From: a virus
Lineage: Duplodnaviria; Heunggongvirae; Uroviricota; Caudoviricetes
Length of the DNA stretch: 64,000 nucleotides
Virus record (IMG/VR): IMGVR_UViG_3300001199_000001
Coordinates: 5,404-69,403 of that record
Direction: 5' to 3' (one strand)
The notes beneath the pieces were generated by a model. That model did not search any database and was not told the origin of the DNA. It saw only the letters and a list, made by a program, of their open reading frames with translations. The position numbers were made by a program, and so were the translations under genes. Positions 1 to 64,000 of this stretch are shown piece by piece (position 1 is the stretch's first letter; every line of letters starts with the position of its first letter).

Positions 1-216
1 TACGTGTTCGGTCTCTATAAGCAATACTGCGCCATGGGCGCGCTGCGTATGGCGGGGGACGGCGACAGCCGTAAAGGCGAAGTCTCACCCCCGACGCTCG
101 CCGCCATCATCGCCATGCAAGATCAAGTCGGCAACATCTCCTATTGGAATGACGCCGAGAATCGCAAGAAGCGTGATGTCCTCTCAGCCTTCGACCGGGC
201 TATCGCAGCGGTCTGA
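1..216 (+). CDS. hypothetical protein, 5'-truncated by window; C-terminal region paralogous to C-terminus of 532..1221 product
   Basis: ORF open to window start; shared motif CA(M/L)GA(L/I)...(A/G)RPG...NI(S/P)(Y/S)WND with 532..1221. Confidence 0.55.
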   Translation, partial: YVFGLYKQYCAMGALRMAGDGDSRKGEVSPPTLAAIIAMQDQVGNISYWNDAENRKKRDVLSAFDRAIAAV

Positions 217-249
217 TCTACCACTCTAATCAAACACTTGAGGGAAAAC

Positions 250-507
250 ATGTCCGCCAAAGTAAAACTGTCCTTGGACGAAGCGCTCGACGACCACGAC
301 ACCGACCTTCATAACAGCAATATCAAAAACATCGTCGCCGCCTTGAAGCACATCGAGGCGGCGCGCAAAGACCTTGCCAAGCAGGAGCGCAAACTCGCTG
401 GCTGGGAAGTCACGCTTCGGGCGATGGCGGCCAACCCGGCTGAAGTCGACCACGAAGAACTCTACAAGCTTTACAGCACAGTCCGCTCGGACACCCCGTC
501 AATTTAA
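250..507 (+). CDS. hypothetical protein (coiled-coil, lysine/glutamate rich)
   Basis: ATG at 250 preceded by GAGGGA; track ORF 238..507 begins at TTG. Confidence 0.5.
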   Translation: MSAKVKLSLDEALDDHDTDLHNSNIKNIVAALKHIEAARKDLAKQERKLAGWEVTLRAMAANPAEVDHEELYKLYSTVRSDTPSI

Positions 508-531
508 CCGCGCCTCTGCCGGAGACCTCCC

Positions 532-1221
532 ATGCCCTTCGACGGATTTATCGAAGACCACACCACTGAGAAGAAGAAGCCACTGACTCTCCTTGAGCTT
601 CTTAAGGATGTCGATTTTTCGGTGCTTGAACAGCGCCTCTTTGCCGCCAACACACTGAAGATGACCAAGGCGGAGCAGGAACTACTGAAGTTCCCTGTTA
701 AGACCAATCCCTGCATGGACGTGCCGCTTTACGACGACGGTTACGCCATCGTCGAGTGGAAGACCACCAAAAAGGACTGGGACATCGACTGGTCGTTCGC
801 TGAGAAGGTCGACTACTATCAGTACCTCTACTCGGGGAAAATGACGGCTCCCAGGCCGAAGAAAGTCGTTGGCGACCTACCCATCGACCGTCCCACGCTC
901 GAAGCGATCATCGATATTCTGACCCGCGCGCGGGCGCTGGTCGCTGAAGGCTGGATGCAAGGGACTTTCGGGGGCTATGATCCTGATACTGAAACCGTGC
1001 GCTACTGCGCGCTCGGCGCTATCCACAAGGCGCATCACGGTCGCCCCGGTCGTCCCTATGACAGTAATCCAAACGTGACGATCCTCGATTACGCCTACAA
1101 GGCGCTCAGCAACGTCGTCGGTAATATTCCGTCGTGGAATGACTACGGCGGCAGGACCCAGGCACAGGTCGTCGCCGGTTTCGACGAGAGCATCGGACGC
1201 CTGCAAAGGATGCTCCCTTGA
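532..1221 (+). CDS. hypothetical protein (paralog of first ORF C-terminus)
   Basis: 229 aa ORF, GGAG upstream; high-GC codon bias. Confidence 0.6.
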   Translation: MPFDGFIEDHTTEKKKPLTLLELLKDVDFSVLEQRLFAANTLKMTKAEQELLKFPVKTNPCMDVPLYDDGYAIVEWKTTKKDWDIDWSFAEKVDYYQYLYSGKMTAPRPKKVVGDLPIDRPTLEAIIDILTRARALVAEGWMQGTFGGYDPDTETVRYCALGAIHKAHHGRPGRPYDSNPNVTILDYAYKALSNVVGNIPSWNDYGGRTQAQVVAGFDESIGRLQRMLP

Positions 1222-1264
1222 GCGACATCCCAGCACTAGGTATGCCGAAAGAGGGCGACGCCTG

Positions 1265-1582
1265 ATGCAGCAGGTCACTTCAATGTACTGCCCTCTCACT
1301 CACGCGCCCTGCGAGTTCACTGGCTGCGTCAGCGGGTTGCGTTGCGCCAACGGCACAGGACCAACATTCATCGATACGTCGCCACCGACCTACCAACCAC
1401 CGCAGCAGATGGCGTCGTGGCTGTCGTCCGACGAAGTCCATCGCATGGTCATGACCGTCGCCGCCAAGCACGACGACTTCGCCTGGAAAGCCTGCGCCAT
1501 GGAAATCCTCGGCGAACTTGAAATCCTCTCAAGAGCCGCGCTCTTCAACACGCCGCGTCCGCCAGCAGACGGCTGCCTTTGA
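1265..1582 (+). CDS. hypothetical Cys-rich protein
   Basis: ATG 1265 after GAGGGCG RBS; N-terminal CPLTHAPCEFTGC. Confidence 0.45.
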   Translation: MQQVTSMYCPLTHAPCEFTGCVSGLRCANGTGPTFIDTSPPTYQPPQQMASWLSSDEVHRMVMTVAAKHDDFAWKACAMEILGELEILSRAALFNTPRPPADGCL

Positions 1583-1848
1583 TGGATAAACCGACCGACA
1601 CCGCTATCCGATTCCTGCGACGGATGAACGACTGGGAAATGGTGGCTTGCGATAAACCGTTAGAGCGGTGCTTTCTAGAAGCGCTTCTGCTTGATTTCAT
1701 CGAACTCAAGCGTAGTTCTAGCAGCGGCGTCCCGGTATTCGTCCTTAGTAATGAAGGGCGGGAATTCGTCATGGCGAATGGTGGTTTTGTAGATTACTGG
1801 GCAGAGGAAGATACTAGAAGAAGCCCGAAAGATCGTCCGGATGCCTAA
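1582..1848 (+). CDS. hypothetical protein
   Basis: ATG overlaps upstream TGA (TGATG). Confidence 0.5.
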   Translation: MDKPTDTAIRFLRRMNDWEMVACDKPLERCFLEALLLDFIELKRSSSSGVPVFVLSNEGREFVMANGGFVDYWAEEDTRRSPKDRPDA

Positions 1849-2125
1849 GTTCACGCCCGACAAAGAATGGGACTATTACGACGGCCCTCTCTTCGGCACC
1901 GCGTTGGACGAGACCGGCGCGGCCTGGGTCTACATCGTCGCCGGTAGTAAAGGGCGTAAATTCCTCGTCGTGCCGTGGATCGAAGGCGTCACCCACGTTC
2001 GGGAACTCATAAAACGCGCCGATAAGGCGTTCCTCTGGGACTTCGAGGGCGACGCTGTCGAGATCGCCGTTCCCGAACCCAGTGATTTCGCCGGAGAAGG
2101 TCTGCTGGTTGGGGATGTAGCCTGA
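1841..2125 (+). CDS. hypothetical protein
   Basis: 94 aa ORF, 8-nt overlap with upstream gene. Confidence 0.5.
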   Translation: MPKFTPDKEWDYYDGPLFGTALDETGAAWVYIVAGSKGRKFLVVPWIEGVTHVRELIKRADKAFLWDFEGDAVEIAVPEPSDFAGEGLLVGDVA

Positions 2126-2637
2126 TGCACATCACCACCTACACCTTCAACACCGTTCGCGGTGAAGAGCCCTACAAATGCACCTGCGGCAGTTGTGGTA
2201 AAACCCTTCGCCGCAGAGCCGTCGTCGAGAACACCATCAATCCCTATAACCGCACTGAGGACGGGACGCCAAAGACCCGTTCGCAAGTCTATTGGGACGC
2301 CCGCGCCGCCGCCAAGGTCGAAGCCGCGAGGCTGGAAGGGACCGAGACAATCTGCCGCGACTGCGAGGAGAAGCCGCGTCGCGATCTCCTCCTCGCCATG
2401 GCGGCGGCCCCTGAAACCGAATTCCCCAAGCCTGAGCGGTACTGGAATTCGGCGATGCACTATCTCGAAGATCGTAAGCAGGTCGAACAGCGTCACACCA
2501 AATGCGAGTGCGGGGCGCCGTGTTGCAGCCGTTGGCGTACATCGGAAGGTTATTTCATCACCGAACTCGGCAAGAAGCGCGCCGCCAAGTTCCAGGCGAA
2601 GCCCCAACTTGTAAGGAACGCTGATGAGTTGGCCTGA
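2125..2637 (+). CDS. Cys-rich zinc-finger-like protein
   Basis: CTCGSCGK...CRDCEE...CECGAPCC motifs; TGATG coupling to upstream gene. Confidence 0.55.
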   Translation: MHITTYTFNTVRGEEPYKCTCGSCGKTLRRRAVVENTINPYNRTEDGTPKTRSQVYWDARAAAKVEAARLEGTETICRDCEEKPRRDLLLAMAAAPETEFPKPERYWNSAMHYLEDRKQVEQRHTKCECGAPCCSRWRTSEGYFITELGKKRAAKFQAKPQLVRNADELA

Positions 2638-2701
2638 AGCTTTTATCGCCGTTGGATTTGGTCTGGTCTTCGCCGTGGCTATCGGAGCCTGCGCGCGATG
2701 A
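2624..2701 (+). CDS. 25-aa hydrophobic micro-protein (MSWPEAF family, copy 1)
   Basis: MSWPEAFIAVGFGLVFAVAIGACAR; ATGA overlap with next copy. Confidence 0.35.
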   Translation: MSWPEAFIAVGFGLVFAVAIGACAR

Positions 2702-2775
2702 GTTGGCTAGAAGTTGTCACCTTTGTCGGCTTTTCCGCCTCCGTCGTTTTTATCATGTGGTGCTCCAGCCTATGA
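2698..2775 (+). CDS. 25-aa hydrophobic micro-protein (copy 2)
   Basis: MSWLEVVTFVGFSASVVFIMWCSSL; ATGA overlaps at both ends. Confidence 0.35.
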   Translation: MSWLEVVTFVGFSASVVFIMWCSSL

Positions 2776-2849
2776 ACTGGCCTGAAGCTTTCGCCGCCGT
2801 AGGTATCGCCGCCTCGTTCGCCTTCATGATCTGGTGTGCATCTCGATGA
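2772..2849 (+). CDS. 25-aa hydrophobic micro-protein (copy 3)
   Basis: MNWPEAFAAVGIAASFAFMIWCASR; ATGA overlaps at both ends. Confidence 0.35.
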   Translation: MNWPEAFAAVGIAASFAFMIWCASR

Positions 2850-3274
2850 CCGAACCCGTCACCCTTGCAGATTGCCCGCCCGGCCTGTTCCGTTTCGGTG
2901 AAGGCCGAAGTGTCTCCCTCGGCTTCAAGACCGAATACGGTATGATCGGCGGCGAGGCAGTCGGACCCGACGTGGTCTTCAAGGTAACCAACTGGCCGGA
3001 CGCCTACGTTCTCGCCAGTGGTGAATTCTTCTGGGGCGGCGTTACGACTCACGAGGAACGCGCCGCGCTGATGGTCACGCCTATCGACCCTGATCACGTC
3101 GCCGATCTCTTCTCACACCGCGACTCATGGGGCGATATGCTGAACACGCTTGTCAGCCGCGTTGACATCGAATACATTCCTGACGACGACAAATCATACT
3201 GGCAACACGAACTGAAGGTTTTCAACCGCGTGTTCACCGCCATTACGGGAAAGGCATATGACCCAGAAAGATGA
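2846..3274 (+). CDS. hypothetical protein
   Basis: ATG 2846 overlaps stop of micro-ORF (ATGA); 142 aa. Confidence 0.55.
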   Translation: MTEPVTLADCPPGLFRFGEGRSVSLGFKTEYGMIGGEAVGPDVVFKVTNWPDAYVLASGEFFWGGVTTHEERAALMVTPIDPDHVADLFSHRDSWGDMLNTLVSRVDIEYIPDDDKSYWQHELKVFNRVFTAITGKAYDPER

Positions 3275-3452
3275 CCTGCTCTCGGAATGGGAACGCGAGG
3301 CGCGCGCTGCCGCCGAACGTCTGTTCCCCTACGAGCCGATCACACCGCGTGAACGTCAGCGGATGAAATCGCTCGGCTGCGATGTCGACTACATCGAACG
3401 GCTGGAGCGCGGCGAGCATCTGAACGAAAACTTCCTGAAGGACTGCGATTGA
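3258..3452 (+). CDS. hypothetical protein
   Basis: 64 aa ORF. Confidence 0.45.
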   Translation: MTQKDDLLSEWEREARAAAERLFPYEPITPRERQRMKSLGCDVDYIERLERGEHLNENFLKDCD

Positions 3453-3455
3453 CTC

Positions 3456-3836
3456 ATGGCGCGCTATCCCGGCTCTCGCTACGGGAAGGTCCACCCGAAA
3501 AACCGGGCGCTGGTCTTCAAGCGCGACGGACTGCGTTGCAAATATTGCGGGTGCACCTGCATCCACCCGGACCAAACCTACCAGGGGAACCCTCGGGCGG
3601 CGACTATCGACCATAAGATTCCCCGTTCGATGGAGGGCGATAACCGTCCCTCCAATCTCGTGACAGCTTGTTTTGACTGCAATAATAAGAAGGGAGGGGC
3701 TACGGATTTCGATCCGACAACCAAGTACCGCGACAATCCGCCCCTTGTCTCCGGCGAGGCCGCACGCGAACTCGCACGTCAAATCATCCGCCAGAACATC
3801 GATCACTACGCGACCTTGAACGGGAAGAAGGCTTAA
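3456..3836 (+). CDS. HNH endonuclease
   Basis: CKYCGC...IDHKIP...N...CFDCNNKKG motif (HNH, Cys4 plus His/Asn). Confidence 0.8.
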   Translation: MARYPGSRYGKVHPKNRALVFKRDGLRCKYCGCTCIHPDQTYQGNPRAATIDHKIPRSMEGDNRPSNLVTACFDCNNKKGGATDFDPTTKYRDNPPLVSGEAARELARQIIRQNIDHYATLNGKKA

Positions 3837-4051
3837 TGGACACCGGCTCGAAAATCTTTGTCACCTTCGTTCTGTTCTTCCTGAGCGCCACTGCTACGGT
3901 TAGCAACCTTCAGGTCGAATCACTGCTGCGTCTGGCGAAGGCTGCCGTCCATGACGAGGACGTGGCTAAGCCGTCGACTAACGATAGGGTGACCTGCTTT
4001 CTCCCCGTGGTCATCGCGGCTTTAGGTATTTTTGCGGTCTGGACTAACTAA
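3836..4051 (+). CDS. small membrane protein
   Basis: two hydrophobic helices; TAATG coupling to HNH gene. Confidence 0.5.
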   Translation: MDTGSKIFVTFVLFFLSATATVSNLQVESLLRLAKAAVHDEDVAKPSTNDRVTCFLPVVIAALGIFAVWTN

Positions 4052-4086
4052 AAAATCATCAACGAGAAAAACAAAGGAAACACCCT

Positions 4087-4497
4087 ATGTCGGACACCCT
4101 CGAACTCGTCCAAACCACAGCCGCCACCTCGGGTCTCGTCTTTGACGCCAGTGGCAACATCGTCGACCACCCGGTCATTGAACAGCCGACGGAGCGCCAG
4201 ATCGTCCTCTGGACGGAGACCGGCGAGACCATCGAGATGGTCGATCTCGAACTGCGTTCTGATGCCGTGCCGCTCGAAGATTTCGACGCCGCCCTGAACC
4301 GCTGGCAACTGGCGCGCATGACCAAGCCGGGCAAGGCCAACAAGAACTTCATGCGCGAGTTCCCGTTCGAATACCTCGTCGAACTGGCCTACCGGGGGCG
4401 CTCCGGGCTCGCGAGCCTGTCGGTCCTGCAATGGAAGCCGACCGTCGTTGTCGTCGGTGAAGGCGTCATCGGATCGGCAATTCATCCCGGTGAATAA
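4087..4497 (+). CDS. hypothetical protein
   Basis: AAAGGAAACACCCT-ATG RBS; 136 aa. Confidence 0.6.
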   Translation: MSDTLELVQTTAATSGLVFDASGNIVDHPVIEQPTERQIVLWTETGETIEMVDLELRSDAVPLEDFDAALNRWQLARMTKPGKANKNFMREFPFEYLVELAYRGRSGLASLSVLQWKPTVVVVGEGVIGSAIHPGE

Positions 4498-4564
4498 AAC
4501 CCAGCCCTCCAAGCGTAAGCTGAAGCTGCTCGACAGCGCGGGCGACTATACATCGCCCCAGCTT

Positions 4565-4858
4565 ATGATTGAAATTCTGGACGATGCGATGAGAGAAATC
4601 GATTACTCGAATTTTCACACCAATCGCATGCGGCTGATTCAGGGGATTATCCGCGACTGGGCGAAAGACAACGGCATCGAGATGGGGCCGACGAAAGCTC
4701 AACGAGACAAGATGCGAGAAGAGGCTTCGAGACAGAGAAACATCCAAGCCTATGTGGATATGAACGTTCCCAAAGATCGCGCCGAAGCTTTCGTGGACGG
4801 TAAAATCAGCGCCCGCGAACTTCTTGAGGAAGTTACCAAGGGTACCGAAGGAACTTGA
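4565..4858 (+). CDS. hypothetical protein (start uncertain; ORF open from 4448)
   Basis: first ATG after upstream stop at 4565. Confidence 0.45.
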   Translation: MIEILDDAMREIDYSNFHTNRMRLIQGIIRDWAKDNGIEMGPTKAQRDKMREEASRQRNIQAYVDMNVPKDRAEAFVDGKISARELLEEVTKGTEGT

Positions 4859-4859
4859 G

Positions 4860-5123
4860 ATGCCCTACTCTCTTTACCGCAACCTCCGCCGCCTGTGGGA
4901 TTACAAGGCCCTGCCTATGTTCTTGACCTCCCGTCCGAAAAGGCGGGAGGGCCGCCTGATTGGGTTGCTGTTTGAAGACATGACCTTGACTGAGCCGACA
5001 TGGCGAGACGCGCAGTGGTATCCGTACTCGGGTGGTTATTGGCAGTTCAAGGGCGGCGGCAAACTTCCTCAAGGGGCATCTCGCCTTTGGGGCTGGAAAC
5101 CATTGAAAGCAGGAAAGGTCTAA
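4860..5123 (+). CDS. hypothetical protein (N-terminus MPYSLYR)
   Basis: AAGGAACT RBS; ATG 4860. Confidence 0.55.
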   Translation: MPYSLYRNLRRLWDYKALPMFLTSRPKRREGRLIGLLFEDMTLTEPTWRDAQWYPYSGGYWQFKGGGKLPQGASRLWGWKPLKAGKV

Positions 5124-5422
5124 TGCCCTATTCCCTCTACCGCACGCGTGACGGCGCCGGGGACAGCGGCGGCATGAGCATGGCTCTCATTCCGAACAAG
5201 AGTGCTGCCTCTTCCGATGACCCCGATAACCTGAAAATCGACTACGAGCACAACGCCCGTCCGCGCGTGGGCGTCGCCATGCGTGTCGGCAGCATCGCCG
5301 GGCGTACTTTCGCCAGTCAGGACTGGTGGCAGACGACGCTGATAACCGAGATCATCAGCGATACGCCTGAAGAAGTGCGGTTCAAGACCGGTAACTCTGA
5401 ATATGTCTGGAAGGTGTTGTGA
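5123..5422 (+). CDS. hypothetical protein (N-terminus MPYSLYR, paralogous start)
   Basis: AGGAAAGG RBS, TAATG coupling. Confidence 0.55.
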   Translation: MPYSLYRTRDGAGDSGGMSMALIPNKSAASSDDPDNLKIDYEHNARPRVGVAMRVGSIAGRTFASQDWWQTTLITEIISDTPEEVRFKTGNSEYVWKVL

Positions 5423-5763
5423 TGACTGAAGAAACCGCCGCCCATACCTACGTATTAACTGAGAGTTCCCGGATCACCAAGCGTCACATTTGCAAATCGT
5501 GGTCTCACTTCTTCCAGGCCATCAAGGCGGGCGATAAGAAGCACGATCTCCGCTTTGACGGGGATCGAGGCTTCTCCGTCGGCGATGAAGTCCTGCTGAG
5601 GGAATATGACAACATCAACGGTGTTTACACCGGAGAAGAGTGCCTAACCAAGGTCACCTATCTCACCTCGCGCGAGGTGCCTTGCGCCTTCTCAAGCGCC
5701 GTGCTGGATCGTGATTATGTTATCCTCAGTCTGGAGCCGATCAGGCAGCGCGGACGGTTCTAG
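5422..5763 (+). CDS. DUF3850 / ASCH-like (PUA-fold) domain protein
   Basis: HTYVLTES...FQAIKAGDKKHDLRFDGDRGFSVGDEVLLREYD..NGVYTGEE matches DUF3850 consensus. Confidence 0.7.
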   Translation: MTEETAAHTYVLTESSRITKRHICKSWSHFFQAIKAGDKKHDLRFDGDRGFSVGDEVLLREYDNINGVYTGEECLTKVTYLTSREVPCAFSSAVLDRDYVILSLEPIRQRGRF

Positions 5764-5951
5764 TGGGATACCGCCCGCCGACTGCCGAAGACCTCCGCGC
5801 CGATCTGCAAGACATGGGATGTCCTTGGCAGCTTACTGAACTCTTGATCGCCAACGTCATCATCGGTCTCTTCACCGTCGACGAAGTCATCCGACTCGCT
5901 GACAACCTCCGCCTCTCGTCAATTCAGGAACGTAAACTTGTCCAACCGTAA
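5763..5951 (+). CDS. hypothetical protein (GTG start)
   Basis: 62 aa ORF coupled to upstream stop. Confidence 0.4.
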   Translation: MGYRPPTAEDLRADLQDMGCPWQLTELLIANVIIGLFTVDEVIRLADNLRLSSIQERKLVQP

Positions 5952-6288
5952 CCTATATAAATTTAGCTGGGACTGCGGGCGCGCAGGCGAGGTCGACGGC
6001 CTGCTGACCGCTACCCCTGAGCAGATCGCAGGCATCGTCGGCAAGGGCGTCTACTTCGGTGAAATCCTCGGCAAACACTCCGAAGTGTATGGGCTAGCAC
6101 AGGCTGAAGAATTCACTCTCGTCACCGACGATCAAACCTTCATCGCCAAGATGGAGGAACTGTTCGCCCCACCTTTCGAAGACGGCGACGGCCCGAAATG
6201 CCTCTTCGGCTACAGCCCGTTTGACTATCTCGAAGAGATCGAGGACGACGAACCGACCGATGAAACCGACGAAGAGGTCGAAGATTGA
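5938..6288 (+). CDS. hypothetical acidic protein (TTG start in track; true start uncertain)
   Basis: 116 aa ORF with acidic C-terminus EEIEDDEPTDETDEEVED. Confidence 0.4.
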   Translation: MSNRNLYKFSWDCGRAGEVDGLLTATPEQIAGIVGKGVYFGEILGKHSEVYGLAQAEEFTLVTDDQTFIAKMEELFAPPFEDGDGPKCLFGYSPFDYLEEIEDDEPTDETDEEVED

Positions 6289-6371
6289 TCGTTGAAGCCT
6301 TGCGGCTTTTCGCAGCCGCCGCCTTCGTCGTCTTCGGACTGCTCGTACTCGCCACCGCTATCGCCAAATAG
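6285..6371 (+). CDS. possible 28-aa hydrophobic micro-protein (TTG start)
   Basis: MIVEALRLFAAAAFVVFGLLVLATAIAK; AAGAGGTCGAAGA RBS 7 nt upstream. Confidence 0.3.
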   Translation: MIVEALRLFAAAAFVVFGLLVLATAIAK

Positions 6372-6378
6372 ACATGAC

Positions 6379-6555
6379 GTGATCAAACGAACCGGCAACT
6401 TCAGAGTTGGCGACACAGTGCGGCGCCGGGGGTTCACGATCCCCGGCGTCATCACTGACATCACCGATTCGAGTTGGATCAAAATGCGCTGGGCGGTCAA
6501 AGCCAAGGGCCATGCCGAATACCACCACCCGGCTGAGTTGGAGAAGATCGAGTGA
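6379..6555 (+). CDS. hypothetical protein (GTG start; ORF open from 6292)
   Basis: VIKRTGNFRVGDTVRRRGFTIPGVITDI...; upstream part of the ORF is low complexity. Confidence 0.4.
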   Translation: MIKRTGNFRVGDTVRRRGFTIPGVITDITDSSWIKMRWAVKAKGHAEYHHPAELEKIE

Positions 6556-6635
6556 GCGAAGCCATCATTGTCGGTAGTCTCGTCTACATCTCCGGCCTCC
6601 TGACCCTGATCTATTTCAGACTGGGTGAAAAATGA
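6552..6635 (+). CDS. possible 27-aa hydrophobic micro-protein (GTG start)
   Basis: VSEAIIVGSLVYISGLLTLIYFRLGEK; overlapping start/stop at both ends. Confidence 0.3.
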   Translation: MSEAIIVGSLVYISGLLTLIYFRLGEK

Positions 6636-6865
6636 CCGCACGCATCCCCACCACCACCGTAGCCGAACTCAACACCCTCGACGACGCCGAGATCATCGAA
6701 GGCTACTGGGACGGTTTCAACGGCGAGCCCGCGCCCGGCGATAACCGATCCCTCAGGTATTGGCACGGTTGGCGCAACGGCGCTGTCGATGGTGGTTTCA
6801 TCGAGAAGGACGACGCTCAAGCTGCGTTAGCTAAGGAAGTCGTGGCGGGGTGGAAGAAAAAATGA
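6632..6865 (+). CDS. small protein with Rmf-like (ribosome modulation factor) motif, tentative
   Basis: EGYWDGFNGEP...NRSLRYWHGWRNGA resembles Rmf RGYQAGIAGRS...RSQWLGGWREA. Confidence 0.4.
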   Translation: MTARIPTTTVAELNTLDDAEIIEGYWDGFNGEPAPGDNRSLRYWHGWRNGAVDGGFIEKDDAQAALAKEVVAGWKKK

Positions 6866-7101
6866 ACAAAGCTCAAAGATGGCTGGACGAAAAAGCCGCC
6901 GACTATCCCTTCGGCCCTGTTGAAACCCCGATCAAGACTGTCGATCCACGACACTACGGCGCCGGCATGTGCTCGGCTGTGCTGCGCGACGGCGTGCGCA
7001 CGTGGCGGTTCAAGACTGAGAAGGGCATGGCCCGGTTCATCTACAACAACGAGGAACACATCCTTGTCAGCTTCTCCGCCGCCGCTGTTTCGCCGGACTG
7101 A
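6862..7101 (+). CDS. hypothetical protein
   Basis: GGTGGAAG RBS, ATGA coupling; alternative ATG at 6850. Confidence 0.5.
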   Translation: MNKAQRWLDEKAADYPFGPVETPIKTVDPRHYGAGMCSAVLRDGVRTWRFKTEKGMARFIYNNEEHILVSFSAAAVSPD

Positions 7102-7747
7102 ACAACCCAGCGTCATTCAGATCATTCCAAATTCTTTTCAACACGGAGCCGGTCTCCTGGTTAACGAAGATGGAAGAACGCGCGCCATGCGGACTCCCGA
7201 GTAAATAAGGACGCATCGTCTCCCAAGATTCAGCGTAGTCCGCATTTTTAGTACGAAGCAATTCGCGCTCCAACAGCAGCCGTCCAGCTACTTCAAGCGG
7301 AACGGTACCATCTGCTAATGGAGCGTGCAGCCATCCGCAATTAACGAGCACAGGAACGGCCATATGGTGATAAAATTTTACATCTAAAATCTGCGCCATG
7401 AAAACAGCAGCGGGACTGGTTATAGATTTTACCGATTCAATAACTCTCTCAGCATCTTCGATGTGATACGGGCAGGTTATAAAACCATTAGCAAAGTGAA
7501 CGGTATGATCTAATCCTTTGTACCCAGTGTCATGGCCCGGTTCCGTCACGTATGTGTCGGGTCCCTGCTTGCTGAGCAGTGGGTGCCATAAAGGGTACGA
7601 AGATACTACCGGCCCGAGATCAGTCACGATGTCACGGAGCATCCACTGACTTCTCTCTCGGTCAGCATTTTTTATGTCCCTTCCGATCAGGTAGTTCTCG
7701 ACACTCGCGTAGCCCGTTCTAGCTGCCTCATCCGCTCTAAAGGTCAT
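7067..7747 (-). CDS. hypothetical protein on opposite strand in low-GC segment (moron-like)
   Basis: 226 aa ORF; locally AT-rich relative to flanks; divergent from promoter at 7832. Confidence 0.55.
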   Translation of the reverse strand: MTFRADEAARTGYASVENYLIGRDIKNADRERSQWMLRDIVTDLGPVVSSYPLWHPLLSKQGPDTYVTEPGHDTGYKGLDHTVHFANGFITCPYHIEDAERVIESVKSITSPAAVFMAQILDVKFYHHMAVPVLVNCGWLHAPLADGTVPLEVAGRLLLERELLRTKNADYAESWETMRPYLLGSPHGARSSIFVNQETGSVLKRIWNDLNDAGLFSPAKQRRRRS

Positions 7748-7831
7748 CTTCGTTCCTCATAAAATCTGTTCCTAACGCATAAAACATTCATTCTGTGCGT
7801 AAGTCAACGATTCCATGTTCCGACAAAAGTG

Positions 7832-7860
7832 TTGACGGCTGACATCGAATGTCATAGGAT
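7832..7860 (+). promoter_or_regulatory. sigma70-like promoter TTGACG-N17-TAGGAT, 6 nt before ATG (leaderless mRNA)
   Basis: TTGACG 7832-7837, TAGGAT 7855-7860, ATG 7867. Confidence 0.55.
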
Positions 7861-7866
7861 CGGCAA

Positions 7867-8352
7867 ATGCTGATCCTCTACACCCTGGTCCGGACCGACA
7901 TGCCCTCCATGGGTTACGGCAAGGGCGCGGCCCAAGCCCAGCACGCCGCAACCGCCTTCTCTGAATTCGAAATGCTGCGCCCGCTGGAAGCTGATGGCGA
8001 GATCGACGCCGACGTAATGGAATGGCGCAAGTCCACCAACCAAGGCTTCGGCACCAAGCTGACCCTCGATTGCTCCGACAAAGAGACGATGATCAAGGTC
8101 GTCGCCGCCGCACGCAAGCTCGGCTTCCCGGCGCGTGTGGTCACCGACCCGACCTACCCCTACCTCGTATCCGACGAAATCGTCCCGCTGATCGATAAGG
8201 CCGTCCACACCGACGATCCGAAATCCATCGGCGGCGGGCAGTCGATCTGCTTCCGTGAAGAGAAGACCTGCGCCTACGTCTTCGGTCTGAAGGACGATGT
8301 CAGCATCCTGCTGTCGCGGTTCAAACTACTGCCGAATGAGCCTGTTGCATGA
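7867..8352 (+). CDS. PTH2-family peptidyl-tRNA hydrolase-like protein
   Basis: LVRTDMPSMGYGKGAAQAQHAA matches PTH2 VVRxDLxMxxGKxAAQxxHAA. Confidence 0.6.
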   Translation: MLILYTLVRTDMPSMGYGKGAAQAQHAATAFSEFEMLRPLEADGEIDADVMEWRKSTNQGFGTKLTLDCSDKETMIKVVAAARKLGFPARVVTDPTYPYLVSDEIVPLIDKAVHTDDPKSIGGGQSICFREEKTCAYVFGLKDDVSILLSRFKLLPNEPVA

Positions 8353-8738
8353 CCACTAAAAACCCCCACGAGCGCACGATCATGCTCGCCACCGTCGCTG
8401 TAATGTTCATCGGCATCCTGAGCGCGGTGACCATCTCCAGTATCAATGCGGGTCGAACGGCGGCGATGCAGGAGACCATGACCGCGCGCAACGAGACCAA
8501 ACTGGCCAAGGCCTCGTTGGAGGTCTGCCAGAAAAACATCGTCTCGCTAGAGACCGCCGTCGTCTATCAAACAGATATTGTCCAAGTCCTGAAAGCCGAG
8601 CGCGATCACGCCCAAAGCCTCGTGGCGCAAAGCCAAGCAGCGGTTCGCGCCCAACTACGCGGTCCACAGGGCCTCGACGAAGGCGCCGTCGATAAGCTGC
8701 TCGTGTCGACCCTGAACCGCAAACCCCAGTGCCTGTGA
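8349..8738 (+). CDS. membrane-anchored coiled-coil protein
   Basis: N-terminal TM helix then coiled coil; ATGA coupling. Confidence 0.5.
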   Translation: MTTKNPHERTIMLATVAVMFIGILSAVTISSINAGRTAAMQETMTARNETKLAKASLEVCQKNIVSLETAVVYQTDIVQVLKAERDHAQSLVAQSQAAVRAQLRGPQGLDEGAVDKLLVSTLNRKPQCL

Positions 8739-8739
8739 C

Positions 8740-9021
8740 ATGAGTAAGGCCGTCCCCTTCAAGCTGGATAAGGTCTGCGACGGCTGCGGCGCTCGGGGTG
8801 CTTACGACTTTATGGGCGACTACTATTGTCAGGCTTGTACGGACAAAGCGTTCGACGAGCAGGCACGTGAGGAGTGGATCGATGTCACCACGATCTTTGA
8901 CCACCCCTATGAAATCGAAATGAAAGCGTACAGCGATCCGCCGCGCTTCCGTCACCGCACGGACGATGGCGACGGTTTCAGTACTGCTTGGATCGACGGA
9001 AAACCAAAAAGGGACGACTAA
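8740..9021 (+). CDS. zinc-ribbon protein
   Basis: CDGCGARG...CQAC. Confidence 0.5.
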   Translation: MSKAVPFKLDKVCDGCGARGAYDFMGDYYCQACTDKAFDEQAREEWIDVTTIFDHPYEIEMKAYSDPPRFRHRTDDGDGFSTAWIDGKPKRDD

Positions 9022-9221
9022 TGGGCTGGTCCAGAGGCAGTGCACTCCTGAGCGATATCGTCGGCGTGATCGAACAAAACGTCACGACACACGTCAACAA
9101 AGTCGCTATCTATAAGGAACTGATCGGCATCTTTGAGGACGCAGACTGCGACACCATAGATGAGGTGCTGAGCGATCACAGCGATTCCGCCGCCTTTCGA
9201 GAGGCATACAACCATGATTAA
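9021..9221 (+). CDS. hypothetical protein
   Basis: TAATG coupling; 66 aa. Confidence 0.45.
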   Translation: MGWSRGSALLSDIVGVIEQNVTTHVNKVAIYKELIGIFEDADCDTIDEVLSDHSDSAAFREAYNHD

Positions 9222-9516
9222 CTTCGATTTCAAACGTGGCCCCATCGACCTCGGATTCCTTCCGATGTTCCTCAACCCGAACAGCCCTGACCCCGCCACG
9301 GTGCAACTTGATCGCAGCTACGCGCACGGCGGTGGCTGGCGTCCGCAAAAGGGTTTCGTCATGCTCCCCAACGGCTCCCTACGCTATCCGGGCGACGAAC
9401 CGATGCCGGTGCTGGCGGAAGCGAAGCTCGGCGACGAGATCATCCGCGTCTACGACTTCAGTTATATCGCCGTCGTCCAACCGGACGGCTCCTTTGAAGC
9501 GTGCAGGATGGACTGA
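9214..9516 (+). CDS. hypothetical protein
   Basis: 100 aa ORF. Confidence 0.5.
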   Translation: MINFDFKRGPIDLGFLPMFLNPNSPDPATVQLDRSYAHGGGWRPQKGFVMLPNGSLRYPGDEPMPVLAEAKLGDEIIRVYDFSYIAVVQPDGSFEACRMD

Positions 9517-9728
9517 TGCCTAGAAGAACCTTCACGAACCCGGCCGGAAAAGCCGACGCCCTGCGCATCCAAGCCTTAAGTCGAGCCTACGACAAGCAGG
9601 CCGAAGTCCTGAAGGACGTGTTCGAGGCCGGTAGAAAGGCTAAGGCTGCTGGCAAGCCGATCTCCGACTGCCCGCGCGTCGCCGACCTTGAGGTGTCGAG
9701 AACATGGCGGGATGGGTATCTCAGTTAA
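9516..9728 (+). CDS. hypothetical protein
   Basis: ATG overlaps upstream TGA; last plus-strand early gene, convergent with minus block. Confidence 0.45.
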   Translation: MPRRTFTNPAGKADALRIQALSRAYDKQAEVLKDVFEAGRKAKAAGKPISDCPRVADLEVSRTWRDGYLS

Positions 9729-10071
9729 GGTCAGACTTGGGTTTAGGATACCGCTCGATTTCTTTGACATCCGAAAACGCTTCTTCGAATAAGAACACGA
9801 GCCTTCGCGCTTCAACATCCGCCGCATCCAACTCTTCCTGCGTGTAAGGCGGCGGCAGAACGATGTCTCCAGTCTCGGTGATGTAGAAGATCAGTCCGTC
9901 GACCGGCGGAACTGGAAACTTGCCGATGTCGATCTCGCCCCACATCTCGTCGCGGTCTTTGTCGTCATCGGTGTAAAACATCCGTACCGTCACCACCCGC
10001 CGCGTCCCCGGCTCGTCGTCCCAGACGTAGCCTTCGATAGGATAGTCTCGCGGATTGAAGGGCTCGGTCAT
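9721..10071 (-). CDS. hypothetical protein
   Basis: 116 aa ORF. Confidence 0.5.
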   Translation of the reverse strand: MTEPFNPRDYPIEGYVWDDEPGTRRVVTVRMFYTDDDKDRDEMWGEIDIGKFPVPPVDGLIFYITETGDIVLPPPYTQEELDAADVEARRLVFLFEEAFSDVKEIERYPKPKSDLN

Positions 10072-10172
10072 CAGATTTCCGGATGCGTGCGGAGGATATT
10101 AATCACGGTTAAGCCGATGCAGCCGAGCGCTGCTAATATCGCTATCGCCAGAAGCAACTTGTGCCGTTTCAT
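10071..10172 (-). CDS. 33-aa membrane micro-protein
   Basis: MKRHKLLLAIAILAALGCIGLTVINILRTHPEI; ATGA overlaps at both ends. Confidence 0.4.
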   Translation of the reverse strand: MKRHKLLLAIAILAALGCIGLTVINILRTHPEI

Positions 10173-10366
10173 CACGCGTCTCTGATGATCTTGTAGTGGG
10201 TCGGCTCTTCGTCGACCTCGACCTTATGATCGTCCTCGGCGTGGCCGATCTGCCAGAAATCACCGTTCCAGTGGCCGACCATCACCAGCCCGGATTCTTC
10301 GTTCAAGAGAAGACGCGTACTGCCGTCTTTGGCTGCGTCGTCGATCATGATGAAATCTTCGGTCAA
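10172..10366 (-). CDS. hypothetical acidic protein
   Basis: 64 aa ORF. Confidence 0.45.
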   Translation of the reverse strand: MTEDFIMIDDAAKDGSTRLLLNEESGLVMVGHWNGDFWQIGHAEDDHKVEVDEEPTHYKIIRDA

Positions 10367-10476
10367 AAGCCGAACTCCCGCAAAATCGTGAACCTGTTAA
10401 CCGCGACTAGCAAATAAACTAGGGCCACAAGACAAGCGCTCACGGAGACCGTCAGAAAAATGTACTCTTTCATCAT
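10363..10476 (-). CDS. 37-aa membrane micro-protein
   Basis: MMKEYIFLTVSVSACLVALVYLLVAVNRFTILREFGF; ATGA overlaps at both ends. Confidence 0.4.
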   Translation of the reverse strand: MMKEYIFLTVSVSACLVALVYLLVAVNRFTILREFGF

Positions 10477-10739
10477 CACCGTCTCCCCGGCAGAACATAA
10501 TGCCCGCCGTCCTTGCTCCGGCGCCAGCGCTGCGGCGGCGTCCACTTCGGATCGCGCTTAGCGAATCCCCCTGATTTCAACTGCCAGTCAAATGACAGGC
10601 GCTTAGCCGTGCGCGGACGCTCCCAGCCGTCACCCTCAACCTCGATCCATGACCCGAACGGCGCGGTCTCGATGGGCCGCCACTCGTTCGCTTGATCATG
10701 GGCGAGATAAAACGGCTCTTTAGGCTGTTCGTCTCTCAT
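10476..10739 (-). CDS. hypothetical protein (Trp/Arg rich)
   Basis: 87 aa ORF. Confidence 0.45.
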   Translation of the reverse strand: MRDEQPKEPFYLAHDQANEWRPIETAPFGSWIEVEGDGWERPRTAKRLSFDWQLKSGGFAKRDPKWTPPQRWRRSKDGGHYVLPGRR

Positions 10740-10751
10740 TACTCGAAATCC

Positions 10752-10898
10752 CTAAACCGTTATACGTCCGATGGCCCACAGCAGCGCTGCGACGAACCAC
10801 AGACCCCAGGCGACCTGCTCGGCATGACGAGCCCCCAGGCTGGCGATAAACTTGGCGATGAAACCAAGCAGAACCAGTAGTGTGAAAAGAAGGGCCAT
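10752..10898 (-). CDS. 48-aa two-helix membrane protein
   Basis: MALLFTLLVLLGFIAKFIASLGARHAEQVAWGLWFVAALLWAIGRITV; below the track length cut-off. Confidence 0.4.
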   Translation of the reverse strand: MALLFTLLVLLGFIAKFIASLGARHAEQVAWGLWFVAALLWAIGRITV

Positions 10899-10957
10899 TA
10901 TCGTTCCTTAGGGTTGGTAGTCACAGGTCCAGATTTCCAAACCATTTAGGTGGGTAG

Positions 10958-11167
10958 TCACCGGTCCAGATTTCCGGTCGGCGTGCGTAGCGACTTCCAT
11001 ACTTCCTTATTGCAGGTCGGGCAGTTGATGACGACCGCATTGCCGTCTCGCTGGTCGTAAACGACCCGGCCTTCGCGCTGCTCGAATTCAAAGATCGTAC
11101 GACAATTGGAACAGTCGACCCGGTAGGTGATCTCTTCGGGTAGCGTGCCCTGTTGGATGATCTTCAT
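10958..11167 (-). CDS. zinc-ribbon protein
   Basis: CSNC...CPTC. Confidence 0.5.
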   Translation of the reverse strand: MKIIQQGTLPEEITYRVDCSNCRTIFEFEQREGRVVYDQRDGNAVVINCPTCNKEVWKSLRTPTGNLDR

Positions 11168-11318
11168 CCCAACCCCTCTTCCAGTATTTCCAAAGTAACA
11201 ACCATGTAATAATAGTAAGTACTGAACGCATTACTGTCTATGATAGAACTATTTCGTGTTGAGTGATAATAACCATACCACTCACTACGTTCTACGCTGT
11301 AGAGATAGGCGTTACTAC

Positions 11319-11573
11319 TCACCCGAACGCTCTTCTCGCCCCGGCTTCATCCTCGAAGAACCGGCAGCCCCAATAGGTCAGCCTCTCGCGGTTGTAGTGG
11401 GAGTCGTCGCCAAGGGCCTCCACGGCGGCGTCGCATGCTTCCGCGAAACTATAGGCGTAGGTCGAAGTCACGAACCGCGCCCGACCGTGCTCGCCGGTCG
11501 CTGCGAAGCCTTCCAACCAGACCTCGTACTTACGTGCTTGAGCGTGGTGGGTAAAGTCATCAGGATCGCGCAT
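11319..11573 (-). CDS. hypothetical protein
   Basis: 84 aa ORF. Confidence 0.5.
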   Translation of the reverse strand: MRDPDDFTHHAQARKYEVWLEGFAATGEHGRARFVTSTYAYSFAEACDAAVEALGDDSHYNRERLTYWGCRFFEDEAGARRAFG

Positions 11574-11823
11574 CTACCGAAAACTCTTCTTTTAAAAGCA
11601 GGTTGCGGCAGTCAACAAACATCCCTTGGTAGGCTAAATCAAGCCGCCTGCGGTACTCATCCGTCTCGACCCGGATCACATCTCCGACATGGACGTATGA
11701 GCCGTACGGCACGACCTTGGCCTTGGTGCACAGCAACCATTTACCCATGGTGTACGGGGTTGATGGCCAGCCCACGCTCTGCGGCCCCCATGAACCGGGA
11801 ATGTCGTCATAAGTTAGCGGCAT
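11560..11823 (-). CDS. hypothetical protein
   Basis: 87 aa ORF. Confidence 0.5.
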   Translation of the reverse strand: MPLTYDDIPGSWGPQSVGWPSTPYTMGKWLLCTKAKVVPYGSYVHVGDVIRVETDEYRRRLDLAYQGMFVDCRNLLLKEEFSVDARS

Positions 11824-11873
11824 TCTATTTCCCCGCCTTTGTCTGCTGGCTCATCGTCGTTGTCAGCGGCATC

Positions 11874-12179
11874 TTATCGTCCGTCATCCAGATTGCTGCG
11901 GGCCATGTCCAACATCTCAACGAACCACGTCGCGGCTGCGTAGCCTTGAAGGACGATCACGTTCTGGGCCTGTTCCATCTGCTTGCCGACCCGCTCCGCA
12001 TGCATCGCCTTGACCTCGATATAGAGACTGTCGTCGGGCAGAAAGAAATCGAGTGCCGTTGTGTTCTCCGGCTCCTTCTCGTGGAAGTAGCGGATACCCG
12101 CCCGGTCCATGCCGCCCGCGACATAGGCTTCCAGTGGATCGGAGATGACGACTGCCTTTCTAATAGTCGACAATGTCAT
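11874..12179 (-). CDS. VRR-NUC / PD-(D/E)xK-like nuclease, tentative
   Basis: ALDFFLPDDSLYIEVKAMHAE (D...EVK motif); internal ATG chosen to limit overlap with the DHH gene. Confidence 0.45.
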   Translation of the reverse strand: MTLSTIRKAVVISDPLEAYVAGGMDRAGIRYFHEKEPENTTALDFFLPDDSLYIEVKAMHAERVGKQMEQAQNVIVLQGYAAATWFVEMLDMARSNLDDGR

Positions 12180-13047
12180 CGCCTTCCCAGCCAATCGGCA
12201 TCCGGAAACCCGAAGCCCGCGCATGCCCGCCGCCGCCATACTTCACAGCAATCTGCGAGACATCCATCCCGTCGTCCGCCGACCGCAGGCTGAAAATGCG
12301 ATCACTGAGGCCGTCGTAATAGGTTGCCGCGAACGGCTTGTCCTTGGACATGATGTTCCCGGCGTCAGACCCCATGGTGTAAGGCACGTTCGCTACCGGC
12401 ACGCGGACACCGCCGATGACCATCTCGCGGGTCGTCTCTTCAAGAAGCGCTAGAATGTCCTTCTGCATACGGCGTTCGATAGCAGCGCCTTGGCTGATGA
12501 AGCTCGCTTCCATGACAGCGTCTTCCAGCCCCTTCGCCACATAAGACCACTCGGCGAAATCGTAGGGATAGCTGAACAGGTTCGCTGCGACTTCTCGCGA
12601 ATGTTTCATCTCGAATTTCCACAGGTCTCGGTCCTGCACGTAGCGCACCAGCAGGGGCGCAGGCTCGCCGGGATGAGCATACTCCCACGCCAGCATCGCC
12701 CCAGACTTATCCATGTCAAAGAAAGCCTGGATATGCGGATAGCCGTCGGCGGCGAGCACGCGCGGATCGTACAGTTTATCGACCCTATACTGCGCAAGGT
12801 CTTCCATGGCGCTCTTGTGGTGGTCGACAATCGTGATCGAAGCCGCCTTCTTGGCGAGCGCTTCCAGCACCGGACGCTTAAACGAATAGTCGACGAGCAG
12901 CACGTGCTTTCCCGCGACATCCGGTAGTTCGCCGTTGCTGTATGATCCCGGCCGAAATTCGATATCAGGCCAGCGCTTCCAGATCGCCCACGCCGCCGTG
13001 AACCCGTCCGCGCAGGGGGCGTGGTAGATGCAAATGTCGGGCTTCAT
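12160..13047 (-). CDS. DHH-family phosphoesterase
   Basis: APCADGFTAAW...VLLVDYS...IVDHH motifs. Confidence 0.75.
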   Translation of the reverse strand: MKPDICIYHAPCADGFTAAWAIWKRWPDIEFRPGSYSNGELPDVAGKHVLLVDYSFKRPVLEALAKKAASITIVDHHKSAMEDLAQYRVDKLYDPRVLAADGYPHIQAFFDMDKSGAMLAWEYAHPGEPAPLLVRYVQDRDLWKFEMKHSREVAANLFSYPYDFAEWSYVAKGLEDAVMEASFISQGAAIERRMQKDILALLEETTREMVIGGVRVPVANVPYTMGSDAGNIMSKDKPFAATYYDGLSDRIFSLRSADDGMDVSQIAVKYGGGGHARASGFRMPIGWEGDDIVDY

Positions 13048-13436
13048 GCGACCTCTTCTTGTTCAGGCTCGTTAGCGAGGAATTTTTTCGCGTCTTTGCG
13101 GTTGCGCGTCGGCCCCCGCCTCAAACGCCAGACTTCGTCCAGCGCCTCGCAGCGCAGTGGCAGCCTGATAAGACCTTCGACATAGAGCGGATCGTTTCGC
13201 CAAAACCCGCAACCCTGCGCATCAACCGATAGCCCGCAGACTAGACAGACACGCACGTGCAACCAGCCGTTGGCTAGGTAGGCGCCATCATACTCGGCGA
13301 TAGTCGGGTGAGCACATTTGCGTTGAACGTTCTCGATAACTGCCTGCTCATGCTGTTGCGCTTGTTGGCGTGCTTCCTCAGCAGCGTTAATTTCCGGGTG
13401 AAGAAACTGTCCGGCGTCAAACTCGTCCTGTCTCAT
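13044..13436 (-). CDS. hypothetical Cys-containing protein
   Basis: 130 aa ORF. Confidence 0.5.
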   Translation of the reverse strand: MRQDEFDAGQFLHPEINAAEEARQQAQQHEQAVIENVQRKCAHPTIAEYDGAYLANGWLHVRVCLVCGLSVDAQGCGFWRNDPLYVEGLIRLPLRCEALDEVWRLRRGPTRNRKDAKKFLANEPEQEEVA

Positions 13437-13912
13437 TTCCCCGCCCCAGAAGCCGCCTCAGCGGCAAGCCTCGCCTTACGTAGCTCGACATACTTATTAA
13501 GATATTGCCGAGCAGAGCGACGATCAGGTGGTACCGTGTACACGCCATAGAAGCCATCCACATAGCAGCGCGTACAACTACACGGGTCGGACGTGCAGTC
13601 GCCGCAGTGCAGTCCCCCTTCAGCTTCTTCCCGAAGCGCCGCTGGCGGCGCATGCACCAAAGGCAGGAACCAGTCGTACTCATCGCCGTCATCGTCCGGA
13701 CGATCCTCCGGGAATAGCAGCTTATGCAAAGCCTCGACCGCCTCTTCAGCAGGTCGGCCTTTATGCTTGACGGAATAGAAGATGCTGTAGAGTTCGTCTT
13801 TCAGCAGTGACATCGCGTAGCGCAGGTAGGCGCGGGCATGCGCCTCTTCGCTGTAGGAGCGCGCGGGTGCGATCAGGGCGTAGAAATCGTCTTCGGTCTG
13901 CGGCTCACTCAT
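13433..13912 (-). CDS. hypothetical protein (start at internal ATG)
   Basis: ORF open from 14029; overlap with 13905..14135 favours 13912 start. Confidence 0.45.
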   Translation of the reverse strand: MSEPQTEDDFYALIAPARSYSEEAHARAYLRYAMSLLKDELYSIFYSVKHKGRPAEEAVEALHKLLFPEDRPDDDGDEYDWFLPLVHAPPAALREEAEGGLHCGDCTSDPCSCTRCYVDGFYGVYTVPPDRRSARQYLNKYVELRKARLAAEAASGAGK

Positions 13913-14135
13913 CTTCCGGTCCGCCTCCCATACGAGCGATCTCTCTGAAGACCGGCCGGAGGATATCGATGTCATAATCATCGACCTCGAACTCCCACGC
14001 CTTATCGACCGTTGTGATCCCGGCGGCATGAAGGATTTCGGCCGCGTATACCGGCTGGTCGAAGGCGTTCATGATGATGCCCGCTGCAATCACCATGCCC
14101 CGGCCGACGGCGCGATCTTCGGCATCGTCACTCAT
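13905..14135 (-). CDS. hypothetical protein
   Basis: 76 aa ORF. Confidence 0.45.
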   Translation of the reverse strand: MSDDAEDRAVGRGMVIAAGIIMNAFDQPVYAAEILHAAGITTVDKAWEFEVDDYDIDILRPVFREIARMGGGPEDE

Positions 14136-15045
14136 CGGGTGTGGTTTCCGGAGCAGGCTCTTCCTTCGGCGTCAGGCTGTCGCAAATCACATACCCGTCG
14201 ATATCAAGACGCAGGCCTCTGGTGTCGTACTCGCCCGCCGCCACTTCCCGCTTGCCTGTATCATCAACCGCAAGCCAAAGCTCCCAGCCACCAGCATGCG
14301 TGCAGGTAAGCAGGCAATTGAACGCAAGATCGAAGATCGAAGCCCGCTCGATCTCCGCCGTGGTGATATACAGATCATGATAACTTTTCGGCTTGGTCAT
14401 GACATGCAGCGTCTCGGTCAGGAGATCGTACAATGCCTCCATCGCGCCTTCCATGCACTGACGAGGGCCATCGCCTCGACTCCCCTCGATAATCCAAGCA
14501 CGAGCTTGGTCCCAGCCGACCAATACCTCTTCGCGGCCCTCAATAGAAATCTGTCGCGTGATTCGCGCAACGAGGCTGTCATTGGTGGGATCGAGCCAAG
14601 CCTTGAAGTGGTTGAGGCGTAGCTCGGCGTCCATCCACTTCCTATAATACTCTGGATGCACATGCTTGGCCGCGATGGCGCGAAGCTCGTTACGCAACTC
14701 ACCCAGAGTCCGATCACCTGCCGCGTTCCAGAGCAGGTTAACCGCCTCGATAGGCATGGTCTCGCCGAACATTTCGATCATCTCGTCCTGAGTGATCGGC
14801 GCGTTGTTCATATCTTGCGCGGCCTGTGACGCTTCGCTAAACGCCGCCATGTTTTCGTCAAACCGACGTTTCGACGCCGCATTCAGCGTTTCATCGAGTC
14901 GCTCACGATTGATTTGCCCAGTAGCGAAAGCTGTCGCGGCCTTTTCCAATACTACCGCATCAACAGCGGGATCAGTCGCTTGCGCCCCGGCGACATAGCC
15001 TAGTTTGTAAGCCAGGAAGTCTTCCAGTTCGTCTTCAGTCATCAC
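14128..15045 (-). CDS. hypothetical protein
   Basis: 305 aa ORF. Confidence 0.6.
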   Translation of the reverse strand: MMTEDELEDFLAYKLGYVAGAQATDPAVDAVVLEKAATAFATGQINRERLDETLNAASKRRFDENMAAFSEASQAAQDMNNAPITQDEMIEMFGETMPIEAVNLLWNAAGDRTLGELRNELRAIAAKHVHPEYYRKWMDAELRLNHFKAWLDPTNDSLVARITRQISIEGREEVLVGWDQARAWIIEGSRGDGPRQCMEGAMEALYDLLTETLHVMTKPKSYHDLYITTAEIERASIFDLAFNCLLTCTHAGGWELWLAVDDTGKREVAAGEYDTRGLRLDIDGYVICDSLTPKEEPAPETTPDE

Positions 15046-15403
15046 TAACCCCCACGTTCATCAGGTCAACAGCTTTTAGCAACCCCATCGTCGTCGGCGG
15101 GGTAATGATCGGCAGGCCAGCACCATAAAGCGCCGCAGAAATCACATTGGCGGCCCACTCTATCTCGGACTCGCGACTACGCCAGTAATGATATTTTTCG
15201 TCCTGCTGGGCGAAGGCGTCGACCATGGCGCGGCGGGATTCGGTGAGAAGATCGGCCAGAGCGTCGGGCGTGGTGGTGTTTCTGATTTCACCGATGCCGA
15301 ATAGGGCTCCGTCCCGAGCCTCTATCTGAGGGTAGTCGCTAGTTTGTTGAATCAAGGCGAGCCGTTCATCGCAAAGCGCGTTCTTGATGCCGTCGTAGTC
15401 CAT
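15035..15403 (-). CDS. hypothetical protein
   Basis: 122 aa ORF. Confidence 0.55.
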   Translation of the reverse strand: MDYDGIKNALCDERLALIQQTSDYPQIEARDGALFGIGEIRNTTTPDALADLLTESRRAMVDAFAQQDEKYHYWRSRESEIEWAANVISAALYGAGLPIITPPTTMGLLKAVDLMNVGVSDD

Positions 15404-15452
15404 CGGCGTGCTCCAACCTTAAAGTCAAAGCTACGCCCTTACGCGGCAGTCG

Positions 15453-15644
15453 TCAACTCTTTGGTACCGCGCTCACGTTGCGGGGTTTGATGCTGATCTC
15501 CAAGGCGATGAACACATCGTCCGTGAGCTTTTCAGCCGCCTCCTGCGAGATCACGTGATCCTTGATCGCATTGAACACCATCAACCAGCGGTCGTTGTAA
15601 TGACGGTTGCCGTCAAGATCGGGGAGTATGATTCGTTTACCCAT
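15453..15644 (-). CDS. hypothetical protein
   Basis: start MGKRIILPD with ATGA coupling to upstream gene. Confidence 0.45.
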   Translation of the reverse strand: MGKRIILPDLDGNRHYNDRWLMVFNAIKDHVISQEAAEKLTDDVFIALEISIKPRNVSAVPKS

Positions 15645-15892
15645 CAGCCTAGACCTATTACTCGACCCAGCAGCCGACTCCATGCCAAGATGGCCGTCAG
15701 GATCAAAAGAGCGGCGCCACCATAGATTAAGTACCTCGCAGACAGGAGGAGCTTGAGATCGAGTCTGCCTTGCGATGCTCGGTTAACCGCCTCGGCTCCG
15801 ACAACAAAGCCCGTCAGCACACCGCCCAAGCCCGTCCACAGAAGGGCGGCGATCAATCCTTCCACCCGTAAAAGAGACGAGTATCCTCCCAC
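15644..15892 (-). CDS. membrane protein (two TM helices)
   Basis: 82 aa hydrophobic ORF. Confidence 0.5.
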   Translation of the reverse strand: MGGYSSLLRVEGLIAALLWTGLGGVLTGFVVGAEAVNRASQGRLDLKLLLSARYLIYGGAALLILTAILAWSRLLGRVIGLG

Positions 15893-16128
15893 AATGGTCC
15901 GCGCACCCAGCCCTCTGCCGTGCGTGTAGCGACCCCCTTAGCGACCAGTCGGGCCATCGTATCGATGGTGTAGCCCTCGCTCATCCGAATACGACGTTGG
16001 ATATCATCGACGCTCAGGGCTTCGTCTGCGCGCAGCACGGACCCAGCCGTGCGCATGTAGGTCCCAAGCTTAGTAGCAGGCTGACGGACGATCTGGACGT
16101 GCTGTGGGCCTAAGCTGAACGGCGTCAC
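15853..16128 (-). CDS. hypothetical protein
   Basis: 91 aa ORF. Confidence 0.5.
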   Translation of the reverse strand: MTPFSLGPQHVQIVRQPATKLGTYMRTAGSVLRADEALSVDDIQRRIRMSEGYTIDTMARLVAKGVATRTAEGWVRGPLWEDTRLFYGWKD

Positions 16129-16541
16129 GGCTTTGGCTCCACGATGGCGCTGCTGACGGCGTCTCGCATCGCCTTGAAGAAGTCCTTCGGGTTCTTCGCC
16201 AAGCTCTCGTTGAAGGTGTCGGTCGCTTTCTGGATTCGGCCCGACGACAGGGCCATGTCGCGCACGACGGCGACGGTCTTCGTCTCGACCTCTTCGTACT
16301 GCGCCCGCATCCGGGCGATGGTCTTCTCGTAGAGAAGCCGCTCGATGTCTGAGAGCATCAGATCATCAACGATCTTCTCAGCGGCGCTTTCAGCGTCGGG
16401 ACAGCCGTGCTCGACAAGGCGCAATGCGACTTTTTCGATCAGTGTCGCTTGCGCTGACTTCTCAGTACCGGACATGGCCGCCCTCACCTTGGCCTTGATC
16501 TCGTCGAAGTCGCTCATCACCGATATCCTCGCATTGTGCAT
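16125..16541 (-). CDS. hypothetical protein (start uncertain)
   Basis: 138 aa ORF; internal ATGs at 16517 and 16475. Confidence 0.5.
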   Translation of the reverse strand: MHNARISVMSDFDEIKAKVRAAMSGTEKSAQATLIEKVALRLVEHGCPDAESAAEKIVDDLMLSDIERLLYEKTIARMRAQYEEVETKTVAVVRDMALSSGRIQKATDTFNESLAKNPKDFFKAMRDAVSSAIVEPKP

Positions 16542-16686
16542 CGATCCATCCGGGCCGTAATTCCAGAGCTTTCAGCGCCCGCTCTGTGGACGGGCGCTGA
16601 GCCCAGCCGACAACGATTCTCTGATCCTTGTCACGGTCGAACACAGTGATTTCGTAGCGTTGTCCACTGTACCCAACCTTATGCAT
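16462..16686 (-). CDS. hypothetical protein
   Basis: internal start MHKVGYSG of ORF 16462..16830; overlaps downstream gene. Confidence 0.3.
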   Translation of the reverse strand: MHKVGYSGQRYEITVFDRDKDQRIVVGWAQRPSTERALKALELRPGWIDAQCEDIGDERLRRDQGQGEGGHVRY

Positions 16687-16690
16687 GGTC

Positions 16691-17317
16691 TTACCCTCGG
16701 ATTTCTCTGATCGTCTCGTACTTGCGATGCGCCGGATTCCAGTAGAGCACCGGCTCTTTAACGACCGGTGTCCGCCGGAGAGACGGGTCGAGCGAGAAGA
16801 CCGCTTTCTTGACCGTCTCGTCAGTGACATTGAACCGCTTGCCGACTTCCGTGAAGCTCTTTCCTGCGCGGACCAACTTCAAGGCTTCGTTATAATCGAA
16901 GGTCCGTGGCCGACCTCGAATTTCGGATTTAAGGCGAGGGTTCTGTGTCTTGATGGCATACCAGATCGCCGCCCCGCTCACCTTGTACTTTTTGATCAGC
17001 GCGGTGATCTTGCTACCGGTGATATAATCGTTATAGGCCGCCTCATGATCGAACTTCCGTCGCCGAACGAGGGCAGTTCCCCTGACGATAACATCTCGAC
17101 CGAACTGGAGGTCAGGGTCAACGCGTTTGATGGCGCTGCGAACGGTCCGCTCGTGAATGCCTAAGTCCTTGGCGATCTCGGAGACCTTGGCGCCCGCCAC
17201 GTAGGCGTCATAAGCCTGCTGGTCGTAATTTGGGCGGACCTTCTTGCTGACCTTCTTATGAGACGCTGCCTTTGGTCGCTTAAAGGTCGTTTTTTCGAGG
17301 GTTTGGACGGTGGTCAA
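16691..17317 (-). CDS. DNA-binding protein with three tandem HTH repeats
   Basis: three repeats of Y(D/N)xYxxGxK(V/I)(S/T)E(I/V)xK..GxxxxT(V/I)xxA(I/V)K..(D/N)P. Confidence 0.6.
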   Translation of the reverse strand: MTTVQTLEKTTFKRPKAASHKKVSKKVRPNYDQQAYDAYVAGAKVSEIAKDLGIHERTVRSAIKRVDPDLQFGRDVIVRGTALVRRRKFDHEAAYNDYITGSKITALIKKYKVSGAAIWYAIKTQNPRLKSEIRGRPRTFDYNEALKLVRAGKSFTEVGKRFNVTDETVKKAVFSLDPSLRRTPVVKEPVLYWNPAHRKYETIREIRG

Positions 17318-17628
17318 GCTTCGCTCTCCTTGAGTTTAGCGACAAGCGCCGCATGGCTGGAGATAAGAAAGCCAATGGGGTCTGTGCCGCAGCCTACAGC
17401 CCCTTTTGTCAGGGCTTGTAGATAATCACAGACCTTTCGCTGTTCAGGCGAGTATCCGCCTTCTGATGTTGGAGCATTGTTTATTAACGCTTGCTGAACA
17501 ACATCATAGCCGTACATGTCGGCAGCTAGGACTGTGTTTATAGCCCGGACGGCCTCGGCATAGCCTGCCTGCCTTCCGGTCTCGTAGAGTTCTTCGTCCG
17601 GCGTAAGCACGGGTTCGCTTGCTGTCAT
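17314..17628 (-). CDS. hypothetical protein
   Basis: 104 aa ORF; first gene after leaderless promoter. Confidence 0.5.
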   Translation of the reverse strand: MTASEPVLTPDEELYETGRQAGYAEAVRAINTVLAADMYGYDVVQQALINNAPTSEGGYSPEQRKVCDYLQALTKGAVGCGTDPIGFLISSHAALVAKLKESEA

Positions 17629-17634
17629 AATCCT

Positions 17635-17663
17635 ACAATAGGACTAGGACAAGCTACTGTCAA
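17635..17663 (-). promoter_or_regulatory. sigma70-like promoter TTGACA-N17-TATTGT, 6 nt before ATG (leaderless)
   Basis: minus-strand TTGACA (plus 17658-17663), -10 TATTGT (plus 17635-17640), ATG at 17628. Confidence 0.5.
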
Positions 17664-17677
17664 GCGTGTTGACAATG

Positions 17678-18034
17678 CTAAATTGTCAAACTAGCACGGG
17701 CTTGCGCAGCGATAGCCCTAAAGGCTAGGGGGTCTGCCGCCAGATCAGCCATGATCTTGCGGTCAATTGCGACGCCCGCCTTTTCCAGGCCATGCACCAG
17801 CGTGGAATAGGTCAGACCCTCCAGTCGCGCAGCCGCGTTTATCCGTTGAATCCACAGGGCGCGGAAACTGCGCTTCTTGTTGCGGCGGTCACGATAAGCA
17901 TATTGCCCGGCCTTATCGACCGCAGCCTTGGCGGTACGGATTGTGCTCTTGCGCCGCCCTGAGAAGCCCTTGGCCTGCTCCAGAACGTTCTTGTGACGGG
18001 CGTGAGACGTGACGCCCCGTTTGACACGAGCCAT
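17678..18034 (-). CDS. rplT: 50S ribosomal protein L20 (bL20)
   Basis: [30 protein letters not shown]...; AAAGGA RBS. Confidence 0.85.
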
Positions 18035-18058
18035 ATCAAATTCCTTTAGATCGAGGGC

Positions 18059-18256
18059 TTAAGCGTAAGGCATGTAGGTTTTGATCTTCGCCGTGTCGGC
18101 GTCGCTCATCACCTTCGTGCCTCGGTTCTGACGGATGTATTTGCCGTTATGGCTAATCAAGCGGTGGCGCTTACCGGCGACACCTGCTTTGATCTTGCCC
18201 GCAGCCGTGATCTTGAAGCGCTTTTTGGCGCCTGACTTAGTCTTCAGTTTCGGCAT
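18059..18256 (-). CDS. rpmI: 50S ribosomal protein L35 (bL35)
   Basis: [23 protein letters not shown]...; AGAGGA RBS. Confidence 0.85.
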
Positions 18257-18333
18257 TTCGGTCCTCTGGACTACGTAAAAAGAATCGCCAAGGCATGCCA
18301 TGAGCCCGGCGATCCGAAGAGGTGTCTAATAAC

Positions 18334-18594
18334 CTACGTGAAGGTCTTAGTCACCTTCGGCGTCAACGTCACGATCCGCACCGGAGCCTTGAATACCCGG
18401 AAGTGCTCCGCTGCCGCCACCTCGGCGTCCTTATAGGTCGCAGGCCAGCGGAATGGATCGCCCATCATGAACCAGCGTGACGCGTGCGGACGGTATGTCT
18501 GAAGCTGATAAACCGTCATCCGGGCGAGGTATTCGGCTTCGGTCGTGGTGTCGGCCGCCATCTTAAGCTGCGTCTGCGTCAGGCCCTTAACCAT
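18334..18594 (-). CDS. hypothetical protein
   Basis: internal start MVKGLTQTQL preferred; not infC-like. Confidence 0.45.
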   Translation of the reverse strand: MVKGLTQTQLKMAADTTTEAEYLARMTVYQLQTYRPHASRWFMMGDPFRWPATYKDAEVAAAEHFRVFKAPVRIVTLTPKVTKTFT

Positions 18595-19234
18595 CGACTT
18601 CGGCTTCTTTCGGGTATTCAAGAATGCTCTTGAGATACGGATCAACGCCTTTCTCGCGTAGCGCGATGTACTTCGACTGGTGGACCCCGTGGTTTACGTA
18701 AAGACCGCACACCCGGCAAAGCCCCTTCGCGTCTGCCCTAGGCTCGGCCTTATGCGCCGTCGCAGTCAGGAGTTGGACGTACTGGCGGATGAAATAGTCG
18801 TTGCGCGCCTTAAGCTGATCGTCATGGCGCCGTCGAAGGTCAGGCCTGCCGCGACGCAGGCGCTGAACTTCATCTTCCCGCTCGCGTAACTCCCGGTTCA
18901 GATCACGATTTTGACGTTCGCAAATCTCCACCGTCCGATGTAGGAAGTATAGTTCCTGCTCCACCGTCCCGTGGTCCGGCGCGTAGGTCGCAGCCTCCGC
19001 GTGCTCGGGCCAGAAGTTTTTAACGATCTCTTCCAGCGGCGTATCGAGATAGGAATAAGGCAAGGCCGCGACCGACCAGAAATCGTCATCCACTCGGATA
19101 CCGACAGCGCCATCAGGAAAATACTCGCTGCCCGGCGCGATGATTTCCCGGTTGAAATCAATCCCAGGAAGGTCCGTCAGGTGGACGTAGTAGGGGCGCT
19201 CTAGAACAGGAATTTCTGTCACGCGTCCGACCAC
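18587..19234 (-). CDS. hypothetical protein
   Basis: 215 aa ORF. Confidence 0.55.
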   Translation of the reverse strand: MVGRVTEIPVLERPYYVHLTDLPGIDFNREIIAPGSEYFPDGAVGIRVDDDFWSVAALPYSYLDTPLEEIVKNFWPEHAEAATYAPDHGTVEQELYFLHRTVEICERQNRDLNRELREREDEVQRLRRGRPDLRRRHDDQLKARNDYFIRQYVQLLTATAHKAEPRADAKGLCRVCGLYVNHGVHQSKYIALREKGVDPYLKSILEYPKEAEVDG

Positions 19235-19506
19235 TTCGCTGAAACCAAGTCGATAGAAGTGAACTTGGCAAACAGGTTGCTGCCGCCGAAAAGCTCACGC
19301 TGTGCATCCAGATCATTCTCAAGGAAGGTCAGCACTTCGGCGATATCGTCCGGCTCGGCGTCTGCAATGCGCGGCATCTCTTCCGCCGCTTCTTCCGGGT
19401 CGGTGTCACCGAAGGCGGCGATCTTGGCCTCCTCGCGTCGCTCTTCATCCGAGAGATCGGAGACCACGATGCGCAAGGTCACCTCAAGCGTGCGAGTGTC
19501 GGTCAT
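19219..19506 (-). CDS. hypothetical acidic protein
   Basis: 95 aa ORF. Confidence 0.5.
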   Translation of the reverse strand: MTDTRTLEVTLRIVVSDLSDEERREEAKIAAFGDTDPEEAAEEMPRIADAEPDDIAEVLTFLENDLDAQRELFGGSNLFAKFTSIDLVSAKWSDA

Positions 19507-19686
19507 TTATGGGCCTTCTTTCAGAGCTTCCTCGTACATACTCTGCGCGATCCGCCGCCACTTCCGGCGCTCTAACAACGGTATGCCGAACCACGAACCG
19601 CCGTGACCTTCCCCCGCGTGCGCGCTCAATTGCGCGTACTGGCCATACATGGCGACAGCGAGGAGTTCCCGCTCGACGAGGGTCAT
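19507..19686 (-). CDS. hypothetical 59-aa protein
   Basis: MTLVERELLAVAMYGQYAQL...; ATGA coupling with upstream gene, fills gap. Confidence 0.4.
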   Translation of the reverse strand: MTLVERELLAVAMYGQYAQLSAHAGEGHGGSWFGIPLLERRKWRRIAQSMYEEALKEGP

Positions 19687-20129
19687 GAAGGGAAATACTC
19701 TTCAAGATCGAGGAACGCGCCGACATCGTCGCCCAGCCGAACCGTTCGCGTGATTTGTTCCTCCCCTGAACCACGGACAAGATCACCATCGCCAAGGAGG
19801 GCGATTACCGGAGGCTCACATCGGAAGATCAACCCACGGCTCTCGACCCCAGCGAAGTTGCGCATCTTGACGCGGTTGCCCTTCGAGCCGCCGAGCATGC
19901 CCTTGGACTTACCTTCTTCCCAATAGCCGCGCTCCTTGAGCACGTCTTCAGGGACGATGGCGTTCTCTGGAATGTAGGCGACAACATCGCCCGGCGCCCA
20001 ACGCAGGTTGCCGTCATCATCCAGATTGGCGACGACCTCAGGGAAGTCGCCCTCCAGGGTGACTATGGAGAGGCGGGGCGCGACTGGGTGGAGACGGACG
20101 GCTTTGACGGTGGTGATAGGGGCTTTCAT
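19683..20129 (-). CDS. hypothetical protein
   Basis: 148 aa ORF. Confidence 0.55.
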   Translation of the reverse strand: MKAPITTVKAVRLHPVAPRLSIVTLEGDFPEVVANLDDDGNLRWAPGDVVAYIPENAIVPEDVLKERGYWEEGKSKGMLGGSKGNRVKMRNFAGVESRGLIFRCEPPVIALLGDGDLVRGSGEEQITRTVRLGDDVGAFLDLEEYFPS

Positions 20130-20149
20130 CAGGACAGGCTACTAACAGC

Positions 20150-20533
20150 TTATCCCGATGTCAACACATTATCACGTCCCCGCATCAACCGCATGAGCAC
20201 CGCGCGCAGGGCTGATTGCTCGTAAGGCTTCTGAAGGAAGGGCAGGGTCTGATCCGGGACATTCTCCTTGTTATAACCGGTTGACAGCACAAAGGGGATT
20301 CCACGTCCTTGGAGTGCAGTAGCTACCGGGCAGCTATACACTCCGTTCAGGTTGAGGTCGAGAACCGCCATGTCTATCGACTCACTCTCGATGATCGCGA
20401 GAGCCTGCTCGACGCGTGCTGCGGGACCTATGACCTTGCAACCAAGGTCGGCTAACATGTCTTCCAGCACCCAGGAAACCATGAGTTCGTCCTCGACTAC
20501 GAGGACGCGGCGACCCAACAGCGGGCTAGTCAT
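20150..20533 (-). CDS. single-domain response regulator (CheY-like receiver, LovR-like)
   Basis: RVLVVEDELMV...VIGPA...IDMAVLDLNL...PFVLSTGY receiver motifs. Confidence 0.8.
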   Translation of the reverse strand: MTSPLLGRRVLVVEDELMVSWVLEDMLADLGCKVIGPAARVEQALAIIESESIDMAVLDLNLNGVYSCPVATALQGRGIPFVLSTGYNKENVPDQTLPFLQKPYEQSALRAVLMRLMRGRDNVLTSG

Positions 20534-21602
20534 TGGGGCTACGTCCATGACCCTTCGGAAGGGGCATAACGACTTCACACGAAACGCCGGATGGATCGTA
20601 ATCCAATCGGACTTCGCCGTTCAACTCTTGGGCAAGGCCGCGCTCGATAAGGCGAGAACCGAAGCCTTTGCGGGTGGGCTGCACGAGGCGCGGTCCGCCG
20701 CTTTCCTTCCACAGTAGTCGCATCCATTCGCCATCGGCTCGACATTCAACGCCCCAGGACATAGTAACCCGCCCGTCGTCTACCGAGAGTGCGCCATATT
20801 TTGCCGAGTTGGTGGCTAGCTCATGGAAAACCATGGCCAGAGACAAAGCCGCCTTAGGCCGCAAGCGGATATCGGCCTTGGCCTCTAAAGTGAAGCGTTC
20901 CTTTCGCTGATCGTGTAAGCCAAACGGTTCTAGGATAAGGTCGACCACGTTACGCAGCACCACACGGCCCCAACTCGCGCTGCCAAGCAGGCTATGGGTT
21001 TTCGACAACGCGAGGATGCGACCTTCAAACAGTGCAAGAACTTTGCCATCTACGATGCCCCGTAAAGTCTGCCTAGCTATCGCCAGCACGGTTGCGAGCG
21101 TGTTCTGGGTGCGATGGTCTAGTTCATTCAGAAGAAAGCGCAGACGATCTTGCTCCTTCTTGTGGCGCGTAGTGTCCACAAAGGAGGCGAAATGTTGAAC
21201 GACCTCCCCCACTTCGTTCTTGACAGGACTAATGAACACGGTGGCCCACAATACGCTGCCGTCCTTGCGACAATAGCGTATCTCCGTGTCGTGGCCTTCG
21301 CCGTCGTCACGCTCAAAATCGACTTTGATAGCCTCCAACATATCTGGTGCGCCCCCCGGCGCCATCAAGGAGTTAAAGGCCTGCCCAAGTACTTCGCCTC
21401 GACTGTATCCAGTGAGAGCCAAAAAGCTGTCATTAGCGAAAATGAGCGGGTTTCCCGCTGCCTTGGCGTCCGTGAACACCATAGCCATTCGAGTCTGCTC
21501 TGCGGCCACGACAAACGGTCCAAGCTCATCCTTGAACTCTTGAACAACGGCTTCTGCTTTGGCCTGCGCGTTGGCGGGCGTCTTGTGTTGTTCTTCATCC
21601 AT
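20526..21602 (-). CDS. LOV-type PAS domain / HWE (HisKA_2) histidine kinase, LovK-like, lacking the photoactive cysteine
   Basis: GNPLIFANDSFLALTGYSRGEVLGQAFNSLMAP (LOV core with GRNCRFLQG replaced), ...YCRKDGS..W; ELDHRTQNTLATVLAIARQT HWE H-box; C-terminal ATPase. Confidence 0.75.
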   Translation of the reverse strand: MDEEQHKTPANAQAKAEAVVQEFKDELGPFVVAAEQTRMAMVFTDAKAAGNPLIFANDSFLALTGYSRGEVLGQAFNSLMAPGGAPDMLEAIKVDFERDDGEGHDTEIRYCRKDGSVLWATVFISPVKNEVGEVVQHFASFVDTTRHKKEQDRLRFLLNELDHRTQNTLATVLAIARQTLRGIVDGKVLALFEGRILALSKTHSLLGSASWGRVVLRNVVDLILEPFGLHDQRKERFTLEAKADIRLRPKAALSLAMVFHELATNSAKYGALSVDDGRVTMSWGVECRADGEWMRLLWKESGGPRLVQPTRKGFGSRLIERGLAQELNGEVRLDYDPSGVSCEVVMPLPKGHGRSPND

Positions 21603-21659
21603 AAGAGCGGTCCTCTGCCGGAGTCCAGAGATACTTCTCAGTCTTCATAATGGGCGTAC

Positions 21660-22130
21660 TTAGGCACGCCGCTTGATCGCTGTTAGCGTCTCATCGTCCT
21701 CAACAACTGGACAACGCATGCCAAACGCATCCTTGAAACGTTTAACCACGACGGCGGGCAGTCGGACCTCCCCATCGCTAATGTGAACGGCGAGGCCGTG
21801 CAGACCGTCTTCCCATTTGCTATCAAGGAAGTTCCACAAACCGATCCGGCTGATCGTGATTTGTGGATTGATCAAGGGAGCATACTCCGCGAACCACAGT
21901 CGACCCGTTTTCGTAGAGTTCATCCACGCGTTACCGAACGGTGATAAGAACCGAACGCTGCCCTGAGCCTGAATTTGCTTGATGTATGTTTCCACCACCC
22001 CGGTAACTCCGGGTGCTTGTTGACGCGTCCCCGGATACCACGTCACGGACCAATCCGCCGGGGAAGCCAGGGAAGCAGCAGGTGCAAGCGCGGCTGCGCC
22101 GCCAAGGGCGAGAAGTTGTCTGCGGTCCAT
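21660..22130 (-). CDS. Tat-signal secreted protein (paralog A)
   Basis: MDRRQLLALGGAAALAPAASLA twin-arginine signal. Confidence 0.6.
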   Translation of the reverse strand: MDRRQLLALGGAAALAPAASLASPADWSVTWYPGTRQQAPGVTGVVETYIKQIQAQGSVRFLSPFGNAWMNSTKTGRLWFAEYAPLINPQITISRIGLWNFLDSKWEDGLHGLAVHISDGEVRLPAVVVKRFKDAFGMRCPVVEDDETLTAIKRRA

Positions 22131-22366
22131 TACCTTGTCCCTGCTTCCTCTAGCCCAGCTAGAATTTGTTCGTGGTTATCCAGAATGAACTGAATAAGCT
22201 CGCGCTGATGGGTATCGCAGCGTTCATTCAAACGCGCGAACTCCTTGATGCTCTTGGCGTCGTCGCTGTCGAGATCGAAGTTATCGACCTCATCCGATGC
22301 ATCAGCGGCAGCGTCGAGGACGTAGTAGTAGGTCGCGAGGGTGTGGAATTGATCTACGTCCATCAA
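22130..22366 (-). CDS. hypothetical acidic protein
   Basis: 78 aa ORF. Confidence 0.45.
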   Translation of the reverse strand: MMDVDQFHTLATYYYVLDAAADASDEVDNFDLDSDDAKSIKEFARLNERCDTHQRELIQFILDNHEQILAGLEEAGTR

Positions 22367-22836
22367 TCAATCTCCTCAAGCGCGCTAAACGGCTCTGTCG
22401 TCGCGCCGCCCTCAACATTGACCCACTCGCCGTTATCCAGCGACTCCCAGTCCCAGTCGTACCGTTCGCAAATGGCGCGCAGTTGCGGCTTACCGTAGTG
22501 ACTGTAGTCGTCAATTCGCAGCGCGCCCAGGAAGCCATCCTCGCCCGCGAGCCACAGCCACGCCCTCATATGGTCCAACGACCGCCCGGCGCTCAGCCCA
22601 CGGCAGTCGTTCGCCTTGCCCCAAGCGAAATCCATATATTCCTTCATCTCGTCAAGGACCGCCTCGCGATCTCGCGGCGAGATTTCCCAACCATCGCTCG
22701 TGGCTTCCGGCTTAAGGAATTGCTTGGCCTTATCGAACGGCAAACGGACGATCAGATCGCCGGTCTGTGTGCCGAAGAAGTCCGAACCGGATACCGCGTC
22801 GATGTGGGCGATGATTTCGTCGTCGGTGCGCATCAC
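22363..22836 (-). CDS. hypothetical protein
   Basis: 157 aa ORF. Confidence 0.55.
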   Translation of the reverse strand: MMRTDDEIIAHIDAVSGSDFFGTQTGDLIVRLPFDKAKQFLKPEATSDGWEISPRDREAVLDEMKEYMDFAWGKANDCRGLSAGRSLDHMRAWLWLAGEDGFLGALRIDDYSHYGKPQLRAICERYDWDWESLDNGEWVNVEGGATTEPFSALEEID

Positions 22837-23051
22837 TTAATATCTTCTCCAAGGCGTATCCGTGCACGTCTGCGTGCTTTCTCATAACCGCGTTCAGTCA
22901 TGCCTAGGCGAGCAGCTTGCTCCGCCCGCGTCCCAGGCCCGTTCATGGCGGCGATGATGGCGGCGTCATTCTTAGAAGCGCGGGACTTCTGTGCAACCCG
23001 CAAACGGGCGAGGCGGTACTTCTGAAACGGGGTTAAGGGCGGCTTGTTCAT
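22833..23051 (-). CDS. small HTH DNA-binding protein
   Basis: AEQAARLGMTERGYEKARRRA (sigma region 4-like HTH). Confidence 0.5.
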   Translation of the reverse strand: MNKPPLTPFQKYRLARLRVAQKSRASKNDAAIIAAMNGPGTRAEQAARLGMTERGYEKARRRARIRLGEDIK

Positions 23052-23060
23052 GCTGTCTTT

Positions 23061-23324
23061 CTAAGCATCGCTACTCACCGGGTCCTTCGCCAGCGCCAAC
23101 GCCTCTTGCAGCGTCTCGACGATCTCTTGAAGTTGTCCTCGCGAGAGCCACATCCAAGCTTTCTCATCCTTGCCTACAGCGAGGTAAACTGGACAGCTTC
23201 TAACCGCGCTGCCCCAGTCAGTCTCCTTCACCTTGACGCGAATAGGGTAGTAGCGCCCAACGGATTTATCCATCAGGATGGTCAGCGGTTTATCGTCATC
23301 GTTTCCTAGATTGCTACCACTCAC
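23061..23324 (-). CDS. hypothetical protein
   Basis: 87 aa ORF. Confidence 0.45.
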   Translation of the reverse strand: MSGSNLGNDDDKPLTILMDKSVGRYYPIRVKVKETDWGSAVRSCPVYLAVGKDEKAWMWLSRGQLQEIVETLQEALALAKDPVSSDA

Positions 23325-24670
23325 GCCGCCACCTCTTTCAGCAGCCCGCCTGTCTTACCCGCCAGATCGAAGTTATTCTCGATGAACTTGATCACCCTGA
23401 GCGCAGGCGTATCCCGCTTGAATACGATGTTCGGTCCGTGGTTATCCAGCATTACAGCTTTAACCCCCGGACGAACCTCAACGAGGTTTTGCGATGTGTT
23501 GGCTCCGCACTGATGCGAGCCACATTCGTTTTGCCACTGCGGCGCGACCTTGACCGGCTCGTGGTCTTCCCTGAACGGTAGATGGGCATGGACGATGCAG
23601 TCGTAGCCAGGATGCTCGCGGAACACCATTCGTTGGCTCTGGCCGCCGACTGATGGCTTGGCGCCGAACGCCACCACCTTATCGTCGCCTTCGTACTCGA
23701 CGCGCACAAGGCCGATTTCCGCTAGCTTGTTGAAGTCCTGTTTGCGTTTGGAAGTGAGGATCGTCTTGTCGTCGATCCGCACAGCAAAATGCCCGACCGT
23801 CGCGCCTCGGAAAGGCTTATAGGCGCCGCGCTCGATGAGGTAGTTGACGACTTCACGTAAATTGTCCGGGATCGCGGGATCATCCCATGCGACCGAGTCG
23901 CCGTGCTGGACTGTGGATCGCGTGAAGGTATTGGTTGATCTCGCCATCACCATCTTGACCAGACCCTTAAGCACCTCATCACGGTCCGTCGTTTCATGGT
24001 AGCGCGCCTCTTCCGGCGTCACGATCATGTTGTTTCGCGTCACCGTATCGTTGGCTAGGACGAGGTTCAGGCTGTCTCGCTTGAGCATATTCAGAGCGAT
24101 GGCGTACTGCTCGTCCGAAGTCGCCCCGGTCGTCGTCTTGAAACCGACCACGAAGATGTCCTTGCGGGTCTTGCGGATTTTACCGATCAGCTTGGTGGCT
24201 GGCGTGAGCACCATATCTTGCTGACCGGCTGAGGTCTTAAGACGTGGTTCATGCGAGCCTGAGGGCGTCGTGACGAAATCAGCATGCCACGTCGAACCAA
24301 GCTGCCCGTCTTCGAGGATCGATCCGTCGTAGTCGCACAGCGCCGCGTTCAGAACGATGACGCGGGTCTCGGGATCAGCGATCAGTTCGTCCAGCAGCGC
24401 GCTGACATCGTCGTTGGTGACGAGCTTGCTGAAATAGGGTTCAGCCATCTTAGTGAGATGAAGGTGCACCGTCTCCTTCATATCTTCAACAGCAACACAG
24501 GCTTCATAAAGGGACCTTATCTTGCCCCCGTTTGTAGCGAGGTCACGAACTGCCGCACCAAACAGTTCGGACAGTCTTCGCGCCGTCTTCCCGAACGCCG
24601 GAGCCGCAAGTGCGAGGTGATTGCGCACGTGGGAGAAAGTCCCGCCGCCGATGATGTGGATTTTCTTCAT
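23321..24670 (-). CDS. two-domain enzyme: N-terminal CoaB/DFP-like (phosphopantothenate-cysteine ligase fold) plus C-terminal class II aldolase/adducin-like domain
   Basis: KKIHIIGGGTFSHVRN...VLNAALCDY...IFVVGFKTTTG...LVLAND (DFP-like); GHFAVRIDD.TILTSKR...GAKPSVGGQS...HPGYDCIVHAHL (class II aldolase). Confidence 0.6.
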   Translation of the reverse strand: MKKIHIIGGGTFSHVRNHLALAAPAFGKTARRLSELFGAAVRDLATNGGKIRSLYEACVAVEDMKETVHLHLTKMAEPYFSKLVTNDDVSALLDELIADPETRVIVLNAALCDYDGSILEDGQLGSTWHADFVTTPSGSHEPRLKTSAGQQDMVLTPATKLIGKIRKTRKDIFVVGFKTTTGATSDEQYAIALNMLKRDSLNLVLANDTVTRNNMIVTPEEARYHETTDRDEVLKGLVKMVMARSTNTFTRSTVQHGDSVAWDDPAIPDNLREVVNYLIERGAYKPFRGATVGHFAVRIDDKTILTSKRKQDFNKLAEIGLVRVEYEGDDKVVAFGAKPSVGGQSQRMVFREHPGYDCIVHAHLPFREDHEPVKVAPQWQNECGSHQCGANTSQNLVEVRPGVKAVMLDNHGPNIVFKRDTPALRVIKFIENNFDLAGKTGGLLKEVAA

Positions 24671-25143
24671 GACCAGTTGATCTCAAAAGACAGTTTGAAG
24701 TTGCCTTGATCCTCAAGCGGAAAGCGAGGAGGCAAGATTTCGTAACTGATTTCTTCCCGGTGGCCCTCCGACGACAGAACAAGATATCGCCGCCGCATGA
24801 CCAGCGCCGCAGGCATAGACTCACGACCATCGACGATATGGATGCTTAGGCCTTCCTCAGGCAGGAAGGTTTTATCCGAAGCGTCCCAGACACCGATCTG
24901 GTTGACGTGGAACTCCGGGTTGGCGAGCTTCACCTGCCAGAGCATGAAGAGCCGGTCCGTCGTGACGGCGACCGCACTTTCGGCGCGGATGCGGGCTATA
25001 TAATCCCGCACCAGTTGCGCGTGTGGGTTTGCCTTCGCCGCGTCCGACCAGAATTCGTCCTGAGGCTCCGCCGCCAGCAAAACCGACGGCATTAGGGAGG
25101 CGGCCCCACCTAGGGCAAGGAGTTGTCGCCTATCCATCATCAT
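24667..25143 (-). CDS. Tat-signal secreted protein (paralog B)
   Basis: MMMDRRQLLALGGAASLMPSVLLA; homologous to 21660..22130 (QIG.W...D......GL.IH..DG). Confidence 0.6.
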   Translation of the reverse strand: MMMDRRQLLALGGAASLMPSVLLAAEPQDEFWSDAAKANPHAQLVRDYIARIRAESAVAVTTDRLFMLWQVKLANPEFHVNQIGVWDASDKTFLPEEGLSIHIVDGRESMPAALVMRRRYLVLSSEGHREEISYEILPPRFPLEDQGNFKLSFEINWS

Positions 25144-25348
25144 CCTCGCTAAACGTCCAGCCCATATGGTTCAAAATTTCTTCCGGCTTGATCGGACTAT
25201 CGACCGTGCCGACGCCGATGAGCATGAAGGTGAATCTCTTGTCCTTTTTATCGACCTTATACCGCAGCCGCGAGCCATTAGGCGTGACGCTCTCGAAAGC
25301 GGTCATCGTGTGGATTTGACCTAGCTCCAGCTTACCGAAATCGCTCAC
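25130..25348 (-). CDS. hypothetical protein
   Basis: 72 aa ORF. Confidence 0.45.
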   Translation of the reverse strand: MSDFGKLELGQIHTMTAFESVTPNGSRLRYKVDKKDKRFTFMLIGVGTVDSPIKPEEILNHMGWTFSEDDDG

Positions 25349-25365
25349 GCAGGCCCCCGTGGTTA

Positions 25366-25698
25366 TCAGTGCGTCGCGAACTTAACAGTCGCCGTGGCCA
25401 AAACATCCGAAAGGGTGTCAGCCATGGCGATCTTCCGCGACACGACATCGCGCAGAAAGTCCTCGTGTTCCGGTTGGCCCATCAGGGCGTCAGCCCCTTC
25501 TTCATAGGCCGCCGCGATTTCTCGCACCTCCTCGATAAGGACATATACCTCTTCAAGAATGGACGACGGAATGTAACCATGGGCGACGCATTGCTCGACC
25601 CGGCGCACCAGTTTGACGCCCTTCTCGGTATTCTTCTCCTGCCGGTGCGAGGCCGCCAGCAGATGTCTCATCACGTCTTGTTCAGTAGCGCCGATCAT
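25366..25698 (-). CDS. hypothetical protein
   Basis: AAGGAG RBS before internal ATG 25698. Confidence 0.5.
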   Translation of the reverse strand: MIGATEQDVMRHLLAASHRQEKNTEKGVKLVRRVEQCVAHGYIPSSILEEVYVLIEEVREIAAAYEEGADALMGQPEHEDFLRDVVSRKIAMADTLSDVLATATVKFATH

Positions 25699-25795
25699 GT
25701 CTACTCCTTTGGTTGCCGGAGGTTTTCTCGGTACCCTCACCCCGGCCTTTGGGTTGTGCGCGCAAAGCAGATGGAGGGCTACTCGCGCACCAAGC

Positions 25796-26008
25796 CTAAC
25801 TCACAGTGATGTTAATGGATTCGACGGGAACGCCGAGACGAACAGCAAGCGCTTCTCGCGCTTCTTGGATAGTCACTTCGACCGCCTGCGCCGGGAAGGC
25901 CTGCGCGGCGGTGAAGTGTGAGGTCTTAAACAGGGGATCGAGAAAACCCTCTGGCGAGACAGTCTGATCTGCCGGACGGTCTTGTTCGATTTTCGAATCG
26001 CCGGTCAT
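25796..26008 (-). CDS. hypothetical protein
   Basis: AGGAGA RBS; TTGACA-N16-TAGTCT promoter at about 26030-26057. Confidence 0.5.
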   Translation of the reverse strand: MTGDSKIEQDRPADQTVSPEGFLDPLFKTSHFTAAQAFPAQAVEVTIQEAREALAVRLGVPVESINITVS

Positions 26009-26075
26009 GTCAACGTCTCCTGAAGTTAAAGACTACTTCCTCGCGGCGGGCCTGTCAATGTGTTACCAGCGGAAA

Positions 26076-26687
26076 TTATGCTCCCGCAAGGCGAGCGTAC
26101 AGATCGTCTCGTAATGTGGAATTGGACAGCTTGCGGCTGGAATAGCTGTCCGTCTCCGCGCGTGGCACCGCATAGAGGATATGCGGCTCTAGGAACTTTG
26201 GGATTTCGGGGGGCTCTGACATCGTCTCCGGCATCTCCGCTTCGGCCATAACGAAATTGATCGCTGCACCCGCCAGGAAGAAATCGATATCCCACCGCAC
26301 ACGTAAACCGCCCTTCACGGTCTGCACGTCAGTCAGGCGGTATTTAGCCAGCCGGTGTGTCGTGTGCGGCCATAAAAGGTTGTATTCATGCGCCGACAAA
26401 TCCTTCTCGATCTCAAAGAACATACCTTCCACCGGCAGCTTGTAGGTGAAGGTGAACTTGTGACCACGTGGGCTGAGCTTGCGGCGGATGCGCCCCTTGC
26501 CCGGCAGATAGCCCTGATCGATCATCTCTTCGCTGTAGTTCAGGCGTTTGCGTATGGGCTCGACGCTGTCGAGGCGCAAAACGTATTTGAGTTCGTTCTC
26601 GATCAAATCAGCACCGCCAGAAGATAGACAAAAGCTACAACAGGCCAGAACAAGGCGTTCGTCAGCGCCGTATACAGCGCCCGCCAT
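26076..26687 (-). CDS. CYTH-like (triphosphate tunnel metalloenzyme) domain protein; start uncertain
   Basis: LIENELKYVL resembles CYTH N-terminal EIERKFLV; repeated E.E/K.K motifs. Confidence 0.4.
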   Translation of the reverse strand: MAGAVYGADERLVLACCSFCLSSGGADLIENELKYVLRLDSVEPIRKRLNYSEEMIDQGYLPGKGRIRRKLSPRGHKFTFTYKLPVEGMFFEIEKDLSAHEYNLLWPHTTHRLAKYRLTDVQTVKGGLRVRWDIDFFLAGAAINFVMAEAEMPETMSEPPEIPKFLEPHILYAVPRAETDSYSSRKLSNSTLRDDLYARLAGA

Positions 26688-26803
26688 GGTTTCGTGTCAT
26701 CGTGGGCCATGTCAGCGATAAACGACCAGACGAAAACGAGCGCCGATATGCTGAAATAGGCCAGCACTCCCGTGCGCAGCCAATCGATGTCGTGCAAGTT
26801 CAT
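26603..26803 (-). CDS. small membrane protein
   Basis: MNLHDIDWLRTGVLAYFSISALVFVWSFIA... Confidence 0.45.
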   Translation of the reverse strand: MNLHDIDWLRTGVLAYFSISALVFVWSFIADMAHDDTKPWRALYTALTNALFWPVVAFVYLLAVLI

Positions 26804-27108
26804 GGCGGCGCTCCTATCGTCAGCGCCACGGCGCCGTTGCCAAACAGTGATTCCTGACAGGCCCGACAAGCGTAGGTGATGCCCTCTATATAGGCGTGGG
26901 CTCCAAAAGCCGTGTGACCAGCAAGAGCGATGGCCATCGTCTCGGCATGCCCCGGCTGATCACATATCGTCCTGCATTTGATGTAACCCTCGCCCGGCAA
27001 ACGCGGACAAACCGCTTGCGGCTTGTTACAAGCGTTTTCCCCAACGACGCGCCGCCCGTCCGGGAAGACCAGGGTGCAGAGCACGACAGTTTTGGCGCAA
27101 GGCCCCAT
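26800..27108 (-). CDS. cytidine/deoxycytidylate deaminase-family zinc-binding protein
   Basis: GHAETMAI (HAE) and ACRACQESL (PCxxC) motifs; ATGA coupling. Confidence 0.6.
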   Translation of the reverse strand: MGPCAKTVVLCTLVFPDGRRVVGENACNKPQAVCPRLPGEGYIKCRTICDQPGHAETMAIALAGHTAFGAHAYIEGITYACRACQESLFGNGAVALTIGAPP

Positions 27109-27440
27109 CAGCGCATGCCTTGCGGCAGGTACTGCGCCATGAATTCGGTCTCCAGCGCCTTGCTGGGGAAGCTGAAAGTAGGCATCCGACTGATCGGGTC
27201 GACGTAATATTTCACCGTCGGATGCTGCTGCAACCACTCACGCACGCCCAGCAGCAAGACAGGCGGCACCCGACCGGCATGAGCAGGCTCGGTCAACCGC
27301 CAGTTCTTCCACATCGCGGTCGCTTCAAGTTGAAGATAGAAAATGCCCTCATGATTATATCGCCGCATGTCGGGTCTCTTCGGCCAGCGCGTCAAAAACA
27401 CAAAGGCCCGCCCCGAAGGGCGGGCCTCGATTAAGTTCAA
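27108..27440 (-). CDS. hypothetical protein
   Basis: 110 aa ORF; start possibly at 27365. Confidence 0.45.
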   Translation of the reverse strand: MNLIEARPSGRAFVFLTRWPKRPDMRRYNHEGIFYLQLEATAMWKNWRLTEPAHAGRVPPVLLLGVREWLQQHPTVKYYVDPISRMPTFSFPSKALETEFMAQYLPQGMR

Positions 27441-27450
27441 CCTTACTGTC

Positions 27451-28518
27451 TTACCTGACAGCAGTCAACACATTTGGGTTGGGCGCGGTGCGTCTCTGTG
27501 CGTTCGTGTAAGTGAACGGCGCTGTGACTTTTTGCGGATCGCGCGTGACGGGATAGCCCGTAATTTCGGTCGGCCATTGGGCAACCTTATATACCCGCAT
27601 CGAGCGGCGTGTACGACCCGCGACGAAGTCGTTCCAAGCCGTACTAATCAACCCGAACCAAGTGTCCACGTTGAGTGACGAACCGCGACGCAGATTGAGC
27701 GTAACATTGCGCAGCGCTAGGATCGGACTGCCCTTTTCGAGTTCCGCCCCCGACGAAAGCTTGGCAAGAAATTCCGACCACTTGTCGGCATACTCGCCGG
27801 ATGCTGTCGCCATCCAGCCGACCGCGCTGAGCGCCGACATCGAGACTGGCGGTCTGGCGGTATCGATTTTGGAGACGATCTGCTGGATTTCGGGGTGTTG
27901 GCGTACGAAATCGAGCATTTCGTTCTTACTGATCGTATTGTTCCGTGTAGGCAGCAACTGGTTCCACGTGATGATCAGGCGGACCGCAGCGGCGACCTTG
28001 GTCGCTTGGACGATGCCAGCGCCGCTGAGCGTGTCGGAGGCGCTGCGCTTGGCGCCTTGGTCCAGGGTGGAGAAAGTGTCTTCTTCGAGACCGCGAACGA
28101 CCATCATGCGAACCGGGGTCTTGGCGAGGAGGACGGCGGTGAGGCGGTGTTGACCGTTCAGGAGGCGACCGTTGCTAGCAAATTGAATGGGCTCGCCATT
28201 CATCTTCCACATGCCCATGCTCATTTGCCGGGCGAGAGATTCGACATGTTTGCGTCGAATAGGGCGGTTGCCCCAATTGGTGGTCGACAGATACTGATCG
28301 GCGACCTCCGGAGTGATAATTTCGTCCGACCACGAAAGGTGGGATGCGACGTGAACTGATTTGGACTTCGCAGCGGCCATGCCGTTACCTCCTGAGTTGA
28401 TGGTTTCTAACTCATAGTCGCCTTCGTTTCCCGTTGTCAACTCATTAGTGACAGCCTCGATGAACTGAGATTGGGGAGGCTTGGTCCGCCTCGAAAAGAT
28501 CAAATCCATTAGACTCAT
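27451..28518 (-). CDS. ParB-like nuclease domain (ParBc/DUF262-like) protein
   Basis: NGRLLNGQHRLTAV motif resembles DGQ(Q/H)R of ParB/DUF262. Confidence 0.5.
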   Translation of the reverse strand: MSLMDLIFSRRTKPPQSQFIEAVTNELTTGNEGDYELETINSGGNGMAAAKSKSVHVASHLSWSDEIITPEVADQYLSTTNWGNRPIRRKHVESLARQMSMGMWKMNGEPIQFASNGRLLNGQHRLTAVLLAKTPVRMMVVRGLEEDTFSTLDQGAKRSASDTLSGAGIVQATKVAAAVRLIITWNQLLPTRNNTISKNEMLDFVRQHPEIQQIVSKIDTARPPVSMSALSAVGWMATASGEYADKWSEFLAKLSSGAELEKGSPILALRNVTLNLRRGSSLNVDTWFGLISTAWNDFVAGRTRRSMRVYKVAQWPTEITGYPVTRDPQKVTAPFTYTNAQRRTAPNPNVLTAVR

Positions 28519-29630
28519 ACAACCACCCCTCCGTTGGCTGGGTTTTCCCGCACGACGCCGGTCCGTTCGTTGGGCGGGAAACAGAGAGAATAATGCAGAC
28601 CGGTGAAACGATATTCGAGGCGGGCGATGCCGTTGACCTCATTGGGTAGGCCCCTGGTCAAAAGACGCGTTCCGAAGGATGTTTTTTTAGGCCGTTCGAC
28701 ATACGGTCCGCCGCTCTCGTCCCAGCCCAGGCAAATCTCATTTTCACTGACGTGGACGCTGAGATTGACTGCGCCGTTGTATTCCGCGCTCCACGCCCCG
28801 TGCTTGGCGGCGTTAGTGGCCAATTCATGTAAGGCCATGCCAATCGACACCGCGTAATTCGGGTGAAGTTCGATATCCTTGCCGACCACCGTATAAACCT
28901 TGCCGTAAGGTGCGAGCAGGCGGTCGACCAACTCCCGGAAAAACACATGCGACCAGTGATGCTCGACTAGCAGATTATGGGTTTGCGAGAGCGCCATGAG
29001 ACGCTTCTCGAACGTCATCGCGAACTGCTCCTTCGACTCCGCCGCGCGCAAGGTCTGCTGGGCGATGGACTGCACCGACGCGAGTGTGTTCTTGACGCGG
29101 TGGTTCAGTTCGTCGATCAGCAGTTGCTGCCTACGATCATGCTCCTTCAGCGCAATCATCTCGTCCGATTTCTGCTGTAGCGCTAGGTAGGCGGCTTCCC
29201 GGTCACGCAACGCTTCGTCCTTCGCTCGAATCTGGTTTTCGAGCATTGAGGGAGAGGGTATCGCAAGCAGTTGCGGCGTCAAGGGCATCAACATTAATGC
29301 CGTAATCACTGACACTGAGGCGGTGACAGCCTTGAGCAAGGCCTCCACTCCGTAGTGTGGGTTCCACAGCGTCCAGATGGAAAAGAAGTGGGTCGTGCCG
29401 CAGAGCAGGATGAACGACACGAACAGCCAGCCCATCCACCCAAAGCTCAAACCCCTCCGCTTCAATAAGAAATAACCGATGGCGAACGGAATCGAATAAT
29501 ACGCCAGCCCGATAAGCACGTCGGAAGCGACATGGACAATGAGGATGTCAGGGCGCCATAATAAGCAGAGCCCGTGGGGATTTAGAAACTCGGAATCGAA
29601 GAAATATCGAATCCGTTCAATGATATTCAT
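28515..29630 (-). CDS. membrane-anchored HWE (HisKA_2) sensor histidine kinase
   Basis: N-terminal multi-TM domain; ELNHRVKNTLASVQSIAQQT H-box; C-terminal ATPase. Confidence 0.75.
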   Translation of the reverse strand: MNIIERIRYFFDSEFLNPHGLCLLWRPDILIVHVASDVLIGLAYYSIPFAIGYFLLKRRGLSFGWMGWLFVSFILLCGTTHFFSIWTLWNPHYGVEALLKAVTASVSVITALMLMPLTPQLLAIPSPSMLENQIRAKDEALRDREAAYLALQQKSDEMIALKEHDRRQQLLIDELNHRVKNTLASVQSIAQQTLRAAESKEQFAMTFEKRLMALSQTHNLLVEHHWSHVFFRELVDRLLAPYGKVYTVVGKDIELHPNYAVSIGMALHELATNAAKHGAWSAEYNGAVNLSVHVSENEICLGWDESGGPYVERPKKTSFGTRLLTRGLPNEVNGIARLEYRFTGLHYSLCFPPNERTGVVRENPANGGVVV

Positions 29631-29707
29631 GCAGCCGTCACATTAGCTAACCTTGCGGCCTAGCATACGGCGAAACCGCATATAAATCCACTGACAAAGC
29701 TAAAAAG

Positions 29708-29742
29708 AAAAGGGACCCGTTTCACGGGTCCCTTTCCAGTTT
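29708..29742 (-). terminator. rho-independent terminator (bidirectional hairpin)
   Basis: GGGACCCG-tttca-CGGGTCCC stem; T-run on minus strand after stem. Confidence 0.6.
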
Positions 29743-29762
29743 TCAGCCAGGAGGCGAGAAGT

Positions 29763-30281
29763 TTAGGCTTCTTCGGCGTCCGGGGCGGGCGTGACGAACG
29801 GAGCTTCGTCAGGTTGCGGCTCAACCGGGGCCGGTTCTTCGACCGGAGGAGCGGGCTCAGGATCGACCGGAGCAGGCTCTTCAACCGGAGGAGCGGGCTC
29901 AGGGTCGACTGGCGCAGGCTCTTCAACCGGCGGCAGGGGCTCAGGATCAACCGGAGCCGGTTCTGCCGGGGTGTTGGCCGAGATGGCGGCGGCGAGGGCT
30001 GCTTGCGCGCCGTCGAGTTCACCAGCAAGGGCTTCCAGCGCAGCCGGGTCGTCCTTGAGAGCGCGAATTTGATCGGCGAGACCAGCGATCATAACAACGG
30101 CGCTAGCCATCACTTCTTTGGTTTCGGCGACTTCGAGAGTCAGTTTGTCAAGTGCAGCAGTCATAGCTGTGAGTTTCCCGTCATTGGATTGTAGGAGAGC
30201 AATGATCAGGGAGAGCTTTTCAACCGCCGAGGTAAGTAATTGTCCGGACAGGTTTACATTAAAGTCTATAGAAATGTTCAC
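29763..30281 (-). CDS. coiled-coil protein with C-terminal proline-rich 14-aa repeats (GTG start)
   Basis: VEEPAPVDPEPAPP x3.5. Confidence 0.55.
   Translation of the reverse strand: MNISIDFNVNLSGQLLTSAVEKLSLIIALLQSNDGKLTAMTAALDKLTLEVAETKEVMASAVVMIAGLADQIRALKDDPAALEALAGELDGAQAALAAAISANTPAEPAPVDPEPLPPVEEPAPVDPEPAPPVEEPAPVDPEPAPPVEEPAPVEPQPDEAPFVTPAPDAEEA
29820..29965. repeat. 42-bp tandem repeat (about 3.4 copies) encoding Pro-rich repeats
   Basis: ttcaaccggaggagcgggctcagg(g/a)tcgac(c/t)gg(a/c)gcaggctc units. Confidence 0.7.
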
Positions 30282-30361
30282 GAAGCCGCCCCTCTGATCT
30301 TCGGGAAGCTAGCTAAAAATCGTGTTTAATTTATGTTATTATGACTTACTTCTTTGAATAC

Positions 30362-30571
30362 TTAAACGATGACGCCTCGCATCAATTTAGCCGATTTCAC
30401 GCTCTGATAATGCCCCCGCGATGATATCGGCTGACGCTCAATCAGCGACTTCGCGTAATGTCGGGCCATGCCACGATATTCAGCCTCGATCTCGATCTTC
30501 GTACCGCAACTGAAGGTCACCAGCCATTGGCGCATGGTGGGGTTCTTGGGTCTGTCGGGGCGTGTCGCCAT
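30362..30571 (-). CDS. hypothetical protein
   Basis: start MATRPD with ATGA coupling. Confidence 0.4.
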   Translation of the reverse strand: MATRPDRPKNPTMRQWLVTFSCGTKIEIEAEYRGMARHYAKSLIERQPISSRGHYQSVKSAKLMRGVIV

Positions 30572-30771
30572 CAGAATGACCATACGTAATCTTCGTCGCC
30601 AATCTCCTTGGCGTCCGGACCAACGGGATAGGGATTGCCCTTTAGTTTCGCATCGCAGCCGTGACACTCAGTTTCCATCTGAACGCCGTCCATACACACT
30701 TGGATGTGACACTCAAGACAGGTGAATTCGGTACGCCACGGCACGCCTAGCGGGTAGATAGGCTTAGGCAT
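30571..30771 (-). CDS. Cys/His-rich small protein
   Basis: MPKPIYPLGVPWRTEFTCLECHIQVCMDGVQMETECHGCDAKLKG. Confidence 0.45.
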   Translation of the reverse strand: MPKPIYPLGVPWRTEFTCLECHIQVCMDGVQMETECHGCDAKLKGNPYPVGPDAKEIGDEDYVWSF

Positions 30772-30926
30772 GCGCCTGCTTCTTGAACGTGACGCTCGCA
30801 CCGTCCTTGGACAGGGAGCCGATGAGATCGTCCCCCTCCACCCAGCCTAAGCGTTCAATAATATCGCCGGGGATAGCGACGAGCAGTTCACCGGTCTCAG
30901 GGTCTTCTTCAATTTGTGCACGCATC

Positions 30927-31157
30927 TCAGCGATCCGGAAAGCGGTAAACGTTGCAGTCTTGGGGCGCAGAGGAATCCCTCAGTCGGGCAAGTTCCTGCG
31001 CGTAATCGAGTAGAAGAAGTCTTGGATGATCGTATTCCCGTTCAGCGAGTTCTACGATCTTGGCAGCGACAGCGTGGGCGATGCCCGGCTGGGTGTTGCC
31101 TCTGTGGATAAGTCCGGCCGCCAAAGCGTTGATATGTTCGCGATCACCGAATGCCAT
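30927..31157 (-). CDS. hypothetical protein
   Basis: 76 aa ORF. Confidence 0.45.
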   Translation of the reverse strand: MAFGDREHINALAAGLIHRGNTQPGIAHAVAAKIVELAEREYDHPRLLLLDYAQELARLRDSSAPQDCNVYRFPDR

Positions 31158-31211
31158 TTTGCCTACTCCCTAGGAACTAGGGAGGGGACGCATCCCCTCC
31201 CTTAACTGAAA

Positions 31212-32683
31212 TTATGCGTTCGCCCCGTTTCCGTTCGGCTTGCGCTTGGCCGGGACGACGGTCTCATTCGGGTGGAGCGTACCCACCGCCTTAGTGACGA
31301 TGGCCTGCCCCTCAGGTGTCTGTGCAAGGCCGGTTAGCATGGAGCCGATAGCCTGACCGCCCTTCGACGAGAACAGATCAGTGATCTTGCCGATGCCGGT
31401 CTGCACGTCGCCGCCGTTGACGATTACCTTCACGTCCGCCGCCTTGATGGCTTCGGCTTGCGCCACCCCGACGACTTGGTTGGCCTTCACCTGCTCGACA
31501 CTGACCAGATAGGTTTGATAGCCGGTGTTGCCGCCGATCTCACGGGCCAATTCCATCTGTGGCGCCACTTCAGCCAGTCCCTTGGCTTTCACGGCTTCAG
31601 CTTCGGCGAGGCCTCGCGCCTGAATGCCTTGAGCTTCCTTGATGGATTCTTCGAGGTTGCCTTCGGCGATCAAAATGGTCTGGTTTTTCTCGCCTTCGGC
31701 TTCGATTCGACGGCGTTCACGAACCGCTTCGGCGTCCACAACGGCGACATTCTTGTCCTGCTCGGCCTTAACCTCAGCCACCGCCTTGTCTTGCTGCGCC
31801 TTGATTTCAGCTACCTGCCGGTTGATCTCGGCGGCCCGTGTCATCTCGACCTGCTTGACCGCGTAATCTTTCTCGGCGGTGGTGCGGGATTCTTCGAGAA
31901 CCTGTTGCTCAGACCGCTGCTTCGCGATGCCGACGGCCTGCTCTTGCTGCGCGGTACGCTCGCCGACCTGTTGTGCGGCTTCCTGTCCAGCCAGATCGAT
32001 CTGACGGCGAGCTTCGATTTCACGCTCTTCGGCTTCGCGATGGTTTTCCGCAACAGCGACGCGGCTTTCCTTCTCGATGCGGGATTTCTCTTTGGCCATG
32101 ATGTTCTCAATGACCTTCGAGCCGTTTGAGTCACGGATGTCCATGAACTCGATGGTCTTGACCGTCTGAACGCCCCATTCCTTCAACTGTCCGTCGACTT
32201 CGGAAGTGAAACGCTCACCGAGCGACGAGCGGTCATGCATGATCGTCTCAAGCTGAGACTGTCCAAGCACGGTCCGGACGGCACCTTGCAGCACGGCGTG
32301 AAGCTGTTCAGTCAGTTCGGCGAAGTTGGCGACGCGGTGCGCGGCTACGTCCGAATCAGCGATCCGGAAGAAGGCCATGACATCGACGCGAAACGGCAGG
32401 CGTCCCTGGTCATAAGCTTCGTAATCCTTCAAGCCGACGTTGAAGACGCTCTCAGGAAGCTCGACCTGCGTGACGCCGAAGAACGGAACGAAACCGGGGA
32501 TTTCATAATAGACGTTCCCGGCTGTCCGGCCCTTGCCGTAGGAAGTCGTTGCTCGGCGTGATTGAACGATGTGCACCATATTGGTTGGTACGACCCGGCG
32601 CAGCACCATCATGATGATGGTTACGAGGACAACGAGGCCAAGCGCCACGCCTCCCCCGATCATTGCAATAATACTACCCATGA
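31212..32683 (-). CDS. SPFH/band-7 (flotillin-like, YqiK-type) protein with long coiled coil
   Basis: N-terminal TM, SPFH core, EA-rich coiled coil; GGAG RBS before ATG 32683. Confidence 0.7.
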
Positions 32684-32697
32684 CTCTGATGCTCCGG

Positions 32698-33252
32698 TTA
32701 TTTTCTGAGGTTTTTGGTGTCGACCTTGACCAAGGCGTCAAGGTGCTTATCGACAGAGGCGACGGCCTCATCACGAAGCTGCTCTTTCATCGCGCCGATG
32801 ATGTTGACGGCGTTCTGCTTGACGAGGTCGATAAAGGCCTCGCTGACGAACTTGCCGACCATCCATTCGGCGCGCGTCTTAGCGCCTTGTTTGTCGTAGT
32901 AGCCGCTGCTGGAAGAGAGTTCCTTGCCGCTCTTGTCGACAAGCTTAGACCAGAAGTCCTTCGATTTTTCGTTCAAGGTATCGCGGATGCTGATCGGCTG
33001 ACCGGCAGCTTGGCCATAAATATCGACAGGCTGGATCGGCTGCGTGAGCATAGACTCAAGCCGGTCATTGAGGAGGTCGTCGATCTTCGATGTGATCTTC
33101 GCGCCTATCGCCTCATCGACGCGTTTATCAATCAAACGACCAACGCGGTCGCCAACGTAGCCGGACGATGCGGCATCATCAGCTAGCTTCCGAGCGGCGC
33201 GCTCAAGGATTTGCTCGCGGATTTCTTCTTGGGAAAGGCCAAGGTCGATCAT
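32698..33252 (-). CDS. hypothetical protein
   Basis: 184 aa ORF. Confidence 0.55.
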   Translation of the reverse strand: MIDLGLSQEEIREQILERAARKLADDAASSGYVGDRVGRLIDKRVDEAIGAKITSKIDDLLNDRLESMLTQPIQPVDIYGQAAGQPISIRDTLNEKSKDFWSKLVDKSGKELSSSSGYYDKQGAKTRAEWMVGKFVSEAFIDLVKQNAVNIIGAMKEQLRDEAVASVDKHLDALVKVDTKNLRK

Positions 33253-33253
33253 G

Positions 33254-33424
33254 TCAGTCCTCTTGGGGTCGGAAAATGATGCCCCTGTCTTCCAGTTGCT
33301 TGTGAACGCGGTTTGAACCCATGTAATACGCAGCCCACATCAATGACCGGATTTTTGCCACGCTCATGCTGTCACTCAAGGCAAGGTCGCAGAATTCATC
33401 GAGGGGGTGGGAACTGTCAGTCAT
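33254..33424 (-). CDS. hypothetical protein (internal start)
   Basis: MTDSSHPLDEF...; ORF open from 33496. Confidence 0.35.
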   Translation of the reverse strand: MTDSSHPLDEFCDLALSDSMSVAKIRSLMWAAYYMGSNRVHKQLEDRGIIFRPQED

Positions 33425-33533
33425 CGTCCGCCCACTCGGCGTCACAGACGGGACATTTCCAATAGCCTTTGGCTGGGACCTTATCACCGTCTCCACAGCC
33501 TAGGCAGGGCTCTAGGTCTTCTTCGTCGTCCAT
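33417..33533 (-). CDS. 38-aa zinc-ribbon micro-protein
   Basis: MDDEEDLEPCLGCGDGDKVPAKGYWKCPVCDAEWADDD; ATGA coupling to upstream gene. Confidence 0.4.
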   Translation of the reverse strand: MDDEEDLEPCLGCGDGDKVPAKGYWKCPVCDAEWADDD

Positions 33534-33934
33534 CAGAAGGTTGCCGTCTTCTCTTCAGCCTTGCCGGGCGTGAGCACGAAAAACTCGTCAGGCCATCCTT
33601 CAGCTTCGAGTCGAAGGACGAGCTTACCGGCCGTGATGTGCTTCGCAATGGTCTGAAATGTATCAGGACCAACGCAACCATAAACCGATACATTGGCTCC
33701 GGAGTACGCTGCTGTTGCTCCATCGGCGTCATACTTCGAGATGAAGACAACTTGCCCTTCGGGCGTCTGATTCACGAAGCCGACAAAGTTTTCGGGCGCG
33801 ACGCTGTCGTACTCTTCGAACAGTAGAAGTTCGCTGACATAAATGTCGTTCTCAAGCTCGGCGTTTAACGCCGCGAGATCGTCGAAAACGACTTCTTCGC
33901 ATTGATGAGTGGAGAGGTATCTTTCGGTCGACAT
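33533..33934 (-). CDS. hypothetical protein
   Basis: 133 aa ORF; AAGGAG RBS. Confidence 0.55.
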   Translation of the reverse strand: MSTERYLSTHQCEEVVFDDLAALNAELENDIYVSELLLFEEYDSVAPENFVGFVNQTPEGQVVFISKYDADGATAAYSGANVSVYGCVGPDTFQTIAKHITAGKLVLRLEAEGWPDEFFVLTPGKAEEKTATF

Positions 33935-34021
33935 CGCTGGCTCCTTGAAGCGCTACGATGTCGACCGTATCAAACCCGTGATGGCTGTCAACACCCGCGT
34001 GTCAGCCATCTTGTCACAGGT

Positions 34022-34423
34022 TTAGGAGCGAAACGTCCCCAGGCCCATGCCCTTGGCGATCTCGCTACGGCGTTTCGCATAGTTAGGGGCGGTCATGGGA
34101 TAATCGGACGGGAGACCCCACTTACGGCGATAAGCTTCCGGCGACATGTCGTAACGCGCGCGGAGGTGACGCTTCAGCATTGTCAGCCGCTTGCCGTCCT
34201 CCAGGCAGACGATATAGTCAGGTTGAATCGACCGCCTGATCGAGACGGCGGGCTCTTTCTGTTCAACAGGCGCTTCATCAGGGGCGTCGAGGGTGGCCAT
34301 AGTGCGATGCACCGAGCGGATCAGTTCCGGTATAGTTTCCACGGGGACCTGATTATTCGCCACGTATGCCGCGACGATATCGGCGCTCATGTGGATAATG
34401 TCTTCACTGCTGTCCGTAGTCAT
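34022..34423 (-). CDS. Ros/MucR-family transcriptional regulator with degenerate zinc finger
   Basis: IVCLEDGKRLTMLKRHLRARYDMSPEAYRRKWGLPSDYPMTAPNYAKRRSEIAKGMGLG vs Ros CLECG..FK.LKRHL..H..TPEEYR.KW.LP.DYPMVAP.YA..RS.LAK.MGLG. Confidence 0.8.
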   Translation of the reverse strand: MTTDSSEDIIHMSADIVAAYVANNQVPVETIPELIRSVHRTMATLDAPDEAPVEQKEPAVSIRRSIQPDYIVCLEDGKRLTMLKRHLRARYDMSPEAYRRKWGLPSDYPMTAPNYAKRRSEIAKGMGLGTFRS

Positions 34424-34460
34424 ATGCTAAACCTCGCTAAGATTGCCCAAAATGGGACGA

Positions 34461-34634
34461 TTAGTTTCCGTTGATTCCTCGCATGGTCGCAACCCATGCC
34501 TTATTCAGTTCGTCGATACTCTTCATGATGTCGTCGGCCGTGGGAAACGGACCGATATCATGGCCGATACAGGTGTCGCGATAATACCATCCCTTTTCGG
34601 TCTGCCAGTACTGCTGTCCACGATAATTATCCAT
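34461..34634 (-). CDS. hypothetical 57-aa protein
   Basis: MDNYRGQQYWQTEKGWYYRDTCIGHDIGPF...; C-terminal part of track ORF 34461..34913. Confidence 0.4.
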   Translation of the reverse strand: MDNYRGQQYWQTEKGWYYRDTCIGHDIGPFPTADDIMKSIDELNKAWVATMRGINGN

Positions 34635-35112
34635 TGGTGAGTCTCTTGAGGTATTCCCACGCTTGTTTCGTCCACCGCGCATCGTCGAGGGCATTATGGA
34701 CAGTGCCCTCGTGTTTTGGGAGCCGGAGCGCAGGATTGAGCATGTAGCGCCATTGCTGGATATCAAGACAGAACATCGGGAAGTGTTTCGGTGATTGCAC
34801 CATCGAGCCGAACAGCCAACAGAAAGCGACCCAATCATAGCTAGCGAAGTAGGCCCAGAACTCTGGATGCTTGTCGTCACCGATGAAATTGAGAACAGCA
34901 GGCCCGATCTCATGATAAGGCATGAGCACGTCGCCGCCGCTTAACAGTGGTTTGATGTTGGCTTGTATCCAGTGTTCCGCCGGGACTTCGCCCCAGACGA
35001 AATCGGCATTCTCAGCGTAGAATTCCCGCCCGTCCTCAGCGACGATCCCAAGCGAGATGAGGTGCAGTCGGCCGGGACGGTCCCAGAATTCCGTGTCGAT
35101 GAAGTATCTCAT
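34627..35112 (-). CDS. DEDDh 3'-5' exonuclease (DnaQ/oligoribonuclease-like)
   Basis: FIDTEF...LISLGIV; H.ALDDA motif. Confidence 0.7.
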   Translation of the reverse strand: MRYFIDTEFWDRPGRLHLISLGIVAEDGREFYAENADFVWGEVPAEHWIQANIKPLLSGGDVLMPYHEIGPAVLNFIGDDKHPEFWAYFASYDWVAFCWLFGSMVQSPKHFPMFCLDIQQWRYMLNPALRLPKHEGTVHNALDDARWTKQAWEYLKRLTNG

Positions 35113-35396
35113 GATCCCTCGGGCGGCGTATAAAGTTGTTCAGGAGCGGTGGTAAAGAAAACCCCCTTAAAGGGATCACCCATAAACCGGCGTGCATCGC
35201 GCTGCATCAGGACGCTCCAGCCGTGCGGGGCTTCATATTGATCGACTAGCTCGCGGAGAGCTTCGATGCGCGACGCGGCAGTTTCCAGCAGATGAGCCAA
35301 TTGCGGCCAATCCTGCTCGCGCACGTCGAAGGCGCGCGCGTAGTCACGCAAGCGCTCAGCAATCTCTGCGTCAGTCATCCGCGTGGTCACGTTCAA
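35109..35396 (-). CDS. hypothetical protein
   Basis: 95 aa ORF. Confidence 0.5.
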   Translation of the reverse strand: MNVTTRMTDAEIAERLRDYARAFDVREQDWPQLAHLLETAASRIEALRELVDQYEAPHGWSVLMQRDARRFMGDPFKGVFFTTAPEQLYTPPEGS

Positions 35397-35610
35397 AACG
35401 CGCGACGTTTGTTCCGTCAGGGAAAGCGCGCAGCGGATTGTCGATCCGCACGCCGATTATCTCCCTTGTTTCCATGTCGTAAAGGATCGACAGCGAATGA
35501 TCGATGTGGCGCACGAAGGACGGCCGGTCGGTTGTCGCGTACTCCAGCGCGTCAGCGAGAGGGTAATAAATCGGGACTGGGACGTAGACAGGCCCTAGGT
35601 GTTTGATCAT
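35371..35610 (-). CDS. hypothetical protein
   Basis: 79 aa ORF. Confidence 0.45.
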   Translation of the reverse strand: MIKHLGPVYVPVPIYYPLADALEYATTDRPSFVRHIDHSLSILYDMETREIIGVRIDNPLRAFPDGTNVARFERDHADD

Positions 35611-35816
35611 GGCTTTACCGTCCTCCCACAGCGAATGCAGACATCGCCAAGATAGCGATCAACGATTAGGTATTCCGCATCGGCTGATATGAACATACTA
35701 TCCCCATTGGCGAGCGCTTCGATTTGATCGGCGCTAGGTGTGACCTTCTCGTAACGCGGCTGAAAACGACATCCGAATAGTTTGCCCTGCTTCTCGCAGG
35801 AGATCATGTTAACCAC
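35607..35816 (-). CDS. hypothetical protein
   Basis: 69 aa ORF. Confidence 0.45.
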   Translation of the reverse strand: MVNMISCEKQGKLFGCRFQPRYEKVTPSADQIEALANGDSMFISADAEYLIVDRYLGDVCIRCGRTVKP

Positions 35817-36993
35817 ACTGAAGCTCCGGATAGCCCACTAGACGCGCCCTTTGATAGAAGGGCAGGTGCTCGGCGATGACAGTTTTGAAGACCCACGCGC
35901 TGACCTGTTTCTTCATGTCAGCGACTTTGACTTTACGTTCTTCAGTGTCTCCTGTCAACACTTGCAGGACATCGTCGAGTGCTTGGATTTGCATTTCGGT
36001 GCGTTTCTTCGGCAGGAACGGCTCAAGCCATTCCTGCTGATAAGCGCTATCATCGCGAACGTGCGCGTTGCCGATCTTGAGGATTTCTTCTTCCTCGCCC
36101 GCCTTGATATGCATGATCAACGAGCCGACGTGATCGAGCAGCGGTACGCCCGGCGTATTGATGCAGATTTCACAGAGCATTAGATCGGGGTGGGTTTTAT
36201 CGAACACCGCCAGAGCACGGTGGCCACCATGACTCTCAGTCAGCGACGAATGCCGCTTGATCTCGTAAATCGCGTGCTGCCCTTCGACGCGGATCGCCTG
36301 CCCAGCGATAAACATGCGCGTCGTCTCTGGTCCCATCAGCCGTTCAAAAAACCTGATCGACCGCTTGATCACGCGTCGGGCCGCCCTTTGTCGTTCCTTA
36401 AGCAGGTCCCGGACAACTTCGATGTCGTCATCATAATTGGCGTGTACACGCGGGCTCTGGGCTTGGCGCAGGAGGCGATGGTAAGCTTCTCGGCTGGCTT
36501 GGTAGCGCTCATCGACCATCGCCCTCACGGCGTGCATGTCGTCGACTGTGGCTGTGCGGAAATCACTGGCCGAGCGTCGAAGAGCGCGCCGGATTACTTC
36601 AAGCGATGTCGCCGCGCAGTATCGGTCTTCGACAGCTTGCAGGGCTTTCGCCCCCCAGCGAGCAAAGCCGTTGTCCACAGAATGACTAGCCATCGTTAGG
36701 ATGGATTCAGACAGCATGTGACGGAGAGCCATAGCGCCCTGCATCGACGCCAGCAGTCGCTCGGGTGGGTTCTGCGCCCGCCAGCCTATATAACGCTCTT
36801 CGAGGTGCAGACCCATCGCCACCAGCCCGCGCCAGTGCGGTGACTGCGGGCCGTCGCGACAGAGTCCTTCGGTCTCGTCCATAACGGCGTTGGCGTTCGG
36901 CTCCAACTCCATCATCCAGTAGTAGGTGTCGCCAGCGATATGCCCGGCCTCCATGGCGCCGTCGAGCACGTACTGAACGTCAGGCGCGGGCAT
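35809..36993 (-). CDS. hypothetical protein
   Basis: 394 aa ORF. Confidence 0.65.
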   Translation of the reverse strand: MPAPDVQYVLDGAMEAGHIAGDTYYWMMELEPNANAVMDETEGLCRDGPQSPHWRGLVAMGLHLEERYIGWRAQNPPERLLASMQGAMALRHMLSESILTMASHSVDNGFARWGAKALQAVEDRYCAATSLEVIRRALRRSASDFRTATVDDMHAVRAMVDERYQASREAYHRLLRQAQSPRVHANYDDDIEVVRDLLKERQRAARRVIKRSIRFFERLMGPETTRMFIAGQAIRVEGQHAIYEIKRHSSLTESHGGHRALAVFDKTHPDLMLCEICINTPGVPLLDHVGSLIMHIKAGEEEEILKIGNAHVRDDSAYQQEWLEPFLPKKRTEMQIQALDDVLQVLTGDTEERKVKVADMKKQVSAWVFKTVIAEHLPFYQRARLVGYPELQCG

Positions 36994-37430
36994 CAGCTAT
37001 AAGGAACGAATTCTTCGTGATCGTCGACTATCCGGACATAGCCATTCGCCCCCTTGCCGCCAGAACGGGCGTAGCTGATACCGCCGTCGAGCATGACGAA
37101 GTTGTCACCCTCACCGCCCGTGACATAGTCGTGGCGGTAGCGGGTGCAGATGTACGTCCCGTCTTCGAATCTATGGGCCGGATACTTGGCCTCAAGGATC
37201 GACTTGGCGTTGGTTAGGTAAATCGTAGGTGGAACGTCGATATCCACGTAGTGCTCAAAGACCCCAAGATAATTCGAGTGGCCTAAATCGACCTTCGGGT
37301 TGGCCTGATAGAAGACGTAAATATGCTCGCGCTCGGTATCCTTGCCGTCCTTGGTCTTGGCCGGGATGTCGTAGAAGCCGATGTATTTGACACCGTATTT
37401 TTCTTCAACGACTTCGGTGTTAATTCCCAT
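36993..37430 (-). CDS. hypothetical protein
   Basis: GGAAGGA RBS before ATG 37430. Confidence 0.55.
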   Translation of the reverse strand: MGINTEVVEEKYGVKYIGFYDIPAKTKDGKDTEREHIYVFYQANPKVDLGHSNYLGVFEHYVDIDVPPTIYLTNAKSILEAKYPAHRFEDGTYICTRYRHDYVTGGEGDNFVMLDGGISYARSGGKGANGYVRIVDDHEEFVPYS

Positions 37431-37692
37431 GGGTTGATTCCTTCCGGCGCTGTTTACCAAAGGCGAGGCTCAAGCCTACACCCAGCCATTCGAAGATGAA
37501 CGCCTCCCGCTCGTAGGTGCTCACGATGCTGGTCTCACCGACTTCCCGCACTGGCTCGCCGTCAGCGTAGCAGGGAAACCAACAGACCTCGACACGCGGG
37601 AAGATGTGTCCAAACACGGCGTACCCGTAGAATAAGAGAATCCCATCGTGGCTGCGCTTGAAACCGCGATATTCCGGATCGATATAATACAT
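37420..37692 (-). CDS. hypothetical protein
   Basis: 90 aa ORF. Confidence 0.45.
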   Translation of the reverse strand: MYYIDPEYRGFKRSHDGILLFYGYAVFGHIFPRVEVCWFPCYADGEPVREVGETSIVSTYEREAFIFEWLGVGLSLAFGKQRRKESTHGN

Positions 37693-38072
37693 CAGCCGCC
37701 TTTCAGAGGACGCACGCCGACAGCGCTTCTAGCAGCGATGACTTCCTGAGCCGTAGAGGCTACCGGACCGCTGTCGTAAGCGTCGGACGCGACCCGCGTC
37801 AGTTCGATCTTACCAGCGGCGAACAACTGCTCAAGAGAGTCATCCTCGATCTTGACTTTCTGTTCTTTAAGCTCTTTCAAATTTGTCAGGCGCGTACGGC
37901 GATGGAAGGATGAGTGAAGGATGGGCTTGATGATGAAAAACCGCACGCCTTCCTGCATCTTCTTCTCGATAACGGCGCGCATCGCCTCATCGTGTTCTTT
38001 GTCCCACGCGATCTCAATGTCGCCCATTTCATTCATCAGAACGATGTGACGTGTACCGCTGCCTTCACTCAT
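37692..38072 (-). CDS. hypothetical protein
   Basis: 126 aa ORF. Confidence 0.55.
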   Translation of the reverse strand: MSEGSGTRHIVLMNEMGDIEIAWDKEHDEAMRAVIEKKMQEGVRFFIIKPILHSSFHRRTRLTNLKELKEQKVKIEDDSLEQLFAAGKIELTRVASDAYDSGPVASTAQEVIAARSAVGVRPLKGG

Positions 38073-38391
38073 TGGAAGTTTCCTCTGGTGCTGCGCCGGG
38101 CTCTTCAGGCGCCGTTTCCTCGACGAGTGTTTCGTCGGGCGGGGTTTCCTCGACCGGCGCTAGATCAGGGGCAGCCACCGGGAGGGTGGCCTGTAGGCGG
38201 CGCATCGCCTCCTCCAGCATGAACTGGCGGACGTAAGCTCCCTCTTCCCTGGCTTTACCGACGTGCGGCTTTAAATAACCGTCAATTAGTTTCTGCGTCG
38301 ATAATCCAGCCCAATATGAACGGCTGGTTTTTGAGACTTCGTCGGTCATCGAATACGCAACTCCGGATGAGCGATAAAAACTTCTTCCCAA
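38065..38391 (-). CDS. hypothetical protein with acidic Pro/Glu-rich C-terminus
   Basis: 108 aa ORF. Confidence 0.5.
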   Translation of the reverse strand: MGRSFYRSSGVAYSMTDEVSKTSRSYWAGLSTQKLIDGYLKPHVGKAREEGAYVRQFMLEEAMRRLQATLPVAAPDLAPVEETPPDETLVEETAPEEPGAAPEETSNE

Positions 38392-39035
38392 ATCGCTGCG
38401 TACACATCCTCATCCAGCCGCCGTTTGACGGCCTTAATGAACAAACGTTCTGCGCTTCGGTCGCGCGCCTCGAACTCGGCTGCACGTTCTTGCCGCCTTA
38501 TCTCCCCTGCCTTTTGTTGAAGGCTGTTACGGAGCGCGTTCGCCTTAGCGAGGACGCCGCTTGCCCGACGCAGCCAGTCGGTGTCGCGCACCTCGACAGC
38601 AAGGCCTTTTTCGTCATCGATCTCGTTTCGCAGTTCTGCGGTTTCTTCACGCAGCCATTCAAGAGCACGCTCCACGGCTTCCACCGTGGTCAGAGCCTGT
38701 ACATCGAATTTGTCGAAAACCTCAATGAACTGAGCGACTCTAGGATGGACGACACGGGGGATAGGCGGATCGCTCTCTTCCACTACGGGCGGAGCTACAG
38801 CGGCCAATCGCTGAGCGACAGCCTTACGGGTGACCCTATGGATAACCAAGGCTGAGATCGCCCGTGCTTCCCAGTCCTGCGAATCATTACTGGAGTGCTC
38901 AAGCGCCGTCTCGATCTTGGTCGCCTCGAAGTCGATGTGGTCGAGCAGGTCTTGAAGCTCTTCCACAGAGGTGATGGCGTTGATATCGGCCTTCGACGGC
39001 AAACGACGACGATCACGTAAAGCTTGATTTTGCAT
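38346..39035 (-). CDS. coiled-coil protein
   Basis: 229 aa ORF. Confidence 0.55.
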   Translation of the reverse strand: MQNQALRDRRRLPSKADINAITSVEELQDLLDHIDFEATKIETALEHSSNDSQDWEARAISALVIHRVTRKAVAQRLAAVAPPVVEESDPPIPRVVHPRVAQFIEVFDKFDVQALTTVEAVERALEWLREETAELRNEIDDEKGLAVEVRDTDWLRRASGVLAKANALRNSLQQKAGEIRRQERAAEFEARDRSAERLFIKAVKRRLDEDVYAAIWEEVFIAHPELRIR

Positions 39036-39112
39036 GGCTGCCCTTTAATGGGTCCGATTGCCGTCGGACTCATTGTGTTGTTTTATGTCAAGCCCTGCGC
39101 GCTGTCAACGCT

Positions 39113-39466
39113 TTATCTACCCACCAACCGCTCAGCTTCGACAAGGTCGCCGTGCCTCACTCGCACGGTCAGTTCGGCCACATCATCCGCCTTGTGTCCC
39201 CGCCAGCTACTGAAATAATCCAACAGGGTCGTGAGGGATGAACGAAGCGCTTTGACCCTTGATGGAACGCAGTTCACGTCCTCAGGCCAACCTAAAGCCG
39301 CCTTGATTTTGTCACCGCCCAAAGCTGCTTGATCACAGTCTTCAATCGACTTGCCGTAAGTCACGACATGGGTATTTTTCCCATCCCATGCACAGATAAT
39401 AACCTGACGCAGCACATGCGTTTCGGCGAATGAACGTGCGGCTGAGATGGGGATGTTCTTGGGCAT
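39113..39466 (-). CDS. hypothetical protein
   Basis: 117 aa ORF. Confidence 0.5.
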   Translation of the reverse strand: MPKNIPISAARSFAETHVLRQVIICAWDGKNTHVVTYGKSIEDCDQAALGGDKIKAALGWPEDVNCVPSRVKALRSSLTTLLDYFSSWRGHKADDVAELTVRVRHGDLVEAERLVGR

Positions 39467-39468
39467 GG

Positions 39469-39702
39469 TCAGATTTCCTGGGAAAGAATTTCGATGCCGT
39501 CCTTGACCGCCTTGATCTGTCCGGTCAGTTGCTCGCGCTCGGCCCGCAACTGATCGACATCCGACGCGAAATCGTCATGTTGCAGGTAATCTTCGATCAG
39601 AAGGTCGGTGTCGGATACTTCCCGCTCCAGGGATTTCAGGACTTCCTTCAGTCCCTCAACGACGTGATCAGGAACGCGTTGGCCGCCGCCGATGATATAC
39701 AT
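39469..39702 (-). CDS. hypothetical coiled-coil protein
   Basis: 77 aa ORF. Confidence 0.5.
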   Translation of the reverse strand: MYIIGGGQRVPDHVVEGLKEVLKSLEREVSDTDLLIEDYLQHDDFASDVDQLRAEREQLTGQIKAVKDGIEILSQEI

Positions 39703-39989
39703 TATGCAAGCCTCAAGGCGTAGACCTGCACTGGGTCCGGGCCGAAGTGGGGGTGTGTTATGATCTTGATTTCAAAGCCGCGCCACGGAAGCTCGATGCG
39801 GCGTTCCTTATCGTCCTTTGCGGGGTAGCCTTTGGTCAGGACGATCTTATCGTAAGAAAACCGCTCGAAGCGGTTTTTCCAGTATGCGTTTACCAGCCTG
39901 TATTCTTCTATTTTTGTACCGTCCTTGACTTCGTCGAAATACGCAGCCTTCAAGGCTAAGTTCATTGTACGCTTCACAAAATCACCCAT
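39702..39989 (-). CDS. ASCH-like domain protein (second copy of PUA-like fold); start uncertain
   Basis: MNLALKAAYFDEVKDGTKIEEYR...IVLTKGY; ORF open from 40148. Confidence 0.45.
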   Translation of the reverse strand: MGDFVKRTMNLALKAAYFDEVKDGTKIEEYRLVNAYWKNRFERFSYDKIVLTKGYPAKDDKERRIELPWRGFEIKIITHPHFGPDPVQVYALRLA

Positions 39990-40614
39990 AGATTTCTTCG
40001 AGAACTTGCACACATAGACTGAGGTCAAACTCGTCCTGTTCGTTGCGGACCTTTGTCTCCATATCGATCCAATACGGCGCGCCGTTCGCGGCGTCTGCGA
40101 TAAGCGACCAATCGTAACCCGGCCCGAGACCGCCTGCGTAACCGACAAGCCGCTGTGGGTTCACCGCGCGCGGCCAACGCGTCGGAGTCTCGCCGCGCCC
40201 GCCGGACGTGTCGTACAGCCAATCGACTTCGGCATCTTCCGGGAACACATCCTCACGGGCCTGCAAGATCGCTCGAACGTTGTGGGTCCCTGCCCACAGC
40301 CCGACCTGAAAGGGGTTAGCGGAGCCGAAGATATTGACCTGCGCCCGCTTATAACCGCGAATGTCTATGTCGCGGTGATTGCCTAAGTGCGCGATGACCT
40401 TGGCGTCCGCACCACATATATGAGCCGAACAGGTGAGACGACTGATGCCGAAGGCTTCGAAGCGCTCACGGGTCGGGTATCTCGCTGTCCCTGCGCGTTT
40501 ACCTGAATAGAGAATACCCCATTCAACGGGATAATCTCGCTCGATGGACCGCATCTCGTGGAAGTCGGTCTTATCATCGGCCCCGGTAAAGGTAACGAAC
40601 TGCGGCCTATGCAT
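39982..40614 (-). CDS. hypothetical protein
   Basis: 210 aa ORF. Confidence 0.55.
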   Translation of the reverse strand: MHRPQFVTFTGADDKTDFHEMRSIERDYPVEWGILYSGKRAGTARYPTRERFEAFGISRLTCSAHICGADAKVIAHLGNHRDIDIRGYKRAQVNIFGSANPFQVGLWAGTHNVRAILQAREDVFPEDAEVDWLYDTSGGRGETPTRWPRAVNPQRLVGYAGGLGPGYDWSLIADAANGAPYWIDMETKVRNEQDEFDLSLCVQVLEEIYG

Positions 40615-40804
40615 AAGCGTCTTCCAGTCTGACGATGCGTTTCACGACATGGTGCCTGCGGTGTAGCAGCCAGCGCTGGACCATGCTCTTGGCGTCGAGG
40701 TCGTCCCGCGCTTCAATGACCTTCTCGAAAGGCTCATCCATCCCATCGGGATTGAACCGCGACGGCGGTACGACCATGCGGCCGATCAGGCGAAATTTCA
40801 TCAT
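40607..40804 (-). CDS. hypothetical protein
   Basis: 65 aa ORF. Confidence 0.45.
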   Translation of the reverse strand: MMKFRLIGRMVVPPSRFNPDGMDEPFEKVIEARDDLDAKSMVQRWLLHRRHHVVKRIVRLEDAYA

Positions 40805-40956
40805 ACTGATTCATCCAACACGATGCTGATCCATGCCTCGCGCATTTCGTATTGATCTCCGGTGTCCATTTCGTCCCACACTGCGTCGAACCCCTTCCGG
40901 TCGGTGAGGTTGTCGATCAACTCCGTAACGATGGCGGCGGCTTCACGGCGGGTCAT
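40801..40956 (-). CDS. hypothetical 51-aa acidic protein
   Basis: MTRREAAAIVTELIDNLTDRKGFDAVWDEMD...; ATGA overlaps at both ends. Confidence 0.4.
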   Translation of the reverse strand: MTRREAAAIVTELIDNLTDRKGFDAVWDEMDTGDQYEMREAWISIVLDESV

Positions 40957-41645
40957 GCAGATTTCCTCGGATCGAAAAGAACGCCTGACTCACCCACTCC
41001 ACTCCATTCACGGGCGTTGCTGGCAGGCTCGTAGAGTTCTCTGAGCGCCCGGATAGAAGTTGGCGAGTCGACATGCAGGATACCAATCCCACCCTTCTCT
41101 GCCCACGTCCGGACATTATCGATTCGGTCATCGATGAGAATTTGATGGTCCGAATGTTTACGGTTCATGAACTGCCACTTGCGAGCCGATGTGGTGCAGA
41201 CGAATCGCCCGTCCGGAATCGGTACTGAATCCCATGGCCGCGTGTGCGCGTCCTCATCGGCCCTGGCTGCTTCCACCTCACGCAGAAGATGGCATTCGAC
41301 CCAGCGCCGCTTATGATAAGCCGCACCTAGCCAATACGGGTTGAGGAAATAGTCATCTTCGGTACCGCCGAACTTTGGAGCCGCCGTCAGGATGATCGGA
41401 TCGGCCGCCGCCACCGCCGCGTAGAGGTCGACGGCGCCCGGCAATAAGGGCAGGGTAAAGTAGAAGTCGGTCCCCTTGACCGTCTCGTACATTTCCCGCT
41501 TCAGCGGATGACTGGTGCCTGACCGGTTCAGATCAAGCTTCACGCTTGGGTCGATAAAGTAGCCGAACCGTTCCATACCCTTGTTGTAGTCGGCGAGGAC
41601 GCCGTCTAGATCGAGGTAGATCGCGTAATCGGCGAGGTTTGTCAT
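40953..41645 (-). CDS. HAD-superfamily 5'(3')-deoxyribonucleotidase (NT5C-like)
   Basis: IYLDLDGVLADY motif I; leaderless start at second ATG. Confidence 0.65.
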   Translation of the reverse strand: MTNLADYAIYLDLDGVLADYNKGMERFGYFIDPSVKLDLNRSGTSHPLKREMYETVKGTDFYFTLPLLPGAVDLYAAVAAADPIILTAAPKFGGTEDDYFLNPYWLGAAYHKRRWVECHLLREVEAARADEDAHTRPWDSVPIPDGRFVCTTSARKWQFMNRKHSDHQILIDDRIDNVRTWAEKGGIGILHVDSPTSIRALRELYEPASNAREWSGVGESGVLFDPRKSA

Positions 41646-41651
41646 ATGTGC

Positions 41652-41680
41652 ATATGACAAACAAACGTGTCCGCTGTCAA
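41652..41680 (-). promoter_or_regulatory. sigma70-like promoter TTGACA-N17-TCATAT, 6 nt before ATG (leaderless)
   Basis: minus TTGACA = plus 41675-41680; -10 = plus 41652-41657; ATG 41645. Confidence 0.55.
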
Positions 41681-41684
41681 CTAT

Positions 41685-42005
41685 TCACTGAGGGATCAAT
41701 TCGCCCGCATGAGACAAGGCGAGCATTGACACAGCGAACATCGTATTCGGGCGCGACTGAAACCCACGCCGTTCAAAAACAATTTCAGCCTGTTCTTCGA
41801 ATGCGTCGAACGAGGTGATGTACTCGCGATAATGCCGTCCGGCAGTAAGGTAAGTGTCGACAACGACACTCGGCATCAAACTGGGATTGGCGCGGAACAA
41901 GGTGCTGAGTTTTTGCCAATCGCCTTTCGCGGCAAAGCGGTCGATGGCCGCCATCACCGATGCAAGGTTTTGACTCGATATCTCGATGTCGTCCAATCTA
42001 TGCAT
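41685..42005 (-). CDS. hypothetical protein
   Basis: start MHRLDD; ORF open to 42044. Confidence 0.5.
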   Translation of the reverse strand: MHRLDDIEISSQNLASVMAAIDRFAAKGDWQKLSTLFRANPSLMPSVVVDTYLTAGRHYREYITSFDAFEEQAEIVFERRGFQSRPNTMFAVSMLALSHAGELIPQ

Positions 42006-42046
42006 GTCGGTATCCCTGACTTCCCATGTCAGAATACATTGCATAG

Positions 42047-42811
42047 TTAGGGGATCGACGCCAGTCGCAATGTTCCGTGTCGCGGAAAATTCACTGCGTC
42101 TACAGTCGAGCTTCCAGTAGCTTGGCAGCAGATGATCGCAGAAGGCCCGCCGCCGTTCCCGTTAAACACGCCGACAGCTAAGTTACCGCTGGCGAATGCT
42201 TCTGAATCGAGATTGGTCCGCCAAGATAATACTAAGGGAAGGCCGTCCTGTTTACCCTCTTCGTATGGCGTATGGCCGTGGACGATGTGAGGCCAGTCCG
42301 GGAAACCCGCTTCACTATTCAAGAAGAGGCCTCTGATCCACATCATCGTATTTGCGTCTTGCTCGGTTAAAGGCACGTGAGGCCTAAAGCCTGCATGCAC
42401 GAATACTCGCCCGGCTTTTTCGACGACGTAGGGTAGGTTCTCGATCCACCGAATGTGGGCGGACGGGATCAGTGGCCAGTAGTTGGGCTTACCCCATCCG
42501 ACCTCGCCACCGTAGCTCTCAATGGCCATTTCCCCACCGTTGTCCTGCCAGAAGCGAACCTCTGAACGTGTACGGAGGGTGTAAGCCTCAAGCATCAACT
42601 GCTCGTGGTTGCCCCGTAGGCAGGTGACATTATCCTGCGTCGATAGCTCGATCAGCTTGTCTAGAACCTGCTTCGATTGCGGGCCACGGTCGACGTAGTC
42701 GCCTAGAAAGACGATCTCATGCTCTTGCCCCGACGCGTGAGCGGCAATCGCGTCGAGCGCCTGCGTCAGCAGATCATACCGTCCGTGGATATCGCCGATA
42801 GCGAAAATCAT
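42047..42811 (-). CDS. PPP-family Ser/Thr protein phosphatase (lambda phosphatase/ApaH-like metallophosphoesterase)
   Basis: IGDIHGRYD...VFLGDYVDRGP...LRGNHE motifs. Confidence 0.75.
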   Translation of the reverse strand: MIFAIGDIHGRYDLLTQALDAIAAHASGQEHEIVFLGDYVDRGPQSKQVLDKLIELSTQDNVTCLRGNHEQLMLEAYTLRTRSEVRFWQDNGGEMAIESYGGEVGWGKPNYWPLIPSAHIRWIENLPYVVEKAGRVFVHAGFRPHVPLTEQDANTMMWIRGLFLNSEAGFPDWPHIVHGHTPYEEGKQDGLPLVLSWRTNLDSEAFASGNLAVGVFNGNGGGPSAIICCQATGSSTVDAVNFPRHGTLRLASIP

Positions 42812-43098
42812 GAGCCGTCTTCCAGCAAGGCTTCCTCAATCCAACGTTCTATAACTTCCAACACAAGATGCGCTGTGACATCACCGCACATTTCTTCTTC
42901 GACTTTGGCTGCCCTAACATCATCATCACGGTGGAGAGACGGGATGGGCATCATCGCCGACAAGGCGGCGGTGGCTAGGACGCGGCAACCGGAGCCGCTG
43001 AATTCGTCGCGGACTGTATCGCAGTCCTTACACGGAAAGGCGCGCACGCAGTGGGTATGCTTCGAGATGCTGAGAGCGACGCGGTTAAGCAGCGTCAT
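42808..43098 (-). CDS. hypothetical Cys-containing protein
   Basis: 96 aa ORF. Confidence 0.5.
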   Translation of the reverse strand: MTLLNRVALSISKHTHCVRAFPCKDCDTVRDEFSGSGCRVLATAALSAMMPIPSLHRDDDVRAAKVEEEMCGDVTAHLVLEVIERWIEEALLEDGS

Positions 43099-43273
43099 CA
43101 GGGGAAACGAAAGTGAAAAGCAAGGCTAAAGCAAATGGCAAAGAGCAAATTGCAAATAACAACGAGCAAAATCCTAAAAACCGACGATCAATAAGCAAAG
43201 CCTCCACGCATTTCTGCGCTTCATCGGTAATTATCGCCGGAGCAAAGGATTTGAGCGCCTGAGCGCTAGCCAT
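43085..43273 (-). CDS. small membrane protein
   Basis: 62 aa hydrophobic ORF. Confidence 0.4.
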   Translation of the reverse strand: MASAQALKSFAPAIITDEAQKCVEALLIDRRFLGFCSLLFAICSLPFALALLFTFVSPDDAA

Positions 43274-43359
43274 TATGTTGTAATCTCGCGATTACGGGTA
43301 GCCTGTACTCCTTCACTTTCGCCCCTCAGGGTTGGAGCTTGCGCTCCTCGCCTAAGCTA

Positions 43360-43923
43360 TTAATCGATCAGGCCGAGCGTCCGCAGACGGCCCTCGGTGG
43401 CTGAATCGATCTCGATCTTGTTCTGCATATTGATCTCCATCAGGCGATCAGAAATACGCGTCTTCTGGCGACGAATCGCCTGGAAGTCCTCGGCGAGCTT
43501 GGCCTTGAATTCCTCGGTCAGCGCCGAAGTCGTGACGTAATTGTTGCCGTAGCCGTTCTCCAGCCCCTTCAGGAGAGCCGCCATCTCACCGTTCAACTGC
43601 GCCTTTGACATACGCAGGCCCGAGCCTACGGCGGCGCTGATCAGCTTCTCATGCGCATTGCAGACCTCGCGCTCGACGAGCAGATCATCGACGCCGGTTC
43701 TGGCATTAGCGGCGGCGAGCGCCCGCCGGATGCTGTAGGCCGACGTGATAAGATCACGCGCGACGGTGATGTTCTGCTCGAATTCTACACTCAGCTTGCT
43801 GAGCGTTTGCTCTGCATTCCCATCATAGATCGACAGCCGCTCCGACGACTTCGCCTTGATCTGGTGAGCCGCTTCGATCAGCGCTTGCGCCAGCAGGTGA
43901 GCCTTGCGGAGAGTGACTTGCAT
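43360..43923 (-). CDS. coiled-coil protein
   Basis: 187 aa; AAGGGA RBS; promoter upstream. Confidence 0.55.
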   Translation of the reverse strand: MQVTLRKAHLLAQALIEAAHQIKAKSSERLSIYDGNAEQTLSKLSVEFEQNITVARDLITSAYSIRRALAAANARTGVDDLLVEREVCNAHEKLISAAVGSGLRMSKAQLNGEMAALLKGLENGYGNNYVTTSALTEEFKAKLAEDFQAIRRQKTRISDRLMEINMQNKIEIDSATEGRLRTLGLID

Positions 43924-44173
43924 TGGTGGTCCCTTTGTGTTGACAGCTATCTAACGTGTCAGCACCAGCGCTGTCAACCGATAATTTCGTAAGACCAACA
44001 AACGCTGACGCCATTCCAAACTTGGCGTCCATGTCGTGAACTACGTCCGTGACCTCGAACCTTGACGACATGTCACCTCGAAAAGTGAAGCGAATCTGAT
44101 CGCCGACGGACGGCACACGCGGCCAATGAATCTGCTGGCGATAATTACCGCAAACCAGTTCAAGAAGCGTCAT
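43823..44173 (-). CDS. hypothetical protein (3' end overlaps promoter and next gene; extent uncertain)
   Basis: ATGA coupling at 44173. Confidence 0.35.
   Translation of the reverse strand: MTLLELVCGNYRQQIHWPRVPSVGDQIRFTFRGDMSSRFEVTDVVHDMDAKFGMASAFVGLTKLSVDSAGADTLDSCQHKGTTNASHSPQGSPAGASADRSGSPDQGEVVGAAVDL
43949..43977 (-). promoter_or_regulatory. sigma70-like promoter TTGACA-N17-TTAGAT
   Basis: minus TTGACA = plus 43972-43977; -10 = plus 43949-43954; 24-nt leader with RBS. Confidence 0.55.
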
Positions 44174-44706
44174 GCGTGGACTTCGTTGTCGTAACGCTTG
44201 GCGAAACCACTGGACCCGTAACGGTCTGACTGATAGGTGGCCAGCAATTCGTAGCGCCGCCTCATGAGAGCGCTATATTTGTACTTCACGTCTTTAAATT
44301 TCCCCTCATCCGCTACCCGGATGCGTATGTCCTCGGGCGGGATCGCGGTCATGACGCAATAACATTTTTCGGAAAACATCACCCAGAACTTACGCTTGCG
44401 TCCGCTCCAGGGCTGAAAGACCACTTCATAAACGGTGGTGTCGTCGGATTTTACGAACAATCGCTTTACTTTTTCGCCGGACTGGGTCGGCGAGTACTCG
44501 CGGAATATCATCCAATTCAAGCGTTCCCAATCTTGGGCTGACAAGGTGATATTATAACGGGCTTTGAGTCGGTCCAGTGTGTGCTCGGCGCAAAGCTGGA
44601 GTATGTGCGTCAGGTTGGTGACATGACCTTCCTGCTCTCGATAGCGCTGTAGGACGGGGTTGTAATTGAATTGGTAGAGACGCTTGGGAAGAAGCTTCTC
44701 GGCCAT
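44170..44706 (-). CDS. hypothetical protein
   Basis: 178 aa ORF. Confidence 0.55.
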   Translation of the reverse strand: MAEKLLPKRLYQFNYNPVLQRYREQEGHVTNLTHILQLCAEHTLDRLKARYNITLSAQDWERLNWMIFREYSPTQSGEKVKRLFVKSDDTTVYEVVFQPWSGRKRKFWVMFSEKCYCVMTAIPPEDIRIRVADEGKFKDVKYKYSALMRRRYELLATYQSDRYGSSGFAKRYDNEVHA

Positions 44707-44766
44707 CAGGGAGCCTCGCGGGGGTCTGTGTGTGGCCCCTAAGCTAGGGAGCCCTGCGACATTCTG

Positions 44767-45162
44767 TCAACCCTCAGATCGCAGCATTCCCTTCGGCGGC
44801 GGCGCCTTCGGCTTTTTTGGCGGCGGCCCGTTGCTATCCTCATCGCGCTCGCGTTGTATTTCTCGCAATATTGTGTCATAGTTGTATGGACGTTCGAGGA
44901 GATAGTCGAAAGCACCGGCTTTTGGTCGGTGGACGCGGCTGAAATAAGTCGAGCACCACCAGTCTCGCGGATTTCGCATTTGTGGGAAGATTAACCGAAT
45001 GCCGGGCGCGTCGCAGCCAAATCCCGATGTACATGCGTGCGGGGTGGAGCGGCCGATCATGATTTCGGCGACCCGATAAAGTCGCCGCTTCTCAATCGCT
45101 ACTTTACCATCGGTCGCTGTATATAAAGCGACTACGAAATCACCCGCCGCAAGATCGGTCAT
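44767..45162 (-). CDS. tandem paralog family protein (copy 3)
   Basis: shares GDFV...Y.V.EI...C...G..L...WC..F...YRPK.GAFDYLL with next two genes. Confidence 0.55.
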   Translation of the reverse strand: MTDLAAGDFVVALYTATDGKVAIEKRRLYRVAEIMIGRSTPHACTSGFGCDAPGIRLIFPQMRNPRDWWCSTYFSRVHRPKAGAFDYLLERPYNYDTILREIQRERDEDSNGPPPKKPKAPPPKGMLRSEG

Positions 45163-45455
45163 TACACAGACTCAAGATCATCGACCGGTGTGAGGAGATA
45201 ATCAAACGCCCCCGGCTTTGGACGATATATTGGCCTGAAGGACTGGGAGCACCACGCTTCGCCTTGGGGCATCTTCGGAGAAGACAGGATGACGCCGTCG
45301 CCGCGACAACCGGGATGCAGGCTGCAATCCAGTTTGCGCCACAACTCCGGTTCGATGTCTTGGACGTGGTACATCACGCCCTCGCAGATCATCACACCGG
45401 GGTAGGCCTCATCGTTCTCGATACTTTGGACGTAATCGCCGGGTAGGAAACTCAT
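45162..45455 (-). CDS. tandem paralog family protein (copy 2)
   Basis: ATGA coupling; motif ...WCSQSFRPIYRPKPGAFDYLL. Confidence 0.55.
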   Translation of the reverse strand: MSFLPGDYVQSIENDEAYPGVMICEGVMYHVQDIEPELWRKLDCSLHPGCRGDGVILSSPKMPQGEAWCSQSFRPIYRPKPGAFDYLLTPVDDLESV

Positions 45456-45766
45456 TACTGTGGTTCTTTTGTCGATTTAACTTGGATGGCGTGAAAGCGG
45501 CGTTCCAGGGGCTTCATCAGATTCTTGATGAGATCGTCGTTCGGTCGGTAGACGAGTTTGAAGCGCTCCGAGCAGAAACATTCGTCGTCTAACGAAACTT
45601 CCTTTAAAGTGACTCCTATGCCGGTGCAGTGATCGCCGTGGGCCGCACAGCCGTCATACATGGCGTCTGGCCATATCTCGGCAACGGTATAAAGCGTCTT
45701 AGTGTCGACCCCGCCGGTTGCATCCTCGGCAAGACATTTAACAAAATCCCCGACGATCAAACTCAT
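45455..45766 (-). CDS. tandem paralog family protein (copy 1)
   Basis: ATGA coupling; MSLIVGDFVKCL...CSERFKLVYRPNDDL. Confidence 0.55.
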   Translation of the reverse strand: MSLIVGDFVKCLAEDATGGVDTKTLYTVAEIWPDAMYDGCAAHGDHCTGIGVTLKEVSLDDECFCSERFKLVYRPNDDLIKNLMKPLERRFHAIQVKSTKEPQ

Positions 45767-45769
45767 GAC

Positions 45770-45946
45770 TCAAACCCTGATTAAAGTGTCTTCAATGGAA
45801 TAGTTCGGGTCTTTTAGATCGGGGATATGAGCGAGGGCTTCGTCGCGGGTCTCGTACTCGCCGATTTTAACCGGCACGAGGTACCCCGCATCGAACCACA
45901 CTCGATAGACCCGCTTAACGCGGTAGCCGCGCCAATTGCTTGACAT
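45770..45946 (-). CDS. hypothetical 58-aa protein
   Basis: MSSNWRGYRVKRVYRVWFDAGYLVPVKIGEYETRDEAL...; TAATG coupling. Confidence 0.4.
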   Translation of the reverse strand: MSSNWRGYRVKRVYRVWFDAGYLVPVKIGEYETRDEALAHIPDLKDPNYSIEDTLIRV

Positions 45947-46350
45947 TAGGGTGCGAGCCTTCTGCCGAGATTGTCGGTGGTGTCCGGGTCGAGTAGTTTA
46001 GCCAGCTTGGCTTCGGCCGCCTCCATGATCGCCTGCCGGTTCACCACGCCCCGCTCTTCGGCGTAGGCGACTGCGGCGAGAACATCGCCGAGTTCCTTTT
46101 CGAGGCAGGTGCGCGGCGTCTTGTCCATATCGACGTGTCCGGTTAGCGGGTCTTTGACGCCGGGCGTGTCGATACCGAACCGTCCGGCCTTGCCGATCAA
46201 CTGCGCAACCTCGCCCATTTCTTCCGTCAGAAGAGCTAGGAAATACTGCTCGGCGTTGCGGTTGTCAGCGTCATTCACCATAGCGCAAACCCCTATTTCG
46301 TCAAGAATTTTGTCAAGGAAACCAAACTTCCATGTCAACGTGGCTGACAT
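45946..46350 (-). CDS. MazG-like nucleoside triphosphate pyrophosphohydrolase
   Basis: LLTEEMGEVAQ...EKELGDVLAAVAY (EExxE...ExxD MazG motifs). Confidence 0.65.
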   Translation of the reverse strand: MSATLTWKFGFLDKILDEIGVCAMVNDADNRNAEQYFLALLTEEMGEVAQLIGKAGRFGIDTPGVKDPLTGHVDMDKTPRTCLEKELGDVLAAVAYAEERGVVNRQAIMEAAEAKLAKLLDPDTTDNLGRRLAP

Positions 46351-46910
46351 CAGCCCCCGCCGTATAACCCAATAGCGGTGGTGAAGCGAGGCTCGGCGAC
46401 GCCCGTGCCATAGAGCCATTTGTCGCGGCGCCCGTAGGAGCCGATCTCGACGTAACCGATGTTCAGGTCAAAACCCTCTTCGGTCATGATCCAGTTAACC
46501 ATTCCGTCTAAGGCTCCGGCGGCCTTAACCTCGGTGTTGGCAAACTGGTAGGCGTCTTGACGCAGCCGGGTTAACGCTCGCTCAGAAAGATCGTCGTTCT
46601 GATAAAGCTCGACCTTCATGAAGTGTTTCTGGTGCAGTCCGTCGTTCAGTTCGGTAAGGCGGAAACACGGGGTGCAGGCGACGAACCTGCCCTTGCCAAG
46701 CTCAGCGACATTATCGAGGTGTAAGAAAGATTGTTCGGCTGATCCCACAAGAGTGCCGATGGAGGTCCGCGCCCCCTCTCGCCAAGCGTCTGGCTGTGCG
46801 GTGATCGCGACAATTTCGTCAGGCACAGCCCAAGGCGCTTCTATATATGTATAGCCCTTGGTCTGGTAGTAGGTGACCGCACGGCTCAGGCGACCCCAGT
46901 TGATGGTCAT
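46350..46910 (-). CDS. hypothetical protein
   Basis: 186 aa ORF. Confidence 0.55.
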   Translation of the reverse strand: MTINWGRLSRAVTYYQTKGYTYIEAPWAVPDEIVAITAQPDAWREGARTSIGTLVGSAEQSFLHLDNVAELGKGRFVACTPCFRLTELNDGLHQKHFMKVELYQNDDLSERALTRLRQDAYQFANTEVKAAGALDGMVNWIMTEEGFDLNIGYVEIGSYGRRDKWLYGTGVAEPRFTTAIGLYGGG

Positions 46911-47167
46911 GTTCGTGCTGTCCTGACGCCGGACGCGAAGGCCCGCGCCGTGATCTCCGAGAACGCGATGAGGTCGTTCAAGTCGACGGATGGATGATGG
47001 TTGGCGAGATAAAGACGCACAGCCCCTACGAGGTCAGCGAGTTCGACCAACGCCATCACCTTACTGCCCTGGTCCACCGCATCGATGAACTCCAGGGTTT
47101 CTTCCAAGACCTTCGAGGCTTCGCCTAGCTGGCCCCGAGGAATGTGCGCAAGGTGATAGCCGGACAT
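46907..47167 (-). CDS. hypothetical protein
   Basis: internal start with TAATG coupling. Confidence 0.4.
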   Translation of the reverse strand: MSGYHLAHIPRGQLGEASKVLEETLEFIDAVDQGSKVMALVELADLVGAVRLYLANHHPSVDLNDLIAFSEITARAFASGVRTART

Positions 47168-47427
47168 TAGGGCGTCTTGATCAGATACAGTTTCCAGTCG
47201 CCATAAATCTTGAGCAGCGTATCCGTGCGGGCCAGCCTGTCGACGACATAGGCCCAACCACCGAGCGTGTTGATTTCAACGAACGCCACGGTCTTGCCGT
47301 CGTCATGGGTCGGCGTTTCGCCCGTGTGAGCGCAGACAATGCGAAAATGGCCCGGATCACCAATCGGGTTACCGTCGCAGTCGCGTACGACGCGGCCATC
47401 GACGCGTGCATAGAAAAGTTCTTTCAT
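47167..47427 (-). CDS. hypothetical protein
   Basis: start MKELFYARV. Confidence 0.45.
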   Translation of the reverse strand: MKELFYARVDGRVVRDCDGNPIGDPGHFRIVCAHTGETPTHDDGKTVAFVEINTLGGWAYVVDRLARTDTLLKIYGDWKLYLIKTP

Positions 47428-47636
47428 GCTGCTTCTCCCATGTCGTCCGGTGCGATAACCAGCCGCAGTTCCCACGTCCGCTTGGTAATGTAAGGACAAA
47501 TGTGGGGGTGCTTCTCGGCGACCATGGGACTTCTGACTACCGCCCAATCCCCATCGACGAACACGATTTCGCCGCGCGAGACGACTTCATTCATGGACCA
47601 GCCGTTGGACCATTCGACTTTATCGCCCGGCAGCAT
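47424..47636 (-). CDS. hypothetical protein
   Basis: start MLPGDKVEW. Confidence 0.4.
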   Translation of the reverse strand: MLPGDKVEWSNGWSMNEVVSRGEIVFVDGDWAVVRSPMVAEKHPHICPYITKRTWELRLVIAPDDMGEAA

Positions 47637-47637
47637 C

Positions 47638-47865
47638 TCAGTGGCTCGTACCGACGGTGTCAAAAGCAAGGTCATGCAAAATGCCGAGCGAGGCTTCTTC
47701 GCCGCCGAACATGGCCGAGACGGTGACTCCGCCATCGTCCGAAAAGTTCAAGCTGACGATTTCACATTCATCGACAGTCTCGCTGAAAACATCAGCGTCG
47801 ATATGCTGAGCAATAAGCTCCATCAGCGTTTCGTGGGGAATAAGCACGGTGACGATGCCCTTCAT
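47638..47865 (-). CDS. hypothetical protein
   Basis: start MKGIVTVLIP. Confidence 0.4.
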   Translation of the reverse strand: MKGIVTVLIPHETLMELIAQHIDADVFSETVDECEIVSLNFSDDGGVTVSAMFGGEEASLGILHDLAFDTVGTSH

Positions 47866-47976
47866 GGACGATCCTCGCAAATCATACAGGGAGGCTTTGG
47901 GATCGTGTCTGGTAGGGTGATGGCGAACCAAAGCTTAAACGCCACCCACGACCGTCTGTGTTGTAGCGAGTACACG

Positions 47977-48153
47977 CTACTTGGCAGAATCCTCGGTGTC
48001 GGCTTCGGCGCCAGCACCTGTCCGTTCACGTCGGTTGATTTCAAACTGGGCGGCAGCGCTGGAAAGCGTCTTTGCTTCGACGATCTTCTTCAGTTCGCCG
48101 ATGGATTTGCGGCGGAAGCTGTTTGCGCGCTTGTTATTGATAGGGTTGGACAT
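47977..48153 (-). CDS. hypothetical 58-aa basic protein; first gene of minus block
   Basis: MSNPINNKRANSFRRKSIGELKKIVEAKTLSS... Confidence 0.4.
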   Translation of the reverse strand: MSNPINNKRANSFRRKSIGELKKIVEAKTLSSAAAQFEINRRERTGAGAEADTEDSAK

Positions 48154-48348
48154 CCGAGCCTTCTTATTGATCTAGGTGCCCGATGGACGGCGCGACAACG
48201 AGGGCTGTTCTCTCAGAACATCTTCGTGGTGCAGAGACGCCCCTCTAGGCGCGCCATCCATCGGATAAAGTGACACATACGCCTCTGCGCCCCTCGTGTC
48301 AATAATCCTGACACGGAAATCCAGCGAGGCTGTCCCAAGTCCGAATCC

Positions 48349-48373
48349 TTGACAGATTCCACTTAATGTGACA
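48349..48373 (+). promoter_or_regulatory. conserved late-region element TTGACA-N7-CTTAATGTGACA (copy 1), upstream of portal gene
   Basis: same element at 56751 and 57832. Confidence 0.45.
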
Positions 48374-48446
48374 GAAGGTGGAGGTTGAGGCACAGGTTTA
48401 ACATTCGGGGCCGCCTCGTAACTCCCGAAATTCCGTTGGAAAATCA

Positions 48447-50246
48447 ATGTCCGGACTCGCTCCGAACTCCTCGAATTATCAAAGAGTTTCACGCGCCGTC
48501 GATCAGGCCGTCCATCTGCTTGTCCACCCCGAATATGAGTACTGGCTTCCGGAATGGCGGAAGATCAGGGACGCTCTGCGTGGCCAAAAGGAGATCAAGC
48601 AGAAGTCCGAGAGCTACCTGAAGCGTATGAAGGGGATGGACGACGAGGACTACGAAATCTATCTCGACCGCGCCTTGTTCTACAACATGACCGCGCAGAC
48701 CCTGAACGGCATGATCGGTCAGGTTTTCCGGCGCGAGCCCATCGTCCGCAACCTGCCGGACAAATTTAAGAACGCTGTCCGTAAGTTCGCTAAAGACGGA
48801 ACCAGCCATATCGGGCTGGCCAAGACCAGCATGGGCGAACAGCTATCGCTGGCTCGTTTTGGCATTCTCGTCGATGCGGCGGCTTCCGTACAATTGGAAA
48901 GCCCGTCTTCGTACGCCGTCGGCTACCAGACAGAAGATATCCTTGATTGGACCGTTGAAGAGGTCGACGGATTTTATCGCCCGACACGCGTCCTGCTGCG
49001 GGAATATGTCCGCGACGACTCGTTGTCGGCGAGCAATGCGCCGAGCGATACGGTCTCCCGCCGTGGAGCCGGTCCCCGCGTCAATGTGTCTAAAGCACGG
49101 GCTGGCATGCAGCCGAAACGCTCGTACACGAACTTCCAATATAAGGTGATCTACCGGGAACTCCTGCTGATCCCGCATCCTCGTCACCCGCAATTCGAAC
49201 GTGTGTACGTCCAGCGTCTTTATGACACAGACCCGCAGTCAGCCCCATCGTCCGAAGTCGTTCCTGTCATTCGCGGCGTGCCGCTGCCGTTCATCCCCTT
49301 CCAGTTTTTCGGCTCGCGCACGAACACCGCTGATATTGAGCCGCCGCCGCTAAACGACATTGTCGATATTAACCTGTCGCACTACCGGACCTACGCTGAG
49401 CTTGAGTACGGTCGTACCTTCACGGCCTTGCCAGTCTATTATGCGCCGGGCGGTAACGACGAAGGGGCGTCCGCGTACCATATCGGCCCCAATATGGTTT
49501 GGGAGGTTCCGCCGGACGGGTCCGAGCCGGGCATCCTTGAATATAAAGGCGAAGGCCTGAAGGCGCTTGAAAAAGCGCTGGAACAAAAAGAACAGCAGAT
49601 CGCCTCCATCGGCGGTCGTCTGATGCCCGGTGCGTCGCGGTCGATCTCTGAGTCGAACAACCAGACTGCGCTACGTGAATCAAATGAACAGTCCTTGCTT
49701 CTCAACGCCATCCAGGCCTGTGAAGAGGGCTTTGCTGAAGTCATTCGCTGGTGGCTGATGTTCCGTGACGTGCCGCTGATCGAGACGCAGGGCCTCCGTT
49801 ACGAGTTCAACACCCAGTTCCTGTCTACGCCGATTGGCGCCCGCGAACTGCGCGCCATGCAGCTTATGTACAAAGAAGGCATCATCACTGACCAAATCTA
49901 CTACGAGTTCCTTAAGAAGGCCGAGGTCGTGCCGTCATCGTGGACCTTCGAAGAATACCAAAAGGCCCGCAAGGACCCGAACAGCTTCGTCAACAACCCC
50001 GACGCCCAAGCCCGTCAACGCGGTTATTCCGACCGCAAGCAGGAACTTGGCGTGGAGTCGACCGAGTTCGAGCAAGACATCCTCGACCGTGAGATCGAGA
50101 TCGAAGAAGAAAAGCTTGAAATTGCCGCCAAGGTTGGTTCGACCACCGTCGCAGCTTCCCGCAAGCTGGGCGATCCCGAGCAAGCTGAACCGGCGAAGGC
50201 TGATAAACTTTCTGCCAAGAAAGCCGCAGCAAAACCTAGCAAGTAG
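48447..50246 (+). CDS. putative portal protein
   Basis: 599 aa, first gene of late plus-strand block, followed by scaffold and capsid; no Walker A. Confidence 0.5.
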   Translation: MSGLAPNSSNYQRVSRAVDQAVHLLVHPEYEYWLPEWRKIRDALRGQKEIKQKSESYLKRMKGMDDEDYEIYLDRALFYNMTAQTLNGMIGQVFRREPIVRNLPDKFKNAVRKFAKDGTSHIGLAKTSMGEQLSLARFGILVDAAASVQLESPSSYAVGYQTEDILDWTVEEVDGFYRPTRVLLREYVRDDSLSASNAPSDTVSRRGAGPRVNVSKARAGMQPKRSYTNFQYKVIYRELLLIPHPRHPQFERVYVQRLYDTDPQSAPSSEVVPVIRGVPLPFIPFQFFGSRTNTADIEPPPLNDIVDINLSHYRTYAELEYGRTFTALPVYYAPGGNDEGASAYHIGPNMVWEVPPDGSEPGILEYKGEGLKALEKALEQKEQQIASIGGRLMPGASRSISESNNQTALRESNEQSLLLNAIQACEEGFAEVIRWWLMFRDVPLIETQGLRYEFNTQFLSTPIGARELRAMQLMYKEGIITDQIYYEFLKKAEVVPSSWTFEEYQKARKDPNSFVNNPDAQARQRGYSDRKQELGVESTEFEQDILDREIEIEEEKLEIAAKVGSTTVAASRKLGDPEQAEPAKADKLSAKKAAAKPSK

Positions 50247-50259
50247 AGTCACTTTAAGT
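50247..50259. repeat. AGTCACTTTAAGT motif copy 1
   Basis: immediately after portal stop codon. Confidence 0.7.
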
Positions 50260-50655
50260 TAGGATACTGTGATGCCGAAAACGACAAAGAAGGCAGCCGC
50301 AAAAGTCACCAAACCATCCAAGCGGATGCCCAAAACAAAGAAGTGCTGATGAAAAAGTTAACCCCGGTTTTCAACCCGAAACGACCCGCAGTGCTCTGCG
50401 CTAGCGTCAGTGTCATCCCCTATCTCATCGGCCTTCGTTTCGGACGAGTCGCACGTCCGAAGACCTAATCTCCCGCGCGACCTCCCCTGCGGTCTTTGCC
50501 GGGTATGAGCAGGAAAAACCGATGACGATGCGACGTTCTAACTTTTCCCTGTGTGTTGGGACTTAGTGAACGCGGGTGCGCGGGGAGGGCTAAAACCCTT
50601 CATGTAGCTCGTGAATCTTTATCAACCCGGACTTCAACTTTGAAAGGACTTCCTT

Positions 50656-50856
50656 ATGGAACCTGAAGCCCCCAAGCCTTGGTATGCCCAGCACGCCCTG
50701 GCCCTTATCACTGTCGTTGCCCTTGTGCTCGGCGGTATCGGTTACTCGATCTCTCCTGAAGACCAGCAGGTCTTGGCAGGCGCCGCTGGCGGCCTGACCG
50801 CTCTGGTCACGCAAATCGTCGGCGTCGTTAAAAACGTCCTCGCGTCTAAGAAGTAA
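50656..50856 (+). CDS. small membrane protein
   Basis: GAAAGGA RBS; two hydrophobic segments. Confidence 0.55.
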   Translation: MEPEAPKPWYAQHALALITVVALVLGGIGYSISPEDQQVLAGAAGGLTALVTQIVGVVKNVLASKK

Positions 50857-50910
50857 TAACAGGCGGACTCCCACCCGACAGGGTCCGCCCAACTATTGGA
50901 AATTTCCCCG

Positions 50911-51249
50911 ATGCCTGAGCGTCCACAACGCCGTCACCAGACTAGGCCCCAGGCCTTCACAATCCAGATTGTCCCACTCCCGGACGGTACCTTCGCGGCA
51001 TCCTCGCGTGAGTTATCCGGCGGATTCGTCAAAGGTGAGACCATTGCTGCCGTACTGACGGACATGGGGATCGTACTGGAAGGAAAAGCAGCCGCTCAAG
51101 CTACCAGAATCAGTGAACGCCGCGCCGCGCGCGCAAGCCGAAAATCGGGAGCAGACGCTACCGTGACGGTGGACGAAACGCCGCAGGTTGTCGTCCATTC
51201 GAAGAACCCGAAAAACCCTAAGGCCGGTCCCCCCGACCCTGTAAATTAA
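50911..51249 (+). CDS. HicB-like (UPF0150/RNase H-like fold) domain protein with basic tail
   Basis: FTIQIVPLPDGTFAASSRELSGGFVKGETIAAVLTDMGIVLE matches HicB yt..i..e.dG.y.a.vPelpGc.tqGdT.eEal.n. Confidence 0.55.
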   Translation: MPERPQRRHQTRPQAFTIQIVPLPDGTFAASSRELSGGFVKGETIAAVLTDMGIVLEGKAAAQATRISERRAARASRKSGADATVTVDETPQVVVHSKNPKNPKAGPPDPVN

Positions 51250-51257
51250 GGATTCTA

Positions 51258-52034
51258 ATGACCACCCTTAGGCGTTACGCGGACCATGCTGATTGGCCTA
51301 TAGCAGACTACCGTTGCACCTACCCCGGCCGATTTATGCCAAACGGCGGTGGTTCGATCATTCTCGGTGATCTCGATAGCCGGGGACGACATTATGCCGC
51401 TGCCGGTGGCCAGTATATCGAAGTCGATTTATCTAGGACGATTTTGTCATTAACCGACGCCGTGGGACTAGCGGATTTTATCCGCGATCTCACGCTTCAA
51501 ATGGGCAACATCTATCCGTCTATCGAACTCTATAGCGGTAATTTTTACGATTTCCGGAACATCGAGGATAATGAGATCGACATCGAGGATGTCGCTCATT
51601 CGCTCTCGATGCAGTGTCGGTTTGGCGGCCACTGTTCGGAGTTCTATTCGATTGCCGAGCACTCGGTCAGGGCATCGTTCATCGATCCCGATCATGACGC
51701 CTTTGACAAACTTATGCACGACGCCGCCGAGAGTGTGGCGGTTGATTTGCCTACTCCGTTCAAACGTCTCCTGCGGGATTACACCCGAATTCTAGAGCGC
51801 ATCGAGGCAAACTTCGCAGATGTCTTTGGCCACCGGCACCCGCTCCCTGAGTCAGTAAAACATGCAGACCTGACCATGCTCGCGACGGAGAAGCGCGATC
51901 TTAAGAAGACGAACAATCAGTGGGGAATGCTCGAAGGCGTGCCGACCCTGCCCGACATCATCCAGCCGTGGACTCAGAAGCAAGCGAAACAAGCCTTTTT
52001 GGATCGCTACGAGCAACTGAAACACACGGCGTAA
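51258..52034 (+). CDS. HD-domain phosphohydrolase
   Basis: VAHSLSMQCRFGGHC..FYSIAEHS...LMHDAAE...DLPTP. Confidence 0.65.
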   Translation: MTTLRRYADHADWPIADYRCTYPGRFMPNGGGSIILGDLDSRGRHYAAAGGQYIEVDLSRTILSLTDAVGLADFIRDLTLQMGNIYPSIELYSGNFYDFRNIEDNEIDIEDVAHSLSMQCRFGGHCSEFYSIAEHSVRASFIDPDHDAFDKLMHDAAESVAVDLPTPFKRLLRDYTRILERIEANFADVFGHRHPLPESVKHADLTMLATEKRDLKKTNNQWGMLEGVPTLPDIIQPWTQKQAKQAFLDRYEQLKHTA

Positions 52035-52048
52035 CAAGAGAGAAAATT

Positions 52049-52240
52049 ATGAGTGAACTGTTTTTGATTGGCTTTGATGCAGGCTCCGAGAATCGGCTCA
52101 AGGAACGCATCATTCGCATGGGTGGTGAAGTCCATCACTTTGAAGTCCGGTCGGCGACCATGAAGGTCACCGGCATCACCCGGCGCGATCTCGCGTCACT
52201 GCCGGGTGTCCGTTACGTCCAGAACGATGGGCAACGCTGA
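52049..52240 (+). CDS. hypothetical protein
   Basis: start MSELFLIGFD. Confidence 0.45.
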   Translation: MSELFLIGFDAGSENRLKERIIRMGGEVHHFEVRSATMKVTGITRRDLASLPGVRYVQNDGQR

Positions 52241-52647
52241 TGTCTAAGACCAAGGAAGATTGCAAAGTGAAGTTCGAACAGAACATCAACTTCAAGGGCT
52301 TTAGGGCCGATCCTGTGTTCGATAACACACGGACGCTGGAGGCTTGTGCGACGAAGTTCAACGCACAGGAACTCGCCAAGGCCTGGGCTCAGCCTGTACC
52401 TACTTACGATTATCGTAACATCAATATCGTCGTGAATGTAACCGCAGCCACGGCAAGTCTTGAGCAGATGAAGATCGCCTTTGCAAAAACCGCTGATTTT
52501 GCCAAAGCCAATCGCATTAAGGCAGCCGAAGCTTTGTTGGCAGATAGGGCAAAAGCGACTTTTTACGCGAAAGAGGGAAAATCCACTCCCGAGTTATCGA
52601 TGTTCGATAAAGCCCGCGCGACGCTTAAAAACAAGCACCGCTCATAA
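52240..52647 (+). CDS. hypothetical protein
   Basis: 135 aa ORF. Confidence 0.55.
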   Translation: MSKTKEDCKVKFEQNINFKGFRADPVFDNTRTLEACATKFNAQELAKAWAQPVPTYDYRNINIVVNVTAATASLEQMKIAFAKTADFAKANRIKAAEALLADRAKATFYAKEGKSTPELSMFDKARATLKNKHRS

Positions 52648-52656
52648 AAATAAAAG

Positions 52657-52691
52657 TCCCGGACCGCCTTGGGTTTTAACGGTCCGGGACC
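52657..52691 (+). terminator. perfect 11-bp stem hairpin (possible terminator without U-tract)
   Basis: GTCCCGGACCG-ccttgggttttaa-CGGTCCGGGAC. Confidence 0.45.
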
Positions 52692-52743
52692 CTCAAGAAG
52701 CAGTGGCTGGCAACCCTTTCACCGTCCACTGTCAACACATTAT

Positions 52744-53206
52744 CATGGCTGTCATCAGACGCAAGCGTAAACGGAAGAAGACGGCTATCGCAGTTCGCTT
52801 CTCCCATCGGACACATCCCGCGAAGATGTACAAGGCGCCGCCCGGTGTTTGTAGCTGGTGTGCGAGCGACATCTTGACCCTCGAAGGCAAGATCAACGCG
52901 AACAAGAAGTTCTGCGGACGCATCTGCGAAGATTCCTATAAAATCCACACTGATTCAAAGGCTTGGCGGAAAGAGGTCTGGCAGCGTGATCGCGGGTTCT
53001 GCCGCGAATGTGGCAAGAAACATCCACTCGACGGTAAGGAGTGGGAAGCTGATCACATCCAACCTTTGTTCATTTCCTGCGGCGATTGGAACTTCTGGTC
53101 TCCTGAGAATGGCGCGGTCTTGTGTAAGTCACCTTGTCATAAGATTAAGACCGAAGCTGATCGTCAGAAGTATTTAACTCCAAGACCAGTAAAACGCCGT
53201 CGTTGA
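52744..53206 (+). CDS. HNH endonuclease (second)
   Basis: CRECGKKH...EADHIQP...NGAVLCKSCH..K. Confidence 0.75.
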
Positions 53207-53428
53207 AGAAGAAATTTTCCAGTAGTCAACACCTTGTTTGTGCGAATTCTTGACAAACCAATTGGTTTGGTGTAGAAGGCATGCAAGCTGCAATAACAAA
53301 GAAACAAATTGCAGTGTCCCGACAAGACGACCTTACGCCCAATACCGACGTGGGTGGGTCTCTTTCTCGTCCGCGACGGGTCGTCGCCCAGCACTGGGGT
53401 CCAGTGTTTCCCTCTGAGAAAGTATACA

Positions 53429-54220
53429 ATGCCTGTTTTGACTTTTGATGCTCTTGAAGATGTGCCGGAAGGCCTTCGAGATTTTGCGAAAGACCATGGT
53501 GACGGCAAAATCACCGTGAACGTTGTTCCAGAAACGAAGCTTAGCGAGTTCCGGGATAACAACATCAACGTCTCCAAGGAGCGCGACCAGCTTCGGGAAG
53601 CCGTTGACAGACTGAAGAACATCGTGGGTGAAGACCCCGAAGCGTTCGAAAAGGATTTGGCGGAACTCCGCGTGACCCGAGATCGGGTGGCTGCCGGGGA
53701 ACTGCGTGAAAGTCGGGCTCTGGAAGAAGCCATCGGCAAGCGTACTGAAGAGATGCGCAAGAAGTTTGAAGAAGAGCTTCAAGGCCGTGGTCGCGAACTA
53801 GGTGCTTGGAAGGATAAATATGGAACACTGGACCGGCGCTACCGCGACGAAAAAGTGATCCAAGCGGTGAAGGATGCGGCTACGTCCCCGGACTCTGGGG
53901 TGCAGCACAAGGCCATCAGCGATGTCGCCAAACGGGCTCTCGAAGTCTTCAAGGTGATGGACGATGGACGCATCATTCCGATGAACGGTGACGTGCCGAT
54001 CTACGGAACCAACGGGGTTGACCCGATGACTCCGAACGAATGGCTCGCCAAGCTGAAGGACGAAGCTCCGTACTTCTTCATGGGCACCCAAGGCGGTGGC
54101 GCTGGCGGTGATCCCGGTAAAAAGACGGGTCTCGGCATGTCGTATGCCGATCTTTCGAAGCTCTCGGCAACTGAAAAGTTGGCGCTGGCGAACAAAGAAG
54201 GCCGTCCTTTCGGCAAGTAA
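53429..54220 (+). CDS. putative scaffolding protein
   Basis: coiled-coil, acidic, immediately upstream of capsid gene; start MPVLTFDAL. Confidence 0.5.
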   Translation: MPVLTFDALEDVPEGLRDFAKDHGDGKITVNVVPETKLSEFRDNNINVSKERDQLREAVDRLKNIVGEDPEAFEKDLAELRVTRDRVAAGELRESRALEEAIGKRTEEMRKKFEEELQGRGRELGAWKDKYGTLDRRYRDEKVIQAVKDAATSPDSGVQHKAISDVAKRALEVFKVMDDGRIIPMNGDVPIYGTNGVDPMTPNEWLAKLKDEAPYFFMGTQGGGAGGDPGKKTGLGMSYADLSKLSATEKLALANKEGRPFGK

Positions 54221-54223
54221 CTG

Positions 54224-54236
54224 AGTCACTTTAAGT
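54224..54236. repeat. AGTCACTTTAAGT motif copy 2
   Basis: 3 nt after scaffold stop; part of palindrome GTCACTTtaagtgaAGTGAC. Confidence 0.7.
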
Positions 54237-54387
54237 GAAGTGACTGGACTAAAAATTTGTGGGGTTGGATTCGTCCAACCCCGCTCCAAACAACCCTTGG
54301 GGACGCTGGACGCCCGAGGGGGAAGCCCGAGGCGGGGGGCCTGCCTCCTCAACCAGTCTAGCGTAACCCTTGAGGAGAATTCAGCTT

Positions 54388-55323
54388 ATGGCTGCTCTCA
54401 CACTGTTGCAAGCTGCCGAACAGGCGATGGGCAACGAAGAAATCAAGCGCGCCGCGATCATCGAACTGTTCGCTCAGCCTGACCTCCTTCGTGTCCTCCC
54501 GTTCATGGATATTCCGGGCAGCGCCTATTCGTATATCCAAGAAGGTCAGCTTCCGGGCGTCGCCTTCCGTGGTTACAACGAGTCTTACTCGACCACCACG
54601 GGCGTCGTTAACCCGCAAGTTGAACGCCTCCGCATCGCGGGCGGCGATCTGGATGTGGACAAGGCCCTCCTGAAGACGCACGGCGCGGGCGTTCGCTCGA
54701 CGCAAGAGCGTATGAAGGTTAAGGCCCTCTCGCTCTACATCTCGGGCAAGATGATCAACGGCGACTCCGACGTTGATCCGCGTGAATTCGACGGCCTCCG
54801 TAAGCGCATCGTCGGCGATCAGAAGATCGCTGCTGGTTCGACCGGTGGTGGCGACGCGCTGTCCCTGTCGGTTCTGGATGAAGCTATCGACGCTGTCGAC
54901 GGCGCCACCCACCTGATCATGTCCAAGAAGATGCGTAACCGCCTCTCGGCTGCTGCGCGTAACACCGGCACGACCGGCTTCATGGTCTGGGACAAGGACG
55001 AGTTCGGCAACCGTGTCGCTTTCTACAACGACATTCCGATCCTCGTGACTGACTACGACGACACCAACACTCAGGTCATCGCTTTCAACGAAGCATGCCC
55101 CGGTGGCGGTTCGGCGGTCGGTACGTCGATCTACGTCGTCAACATGAGCGACACCGGCGTTTGCGGTCTGCAAAACGGCGTCATGGAAGTCACCGACCTT
55201 GGTGAAGTCCAAGACAAGCCGGTTCTGCGCACCCGCGTTGAGTGGCTGATCGGTCTGGCCGTGCTCCACGGTCGTGCCGTTGCTCGTATCTGGGGCATCA
55301 AGGACGCGGCGGTGACGGCTTAA
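54388..55323 (+). CDS. putative major capsid protein
   Basis: GAGGAG RBS; 311 aa following scaffold; strong terminator two genes downstream. Confidence 0.55.
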   Translation: MAALTLLQAAEQAMGNEEIKRAAIIELFAQPDLLRVLPFMDIPGSAYSYIQEGQLPGVAFRGYNESYSTTTGVVNPQVERLRIAGGDLDVDKALLKTHGAGVRSTQERMKVKALSLYISGKMINGDSDVDPREFDGLRKRIVGDQKIAAGSTGGGDALSLSVLDEAIDAVDGATHLIMSKKMRNRLSAAARNTGTTGFMVWDKDEFGNRVAFYNDIPILVTDYDDTNTQVIAFNEACPGGGSAVGTSIYVVNMSDTGVCGLQNGVMEVTDLGEVQDKPVLRTRVEWLIGLAVLHGRAVARIWGIKDAAVTA

Positions 55324-55375
55324 TTGCCGTCACTACCCTGCCTTCGTTAGGAACCTTTTTTAGGAAACCCAGAAA

Positions 55376-55816
55376 ATGGAAAGCACTGTTAAGCACCAGT
55401 ACGACGGCGATCTCGCCCTTCGTGCGCCCGGTTTGGCCGCTCTTACGGCTGACACCGCTCTGACCAAGATCGACCTGCACCGCCTGACGGCGGGACGTGG
55501 CGATCTGGAGAACCGCTATGGTCTCGGTTCGTTCGACGTTGTCGTTGTTGTCGCTTCTATGGACACCACGACCGGCGACGAAGCCTACGCCCTGGAATTC
55601 ACGACCTATGACTCCGCTGGAGCCAACCCGGTCGTCCAGGCGTCGCACACCGTGACCTCGGCTGATGTCGCCAAGACGCGCGTCTTCACGTTCCACCCGG
55701 AATCGCTGAAGCTTGCGGACGCCGACGCTGCCAAGTTCTCGATCAACGTGAATGTCGGCGGCACGACCCCGATCATCTCGTTGTATGCCTTTGCGGCCCC
55801 CCACTCCCACGCGTAA
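55376..55816 (+). CDS. putative head-associated/decoration protein
   Basis: 146 aa following capsid gene. Confidence 0.4.
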   Translation: MESTVKHQYDGDLALRAPGLAALTADTALTKIDLHRLTAGRGDLENRYGLGSFDVVVVVASMDTTTGDEAYALEFTTYDSAGANPVVQASHTVTSADVAKTRVFTFHPESLKLADADAAKFSINVNVGGTTPIISLYAFAAPHSHA

Positions 55817-55859
55817 TGGCTGACGCTTCGGCGTCATCCTAGTGGATGTGGTAATAAGG

Positions 55860-55890
55860 AAGGCCCCGCTGAAAAGCGGGGCCTTTTCTT
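55860..55890 (+). terminator. rho-independent terminator
   Basis: GGCCCCGC-tgaaaa-GCGGGGCC followed by TTTTCTT. Confidence 0.8.
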
Positions 55891-55904
55891 ATGCGTAAGA
55901 GGTG

Positions 55905-55951
55905 TGAAGCCGGGAGGGGTCTTAACGGGGGGGCGACATCCTCCCGGCTTC
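55905..55951. repeat. long inverted repeat hairpin
   Basis: GAAGCCGGGAGG...CCTCCCGGCTTC 12-bp stem. Confidence 0.5.
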
Positions 55952-56043
55952 AGTCTTCGGGCGGGCTGTTCGTGGGGGGCGAGCCTCAGCACCGACGACA
56001 TGTAGAACTTATTGAATTATACGTTTGTGGTCAACACAAAAAT

Positions 56044-56676
56044 TCAATCCGGTCCATTCAGTTTGACGACTTCCACCCCGTCGACATAGCCAATTGCGGC
56101 GTGGGCCTTAGCGATCACGTCCTCCAAGAGAACGGGGGCGTAACCGACCTGTTCCGCAGAGACGCAAACATATCTCGGATCGGGAACCCTCATGATCGAG
56201 GGCGGCGTCGCGAGGCCGTCGTAGATATCCTCGTCCACAGTGATCTGGTTGGTGTGCAGGTGGCCATGGATGTTAACCACGAACCGACCCAGGCACTGTT
56301 CATGGATTGGAATATGGCTCAGGATAGCGCGCGGGCCACCTTCTCCGTCTACGACCTTATAGCCGCGCACGTCCTCGAAGTATTTCAGATACTCCTTAGC
56401 GCCGAAGATATCGTGGTTGCCGGAAATCAGCACCAGTTTTCCATTCAGGCGCTCTAAGATTGGCAGAGCCCGCTTGTTTATAGCGACATCGCCGACAAGG
56501 TAGACACGGTCGTGCTCACCCGTGACTGCGTTCCACGCGGCCACCATCGCTTCATCCATTTCCTCGGGCGTGTCCCACGGGCGGACGGGAGAGCCGTCGC
56601 TCCGCATGAACTGTGTGATTCCCTTGTGGCCCCAGTGGGTGTCACCGATCACTCGCGCTCTGTCTTTTTTAGCCAT
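56044..56676 (-). CDS. calcineurin-like metallophosphoesterase
   Basis: VIGDTHWGH...LVGD...GNHD...IHGHLH motifs; opposite strand inside late region. Confidence 0.75.
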   Translation of the reverse strand: MAKKDRARVIGDTHWGHKGITQFMRSDGSPVRPWDTPEEMDEAMVAAWNAVTGEHDRVYLVGDVAINKRALPILERLNGKLVLISGNHDIFGAKEYLKYFEDVRGYKVVDGEGGPRAILSHIPIHEQCLGRFVVNIHGHLHTNQITVDEDIYDGLATPPSIMRVPDPRYVCVSAEQVGYAPVLLEDVIAKAHAAIGYVDGVEVVKLNGPD

Positions 56677-56750
56677 GAGACAGTTTCATCGATTTTTAGG
56701 AACTTGTCAACACCCGGCGTCAACTGCACTGACAAGCCGGGTCAGAATCA

Positions 56751-56775
56751 TTGACATCTTAACTTATTGTGACAC
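56751..56775 (+). promoter_or_regulatory. conserved late-region element TTGACA-N6-CTTATTGTGACAC (copy 2)
   Basis: 23 nt before GGAGG RBS of gene at 56798. Confidence 0.45.
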
Positions 56776-56797
56776 ACTCCCCTCATTGGAGGCGCGT

Positions 56798-57157
56798 ATG
56801 GCTGATCTGAACTACACCGTTTATGACAATGAAGACCTTCATCGTGACTTTCAACTGAAGGAAGGCGCGTCGGCTGAGGCCGCGACTGCGACTGATATCA
56901 CCGACAGCACGATTAGCGCTGAAATCCGGGACGAGACAAATACGCTCATCCTCCGGATGACATCGACAGACAACACTACGCTCAAGATTTTGGACGCAGA
57001 AGAAGGACGCTTCGGGTTTCGTATTGATCGCGAGCTTCTGCCGACGAACAAGAAGCTGTTGAAGTACGATGTGCTGATTACCGACGCAGATGGGTACACG
57101 CGTCGTCTCTGGGGCGGCAAGATTACTGTCAAGATAGGCGTCACGCAGGACACCTAA
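56798..57157 (+). CDS. hypothetical structural protein
   Basis: GGAGGCG RBS; 119 aa. Confidence 0.55.
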   Translation: MADLNYTVYDNEDLHRDFQLKEGASAEAATATDITDSTISAEIRDETNTLILRMTSTDNTTLKILDAEEGRFGFRIDRELLPTNKKLLKYDVLITDADGYTRRLWGGKITVKIGVTQDT

Positions 57158-57813
57158 TGCCTGACCTCCAGCCCATTATATTCCCGCCGAACACACCGAC
57201 GGTGGTCGTTTTTACGCAGGAACAAGGCTCGCTCATAGTCCTTATCCCGCAAGAACAACCGATTCTTGAGACGCCCGTTGAGGCGGTCACGGTCGTCGAG
57301 CCGGTCAACGACACGCAGCCGATCATCGTAGAAGCCGTGACACCCAATCTCATCGTGATTGAGCAGCCTATTACGACGGCTGTCATTACCGCAGGACCGC
57401 CAGTGATCGTCATTGCCGACGCCACCGGAGCCCAAGGACCGCGCGGCGATTCCGGCAACGTCGAGCGTTATCTTGTTGGCTCCTGGGATGGGCCGATGCC
57501 TTTCAGCACTCCTAGCGATCCTGAGTTCCTTTTCGCGGCGGATATCCCTACAGCGATGCGAATCAGGGCAGACGCTCCGAAGTCCTTTGCAAAAGCAAAA
57601 ACACCCGCCACGTCCAATGTCGTACTTGATGTCACCTTGAATGAGGTGGTCGTGGGCACACTAACCTTCGGTCCTGGTGATGAGGATGGTGTGTTTGTTA
57701 TTACTGATCAAGTAGACATGGTTGCAGGCGATCTTCTTGAAATTCCGGCTCCAACATCTGGCGACGCAACACTAGCCGACATACGGATCACCATCACTAC
57801 AGAACTAACCTGA
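57157..57813 (+). CDS. hypothetical structural protein (collagen-like GAQGPRGDSG segment)
   Basis: 218 aa; TAATG coupling. Confidence 0.55.
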   Translation: MPDLQPIIFPPNTPTVVVFTQEQGSLIVLIPQEQPILETPVEAVTVVEPVNDTQPIIVEAVTPNLIVIEQPITTAVITAGPPVIVIADATGAQGPRGDSGNVERYLVGSWDGPMPFSTPSDPEFLFAADIPTAMRIRADAPKSFAKAKTPATSNVVLDVTLNEVVVGTLTFGPGDEDGVFVITDQVDMVAGDLLEIPAPTSGDATLADIRITITTELT

Positions 57814-57831
57814 GTAAAGTCACCCGAATTC

Positions 57832-57857
57832 TTGACAAGCTCAACTTAATATGACAC
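57832..57857 (+). promoter_or_regulatory. conserved late-region element TTGACA-N7-CTTAATATGACAC (copy 3)
   Basis: upstream of 57922 gene. Confidence 0.45.
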
Positions 57858-57921
57858 AAGGAAGGCTCAATAGCCCGCTCTGGGCTCGCGATCCCGAACC
57901 GCACCCAAACAGGATTTTCCC

Positions 57922-58389
57922 ATGGCATCTGCTAAGCGCATGGTCACAGTTTACGACAAGAATGGTAAGTCGTATGTTGTTGATCACCTGAACGCTCTCG
58001 ATATGACGGCGTCACTAGGCTTCACCTATCAACCGGGCCGCAAGTTTGATTATCACGAGCCGCTGCCTTACGCTGGTAAGAACGTCGAGCTTCTGAAGAG
58101 AGACCCGCAGGGCAAGTCCCTGGCGCAGGGCATTCTTGACGGTATCCGGGACACTGAAGAAGCTGTCGTCGCTGACGACACCGATGAAGTGTTTGACGCC
58201 GGTAAGGACGTTGCACCTGAACCGGAATCGCTGGTCATTCCTTCGGTTGAAGTTGAAGTCAAGCCAGACACCACGCTTGTGATCCCGACAACGGACGAAG
58301 TCGAAGAAGTCGAGACACCTGCCTTTGAAATTCCGGTCATTGAAGCGGATGCCGAAGTTAAGCCGCGTAGCCGCACGAAGAAGGCCTAA
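57922..58389 (+). CDS. hypothetical acidic protein
   Basis: 155 aa ORF. Confidence 0.55.
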   Translation: MASAKRMVTVYDKNGKSYVVDHLNALDMTASLGFTYQPGRKFDYHEPLPYAGKNVELLKRDPQGKSLAQGILDGIRDTEEAVVADDTDEVFDAGKDVAPEPESLVIPSVEVEVKPDTTLVIPTTDEVEEVETPAFEIPVIEADAEVKPRSRTKKA

Positions 58390-58394
58390 TATCG

Positions 58395-58796
58395 ATGCCG
58401 GTCCTTTCATACGAAGTTCATGAAAATATCCTGAATTGGATGAAGGGCTCGGCGTTCCCCTCGGCTCCGGCGTCTCTGCGCTTGGCCTTGCTTACGGCAG
58501 AGCCTAATCCGGATGGTACCGGTATAGCGGAGCCCAACGGTGGTCACGGCTATGGTCGCCAAGTCGTTGCGTTCGGTGCGATCACGACGGACAACGGTAT
58601 CTCAACGATGAAGAATTCCGCTCCGGTGGTGTTCGGTCCAGCTTCTACTTCGGGCTGGGCGACCGCCACCCATGTCGGCCTCTTCTCCGTTGGGGGTGAC
58701 CTTCTTGCTTACGGTCCTCTGCCTGCGCAGCGCACGGCGCCGCTGGGCGATACCATTTCTTTCGGTGCTGAAGCCGTACAGATTCGTCTAAAGTGA
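58395..58796 (+). CDS. hypothetical structural protein (related to 59536..59937)
   Basis: shared LALLT..P..DGTG...G.....G...LFS pattern. Confidence 0.5.
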   Translation: MPVLSYEVHENILNWMKGSAFPSAPASLRLALLTAEPNPDGTGIAEPNGGHGYGRQVVAFGAITTDNGISTMKNSAPVVFGPASTSGWATATHVGLFSVGGDLLAYGPLPAQRTAPLGDTISFGAEAVQIRLK

Positions 58797-58808
58797 GTCA
58801 CTTTAAGT
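58796..58808. repeat. AGTCACTTTAAGT motif copy 3 (palindrome GTCACtttaaGTGAC)
   Basis: overlaps stop codon of 58395..58796. Confidence 0.7.
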
Positions 58809-59517
58809 GACACAAGATGCGAGCATTAGTTGGTCGGCGGGGGCATCATTCGTCGCCACCTCCAACAAGACTCACATTGCGCGGGTGGGCTGGTCAGCGG
58901 AGGCGGCATTTAGCGCCGCCCCTAATCAGACTTACGCCGCGTCCGTGATTTTAATTGCTGAAGGCGGCATCGAACCAAACGATGCCTATCTCGGCAAGCC
59001 TACCAGTATCGAACTACTGATGGAGACTGATGGCGCGTCCACCGTCTTCCCCGGCAGCTTCGCTTATATACAGGACGCGTCGACCTACGAGGTCGTCATG
59101 TTCTTCGAGATGGAAGGGAACGCTCACGGATCGTTGGTCGTGCCGTATGTGCAGGACACCGATGGTGGGAAACCTCCGAGACTTCTTGGACAACCTGTAG
59201 AGGGTCAGCCCGAAGCAGCCGAGAAGTTGTTCCGCTTTCACGCGGCTGATTCAGCTTACCGAATTTCGGAAGCTCGCAGTCGTGGGTGGGCGGACAGTCC
59301 GGCGACGGCGGATGCAGTCTTCACGCTTGAAAGAAAGCGCGGGATTACATCCACCACCGTAGCCACGGTCACTTTTTATGCAGGCGCCAGCGCCCCGCAG
59401 ATCGAAGTGATTGATGCGAGTGTGGTGGTCGGTGACCGTCTCATCTTCCACGCCCCGACTGTGCAAGACATCACACTTGCCAATCTGGTTGTGACTTTTG
59501 TTCTGATCTTCGCCTAA
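58807..59517 (+). CDS. hypothetical structural protein (GTG start)
   Basis: 236 aa ORF. Confidence 0.5.
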   Translation: MTQDASISWSAGASFVATSNKTHIARVGWSAEAAFSAAPNQTYAASVILIAEGGIEPNDAYLGKPTSIELLMETDGASTVFPGSFAYIQDASTYEVVMFFEMEGNAHGSLVVPYVQDTDGGKPPRLLGQPVEGQPEAAEKLFRFHAADSAYRISEARSRGWADSPATADAVFTLERKRGITSTTVATVTFYAGASAPQIEVIDASVVVGDRLIFHAPTVQDITLANLVVTFVLIFA

Positions 59518-59535
59518 TCATAAGGAGACTTTCCC

Positions 59536-59937
59536 ATGGCGAACGCAATCTACCCCAAGGCCAAGGAGCAATTCCTCCAAGGCGGAATCAACATGTCATC
59601 GGACACCATCAAGGTGGCCCTGATCGACACCGGCACCTACACCTATTCGGCAGCCCATGACTTCTGGGATGACGCATCGGCTGGTGTTATCGGGACCCCG
59701 CAAACGCTGGGCACCAAGACCTTCACCAGCGGCGTTTTCGACGCCGCCGACTCGACCTTCACCTCGGTTTCGGGTGCGACGGTTGAAGCGCTGATCATCT
59801 ACAAGGACACCGGCACCCCGGCTACTTCGAACCTGATCGCGTACATCGACTCGGGTACGGGCCTGCCGGTTACGCCCAACGGCGGTAACATCAATGTGGT
59901 CTGGGACTCTGGCGCCAATAAAATCTTCGCGCTCTGA
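59536..59937 (+). CDS. hypothetical structural protein
   Basis: GGAGAC RBS-like; 133 aa. Confidence 0.55.
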   Translation: MANAIYPKAKEQFLQGGINMSSDTIKVALIDTGTYTYSAAHDFWDDASAGVIGTPQTLGTKTFTSGVFDAADSTFTSVSGATVEALIIYKDTGTPATSNLIAYIDSGTGLPVTPNGGNINVVWDSGANKIFAL

Positions 59938-59943
59938 TTTCTG

Positions 59944-59956
59944 AGTCATTTTAAGT
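59944..59956. repeat. AGTCATTTTAAGT motif copy 4 (variant)
   Basis: 6 nt after stop of 59536..59937. Confidence 0.65.
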
Positions 59957-59997
59957 GTAAGCTTTGGCGAAGGAGATCGGTTTTCGCCGGTCTCCTA

Positions 59998-60010
59998 AGT
60001 CATTTTAGGG
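59998..60010. repeat. AGTCATTTTAGGG motif copy 5 (degenerate)
   Basis: 5 nt before ATG 60016. Confidence 0.5.
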
Positions 60011-60015
60011 TAACA

Positions 60016-60363
60016 ATGGCTAGGCTTCTTTTCCGCGCACACGCGACTGTCTCGAACACGCCCGGTACCGGCAGTTTTACGCTGTCCACCGCAGCGTTCA
60101 CCGACACCCTTGCGTGGTCCACGGCGGGCGCAGAAGACGGCCATCAATACGCCTACCTCGCTATCGAGGGTACAAGCTGGGAGGCAGGCGAGGGAACCTA
60201 CACCAGCGGAACCCTGACGCGAGATAAAATCCTCAAGTCCTCGAACAGCGACAACGCCGTCACCTTCACGTCGGCTGTCACCGTCGCGTCCACGCCTGGA
60301 CCCACTCATCTTCAAAGCCGTGGTCGTATCCTGGCTTTGTCAAACCGCATTCCGCTTTTCTAA
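60016..60363 (+). CDS. fiber-like N-terminal module protein (paralog of 63751 ORF start)
   Basis: NTPGTGSFTLSTAAF...GTLTRDKILKSSNSDNA vs TGTGTITMGSAVSGF...TTLTRGVRKSNAALSSN. Confidence 0.5.
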   Translation: MARLLFRAHATVSNTPGTGSFTLSTAAFTDTLAWSTAGAEDGHQYAYLAIEGTSWEAGEGTYTSGTLTRDKILKSSNSDNAVTFTSAVTVASTPGPTHLQSRGRILALSNRIPLF

Positions 60364-60375
60364 GGGGCTGATCAC

Positions 60376-60795
60376 ATGGCTGCGAACGTCGAGCCTATTT
60401 ATACTAAAACGCCCCATATTGAATGGATCAGCTATATCGTAACCGCCAACACCACGGCGGACCTTACTGCTGGCACGAGCTATCTGACCTTCACCGCCAC
60501 GACGAACGGGTCGTTCTTGTCCCGCCTGCGTTTCAGACCAACGCCTGCGGGCAACACTACGGCGACTGTCGCCCGTATTTGGATCAACAACGGCGCGACC
60601 ACCGGCACGGCAGCGAACAACATTCTATTCGACGAAATCACCCTACCTGCCATCACTGCATCTTCTACAGCCGCTACGGCTGGATATGACGTACCGGTCA
60701 ACTTTCCGCTGCCTAACGGTTATCGAGTTTATGTGACTATCCATACAGGGTCAGCAAACGGCTGGGCTTGCTCATCTATCGGGGGCGACTACTAA
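60376..60795 (+). CDS. hypothetical structural protein
   Basis: 139 aa ORF. Confidence 0.5.
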   Translation: MAANVEPIYTKTPHIEWISYIVTANTTADLTAGTSYLTFTATTNGSFLSRLRFRPTPAGNTTATVARIWINNGATTGTAANNILFDEITLPAITASSTAATAGYDVPVNFPLPNGYRVYVTIHTGSANGWACSSIGGDY

Positions 60796-60986
60796 TGCAG
60801 GCCGTCTTCAATAAAATCGAATTCGAGTACGGGAAACAAGGCGAGGCCATTCAGGTCGTTGTCGATGGCATAGAGCAAGGCATCTTCTCACTCGATGGCC
60901 AAGCCATCACATTAGAAGGTGAATACGGCTACAAATTCACTGAACAGGACATCGAAGCGCCAGCATGGTTTGAATTCGGGGAATAG
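60795..60986 (+). CDS. hypothetical protein
   Basis: TAATG coupling. Confidence 0.45.
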   Translation: MQAVFNKIEFEYGKQGEAIQVVVDGIEQGIFSLDGQAITLEGEYGYKFTEQDIEAPAWFEFGE

Positions 60987-60989
60987 CCA

Positions 60990-61886
60990 ATGGATTTCCA
61001 TGGCTTTCCTCGTTTACCTGAATTTGATCGATTCAAGTTATTCACGCCGTCTGATGCTGGTTTGGCTCAGGCGGTTCTTTGGCACGTCCCTTCGACGGCT
61101 GTAGGGCTCCTTATTTCAGTTGTAGGTGGTGGCGGCGGCGGCGGCGGCGGCAATTCCGGATCAACGGGCACTACTCGGGGCGGCGGCGGCGGCGGTAGTT
61201 CATCTTCTTTGGCAACCTGGATCGGTCCGGCCAATCGCCTCCCGTCTATGCTTTATTTCTACATTGGAAATGGTGGTTTAGGCGGCGCAGCAGGCGTCAA
61301 CGGCACGGCGGGTGGACAAACGAGAGTCCACGTAGGTACAGGTACAACAGGGGCTTCGTGTCTACTGGCAGTCAATGGGGGAAATGGCGGCACGGCGGGA
61401 AGCGCTGCTGGCGGTACTGGCGGGACGGCTCCGACGGCCATAGCAATGACTTCAAGCTCCTTTTCAGCGACCGGCTTGTGGCAAGCCCTGACCGGTTTAG
61501 CCGGGCAGGCAGGGCGAACGGACAGCAATTTCACTGCCGACCCCATCAACAGCACGCCCTTGTGCAGAGGCTGGGGTGGTGGCGGATGTAACGCGACTGA
61601 TGTTGCAGGTACCGGAGGCGGCTCAACACAGATGTCTTTAGGGGGTATTGGAATCCCCCCCATAAATGGCGGCGCCATAAATGGTGGAGCAGGTACGAGT
61701 GGGTTACTTATCCAAAGACCGTTAGCAAGTTTAGGTGGCGCTGGTGGTGGTGGGCACGGTACGGGAACGGGCGGAGCAGGCGGCGGCGGCGGGCCAGGGA
61801 CAGGCGGCGGTGGTGGCGGCGCTGGTGTCACAGGCGGAGCAGGCGGTAACGGCGGTTCTGGTTTTGTCCTAGTTAACTGGTGGTGA
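60990..61886 (+). CDS. glycine-rich protein, paralog 1 (C-terminal ...GSGFVLVNWW)
   Basis: 298 aa, more than 40% Gly; conserved N-terminal block and WW terminus shared with next two genes. Confidence 0.65.
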   Translation: MDFHGFPRLPEFDRFKLFTPSDAGLAQAVLWHVPSTAVGLLISVVGGGGGGGGGNSGSTGTTRGGGGGGSSSSLATWIGPANRLPSMLYFYIGNGGLGGAAGVNGTAGGQTRVHVGTGTTGASCLLAVNGGNGGTAGSAAGGTGGTAPTAIAMTSSSFSATGLWQALTGLAGQAGRTDSNFTADPINSTPLCRGWGGGGCNATDVAGTGGGSTQMSLGGIGIPPINGGAINGGAGTSGLLIQRPLASLGGAGGGGHGTGTGGAGGGGGPGTGGGGGGAGVTGGAGGNGGSGFVLVNWW

Positions 61887-61887
61887 A

Positions 61888-62724
61888 ATGCTGGACTTTG
61901 GACCTCATCCTATCCCCAAAAACGTAGCCGTCTTCGCACGCGCCGCCGCTGCCACCGATTTCATGACTTTTATACGCCCAAGGGGAGCCAATACCCTAGG
62001 TATTTTCCTGCTATCTGCTGGAGGCAATGGTGGCGCGGGAGCATCGGGCGCCGCTGCGTCAAGTAGAATCGGAGGCGGAGGCGGAGGCTCTGGCTCGTAT
62101 CTTAACTGGCTGGGACCTATCAGCGTTCTTCCAGAGGTTCTGTATATTTACACAGGGCTTGAAAACAACACGTCAATTTCTATAGAGCCTACAACAATCG
62201 CCGCTGTAAAGCTTTTAGGTGCGCCGAACGGTGCAAATGGGAACGCAGGCGGAGCGGGAGGAGGAAGCGGGGGCGCTGGCAGTACACCAAACATCGCCAG
62301 CCACAGTCCTCTATCAATTCATGGGATGTTCACCTCAGTGGCAGGTGTGGCGGGCGGAAATGGCGGCGCGGCAGGGTCTGCCGGTACGTCCACGACGGTT
62401 TTGAATAATCACATCCTTGCTGGAGGCAATGGAGGATCGGGCGTGACATCAACCGATGTCCCCGGTGTCAACAGCCTGTCTAACGTCAATGAAATTATAC
62501 CATCTATATTGAGCACGAACGCAGCAAGCGCGCCTGCGGGATTTTGGTCGTGGCGTCCGTATTGCGGATCGGGCGGAGGCGGCGGAGGGTCCGTGAACTC
62601 CGGAACGGGCGGGGCCGGTGGAGCGGGGGCTTTTGGCTGCGGCGGCGGGGGCGGCGGAGCGGGCACAACCGGTGGCGCAGGTGGGGTGGGAGGCAGCGGT
62701 CTAGTTGTTATAAGCTGGTGGTAA
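61888..62724 (+). CDS. glycine-rich protein, paralog 2 (C-terminal ...GSGLVVISWW)
   Basis: 278 aa. Confidence 0.65.
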   Translation: MLDFGPHPIPKNVAVFARAAAATDFMTFIRPRGANTLGIFLLSAGGNGGAGASGAAASSRIGGGGGGSGSYLNWLGPISVLPEVLYIYTGLENNTSISIEPTTIAAVKLLGAPNGANGNAGGAGGGSGGAGSTPNIASHSPLSIHGMFTSVAGVAGGNGGAAGSAGTSTTVLNNHILAGGNGGSGVTSTDVPGVNSLSNVNEIIPSILSTNAASAPAGFWSWRPYCGSGGGGGGSVNSGTGGAGGAGAFGCGGGGGGAGTTGGAGGVGGSGLVVISWW

Positions 62725-62727
62725 GTT

Positions 62728-63606
62728 ATGGATGATTTTGCTTTTTTCACCCGCCCTGCCGCAATCGACAGGACGACTATCTTCGTTTCAGCGACACCAC
62801 TCAGTACAGCGGCGAACGACTGGCAAAAATGGCATCGTCCGAGAGCCGCTACGATGATTCAAGCCTTGATCATTGGCGCTGGAGGTGGGGGAGCCAACGG
62901 GTCTTCAGGAGCGTCTGGGACGAACAGGGCTGGCGGCGGAGGCGGCGGCTCCGGTGCTGTCATGAAGGCGCTTTTTCCCGCCTCCTTATGCCCGGAAGTG
63001 TTGTACGTCCGTCCCGGCAAAGGCGGCGATGCCGCCACATCCGGTACCTTCTCCTTCGTCGCTTTTGCCCCGTCAAACGCTCAAAATGCTTATCTCTTGC
63101 TAGAAGCATCAGGCGGTTCCGGCGCGACTACCGTCACGGGAGGCACGCAAGGAGCGGGGGACTCTCTAACTACCAAACCTCTTACCGCATGGGGTTTTTT
63201 GACTAGCTCAATCGGCCAAGCTGGAACGGCGGGCGGGACTTCGACAGGGGCTGCTGGCACCGCAGCAGTGGTGCTTAACTCCCATTTCTTAACGGGAGGA
63301 ACGGGAGGTGGGAGCGCTGGTGCATCTTCTGTGAGTTATGCAGGCGGGGCGATTACAGGCAAATCCGGTTATTTCCCGGACTTGGCCGGTGGTGTGGCTG
63401 GTGGAGGAGCCGGATCACATGGAATTTGGCGCCCGGAAATTTGGGCGGGGACAGGCGGAACGGGCGGCGGAAGCTCGTTCGACGGGGTTGGCGGCGCGGG
63501 CGGCAACGGCGCTTATGGGTGTGGCGGCGGTGGCGGCGGGGCTGGTGTCACAGGCGGCGCGGGAGGTAAAGGCGGAGACGCGTTGATCATGATCACGTGG
63601 TGGTGA
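62728..63606 (+). CDS. glycine-rich protein, paralog 3 (C-terminal ...GGDALIMITWW)
   Basis: 292 aa. Confidence 0.65.
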   Translation: MDDFAFFTRPAAIDRTTIFVSATPLSTAANDWQKWHRPRAATMIQALIIGAGGGGANGSSGASGTNRAGGGGGGSGAVMKALFPASLCPEVLYVRPGKGGDAATSGTFSFVAFAPSNAQNAYLLLEASGGSGATTVTGGTQGAGDSLTTKPLTAWGFLTSSIGQAGTAGGTSTGAAGTAAVVLNSHFLTGGTGGGSAGASSVSYAGGAITGKSGYFPDLAGGVAGGGAGSHGIWRPEIWAGTGGTGGGSSFDGVGGAGGNGAYGCGGGGGGAGVTGGAGGKGGDALIMITWW

Positions 63607-63665
63607 ATCCTTGACTTTTAGCCGATTTGAGGCAAGGTATTTCTTTGTTAAGCTTAGTGGCTGGC

Positions 63666-63678
63666 AGTCACTTTAAGT
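63666..63678. repeat. AGTCACTTTAAGT motif copy 6
   Basis: 60 nt after stop of third Gly-rich gene. Confidence 0.7.
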
Positions 63679-63750
63679 TTCCCGTCAATTAACCTTCGAC
63701 GCACGCCGTCGCTCTATTAGGGCGGTGGCGTTTTCTTTTAGGGCGGACCC

Positions 63751-64000
63751 ATGAGCCAGTATTTCAACCGCGTCTACGCGAGCACGGCGACGACCGGCAC
63801 CGGAACCATTACCATGGGCTCCGCCGTGTCGGGCTTTCGGGCGTTTTCGATTATCCCGTCGAACTGCGCGACCTATTATATGATCGAGGATGGCTCCAAC
63901 TGGGAATATGGGATCGGAGTCTGGAACGGTACGACGCTGACGCGTGGAGTCAGAAAAAGTAACGCAGCGCTCAGTTCGAACCTCTACCAACCGATCAACC
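63751..64000 (+). CDS. fiber-like protein, 3'-truncated by window
   Basis: MSQYFNRVYASTATTGTGTITMGS...; N-terminal module like 60016..60363. Confidence 0.5.
   Translation, partial: MSQYFNRVYASTATTGTGTITMGSAVSGFRAFSIIPSNCATYYMIEDGSNWEYGIGVWNGTTLTRGVRKSNAALSSNLYQPIN

Follow-up and report, generated by a model that had tools for sequence, protein, structure and literature searches.

A putative family of structural-gene promoters with a perfect −35 hexamer and an extended −10 element in a distant relative of phage phiCbK

The window analysed here, a 64-kb stretch of a phage contig of 278,859 bp, carries structural genes on its plus strand. By its sequence the 279-kb phage is distantly related to the phiCbK-like phages of Caulobacter and Brevundimonas; its portal is 58% identical to that of phiCbK, its L20 is closest to the L20 of Caulobacteraceae and Brevundimonas, and its host is likely of the Caulobacterales type. 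The portal gene (DUF4055, PHROG 145; 48447–50246) is followed by a scaffold gene (53429–54220) and the major head protein gene (54388–55323), and a terminator-like hairpin on the plus strand (55860–55885; AAGGCCCCGC-TGAA-GCGGGGCCTT, then TTCTT) lies at the end of this portal-to-capsid transcription unit. Beyond a minus-strand phosphoesterase gene (56044–56676), plus-strand head and head-tail genes occupy 56798–59517, comprising a PHROG 1084 gene, orf218, orf155, a Gp80-like head protein gene and orf236.

A preliminary description of this DNA had reported three plus-strand copies of a motif in which TTGACA is followed by a conserved 12-mer, each placed before late genes. All three are present, at 48349 (TTGACAGATTCCACTTAATGTGACA), 56751 (TTGACATCTTAACTTATTGTGACA(C)) and 57832 (TTGACAAGCTCAACTTAATATGACA(C)), and each lies in an intergenic gap 5′ of a plus-strand gene, namely portal at 48447 and the genes at 56798 and 57922. 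Scans covered the window plus about 1.5 kb out of the 279-kb genome, and on both strands of the 64 kb the pattern TTGACA-N6-8-CTTAWTRTGACA has three matches, against 0.00 in 100 dinucleotide-preserving shuffles. The conserved stretch reaches further upstream, as GAATY-N-TTGACA with GTCn before GAATY; GAATYNTTGACA was found four times in the window against 0.13 expected, always on the plus strand and in the late region. The motif with three copies is part of a larger family. A fourth member stands at 53250, ahead of the scaffold gene. This member (53244–53279) combines TTGACA with the upstream block and lacks the 12-mer, and the GAATYN block is common to all four.

Read as promoters, the four elements can be laid out as follows. 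Promoter 1 (48338–48377, plus strand), whose first gene would be portal, consists of an upstream block (AGTCCGAATCC, 48338–48348), the −35 hexamer TTGACA (48349–48354), a 17-nt spacer with CTTAATG in its 3′ part, an extended −10 TG (48369–48370) and the −10 hexamer CAGAAG (48372–48377); here, as in the other three, the start is predicted about 7 nt past the hexamer, in this case near 48384. Promoter 2, the fourth family member (53244–53279, plus strand), would serve the scaffold and major head protein genes. It has GAATTC at 53244–53249, TTGACA at 53250–53255 and TG at 53271–53272, and its −10 hexamer may be read as TAGAAG (53273–53278), or as AGAAGG with an 18-nt spacer, for a start near 53286. 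A perfect 16-bp palindrome (CAAACCAATTGGTTTG, 53254–53269) occupies its spacer. The promoter layout itself recurs at the scaffold genes of phiCbK, Bajun and L009.

Promoters 3 and 4 would serve the head and head-tail genes. Promoter 3 (56740–56778, plus strand), before gene 56798, combines an upstream block (GGTCAGAATCA, 56740–56750), the −35 hexamer (56751–56756), a 16-nt spacer ending in CTTATTG, TG at 56770–56771 and the hexamer CACACT (56773–56778). Its predicted start near 56785 is 3 nt 5′ of a GGAGG ribosome-binding site (56788–56792), and it lies inside a 121-nt divergent gap adjoining the phosphoesterase gene. Because the terminator-like hairpin and this divergent gene precede it, rightward transcription must restart at 56751. 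Promoter 4 (57818–57860, plus strand), before gene 57922, has its upstream block at 57818–57831 (AGTCACCCGAATTC), the −35 hexamer at 57832–57837, a 17-nt spacer ending in CTTAATA, TG at 57852–57853 and the hexamer CACAAG at 57855–57860, with a start predicted near 57867. Gene 57922 is homologous to gene 15443 of L009, gp070 of phiCbK and gene 30208 of Bajun, and a family promoter stands upstream of each.

The preliminary description had named absence from related phages as an observation that would speak against the motif. Homologous elements are present in 11 lineages: before portal in all 11, before the scaffold gene in four and before the orf155/gp070 homologues in four. Because the same design precedes the same genes in these 11 lineages, we take the motif to be real and conserved. 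In an alignment of 15 promoters from the 11 lineages (45–67% GC), the only invariant columns are TTGACA, TG and CA, and a C before TTGACA is nearly invariant; within the phiCbK group, the first eight bases of the spacer vary between fixed flanking blocks. Given that the invariant bases are those of the −35, the extended −10 and positions −12/−11, the 12-mer resolves into an A/T-rich spacer end, TGn and CA, and its CTTAAT part is specific to the window's lineage.

A second set, of 25 promoters from 11 lineages, was anchored on TG, so that its TG columns are circular; what holds independently of the anchoring is that TG stands in the same −15/−14 register after every TTGACA that has the upstream block. 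In this set the −35 is TTGACA in 23 promoters, the other two reading TTGACT and TTGACG, and the spacer measures 17 nt in 21, 18 nt in three and 16 nt in one. The TG lies 13–15 nt after TTGACA and is usually followed, after one free base, by CA. Position −13 carries 0.07 bits (A9, T7, C5, G4), as expected for TGn, positions −17/−16 are YR, and A occupies −11 in 19 promoters. The scaffold-gene promoters of phiCbK and Bajun have TAGGTT and TAGGGT in the same register as the −10, which fixes the register of the hexamer. A C at −12, found in 18 of the 25, is unusual for a primary-sigma promoter.

From anatomy, spacing, position and conservation we infer, with a probability of roughly 0.7, that the three copies and the element at 53250 are promoters of structural (middle/late) operons, read by the host's primary sigma-70-type holoenzyme and belonging to the class that combines a −35 with an extended −10. 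We envision that TTGACA, often preceded by TC, acts as the −35 hexamer, that the TG inside the 12-mer provides the extended −10 (YRTGn) at −15/−14 across a spacer of 16–18 nt, and that the base after TG is free, the next CA forming −12/−11 of a weak −10 hexamer that mostly lacks −7T. A perfect −35 together with TG would compensate for this poor hexamer. All four window promoters match TTGACA at 6/6 bases, with spacers, in coordinate order, of 17, 18 (or 17), 16 and 17 nt, and by chance a TG would fall in one of three registers with a background probability of about 0.15. Position −11 is A at each of the three focal sites, and also at 53250 if the spacer there is taken as 17 nt; within the window, a T at −7 occurs only at site 56751. 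The match to TATAAT amounts to 3/6 in the focal copies and 4/6 for TAGAAG at 53250, and a generic sigma-70 scanner called none of these sites. The earlier remark that no canonical −10 follows at 17 nt is correct for the hexamer, but TG stands exactly at −15/−14 in every copy. That these are promoters, as had been suggested, is well supported by their orientation and conservation and by their position 5′ of co-oriented structural genes, at homologous places in the relatives. Most likely they are ordinary bacterial-type promoters and no new kind of genetic element.

Classical extended −10 promoters of E. coli and Bacillus subtilis (TGn, with a TRTG −16 region) usually have a good TATAAT-like hexamer and a dispensable −35. 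The window family resembles them in its TG at −15/−14, free −13, YR at −17/−16, A at −11 and spacing of 16–18 nt from the −35, but differs in its perfect −35, poor hexamer, C at −12 and general want of −7T. Host promoters of alphaproteobacteria offer a second parallel, since most sigma-70 promoters of this group lack −7T and have been proposed to depend on CarD (PMC8407463, PMC7703639). Such promoters likewise pair a strong −35 with a weak −10, and the likely host is of the Caulobacterales type; they keep −12T, however, and neither an extended −10 TG nor a GAATY block has been described for them. A third parallel is phage T5, also a large lytic siphovirus with strong promoters, in which every temporal class consists of promoters of the host sigma-70 polymerase that differ in ancillary regions (PMC7472727). 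Structural and regulatory genes of T5, including an A1 homologue, are related to those of phiCbK-like phages (PMC3556154). Between the classes of T5 it is mainly the discriminator region that varies, whereas in the window family the class-specific parts are the block 5′ of the −35 and the spacer/−10 region, and the host of the window phage, unlike that of T5, is probably an alphaproteobacterium.

How might such promoters fire late? A near-consensus −35 with TG would predict early, constitutive activity, and does not by itself account for middle/late timing. Activator dependence, raised in the preliminary description, may apply to these putative promoters, given their weak −10 hexamer, the C at −12 and the conserved block 5′ of the −35. 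Conceivably, the A/T-rich GAATY block just 5′ of the −35 serves as an UP-like or activator-contact element, and candidate helpers would be host CarD or a phage RNA-polymerase-binding protein such as that of phage T5.

The preliminary description had also considered an operator overlapping a promoter. On this view a phage-encoded activator or repressor would bind CTTAAW-GTGAC, which spans roughly −24 to −12, as well as the elements AGTCACTTTAAG and GTCACTTTAAGTGAC found at late-operon gene junctions. Such a role, which is compatible with a sigma-70 promoter, seems to us unlikely but worth weighing. The block does resemble an arm of the late-region palindrome: the reverse complement of AGTCACTTTAAG, CTTAAAGTGACT, agrees with the focal 12-mer in 10 of its 12 bases, AGTCAYTTTA was found seven times against 0.13 expected, and at 58797 a perfect palindrome has a right arm that runs on as TGACACAAG, the same as at site 57832. 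Such a likeness may point to an additional DNA-binding factor. The window's three copies also share more sequence than TG and CA would by themselves demand. Across lineages, however, nothing in the block beyond TG and CA is invariant. TGACAC half-sites show no enrichment in the window (29 against 26.4 expected), and the fourth family member at 53250 has no CTTAAW-GTGAC block. L009 and phiCbK carry palindromes at the scaffold–capsid junction, and palindrome arms resemble their own promoter block (5/6, 4/6 and 5/6) at least as closely as those of other phages (2–4 of 6); this covariation comes from three phages and includes one tie, and Bajun lacks such a palindrome. The window encodes a protein with three HTH motifs and weak matches to late-activator families, but it has no homologue in the phiCbK group.

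A bolder version would make CTTAAW-GTGAC the putative site of a fast-evolving, phage-encoded DNA-binding regulator that also recognises AGTCACTTTAAG and GTCACTTTAAGTGAC, with the site co-varying with the protein and late-promoter firing coupled to operon read-through or processing. The block reads CTTAAW-GTGAC in the window, GWTAAK-ATGAC in L009 and GGTTTC-RTGMC in phiCbK, and the two elements sit at gene junctions next to terminator-like hairpins. If this speculative proposal, which we hold to be more doubtful still, were true, one protein would link late-promoter firing to read-through or processing along the structural operon.

An alternative or phage-modified sigma factor, another suggestion of the preliminary description, would place the real −10 within the 12-mer, as TAATGT, TATTGT or TAATAT, with TTGACA 8–9 nt upstream acting as an activator box in the manner of the T4 MotA box. 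We regard this as improbable. These are good TAnnnT hexamers, and the C at −12 that the extended −10 assignment entails is atypical for primary sigma. Yet the relatives read TAACCA, TTATAT, TTTCAT and GTTTCA at this place, with no common −10 consensus, whereas TG-n-CA always follows a perfect TTGACA at a distance of 14 nt, and in the scaffold promoters it is the downstream register that holds a good hexamer (TAGGTT). An alternative sigma is not needed, since the invariants across the 11 lineages are the bases read by a primary-sigma holoenzyme: the −35 TTGACA, TG at −15/−14, A at −11 and a 16–18 nt spacer. Inspection of the window's ORFs turned up no gene for a sigma factor or RNA polymerase, and none has been reported for phiCbK.

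Host cell-cycle control would operate through CtrA, by way of TTAACCAT in the Caulobacter and Brevundimonas relatives, or through GcrA acting on CcrM-methylated GANTC (GAATC) by the −35; we consider either very improbable. Six relatives have TTAACCA-TG at the position of the block, and we take TTAACCAT to be a CtrA half-site. Experimentally bound CtrA sites are known from the terminal repeats of phiCbK-like phages (PMC9437464), where the same phage group and host biology are likewise associated with conserved promoter motifs. Those promoters, however, belong to another genome region (early, in the terminal repeats) and another motif, TTAA-N7-TTAA, of which the window has no copy (0 found, 0.5 expected). 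The focal blocks read TTAATG, TTATTG and TTAATA, and both window copies of TTAACCAT lie elsewhere, at 18587 and 46495; we reject a CtrA box here.

GcrA is a cofactor of sigma-70 promoters in Caulobacter, where with CcrM it helps the open-complex step (PMC4647560), and most phiCbK-like phages encode a homologue (PMC3556154). A GAATC or GATTC directly adjoins the −35 in all five phiCbK promoters, in most of the Bajun copies, in L010 and at window sites 48349 and 56751 (at about −42 to −38), and GANTC is depleted overall. The GANTC sites to which GcrA responds, though, follow the pattern YGAKTCK and are placed either near −20 or between +2 and +30. The TGAATCT of phiCbK reads AGATTCA on the complementary strand, the variant that ranks lowest (PMC4647560). 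Window sites 57832 and 53250 have GAATTC instead of GANTC, which is also absent in L009, L005, Colossus, CcrPW, C2, Marchewka and Gurke. With its position and flanks wrong and many relatives lacking it, a GcrA/CcrM-dependent promoter is rejected.

Sigma-32 (RpoH) promoters have the consensus TTGAAA-N13-14-CCCCATnT. The family resembles them in its prevailing C at −12 and A at −11, with CAT at −12 to −10 in many relatives, some 14 nt after a TTGA-type −35. We nevertheless discard this hardly credible reading because the −35 is invariably TTGACA, TG rather than CC stands at −15/−14, and the window copies read CAG and CAC. A structured RNA or DNA element is rejected as well, the fold z-scores of the three sites (−0.29, +0.97 and +0.57) indicating no stable fold beyond shuffled controls and the window having 0 Rfam matches.

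Taken as promoters of the −35 plus extended −10 class, these elements would give structural promoters throughout the group a consensus that can be tested, tc-TTGACA-N14-TG-n-CA preceded by an A/T-rich block 5′ of the −35, along with predicted start sites. phiCbK is a long-standing Caulobacter model phage with published RNA-seq time classes, and the literature searched contained no definition of its middle or late promoters. The question of late timing can thereby be put in specific terms: does the host holoenzyme suffice alone, does −12C impose dependence on a helper, and does the upstream block recruit a factor? The same phage has, by contrast, canonical TTGACA-N17-TAnnnT promoters on the other strand.

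At the coordinates claimed in the preliminary description, 48349, 56751 and 57832 (sites 1, 2 and 3), all three copies of the motif were found, each on the + strand in intergenic sequence upstream of a + strand gene (3/3). Downstream lie the portal gene at 48447 (+; PHROG 145, DUF4055), a gene at 56798 (+; PHROG 1084) and a gene of 155 residues at 57922 (+), with a Gp80-like head protein after it. In 100 dinucleotide-preserving shuffles TTGACA-N6-8-CTTAWTRTGACA has no match, against three in the 64-kb window. Upstream of TTGACA the likeness continues as GAATY-N, with GTCn before that, and GAATYNTTGACA occurs four times in the window against 0.13 expected, each time on the + strand of the late region. 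The search elsewhere in the phage that had been suggested yielded, from a listing of every TTGACA in the 64-kb window, a fourth member at 53250 before the scaffold gene (gcGAATTC-TTGACA-N17-TAGAAG), in which the upstream block is present and the CTTAAT 12-mer is absent. The scan for the promoter family covered the window and about 1.5 kb to its right, of the 279-kb contig.

Where the sites lie speaks for promoters. A terminator-like hairpin (55860-55885) and a T-rich tail close the portal-to-capsid unit, followed by an opposite-strand phosphoesterase gene (PHROG 547, E = 8.5e-45); site 2 occupies the 121-nt divergent gap after this gene, and its predicted start near 56785 lies 3 nt before GGAGG at 56788. 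Separately, several palindromes were seen around these promoters. A perfect 16-bp palindrome, CAAACCAATTGGTTTG (53254-53269, +), fills the spacer of the scaffold promoter between the -35 element and TG and is a candidate operator; CGTGTCA-ataatcc-TGACACG (48295-48315, +) lies 34 nt upstream of promoter 1, and the phiCbK portal-upstream region has a palindrome of its own, GTGTCAT-taacc-ATGACAC (L001, the phiCbK sequence, 13590-13608).

How is the conserved string 6-7 nt 3' of TTGACA built? When 25 promoters from 11 lineages were anchored on TG, the spacer from TTGACA to the following hexamer measured 17 nt in 21, 18 nt in three and 16 nt in one. Positions -17/-16 are a pyrimidine and then a purine, giving YRTGn, and position -13, after TG, carries 0.07 bits (A9, T7, C5, G4), as expected of the free base of TGn; position -12 is C in 18/25, position -11 is A in 19/25, and position -7 is T in only 7/25. 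The position of the -10 hexamer is fixed because TAGGTT and TAGGGT, in the scaffold promoters of phiCbK and Bajun, occupy the same register as CAGAAG, CACACT and CACAAG of the window. Under this geometry the 12-13-mer reads as an A/T-rich spacer end (CTTAAT/CTTATT), the extended -10 TG, a free base and CA(C) at -12/-11(/-10). The CTTAAT/CTTATT end is specific to the window's lineage, and the A/T-rich part in relatives is TTAACCA, GTTTCA, ATTATA or ATTTCA. In the metagenomic contig L009, as in the window, a version peculiar to that sequence serves two promoters (GGATTATATGACAT and GGATAATATGACAC), and GGATAATATGACAC nearly matches site 3.

The preliminary description had tied its reading to conservation of the copies in related phages. 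We compared the portal-upstream regions of phiCbK, Rogue, Karma, CcrBL10, Colossus, CcrPW, C2, Bajun, Marchewka and Gurke and of three metagenomic contigs (L005, L009 and L010), and the promoter layout before the portal gene is kept in every one of these relatives, whose G+C ranges from 45% to 67%. The phiCbK structural module carries GTCGTGAWTC-TTGACA five times, before portal gp042, gp047, gp056, scaffold gp067 and gp070. In an alignment of 15 promoters the invariant columns are TTGACA, TG and CA only, and the C before TTGACA is nearly invariant. Within the phiCbK group the first eight spacer bases vary (accgggcg, accgcacg, gaagcccg) and the flanking blocks are fixed; a variable spacer between fixed blocks is what would be expected of two separately constrained sub-elements. 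The gene 3' of site 3 has homologues in L009 (15443, E = 2e-21), phiCbK (gp070, E = 9e-7) and Bajun (30208, E = 2e-4), with a family promoter just upstream of each. Thus, because homologous genes carry family promoters, the promoters before the portal, scaffold and head-tail genes are positionally conserved. A literature search for the promoter strings returned unrelated primers only. Judged by sequence, the structural promoters are a conserved, previously undescribed family of a kind already known.

The capsid gene is the sole DNA match of the window (G+C 56.5%) to known phages, at 72-79% identity to Caulobacter, Brevundimonas and roseobacter phages. Identity of the portal protein to that of phiCbK and relatives in the subfamily Dolichocephalovirinae is 58-59%; the protein was found on a 278,859-bp contig, the next nearest relative being 64% identical. 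No relative closer than 64% portal identity was present in the collections searched, a search of IMG/VR for closer relatives gave known phiCbK-like phages only, and exact-pattern scans of viral and metagenome contigs hit unrelated loci without homology to late proteins. Genes for ribosomal proteins L20 (Pfam E = 9e-42) and L35 (E = 2.5e-19) lie side by side on the minus strand at 17681-18034 and 18062-18301. Bacterial L20s are about 80% identical to the phage protein, and among named sequences those of Brevundimonas and Caulobacteraceae come closest (75-79% identity), which points to a Caulobacterales-like alphaproteobacterium as the probable host. The phage also encodes two HWE-family histidine kinases (20529-21602, -; 28518-29630, -), one with PAS domains and the other with an N-terminal domain like that of a plant ethylene receptor (ETR1_N, E = 5.5e-36); phages do not usually carry sensor kinases.

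Which polymerase form might read these promoters? We envision that the host's primary sigma factor most likely does so, and that the perfect -35 element and the extended -10 TG would make up for the weak hexamer. Alphaproteobacterial sigma-70 promoters commonly lack the -7T, and those without it have been proposed to rely on CarD (PMC8407463, PMC7703639). If the structural promoters depend on a helper, the obvious candidates would be the -12 C, which is conserved, and the block 5' of the -35 element. Phage T5 and the phiCbK-like phages have structural genes and an A1 homologue in common (PMC3556154). Of the reading first offered, the promoter is upheld by position and by conservation in relatives, and an alternative sigma factor is not needed.

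The main rival, compatible with host-sigma promoters, is that a shared, co-evolving DNA-binding factor would recognize both CTTAATGTGACAC and GTCACTTTAAGTGAC, for which there are weak hints. A second element, AGTCAYTTTAAG, stands at late-gene junctions on the + strand (50247-50258, 54224-54245, 58796-58811, 59944-59955, 59998-60009, 63666-63677), and its first ten bases, AGTCAYTTTA, occur seven times against 0.13 expected, including a minus-strand copy at 45605-45614. Read as its reverse complement, it agrees with the focal 12-mer at 10/12 positions. At 58797 it is the perfect palindrome GTCACTTTAAGTGAC; the copy at 54224 folds into a hairpin with another copy, with a further strong hairpin alongside (z = -5.8), and several copies adjoin terminator-like hairpins (54261, 59971, 63703). 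Possible roles are processing, termination control or service as a regulator site. Comparable palindromes occupy the same scaffold-capsid junction in L009 and phiCbK, in that order AGTCATCTTAAC-TT-GTTAAGATGACT (10289-10314) and GTCACGAAAC-N4-GTTTCGTGAC (L001 25826-25847, 25965-25988), and over the variable six bases their arms agree with the promoter block of their own phage at 4-5/6 and with those of other phages at 2-4/6. This covariation, however, comprises three phages with one tie, and Bajun has no palindrome at that junction. An operator of TGACAC half-sites was rejected, the half-site not being enriched in the window (29 vs 26.4 expected). The window does encode a possible factor, a 208-residue protein with three tandem helix-turn-helix repeats (16694-17317, -) that matches Sigma70_r4_2, HTH_23 and Mor and, weakly, PHROGs 'late transcriptional activator' families; its gene adjoins those for L20 and L35. 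Yet the phiCbK group lacks a homologue of it, and in the phage collection its homologues are from two Brevundimonas phages only (34% identity), which discounts it as a family-wide late activator. As a side observation, the AGTCACTTTAAG element after the stop codon of the portal gene is followed, 14 nt on, by the start of a very basic ORF of 25 codons (MPKTTKKAAAKVTKPSKRMPKTKKC, 50272-50349, +).

Regulation by GcrA and CcrM, attractive at first because phiCbK encodes a GcrA homologue, was rejected. GAATC abuts the -35 element in phiCbK, Bajun, L010 and two of the window sites (1 and 2), but eight other lineages, and sites 3 and 4 of the window, lack it there. The GcrA-responsive sites in the literature fit YGAKTCK and are placed around -20 or between +2 and +30; neither the position nor the flanks agree here, and the GANTC variant of phiCbK is the lowest-ranked among published GcrA variants. 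GANTC, the CcrM methylation motif, is itself depleted in the window (149 vs 213 expected under a third-order and 334 under a first-order model), more strongly in the phiCbK region (46 vs 67-148) and slightly or not at all in Colossus (110 vs 116, third-order).

CtrA was rejected: the window has no TTAA-N7-TTAA (0 vs 0.5 expected), the focal blocks differ from TTAACCAT, present in six relatives, and the published CtrA sites of the phiCbK-like group lie in terminal repeats. An alternative sigma factor using TAATGT as its -10 element is unlikely, in that the equivalent bases in relatives have no consensus and TG-n-CA has one; inspection of the window's ORFs revealed neither a sigma nor a polymerase gene, and a local phmmer search with approximate sigma region 4 and NarL queries gave no match. 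Sigma-32 is dismissed by TTGACA in place of TTGAAA and by TG in place of CC at -15/-14, and RNA or DNA structure at the sites by fold z-scores of -0.3 to +1.0 and the lack of an Rfam match.

Other promoter-like sequences differ from the structural promoters. Many canonical TTGACA-N17-TAnnnT/C candidates without a TG stand elsewhere in the window, with -35 elements on the minus strand at 17663, 20164, 26058, 39108, 41680 and 43977 (17663, 20164, 26058 and 43977 exemplify TAnnnT), and also at 52735; they are likely of an early or middle class, and those at 20164 and 52735 have the string GATAATGTG-TTGACA in common. Early intergenic regions of phiCbK, in the terminal-repeat region (L001 831-906, 3078-3345, 3793-3934, 4328-4381), carry a promoter-like form, tTGTTAAC-N10-11-CTAGGGTC (or CTATGGTC, CTAGTGTC), which differs from that of the structural promoters and probably represents the CtrA-associated promoters already published.

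What the first reader, a model, noticed from the sequence alone, without database searches (positions are those of the whole stretch)
50247..63678. Conserved 13-16 nt element (T)GAGTCAYTTTAAGTG after six late genes
AGTCACTTTAAGT occurs at 50247, 54224, 58796 and 63666. Variants AGTCATTTTAAGT (59944) and AGTCATTTTAGGG (59998) also occur. All copies lie 0-60 nt after stop codons of portal, scaffold and fiber-module genes. Several are embedded in palindromes (GTCACtttaaGTGAC). The motif is absent from the early and middle blocks. Candidate roles: late promoter for a phage-specific RNA polymerase or sigma factor, RNA processing/terminator hairpin, or binding site of a late regulator.
Basis: seen in the sequence. 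Interest (0 to 1): 0.65.

Follow-up and report, generated by a model that had tools for sequence, protein, structure and literature searches.

The report
Oriented GTCAY boundary motif, late genes
A 13-16 base signal, always pointing the same way as the genes, sits at the junctions between late (virion) genes of a phiCbK-like jumbo phage; it is real and conserved in relatives, where it forms a small stem-loop, but sequence alone cannot say whether it starts transcripts or acts on the RNA.

Summary
AGTCAYTTTARG occurs six times in the window, all on the + strand and all non-coding (0.02 expected by chance). The window is part of a 70.9-kb contig of a phiCbK-like phage. The contig flanks hold three more copies, on the minus strand and co-oriented with minus-strand late genes.

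The motif is under selection. In a relative with 92% capsid identity it survives as a 17/17-identical island in flanks that are about 55% identical.

In more distant relatives, including phiCbK, the same positions carry a 24-nt stem-loop, GTCAY-N14-RTGAC, with compensatory changes. It abuts the scaffold and tail-tube stop codons and precedes the capsid leader. The window motif is the 5' arm plus loop of this element. Most window copies keep it only as a linear sequence.

The mechanism is not resolved. My best single reading (about 0.35) is a -35-less late promoter core that starts transcription at about motif position 11-12. The main rival (about 0.3) is a sense-strand RNA element for stability, processing or start-codon masking. 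Lesser rivals are a dsDNA operator or roadblock, and an antitermination loading site.

Ordinary sigma70-like promoters also lie in the late block, and several carry the motif inside their spacers. No RNA polymerase or sigma gene was found in the 71 kb available. I found no description of this element in the papers I could search.

The parts
50247..50259 (+). Motif copy 1, AGTCACTTTAAGT. It abuts the portal stop TAG and is followed by TAGGA (SD) and the GTG/ATG of a 26-aa ORF.
   Evidence: The orthologous copy in L143 is a 17/17-identical island, GTCACTTTAAGTTAGGA.
54224..54245 (+). Motif copy 2 with its 3' arm, AGTCACTTT-AAGT-GAAGTGACT. It lies 3 nt after the scaffold stop and upstream of the MCP leader.
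   Evidence: 9-bp stem, -11.3 kcal/mol, z = -2.7. Orthologous hairpins occur in L143, L141, L144, L145, L097, L100 and phiCbK.
58796..58811 (+). Motif copy 3, a perfect palindrome GTCACTTTAAGTGAC. The TGA stop of the Gp80-like head protein overlaps its 5' end. The GTG start of the 236-aa gene occupies motif positions 12-14.
   Evidence: Relative L149 has TAGTCAC-N14-ATGAC at the orthologous junction.
59944..59956 (+). Motif copy 4 (T variant, AGTCATTTTAAGT). It lies 6 nt after a stop and 14 nt upstream of a GC hairpin.
59998..60010 (+). Motif copy 5 (AGTCATTTTAGGG). It lies 1 nt after the GC hairpin and 5 nt before ATG 60016. GUCAU can pair with AUGGC of the start region.
63666..63678 (+). Motif copy 6. 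It lies 59 nt after a stop, about 27 nt downstream of a sigma70-like promoter and 24 nt upstream of an intrinsic terminator.
54261..54282 (+). GC-rich tetraloop hairpin between motif copy 2 and the MCP leader. It has no U-tract on the + strand.
   Evidence: -20.4 kcal/mol, z = -5.1. L143 has an unrelated hairpin of similar shape in its place.
59971..59996 (+). GC-rich tetraloop hairpin flanked by motif copies 4 and 5.
   Evidence: -23.1 kcal/mol, z = -5.9.
63703..63741 (+). Intrinsic-terminator-like hairpin (13-bp stem) with a TTTTCTTTT tail, downstream of motif copy 6 and 10 nt upstream of ATG 63751.
48348..48378 (+). Sigma70-like promoter upstream of portal (CTTGACA-N14-TGACAG). Its spacer holds an inverted motif-like copy (bottom strand TCTGTCACATTAAGTG).
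56749..56777 (+). Sigma70-like promoter in the divergent intergenic region next to the minus-strand metallophosphatase gene. It holds an inverted motif-like copy (TGTGTCACAATAAGTT).
   Evidence: The orthologous element is in L143.
57831..57861 (+). Sigma70-like promoter upstream of gene 57922. It holds an inverted motif-like copy (TGTGTCATATTAAGTT).
45602..45616 (-). Weak motif-like site (GGAGTCACTTTAAAGG) inside a minus-strand gene. It is probably not a member of the family.
   Evidence: 15.9 bits.

Best explanation
The motif is the window phage's version of a cis element shared by phiCbK-like phages. The conserved core is (A)GTCAY followed by three variable bases and an A.

I think it most likely works as a compact late promoter that needs no -35 element. 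In this reading the host RNA polymerase, redirected by a phage-encoded factor not present in the available 71 kb, recognises GTCAY at about -10 to -6. The AT-rich TTTA(A) then melts, and transcription starts at about motif position 11-12.

This would give each downstream late gene its own short-leader or leaderless mRNA. In longer read-through transcripts from the upstream sigma70-like promoters, the RNA copy of the motif can pair with a downstream RUGAY segment. That segment is often the next start codon, or the 3' arm of the family hairpin. Such pairing would mask the start or mark the cistron boundary, as described for T4 late promoters embedded in hairpins (gene e, I-TevI; from my own knowledge).

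Shown here: the motif, its orientation, its positions, its conservation, and the hairpin covariation in relatives.

Inferred: that it is a promoter, the start-site position, the identity of the polymerase or factor, and the role of the pairing.
For: 1. All nine strong copies are co-oriented with their genes and intergenic, and none lies in the ~45-kb early/middle region.
2. It is a single conserved block with nothing conserved at -35. This is the usual anatomy of phage-specific late promoters.
3. Copy -4874 lies 22 nt after an A5-hairpin-T9 terminator-like structure. It directly precedes an HNH endonuclease gene that has no SD and whose ATG occupies motif positions 12-14.
4. GTG 58807 occupies the same positions 12-14. 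Three copies (50247, -4012, L143c) are followed at once by SD plus ATG, so a start site inside the motif would serve the adjacent gene.
5. The motif is under purifying selection as a linear sequence. At the portal junction the window and L143 share 17/17 bases in ~55%-identical flanks, and neither has a 3' arm there.
6. In imperfect hairpins the 5' arm always keeps GTCAY while the 3' arm drifts (GTGAT, GTGGC, ATGGC). The A at position 9 never flips, unlike its neighbours. The 5' strand therefore carries sequence-specific information beyond pairing.
7. Inverted motif copies lie in 4 of 6 cases in divergent regions, where a leftward promoter is needed.
8. From memory only, as a lead: the invariant TCAY-N3-A pattern matches the core of T7-group promoters (TCAC-TAT-A|G).
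Against: 1. Relatives carry a 24-nt stem-loop with compensatory changes at the orthologous sites (96% of cells paired, 6 of 10 pairs covary, 0 of 500 shuffles reach the score). A DNA promoter does not need pairing.
2. In phiCbK three of the four hairpins sit 0-7 nt after stop codons (scaffold, gp075, tail tube). This placement looks like a 3'-end element.
3. Four copies (54224, 59944, 63666, L143a) lie 14-24 nt upstream of strong hairpins, one of them a canonical terminator. A promoter there would fire straight into a terminator.
4. Ordinary sigma70-like promoters already head the late operons, so extra promoters are not required.
5. No sigma factor, RNA polymerase or GcrA gene was found in the 70.9-kb contig. 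PMC3556154 reports no phage RNA polymerase for phiCbK.
6. Copy -3354 lies in the spacer of a sigma70-like promoter, so it is not independent evidence for promoter function.
7. There are no transcript data.
Confidence: 0.35

Rival explanations
1. Sense-strand RNA element. The transcribed motif is the 5' arm and loop of a small stem-loop, or the linear binding or cleavage site of a phage or host RNA-binding factor. It sits at cistron boundaries in late polycistronic mRNAs. It could set segmental mRNA stability or processing, acting as a 3' cap for the upstream cistron and a 5' cap for the capsid mRNA. It could also mask the next start codon until the upstream ribosome terminates (translational coupling).
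For: - A 24-nt GTCAY-N14-RTGAC hairpin with covarying interior occurs in six phages. Their predicted folds have z-scores of -2.7 to -9.3.
- All imperfect pairs are G.U on the sense strand.
- Stop codons directly abut GTCAY in four phages even where the intergenic region is 130-190 nt long.
- The 3' partner is the downstream start codon in 58796, 50247, 59998, -4874 and L149. In the four window-phage cases the Y of GTCAY covaries with the first base of that start codon (C with GUG, U with AUG, 4 of 4).
- The same linear motif is paired in three different registers (54224, 58796/L143a, L143b). This suggests selection to sequester it.
- It is associated with stable tetraloop hairpins.
Against: - Most window copies have no 3' arm, yet they are conserved as a 13-17-nt linear sequence.
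- Motif-like sequence is conserved in promoter spacers that would not be transcribed.
- Copy -4874 follows a terminator-like structure.
- A 5-10-bp AU-rich stem is a weak barrier to exonucleases.
- No cognate RNA-binding protein or nuclease was identified.
- There is no Rfam match.
Confidence: 0.3
2. Double-stranded DNA site for a phage regulator, analogous to the operator plus 'stoperator' sites of the mycobacteriophage L5 repressor. The protein would bind the asymmetric site inside sigma70-like late promoters and at gene junctions. There it would repress initiation or block elongation in an orientation-dependent way, and so time late expression.
For: - Motif-like sequence lies in the spacers of sigma70-like promoters at 48348, 56749 and 57831 (inverted) and at -3354 and in CcrSC (forward). 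It is conserved between the window and L143.
- The site is 13-16 bp and asymmetric, has one orientation, and overlaps stop codons. This matches L5 stoperators as I remember them (from my own knowledge).
- Two dyads, GTCAY-N14-RTGAC, have non-pairing interiors (L141 19476, L149 853), which suggests fixed half-site geometry.
- A candidate binder exists: a 208-aa protein with three tandem HTH units and weak Mor/sigma-r4 hits.
Against: - Interior palindromy with compensatory changes is not needed for protein half-sites.
- Half-site spacing varies in the window (N5, N10, or no second half-site).
- Strict co-orientation is not expected for most regulators.
- The phage family is lytic.
- The XRE factor TgrL of phiCbK binds a CAACC-type motif, not this one.
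Confidence: 0.12
3. Loading site for a processive antitermination factor, in the manner of lambda nut, RfaH-ops or Q-qut. Polymerase coming from the sigma70-like promoters would acquire a factor at the motif, from the RNA or from the non-template strand. It would then read through the hairpins that follow.
For: - Four copies lie 14-24 nt upstream of strong hairpins. One lies in a leader of the form promoter (63610), motif (63666), terminator (63703), gene (63751).
- The motif is orientation-specific and lies in transcribed intergenic regions.
- The mini-hairpin GUCAC-UUUAA-GUGAC has the dimensions of a boxB, and CUUUAA is the core of boxA (from memory, as a lead only).
Against: - Five copies have no hairpin downstream, and several lie just after a hairpin.
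- The boxA-like CUUUAA is absent from the relatives' versions, for example phiCbK GTCACGAAAC.
- No N-, Q- or NusG-like gene was seen.
Confidence: 0.08
4. Translation-initiation enhancer or start-associated sequence, comparable to the cluster K mycobacteriophage SAS or the T7 gene 10 'epsilon' ACTTTAAG-NN-GGAG.
For: - Seven of 13 copies end 12 nt or less from the next start codon.
- Three read ACTTTAAG-TT-AGGA-N7-8-ATG. This resembles the T7 gene 10 leader as I remember it (a lead only).
Against: - Six copies lie 34-180 nt from any annotated start.
- The relatives' versions lack the ACTTTAAG string.
- It does not explain the hairpins at stop codons.
Confidence: 0.07

Closest known systems
T4 late promoters embedded in stem-loops (gene e, soc, I-TevI) and other -35-less phage late promoters
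   Same: A single short conserved block without a -35 element, sitting in late-gene intergenic regions and co-oriented with the genes. The start codon of the next gene can pair with the promoter-proximal sequence, so only transcripts that start inside the element would be translatable.
   Different: The sequence is unrelated to TATAAATA. No gp55/gp33-like factor was found. Many relatives' hairpins are not near a start codon. No transcript ends are known. The comparison rests on my own knowledge.
T7-group single-subunit RNA polymerase promoters
   Same: The invariant TCAY-N3-A core followed by a purine matches T7, T3 and SP6 (TCAC-TAT-A|G). It is compact and lies in intergenic regions right after stop codons.
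   Different: There is no conserved -17 to -12 region. No polymerase gene exists in the 70.9 kb, and none is reported for the family (PMC3556154). The similarity is 9 of 13 bases and is recalled, not tested.
Mycobacteriophage L5 stoperators
   Same: A 13-bp-scale asymmetric site with one orientation relative to transcription. It lies in short intergenic spaces overlapping stop codons, and is also present within promoters.
   Different: L5 is temperate and its sites span both genome arms. Here the sites are late-only, no repressor is known, and the relatives' versions are covarying hairpins.
Intercistronic stabiliser hairpins and REP-type tagged palindromes (for example the Rhodobacter puf operon; GTAG/CGTC-tagged REPs, PMC3733652)
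   Same: Small palindromes with a conserved tag at one end. They lie just downstream of stop codons of highly expressed genes, and a role in segmental mRNA stability is plausible.
   Different: The copy number is low (4 in the 102 kb of phiCbK scanned, 9 in the 70.9-kb contig). The stems are short and AU-rich. Most window copies are half-elements without a stem. No RAYT-like gene is present.
GcrA/CcrM-dependent promoters of Caulobacter (PMC4647560)
   Same: Six of nine copies contain GAGTC, which is a GANTC site. TGAGTC matches 6 of the 7 positions of YGAKTCK. phiCbK-like phages encode GcrA homologues (PMC3556154).
   Different: GANTC is missing from 3 of 9 copies, from one L143 copy and from all phiCbK copies (AAGTCAC). 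The last K of the consensus is A here. No GcrA gene lies in the contig. The -20 placement needs a start site that would fall downstream of two of the start codons.

Membership tests
Sigma70-type (-35/-10) promoter | -35 TTGACA-like hexamer 16-18 bp upstream of a -10 hexamer with A-11 and T-7 | tested here: not met
   Nothing is conserved from -50 to -3 of the motif. The promoter scan finds none at the six sites. Separate elements at 48348, 53249, 56749, 57831 and 63610 do meet it.
T7-like single-subunit RNAP promoter | A phage-encoded single-subunit RNA polymerase in the genome | tested here: inconclusive
   No ORF exceeds 600 aa and there are no RNA_pol Pfam hits in the 70.9-kb contig. Only about a quarter of the 278.9-kb genome is visible. 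The phiCbK paper reports none.
T7-like single-subunit RNAP promoter | About 19-23 bp conserved from -17 to +6 | tested here: not met
   Only about 16 bp are conserved, and there is no AT-rich -17 to -13 block.
Intrinsic terminator | Stable GC-rich stem followed directly by a U-tract | tested here: not met
   The motif alone has a stem of at most 9 bp, AU-rich and without a U-tract. Only the separate hairpin at 63703 qualifies.
Conserved RNA stem-loop (structured cis-RNA) | Base pairing maintained by compensatory changes across homologues | tested here: met
   This holds for the relatives' 24-nt version. 96% of cells are paired, 6 of 10 pairs change on both sides, and 0 of 500 shuffles reach the score. 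In the window only 54224 and 58796 fold. The test cannot tell RNA from DNA hairpins.
L5-type stoperator | Asymmetric site, single orientation relative to transcription, intergenic, also at a promoter | tested here: met
L5-type stoperator | A cognate repressor that binds the site | not testable with these tools
   The only candidate is the 3xHTH protein at 16691-17317.
GcrA/CcrM-dependent promoter | GANTC (ideally YGAKTCK) in every member | tested here: not met
   6 of 9 window-phage copies and 2 of 3 L143 copies have it, and none of the 4 phiCbK copies does.
CtrA box | TTAA-N7-TTAA | tested here: not met
   No second TTAA lies at N7 in any copy (direct reading).
XRE (TgrL/RtrA) operator of phiCbK and Caulobacter | Match to the published position weight matrix | tested here: not met
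   The matrix reads CAACC-like with a distal G, not GTCAY (PMC10688885 S2 Table).
Lambda nut (boxA + boxB) | boxA consensus followed by a conserved boxB hairpin | tested here: not met
   Only CUUUAA is shared with boxA (recalled). The downstream hairpins share no sequence. The relatives lack CUUUAA.
Any Rfam family | Covariance-model match | tested here: not met
   There are no hits at gathering score in the window. At E<=1 in 48-64 kb the only hit is unrelated, at 55857-55894.

The most novel reading that the evidence does not exclude
phiCbK-like jumbo phages (Dolichocephalovirinae and relatives) share an undescribed sense-strand 'GUCAY' element. It is a 24-nt stem-loop in phiCbK and a mostly linear 13-16-mer in this phage. 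A dedicated, still unknown phage factor would read it to define the ends or the translatability of late mRNAs. That would make it a new phage cis-regulatory RNA/protein pair, not a conventional promoter, terminator or operator.
Probability: 0.25. Interest if true: 0.7.

Novelty: new variant of a known kind. Interest (0 to 1): 0.55.

Why it matters
phiCbK is a classic model phage of Caulobacter. I found no description of how its roughly 60-kb late operon is subdivided and timed in the papers I could search.

This analysis gives a short, family-wide element that marks the boundaries of the most abundant virion genes (scaffold, capsid, tail tube, portal). That makes the question directly testable in phiCbK on C. 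crescentus, where an infection RNA-seq time course already exists (PMC10688885).

If the element is a promoter, it points to an unknown phage factor that redirects host RNA polymerase. If it is an RNA element, it would be a new example of how a phage sets the ratios of its late proteins after transcription.

Tried and rejected
- **Exact-motif scan of IMG/VR.** GAGTCACTTTAAGT gave 96 matching stretches; the 80 listed are all single hits, so these are chance matches.
- **MCP-based searches for relatives.** JGI metagenomes gave no closer relative. GTDB genomes gave nothing.
- **Reaching the 278,859-bp JGI contig with the identical MCP.** The look-up of encoding contigs collapses it onto the 70.9-kb Logan contig. 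The rest of the genome, and any sigma, RNAP or GcrA gene in it, stayed out of reach.
- **Homologues of the 236-aa protein after copy 58796.** None were found, so its GTG start could not be checked.
- **GcrA/CcrM-dependent promoter.** Attractive at first, because of GAGTC, GANTC depletion and GcrA homologues in the family. Rejected as obligatory because GANTC is absent from several copies and from all phiCbK copies.
- **CtrA box, sigma54, ECF -35/-10 and MerR-type spacing.** None fits by direct reading.
- **TgrL (XRE) operator.** The published matrix differs.
- **boxA/nut and T7 epsilon similarities.** Each is limited to 6-8 bases of the window lineage and absent from relatives. I keep them only as leads.
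- **tblastn with T7 RNAP against the phage collection.** Uninformative: 2738 hits, and the summary cannot be filtered to this family.
- **phiCbK per-gene expression.** The phage sheet of S3 Table is cut off in the held copy.
- **Programmed stop-codon read-through.** There are 74 open codons after the portal TAG, and stop 59937 is in frame with ATG 60016. The idea is not consistent across copies.
- **Dimeric-operator reading of the palindromes.** Half-site spacing varies (N5, N10, N14, N23).

Full report
**1. The observation**

The pattern AGTCAYTTTARG matches at exactly the six reported positions: 50247, 54224, 58796, 59944, 59998 and 63666. All are on the + strand. Shuffles give 0.02 matches on average, and none of 100 reached 6. 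Allowing two mismatches adds only weak sites.

Each copy lies between genes:
- 50247 abuts the portal stop TAG.
- 54224 lies 3 nt after the scaffold stop.
- 58796 overlaps the TGA of a Gp80-like head protein, and the GTG of the next gene sits inside it.
- 59944 and 59998 flank a hairpin between two small structural genes.
- 63666 lies 59 nt after a stop and 24 nt before an intrinsic terminator.

The late block is 14% non-coding, and all six copies fall in that fraction.

**2. What the window is**

The capsid gene is about 78% identical at the DNA level to Caulobacter phages CcrSC and CcrBL9 and to Brevundimonas phage Bajun. Its protein is 76% identical to phiCbK MCP.

The window is part of Logan contig SRR2043728_3232, which is 70,922 bp. 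An identical MCP also sits on a 278,859-bp JGI contig that I could not read. I therefore saw about a quarter of the genome.

PHROG and Pfam scans identify portal, scaffold, MCP, head protein, fibre-like proteins and a minor tail protein in the + block at 48.4-64 kb. The minus-strand block at about 11-48 kb holds DHH phosphoesterase, MazG, kinases, MucR and similar genes.

**3. More copies, and orientation**

I rebuilt the whole contig and scanned it with a weight matrix. This gives nine sites above 17 bits. Six are the reported ones. Three lie left of the window on the minus strand, with minus-strand genes:
- -4012 reads TGAGTCACTTTAAGTTAGGATcgactATG. The TGA is the stop of a 203-aa gene, and the ATG starts a lipoprotein transglutaminase-like peptidase. 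phiCbK has the same kind of gene next to its portal.
- -3354 lies in a divergent intergenic region.
- -4874 lies 22 nt after an A5-hairpin-T9 structure, with a degenerate tandem copy in between. The ATG of an HNH endonuclease gene sits at its positions 12-14.

All nine copies point the same way as the flanking genes. The consensus is T-G-A-G-T-C-A-Y-T-T-T-A-A-G-T-K. Nothing is conserved further upstream.

**4. Conservation in close relatives**

L143 is a JGI metagenome contig whose MCP is 92% identical. It keeps the motif at orthologous junctions.
- After portal, GTCACTTTAAGTTAGGA is identical at 17 of 17 positions while the flanks are about 55% identical. It is again followed by a conserved 26-aa Lys-rich ORF.
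- Between scaffold and MCP, L143 has TGAGTCACTTTAAGTGAC (the TGA is the stop), then a GC hairpin of unrelated sequence, then cGAGTCACTTTAAGTCATTAAAGTG, then the leader.

The motif is therefore selected, and the intervening hairpin is selected for shape only.

**5. The family-wide form is a stem-loop**

In L141 and L144 (88% and 87% MCP identity), L145 (86%), L131, L100, L097 and phiCbK itself, the position just upstream of the MCP leader holds a palindrome. Its 5' arm starts (A/T)GTCAY. In most of them it is exactly GTCAY-N14-RTGAC, 24 nt long.

In the first 102 kb of phiCbK I found four such hairpins:
- one abutting the scaffold stop (31401);
- one just before the MCP leader (31541);
- one 5 nt after the gp075 stop (37482);
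- one 7 nt after the tail-tube stop (58715).

I also found one looser hairpin at 8680.

On ten hairpins from six phages, 96% of cells pair, six of ten pairs show changes on both sides, and no shuffle of 500 reaches the observed covariation score. G1, T2, C3, A4 and their partners are invariant. A9 is 90% conserved and never flips, although its neighbours do.

Every imperfect pair is G.U on the sense strand. In each case the 3' arm is the one that departs from consensus.

In the window, copy 54224 folds as a 9-bp stem with an AAGU loop, and 58796 as a 6-bp mini-hairpin. The other copies lack a 3' arm. In this lineage it is kept mostly as a linear sequence.

**6. Context that bears on mechanism**

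(a) Sigma70-like promoters of the form GAATyCTTGACA-N17-yAnAAG, with a TG at the extended -10 position, sit upstream of portal (48348), scaffold (53249), gene 56798 (56749), gene 57922 (57831) and after stop 63606 (63610). The same class occurs in L141, L143, L144, L145, L097, CcrSC and phiCbK.
- Three of the window's promoters carry an inverted motif-like sequence in their spacer (for example TGTGTCATATTAAGTT), conserved in L143.
- Copy -3354 and a CcrSC site carry it forward, 2 nt after the -35 hexamer.

(b) Strong tetraloop hairpins accompany the motif.
- Copies 54224, 59944, 63666 and L143a lie 14-24 nt upstream of one.
- Copies 59998, -4874, L143b, L141 and L144 lie 1-22 nt downstream of one.

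(c) In five junctions the segment able to pair with GUCAY contains the downstream start codon.
- These are 58796 GUGAC, 50247 GUGAU, 59998 AUGGC, -4874 AUGCC (4 of 5 pairs) and L149 AUGAC (4 of 5 pairs).
- In the four window-phage cases Y is C with GUG and U with AUG.

(d) The same linear motif is paired in three different registers.

**7. Weighing the readings**

A promoter reading explains several things:
- the linear conservation;
- the lack of a -35 element;
- the orientation and the late-only distribution;
- the copy that follows a terminator-like structure before an SD-less HNH gene;
- the start codons at positions 12-14;
- the SD that follows three copies at once, provided transcription starts at about position 11-12.

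It does not by itself explain the covarying stem-loops, the placement right after stop codons in long intergenic regions, or the copies that sit just before hairpins.

An RNA-element reading explains those features. It does not explain the conserved half-elements without a 3' arm, or the motif in promoter spacers.

A dsDNA-operator reading explains the spacer copies. It does not explain the covariation or the variable half-site spacing.

I rate these readings at about 0.35, 0.30 and 0.12. Antitermination loading and a translation enhancer trail at under 0.1 each.

The composite known from T4, a late promoter lying inside a hairpin that forms only in read-through RNA, covers the most observations. 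That is why I put the promoter first. This is inference, not demonstration.

**8. Candidate factors**

No sigma factor, RNA polymerase, GcrA, N/Q or NusG-like gene is visible in the 70.9 kb.

The only transcription-type candidate is a 208-aa protein at 16691-17317 (minus strand). It has three tandem HTH units and weak hits to Sigma70_r4_2 (4e-8), Mor, and PHROG families named 'late transcriptional activator'.

A MucR/Ros homologue lies at 34022-34423.

The GcrA/CcrM idea is weakened. GAGTC is present in 6 of 9 copies and GANTC is depleted in the contig (166 observed against 267 expected). But GANTC is missing from three strong copies, from one L143 copy and from all phiCbK copies.

**9. Known or new**

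Rfam has no match for the motif, the hairpins or the MCP leader. The phiCbK genome paper (PMC3556154) mentions no such element and no phage RNA polymerase. The infection transcriptome paper (PMC10688885) gives gene-level timing only. A full-text search found no description of it.

I file it as a new variant of a known kind: a phage lineage-specific late regulatory signal. There is a reasonable chance that it is an undescribed RNA/protein system.

Noticed in passing
window 54294-54350 (and up to ATG 54388): The MCP 5' leader is more conserved than the neighbouring coding DNA across window, L143, L141, L144, L145, L097, CcrSC and L100. It has two GC-rich hairpins (CCCUCGGGG...CCCGAGGGG and GAGGCGGGG..CCGCCUC) and a third stem just upstream of the start codon. 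There is no Rfam match.
   Followed up: partly
window 50269-50349: An uncalled 26-aa Lys-rich ORF (MMPKTTKKAAAKVTKPSKRMPKTKKC) follows portal directly, with a strong SD. It is conserved in L143 (MAKAGAKKAGSKKPAWSKKMGGGKKC). The next ~300 nt (50350-50655) have no called gene.
   Followed up: partly
window 48348-48378, 53249-53279, 56749-56777, 57831-57861, 63610-63639; leftward 48306-48263: A family of sigma70-like promoters, GAATyCTTGACA-N17-yAnAAG, with a TG at the extended -10 position. The class is shared with L141, L143, L144, L145, L097, CcrSC and phiCbK (GTGAATCTTGACA). These probably drive the late operons.
   Followed up: partly
window 20526-21602 (-), 28515-29630 (-), 20150-20533 (-), 34022-34423 (-), 17678-18034 (-), 18059-18256 (-): The phage encodes two HWE-type histidine kinases, a receiver-only response regulator, a MucR/Ros zinc-finger regulator (E = 6e-49) and ribosomal proteins L20 and L35. 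This is an unusual host-takeover set for an alphaproteobacterial host.
   Followed up: no
window 41637-41662: A perfect 26-nt palindrome, GTTTGTCATATGTGCATATGACAAAC, lies between two minus-strand genes. It contains GTCAT...ATGAC, so a GTCAY-type hairpin also exists outside the late block.
   Followed up: no
window 56044-56676 (-): A minus-strand metallophosphatase gene is embedded in the + strand structural block, with a divergent promoter region at 56677-56797. L143 has the same arrangement.
   Followed up: partly
whole 70.9-kb contig: GANTC, the CcrM site, is the most depleted pentamer of its composition class (166 observed against about 267 expected; GAGTC 30 against 73). This fits an alphaproteobacterial host.
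   Followed up: partly
window 50244-50468 and 59935-60018: The portal stop TAG is followed by 74 in-frame sense codons. Stop TGA 59935-59937 is in frame with ATG 60016, with no stop between them. This is probably chance and is not consistent across copies.
   Followed up: partly
L127 177-554 (minus strand; window coordinates about -5262 to -4885): A free-standing HNH endonuclease gene follows a terminator-like hairpin and has no SD. Its ATG is part of the motif.
   Followed up: partly
L141 12495-13838 (-) and 14152-15023: The relative L141 encodes a TROVE/Ro60-like protein with a vWA domain. It sits next to an 870-nt non-coding stretch with a minus-strand tRNA-Gly and tRNA-like sequences, which may be a Ro/Y-RNA-like module.
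   Followed up: no
window 16691-17317 (-): A 208-aa protein made of three tandem HTH units, with weak hits to Sigma70_r4_2, Mor and HTH_7. It is the only candidate transcription factor in the contig besides MucR.
   Followed up: partly

Follow-up and report, generated by a model that had tools for sequence, protein, structure and literature searches.

We identified three tandem glycine-rich genes in a 64,000-nt stretch of phage DNA (hereafter the window) and propose that their products are probably stand-alone subunits of a fibre tip on the virion, with the copies filling one three-fold tip. The three open reading frames adjoined on the plus strand at exactly the coordinates given in the initial annotation of this DNA: copy 1 (60990..61886, 298 aa), copy 2 (61888..62724, 278 aa; ORF and alignments, family HMM E 1e-55) and copy 3 (62728..63606, 292 aa; ORF, family HMM E 2e-76), with spacers of 1 nt and 3 nt. 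Their Gly contents were 31.5, 25.9 and 26.0 %, respectively, and not the more than 40 % that had been ascribed to each. The copies aligned end to end in all pairs with 38-41 % identity, which fell to 19-25 % outside the G-G columns, and the N-terminal block, the C-terminal block ...GGGGGGAG(V/T)TGGAGG.GG....WW and the WW terminus were indeed common to all three. Within the C-terminal block copy 1 had T instead of C ahead of the G6 run, and in the alignment copy 2 lacked one Gly hairpin, corresponding to a 13-residue deletion relative to copy 1. Synonymous codon identity among the copies was 0.25-0.32 at ~40 % amino-acid identity; since this is already the background level, dS among them was saturated. 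Copies 1 and 3 nevertheless shared 18 of 28 identical codons in their C-terminal 45 codons, against a background of about 0.3, and a 17-nt exact match in addition. Across the family alignment, conserved Gly blocks were interspersed with variable segments. An aromatic residue at the C-terminus was a family-wide trait, with W as the last residue in 81 of 117 homologs. The WW ending was a minority variant, present in 9 of 114 other homologs and hence not unique to this phage; among the arrays seen, only this one carried it in all three copies.

We analyzed the fold of copy 1 with an AF2 model (pLDDT 91.3) and found that it had the fold of the Bxb1 gp33 tail wing brush, the Pam3 tail-fibre protein gp24 and the ALK glycine-rich domain, in line with the earlier view of these genes as fibre or receptor-binding components. 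The model predicts a TNF-like beta-sandwich fused to a Gly-rich hairpin lattice, as in Pam3 gp24, and copy 1 was annotated as a putative fibre-tip adhesin subunit consisting of a TNF-like sandwich and a polyglycine-II lattice. The collagen-like fold that had been suggested did not hold, since the copies had no long G-X-Y repeats (longest run 3-4 repeats); the Gly residues sat in poly-G blocks and the model was a compact domain. Alignment of the family profile to gp33 by hhalign gave a probability of 94.7 %, and a search of the profile against the PDB returned Bxb1 gp33 at E 0.07, a marginal sequence similarity. BFVD yielded 226 matches, many of them named minor tail, tail fiber or glycine-rich domain. 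With PF21722 (Gly_rich_2), copy 1 scored 19.3 bits (profile positions 5-225 of 226) and copy 3 scored 14.0 bits, copy 2 had no match in this search, and none of the three reached the curated gathering cut-off of 24.3 bits, a whole-protein score. Bxb1 gp33 is itself a member (45.4 bits), copy 1 is predicted by its model to have the same fold as this solved member, and many close homologs of copies 1-3 carry PF21722. On sequence, the copies are best described as divergent relatives of PF21722 rather than formal members. The stand-alone Gly-rich subfamily comprised about 1,500 clusters at 50 % identity (E <= 1e-30).

We collected homologs by a back-translated motif scan with the family HMM and then by anchoring on a 139-aa protein encoded upstream (60376..60795, +), a jelly-roll protein whose best structural match was a capsid cement protein. 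About 350 viral loci were detectable in this way, and the tips carried an N-terminal peptide M-L-D-x-F-x-L-P. A homolog of this 139-aa protein lay directly upstream of the Gly-rich genes in nearly all loci, and in triple arrays a single partner gene served all copies; the partner was 55-74 % conserved versus about 40 % for the tips. The gap from the 139-aa gene to the first Gly-rich gene was bimodal in size, and a ~60-aa gene filled it in about half of the related loci. In the window this gene encodes a 63-aa protein (60795..60986, +) of a conserved family with the motif EFEYGY..FYQ...DLDGNTL.L..YGY....P.W (alignment of 30 homologs), which may be an assembly factor. We also considered it as a homolog of Bxb1 gp32 (PF24243) and rejected this, as it had no Pfam match and no convincing alignment. 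In 30 of the 45 lineages the ORF directly upstream of the 139-aa homolog encoded a long, repetitive fibre protein whose C-terminal tail was conserved, which also supports the reading of the array as a fibre component. In the window this slot is occupied by a 115-aa protein (60016..60363, +) that jackhmmer linked to the N-terminal ends of proteins of 600-1100 aa, as well as to a 340-aa gene downstream of copy 3. The 115-aa protein was not a universal member of the cassette, being adjacent in only 6 of 45 lineages. The cultured Rhodobacter phage RcBaka had a gp24-gp25 pair that followed the gene for the host-specificity protein and preceded that for the holin.

The genes around the array were likewise fibre-related. 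A 133-aa homolog of the fiber I protein gp80 of podophage GP4 (PF23140, Pfam E 1e-21) was encoded at 58395..58796 (+), and a second 133-aa protein (59536..59937, +) was a homolog of Bxb1 gp31 (jackhmmer E 1.6e-53; PHROG 644 E 8e-42), which is named tail wing arm in the 9d93 chain names; its gene had 65-67 % DNA identity to mycobacteriophage minor-tail genes. The 340-aa gene starts at 63751 and runs beyond the window end (63751..64000, +; gene 11024-12046 of L001, that is, window position 63751 onwards). The N-terminal domain of its product was common to the 115-aa protein and to large fibre proteins (jackhmmer E 1e-20), and this fibre-like protein had no match in Pfam or PHROG. A terminator-like hairpin with an 11 bp stem just ahead of the 115-aa gene (59971..59996, +) is suggestive of an upstream boundary of the transcription unit. 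A second, with a 13 bp stem followed by TTTTCTTTT, lay 3' of copy 3 (63703..63731, +) and is only suggestive of the end of the unit, because such sites were no more numerous in the region than in shuffles.

Among 45 lineages, the number of Gly-rich copies was 0, 1, 2 and 3 in 2, 7, 13 and 23 lineages, respectively, and four or more tandem copies were found in none. Copies within one genome were more alike than copies from distant genomes. In all 29 cases with a non-GG identity of at least 45 %, the nearest neighbour was at the same array position; below 45 % identity, nearest neighbours were scattered over all positions. A first, small sample had indicated clustering of the copies by genome with no positional orthology, a view that was revised when sampling became denser. 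Array order was conserved wherever the identity signal is unsaturated, and the array as a whole is old, order-conserved and capped at one to three copies. The proposal that the genes had diversified by tandem duplication stood as far as tandem paralogs are concerned, but not as an open-ended expansion.

These observations led us to a model in which the Gly-rich genes form the distal end of a conserved cassette. The cassette begins with a fibre protein that can be of any length but ends in a conserved C-terminal tail, and that in this phage is reduced to 115 aa. Then come the 139-aa jelly-roll protein, which most likely links the fibre tail to the tips, the optional ~60-aa protein, and one to three Gly-rich genes that would be expressed from a single, tightly packed unit. 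The paralogy, the fold, the cassette, the ceiling in copy number and the conserved order are direct results, and location on the virion, order of docking and co-assembly are proposals. Each subunit would consist of a TNF-like beta-sandwich with protruding Gly-rich hairpins packed as a polyglycine-II lattice, and the variable stretches between the Gly blocks would be the exposed end that touches the host surface. Since related phages reach three copies and never four, we infer that one three-fold fibre offers three equivalent positions at its end and that copies 1-3 fill these. On this view the tip would be homo-oligomeric in a phage with one gene and mixed in this phage, where it would present three different binding faces. 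More tentatively, the one to three Gly-rich proteins may be interchangeable subunits of a single three-position tip docked via the jelly-roll adaptor on the C-terminal tail of a trimeric fibre, so that three genes would give a heterotrimeric adhesin. In the C1q A/B/C head, TNF-like domains are encoded by three tandem genes, and a heterotrimeric tip, if true, would be its phage counterpart. The copy-number ceiling alone carries the step to co-assembly; the lack of a deep position-specific signature, unexpected for an anciently specialised A-B-C trimer, and the fact that the closest solved relatives are not heteromers speak against it.

Few phage adhesin folds have solved structures; the polyglycine-II Gly-rich tip is among them, and it is also a target in the engineering of host range. 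A large subfamily of uncharacterised stand-alone proteins is here found to travel in a defined cassette, together with a fibre tail and the 139-aa adaptor and in one to three copies as tips. This provides the Gly-rich genes with a role that can be tested and with a model of docking, and the strict three-copy ceiling is a simple genomic rule pointing to tip stoichiometry. A heterotrimeric tip, if true, would explain several specificities on one fibre and offer a modular engineering scaffold and a new route to a polyvalent receptor-binding tip. The model, if true, would also describe an exchangeable cassette common to giant siphophages, SU10-type podophage contigs and Rhodobacter siphophages. 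In annotation, 'hypothetical proteins' of this kind, RcBaka gp24 and gp25 among them, can be given the label of fibre-tip components.

We compared the array with known systems. In Bxb1, gp33 sits on gp31 and gp31 on gp30 at the tail tip (PMC12646305); the gp30:gp31:gp33 chain counts of 3:6:3 in 9d93 are compatible with one gp33 per wing, a stoichiometry inferred from PDB chain counts only. Bxb1 gp33 (PDB 9D93; PF21722) differs from the present genes in being single copy rather than a triplet and in its host group, and the gene immediately upstream of the present array encodes the unrelated 139-aa jelly-roll protein and not gp31 (pairwise E 0.025 only). Cyanophage Pam3 gp24 recognises the host with its TNF-like and Gly-rich domains, and it is mainly an N-terminal helical bundle that keeps its three chains together as a homotrimer (PMC9608196). 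This helical shaft of gp24 (PDB 7YPX) drives homotrimerisation and baseplate docking, whereas the copy 1 model had no helical domain: its only helix of at least 4 residues was at 157-161, and the N-terminal 30 residues were of low to medium confidence. Pam3 also encodes the chaperone gp25 downstream of gp24, whereas no gp25-like gene was recognised here, and the present genes are three paralogs. The gp38 of Salmonella phage S16 and T2-type phages is a small separate polyglycine-II adhesin encoded just 3' of the long fibre gene; it caps the gp37 tip and has hypervariable segments between its Gly motifs (PMC9608196, PMC13243192), the same logic as in the arrangement proposed here. The glycine-rich domain of ALK/LTK (PDB 7LIR, 7LRZ) belongs to a cytokine-binding eukaryotic receptor tyrosine kinase and resembles the copies in fold only. 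A precedent for co-assembly is phiKZ gp131-gp135, tandem jumbo-phage paralogs with common terminal docking regions that form one hetero-hexameric fibre (PMC13250141). Their beta-propeller C-domains are unrelated in fold and the stoichiometry differs, and co-assembly was demonstrated there by cryo-EM whereas for the window genes it is proposed.

It is also possible, if doubtful, that the three genes encode independent receptor-binding proteins, each a monomer or homo-oligomer docking separately at copies of the same site via the shared termini; a mixture of tips with three specificities would then broaden the host range. The extreme divergence of the copies outside the G-G columns and the concentration of variation between the Gly blocks fit this explanation, as do the solved relatives, which are homotrimeric (Pam3 gp24, PMC9608196) or present as one copy per arm set (Bxb1). 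One interleaved locus, [139-like][Gly][139-like][Gly], also suggests self-contained pairs. However, open-ended diversification predicts no hard ceiling, at odds with the exactly three copies at which the arrays stop, and the single partner gene in triple arrays points the same way.

A fibre or spike built by the cassette on the capsid or neck, instead of a tail fibre, seems improbable. The phage was an elongated-head giant siphophage of the Caulobacter type with a capsid protein 82 % identical to that of CcrSC, and the Gly-rich genes lay 5.7 kb downstream of the major capsid gene, ahead of any recognisable tail-tube or tape-measure gene. The cassette sits in this phage after the capsid genes and ahead of where tail genes are expected, and the collinear region of CcrSC lacks it; on the virion its products could therefore belong to the tail, the neck or the head. 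The cement-protein match of the jelly-roll partner also fits a head location, and the PF23140 homologs, which occur in all phiCbK-like phages, are called 'head protein' by PHROG 240 and by some of the RefSeq records for phiCbK-like phages, but these labels are unverified annotations. Elsewhere, however, the cassette follows long tail-fibre-like genes or a tail host-specificity protein, and both phage relatives with solved structures belong to the tail. The left 37 kb of the window carried HWE/PAS histidine kinase, SPFH and aldolase genes, which raised the reading of a prophage in a bacterial contig; this was ruled out, as the left part also matched phiCbK-like giant phages and PHROGs and the capsid protein has the identity to that of CcrSC given above.

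Copy 1 contained two in-frame GGC tracts, as the initial annotation had noted: (GGC)7, which we place at 61131..61151 (+) and not at 61128-61152, accounts for 7 of the 9 Gly residues in the first poly-Gly block, and (GGC)5 at 61179..61193 (+) lies in the second. Measured against the Gly codon usage of copy 1 itself, the (GGC)7 run exceeded chance expectation (p about 0.004), and homocodon Gly tracts of 5-7 units recurred in 21 of 72 related arrays, none longer than 7. A contingency locus, in which slippage of (GGC)n in replication would shift the Gly-run length and produce phase-like tip variation, is nonetheless very improbable, since the segment holding the tract was 17 aa long in 97 of 117 family members, the G9 run of copy 1 was the family consensus, arrays at 92-97 % DNA identity had identical lengths with zero indels, both tracts were identical in a second assembly of the same phage, and the tract encodes what is predicted to be a core element and not a loop (pLDDT 97-98 across the block). 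One in-frame Gly-codon (GGA) indel in a Gly run was detected in a single pair of relatives at 89 % identity. A further (GGC)4 tract lay within copy 1 at 61779-61790.

Three adjacent ORFs on the plus strand, copy 1 (60990-61886, 298 aa), copy 2 (61888-62724, 278 aa) and copy 3 (62728-63606, 292 aa), were separated by spacers of 1 nt and 3 nt and aligned end to end at 38-41% pairwise identity over their full length, confirming that the glycine-rich paralogs reported in the initial annotation are real. An N-terminal block and a C-terminal ...G6-A-G-(V/T)-T-G-G-A-G-G...WW block were common to all three. Glycine made up 31.5% of copy 1, 25.9% of copy 2 and 26.0% of copy 3, and not more than 40% of each as had been claimed. 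Sequence searches offered weak labels: the match to Pfam PF21722 (Gly_rich_2) was nearly end to end, yet scored 19.3 bits, below the 24.3 cut-off, and PHROG 754 'minor tail protein' matched at E 2e-8. In a large protein database the family was abundant, with ~300-aa members that in many cases carried PF21722, and a profile search of 1.84 billion representatives identified 8,206 clusters at E <= 1e-3, of which 1,507 reached E <= 1e-30. The family profile aligned to gp33, a tail wing protein of phage Bxb1 and itself a PF21722 member (45 bits), with an hhalign probability of 94.7%. When the AF2 model of copy 1 was compared with BFVD, we found 226 matches at E <= 1e-3, in which the Gly-rich domain was often the C-terminal end of longer fibre proteins. 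Among the related loci, L028, L068, L082 and L013 carried the domain fused at the C-terminal end of proteins of up to 1,047 aa, indicating that stand-alone and fused forms coexist in nature. Across 111 family members, variable segments were interspersed with near-invariant Gly blocks, the same layout as in gp38 and Pam3 gp24. In the latter, a helical shaft is combined with a TNF-like sandwich and a glycine-rich lattice, and receptor binding has been proposed to occur at the less conserved distal lattice ends (PMC9608196). Domains of this kind have been classed as polyproline-II/polyglycine-II bundles, like S16 gp38 (PMC13243192). The Gly-rich proteins are divergent relatives of this known adhesin fold and are not collagen-like, which had been one of the structures asked about, while the proposed fibre or receptor-binding role was supported by both fold and gene context.

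It had also been suggested that GGC tracts could vary the length of the Gly run. Copy 1 contained three in-frame tracts on the plus strand, (GGC)7 at 61131-61151, (GGC)5 at 61179-61193 and (GGC)4 at 61779-61790, and (GGC)7 was longer than expected from the gene's own Gly codon usage (p about 0.004). The segment with the G9 run was a core element of the copy 1 model (pLDDT 97-98), and 97 of 117 homologs had it at the same length of 17 residues, 15 of them with a G9 run. No indels and no length differences separated arrays of 92-97% DNA identity that came from different metagenomes, and a single in-frame GGA indel was seen in one array pair at 89% identity. Homocodon tracts of 5-7 units occurred in 21 of 72 arrays, none being longer, and the same GGC tracts were present in L001, a second assembly of the window phage. 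Slippage was unsupported, and we concluded that the tract is most likely a by-product of poly-Gly coding with biased codons rather than a variation device.

To count the copies we anchored on the gene for a 139-aa jelly-roll protein (60376-60795, +), which is unbiased as to tip number. De-replication at 95% identity and a requirement for at least 4.3 kb of downstream sequence left 45 lineages; these had three Gly-rich copies in 23 cases, two in 13, one in 7 and none in 2, and four or more copies occurred in none of the 45. The picture was the same in a motif-based sample. The lack of positional orthology seen in a first small tree was overturned by denser sampling, in which the nearest neighbour from another genome occupied the same array position in 29/29 cases with at least 45% identity outside the G-G columns; below 45% the positional signal was saturated. 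Paralogs within a genome were 32% identical versus 25% for copies from distant genomes (37 of 39 genomes, p 8e-8). The arrays are therefore old, ordered and stably inherited, with copies never exceeding three, and within deep lineages they have been expanded anew or slowly homogenised. The window copies were among the most diverged (19-25% identity outside the G-G columns), and over their C-terminal 45 codons copies 1 and 3 had 18/28 identical codons, where the background is about 0.3. On one viral contig (L101, 1467-4331) the unit was repeated as 139-like, Gly-rich, 139-like, Gly-rich, with the two Gly-rich copies 69% identical; it looks as if the whole pair was duplicated recently and not the tip gene alone.

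In 30 of the 45 lineages the slot immediately upstream of the 139-aa gene was occupied by a long, repetitive fibre ORF (up to about 2,300 aa), and a ~115-120-aa protein was present in this slot in the window (60016-60363, +, 115 aa) and in five other lineages. Slot proteins of any length had a similar C-terminal tail, ...(F/Y)NYG...A....N(F/Y)LT, to which the tail of the window protein, ...RGRILALSNRIPLF, was a loose fit. This tail closed fibre proteins of 62 to 2,320 aa (loci L133-L212; window 60319-60363) and may be a universal peptide by which the adaptor/tip complex docks. The N-terminal domain of the 115-aa protein was common to a 340-aa gene product flanking the cassette (63751-64000 in the window, +, continuing in L001 11024-12046) and to 600-1,100-aa fibre/spike proteins elsewhere on viral contigs and probably serves as a shared virion-attachment domain. 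A conserved ~60-aa gene separated the 139-aa gene from the first tip gene in about half of the lineages, and in the window it lies at 60795-60986 (+). Terminator-like hairpins lay on both sides of 60016-63606 and are only suggestive of cassette terminators. The cultured phages with the 139-aa family were only ~41-kb Rhodobacter capsulatus phages. In RcBaka the order was host-specificity protein, gp23, gp24 (139-like), gp25 and then holin, and gp25, annotated as hypothetical, had 296 aa, 31% Gly and a family HMM match at E 7e-76. Contigs with SU10-type portals carried the cassette too, as did viral contigs 190-320 kb in length.

The best supported reading is that the three Gly-rich proteins would be distal adhesin subunits of a fibre, attached via the 139-aa putative adaptor to the conserved fibre tail, and that the fibre protein bearing this tail would be reduced to 115 aa in the window phage. 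Comparable tip-on-fibre attachments are those of gp38 to gp37 in S16-type phages and of gp33 to gp31 in Bxb1, and the window also encodes a gp31 homolog at 59536-59937. In the Bxb1 tail tip, gp33 stacks on gp31 (arm), which stacks on gp30 (wing base) (PMC12646305). We infer the site of the Gly-rich proteins on the virion; the cassette is flanked by the capsid genes on one side and the expected tail genes on the other. Because the copies never exceed three, each array has one adaptor gene and the genes are tightly packed, we also infer that the copies share one three-fold tip, each occupying one of its positions, which would give a mixed tip in the window phage. Tandem fibre paralogs can co-assemble in phiKZ (PMC13250141). 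Three independent tips would be nearly as likely, and several observations count against a shared one: with deep divergence no position-specific signature survives, one locus has adaptor and tip genes interleaved, the helical domain through which Pam3 gp24 mainly trimerises (PMC9608196) is absent from the window proteins, and the chain counts of PDB entry 9D93 (gp30:gp31:gp33:gp29 = 3:6:3:3) would also fit single gp33 subunits. In the literature searched, neither the triple arrangement with its dedicated adaptor nor a rule of one to three copies was found.

Cellular-type genes in the left 37 kb, among them those for HWE/PAS histidine kinases and an SPFH protein, first raised the suspicion of a prophage, which was rejected on the evidence of the phiCbK-like capsid, the capsid/scaffold DNA and the left-part matches. 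This evidence favours a giant siphophage from a metagenome, on a source contig of 278,859 bp, that is related to the phiCbK-like phages (Dolichocephalovirinae): its capsid protein and that of Caulobacter phage CcrSC were 82% identical, capsid and scaffold DNA were 71-73% identical to phiCbK-like phages, and the left part matched CcrPW, CcrColossus and several PHROGs. L001 (Logan SRR2043728) was 100% identical to the window over 11.3 kb. The Gly-rich genes and their immediate neighbours had no counterpart in the collinear region of CcrSC, indicating that the module is accessory in this lineage.

Two HWE-type sensor histidine kinases were encoded at 20526-21602 (-) and 28515-29630 (-), one with PAS domains and the other with an N-terminal ETR1_N (ethylene-receptor) match (E 5e-36); sensor kinases encoded by a phage would be unusual. 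Auxiliary genes typical of giant phages, all on the minus strand, comprised a PHROG 'histidyl tRNA synthetase' protein (46350-46910, 185 aa), a NinI-like phosphatase (42047-42811), a DHH phosphoesterase (12160-13047, E 5e-99), an SPFH/Band 7 protein (31212-32774) and an aldolase-II/DFP-like fusion (23321-24670). No tRNA gene was detected in the 64 kb. An HNH endonuclease (52481-53206, +, PHROG E 5e-40) and a deoxyribonucleoside 5'-monophosphate phosphatase (51258-52034, +, E 1e-58) formed an insertion between the portal gene (48447-50246) and the scaffold/capsid genes (53309-55323). A homolog of podophage GP4 fiber I gp80 (PF23140; 58395-58796, +), labelled 'head protein' in some records, was kept in all phiCbK-like phages, with two in CcrSC (gp123 and gp129). 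The 133-aa plus-strand gene for the homolog of the Bxb1 'tail wing arm' gp31 shared 65-67% DNA identity with 'minor tail protein' genes from numerous mycobacteriophages, while CcrSC gp133 was just 32% identical at the protein level; such DNA-level likeness of a Caulobacter-type giant phage gene to actinobacteriophage genes is striking.
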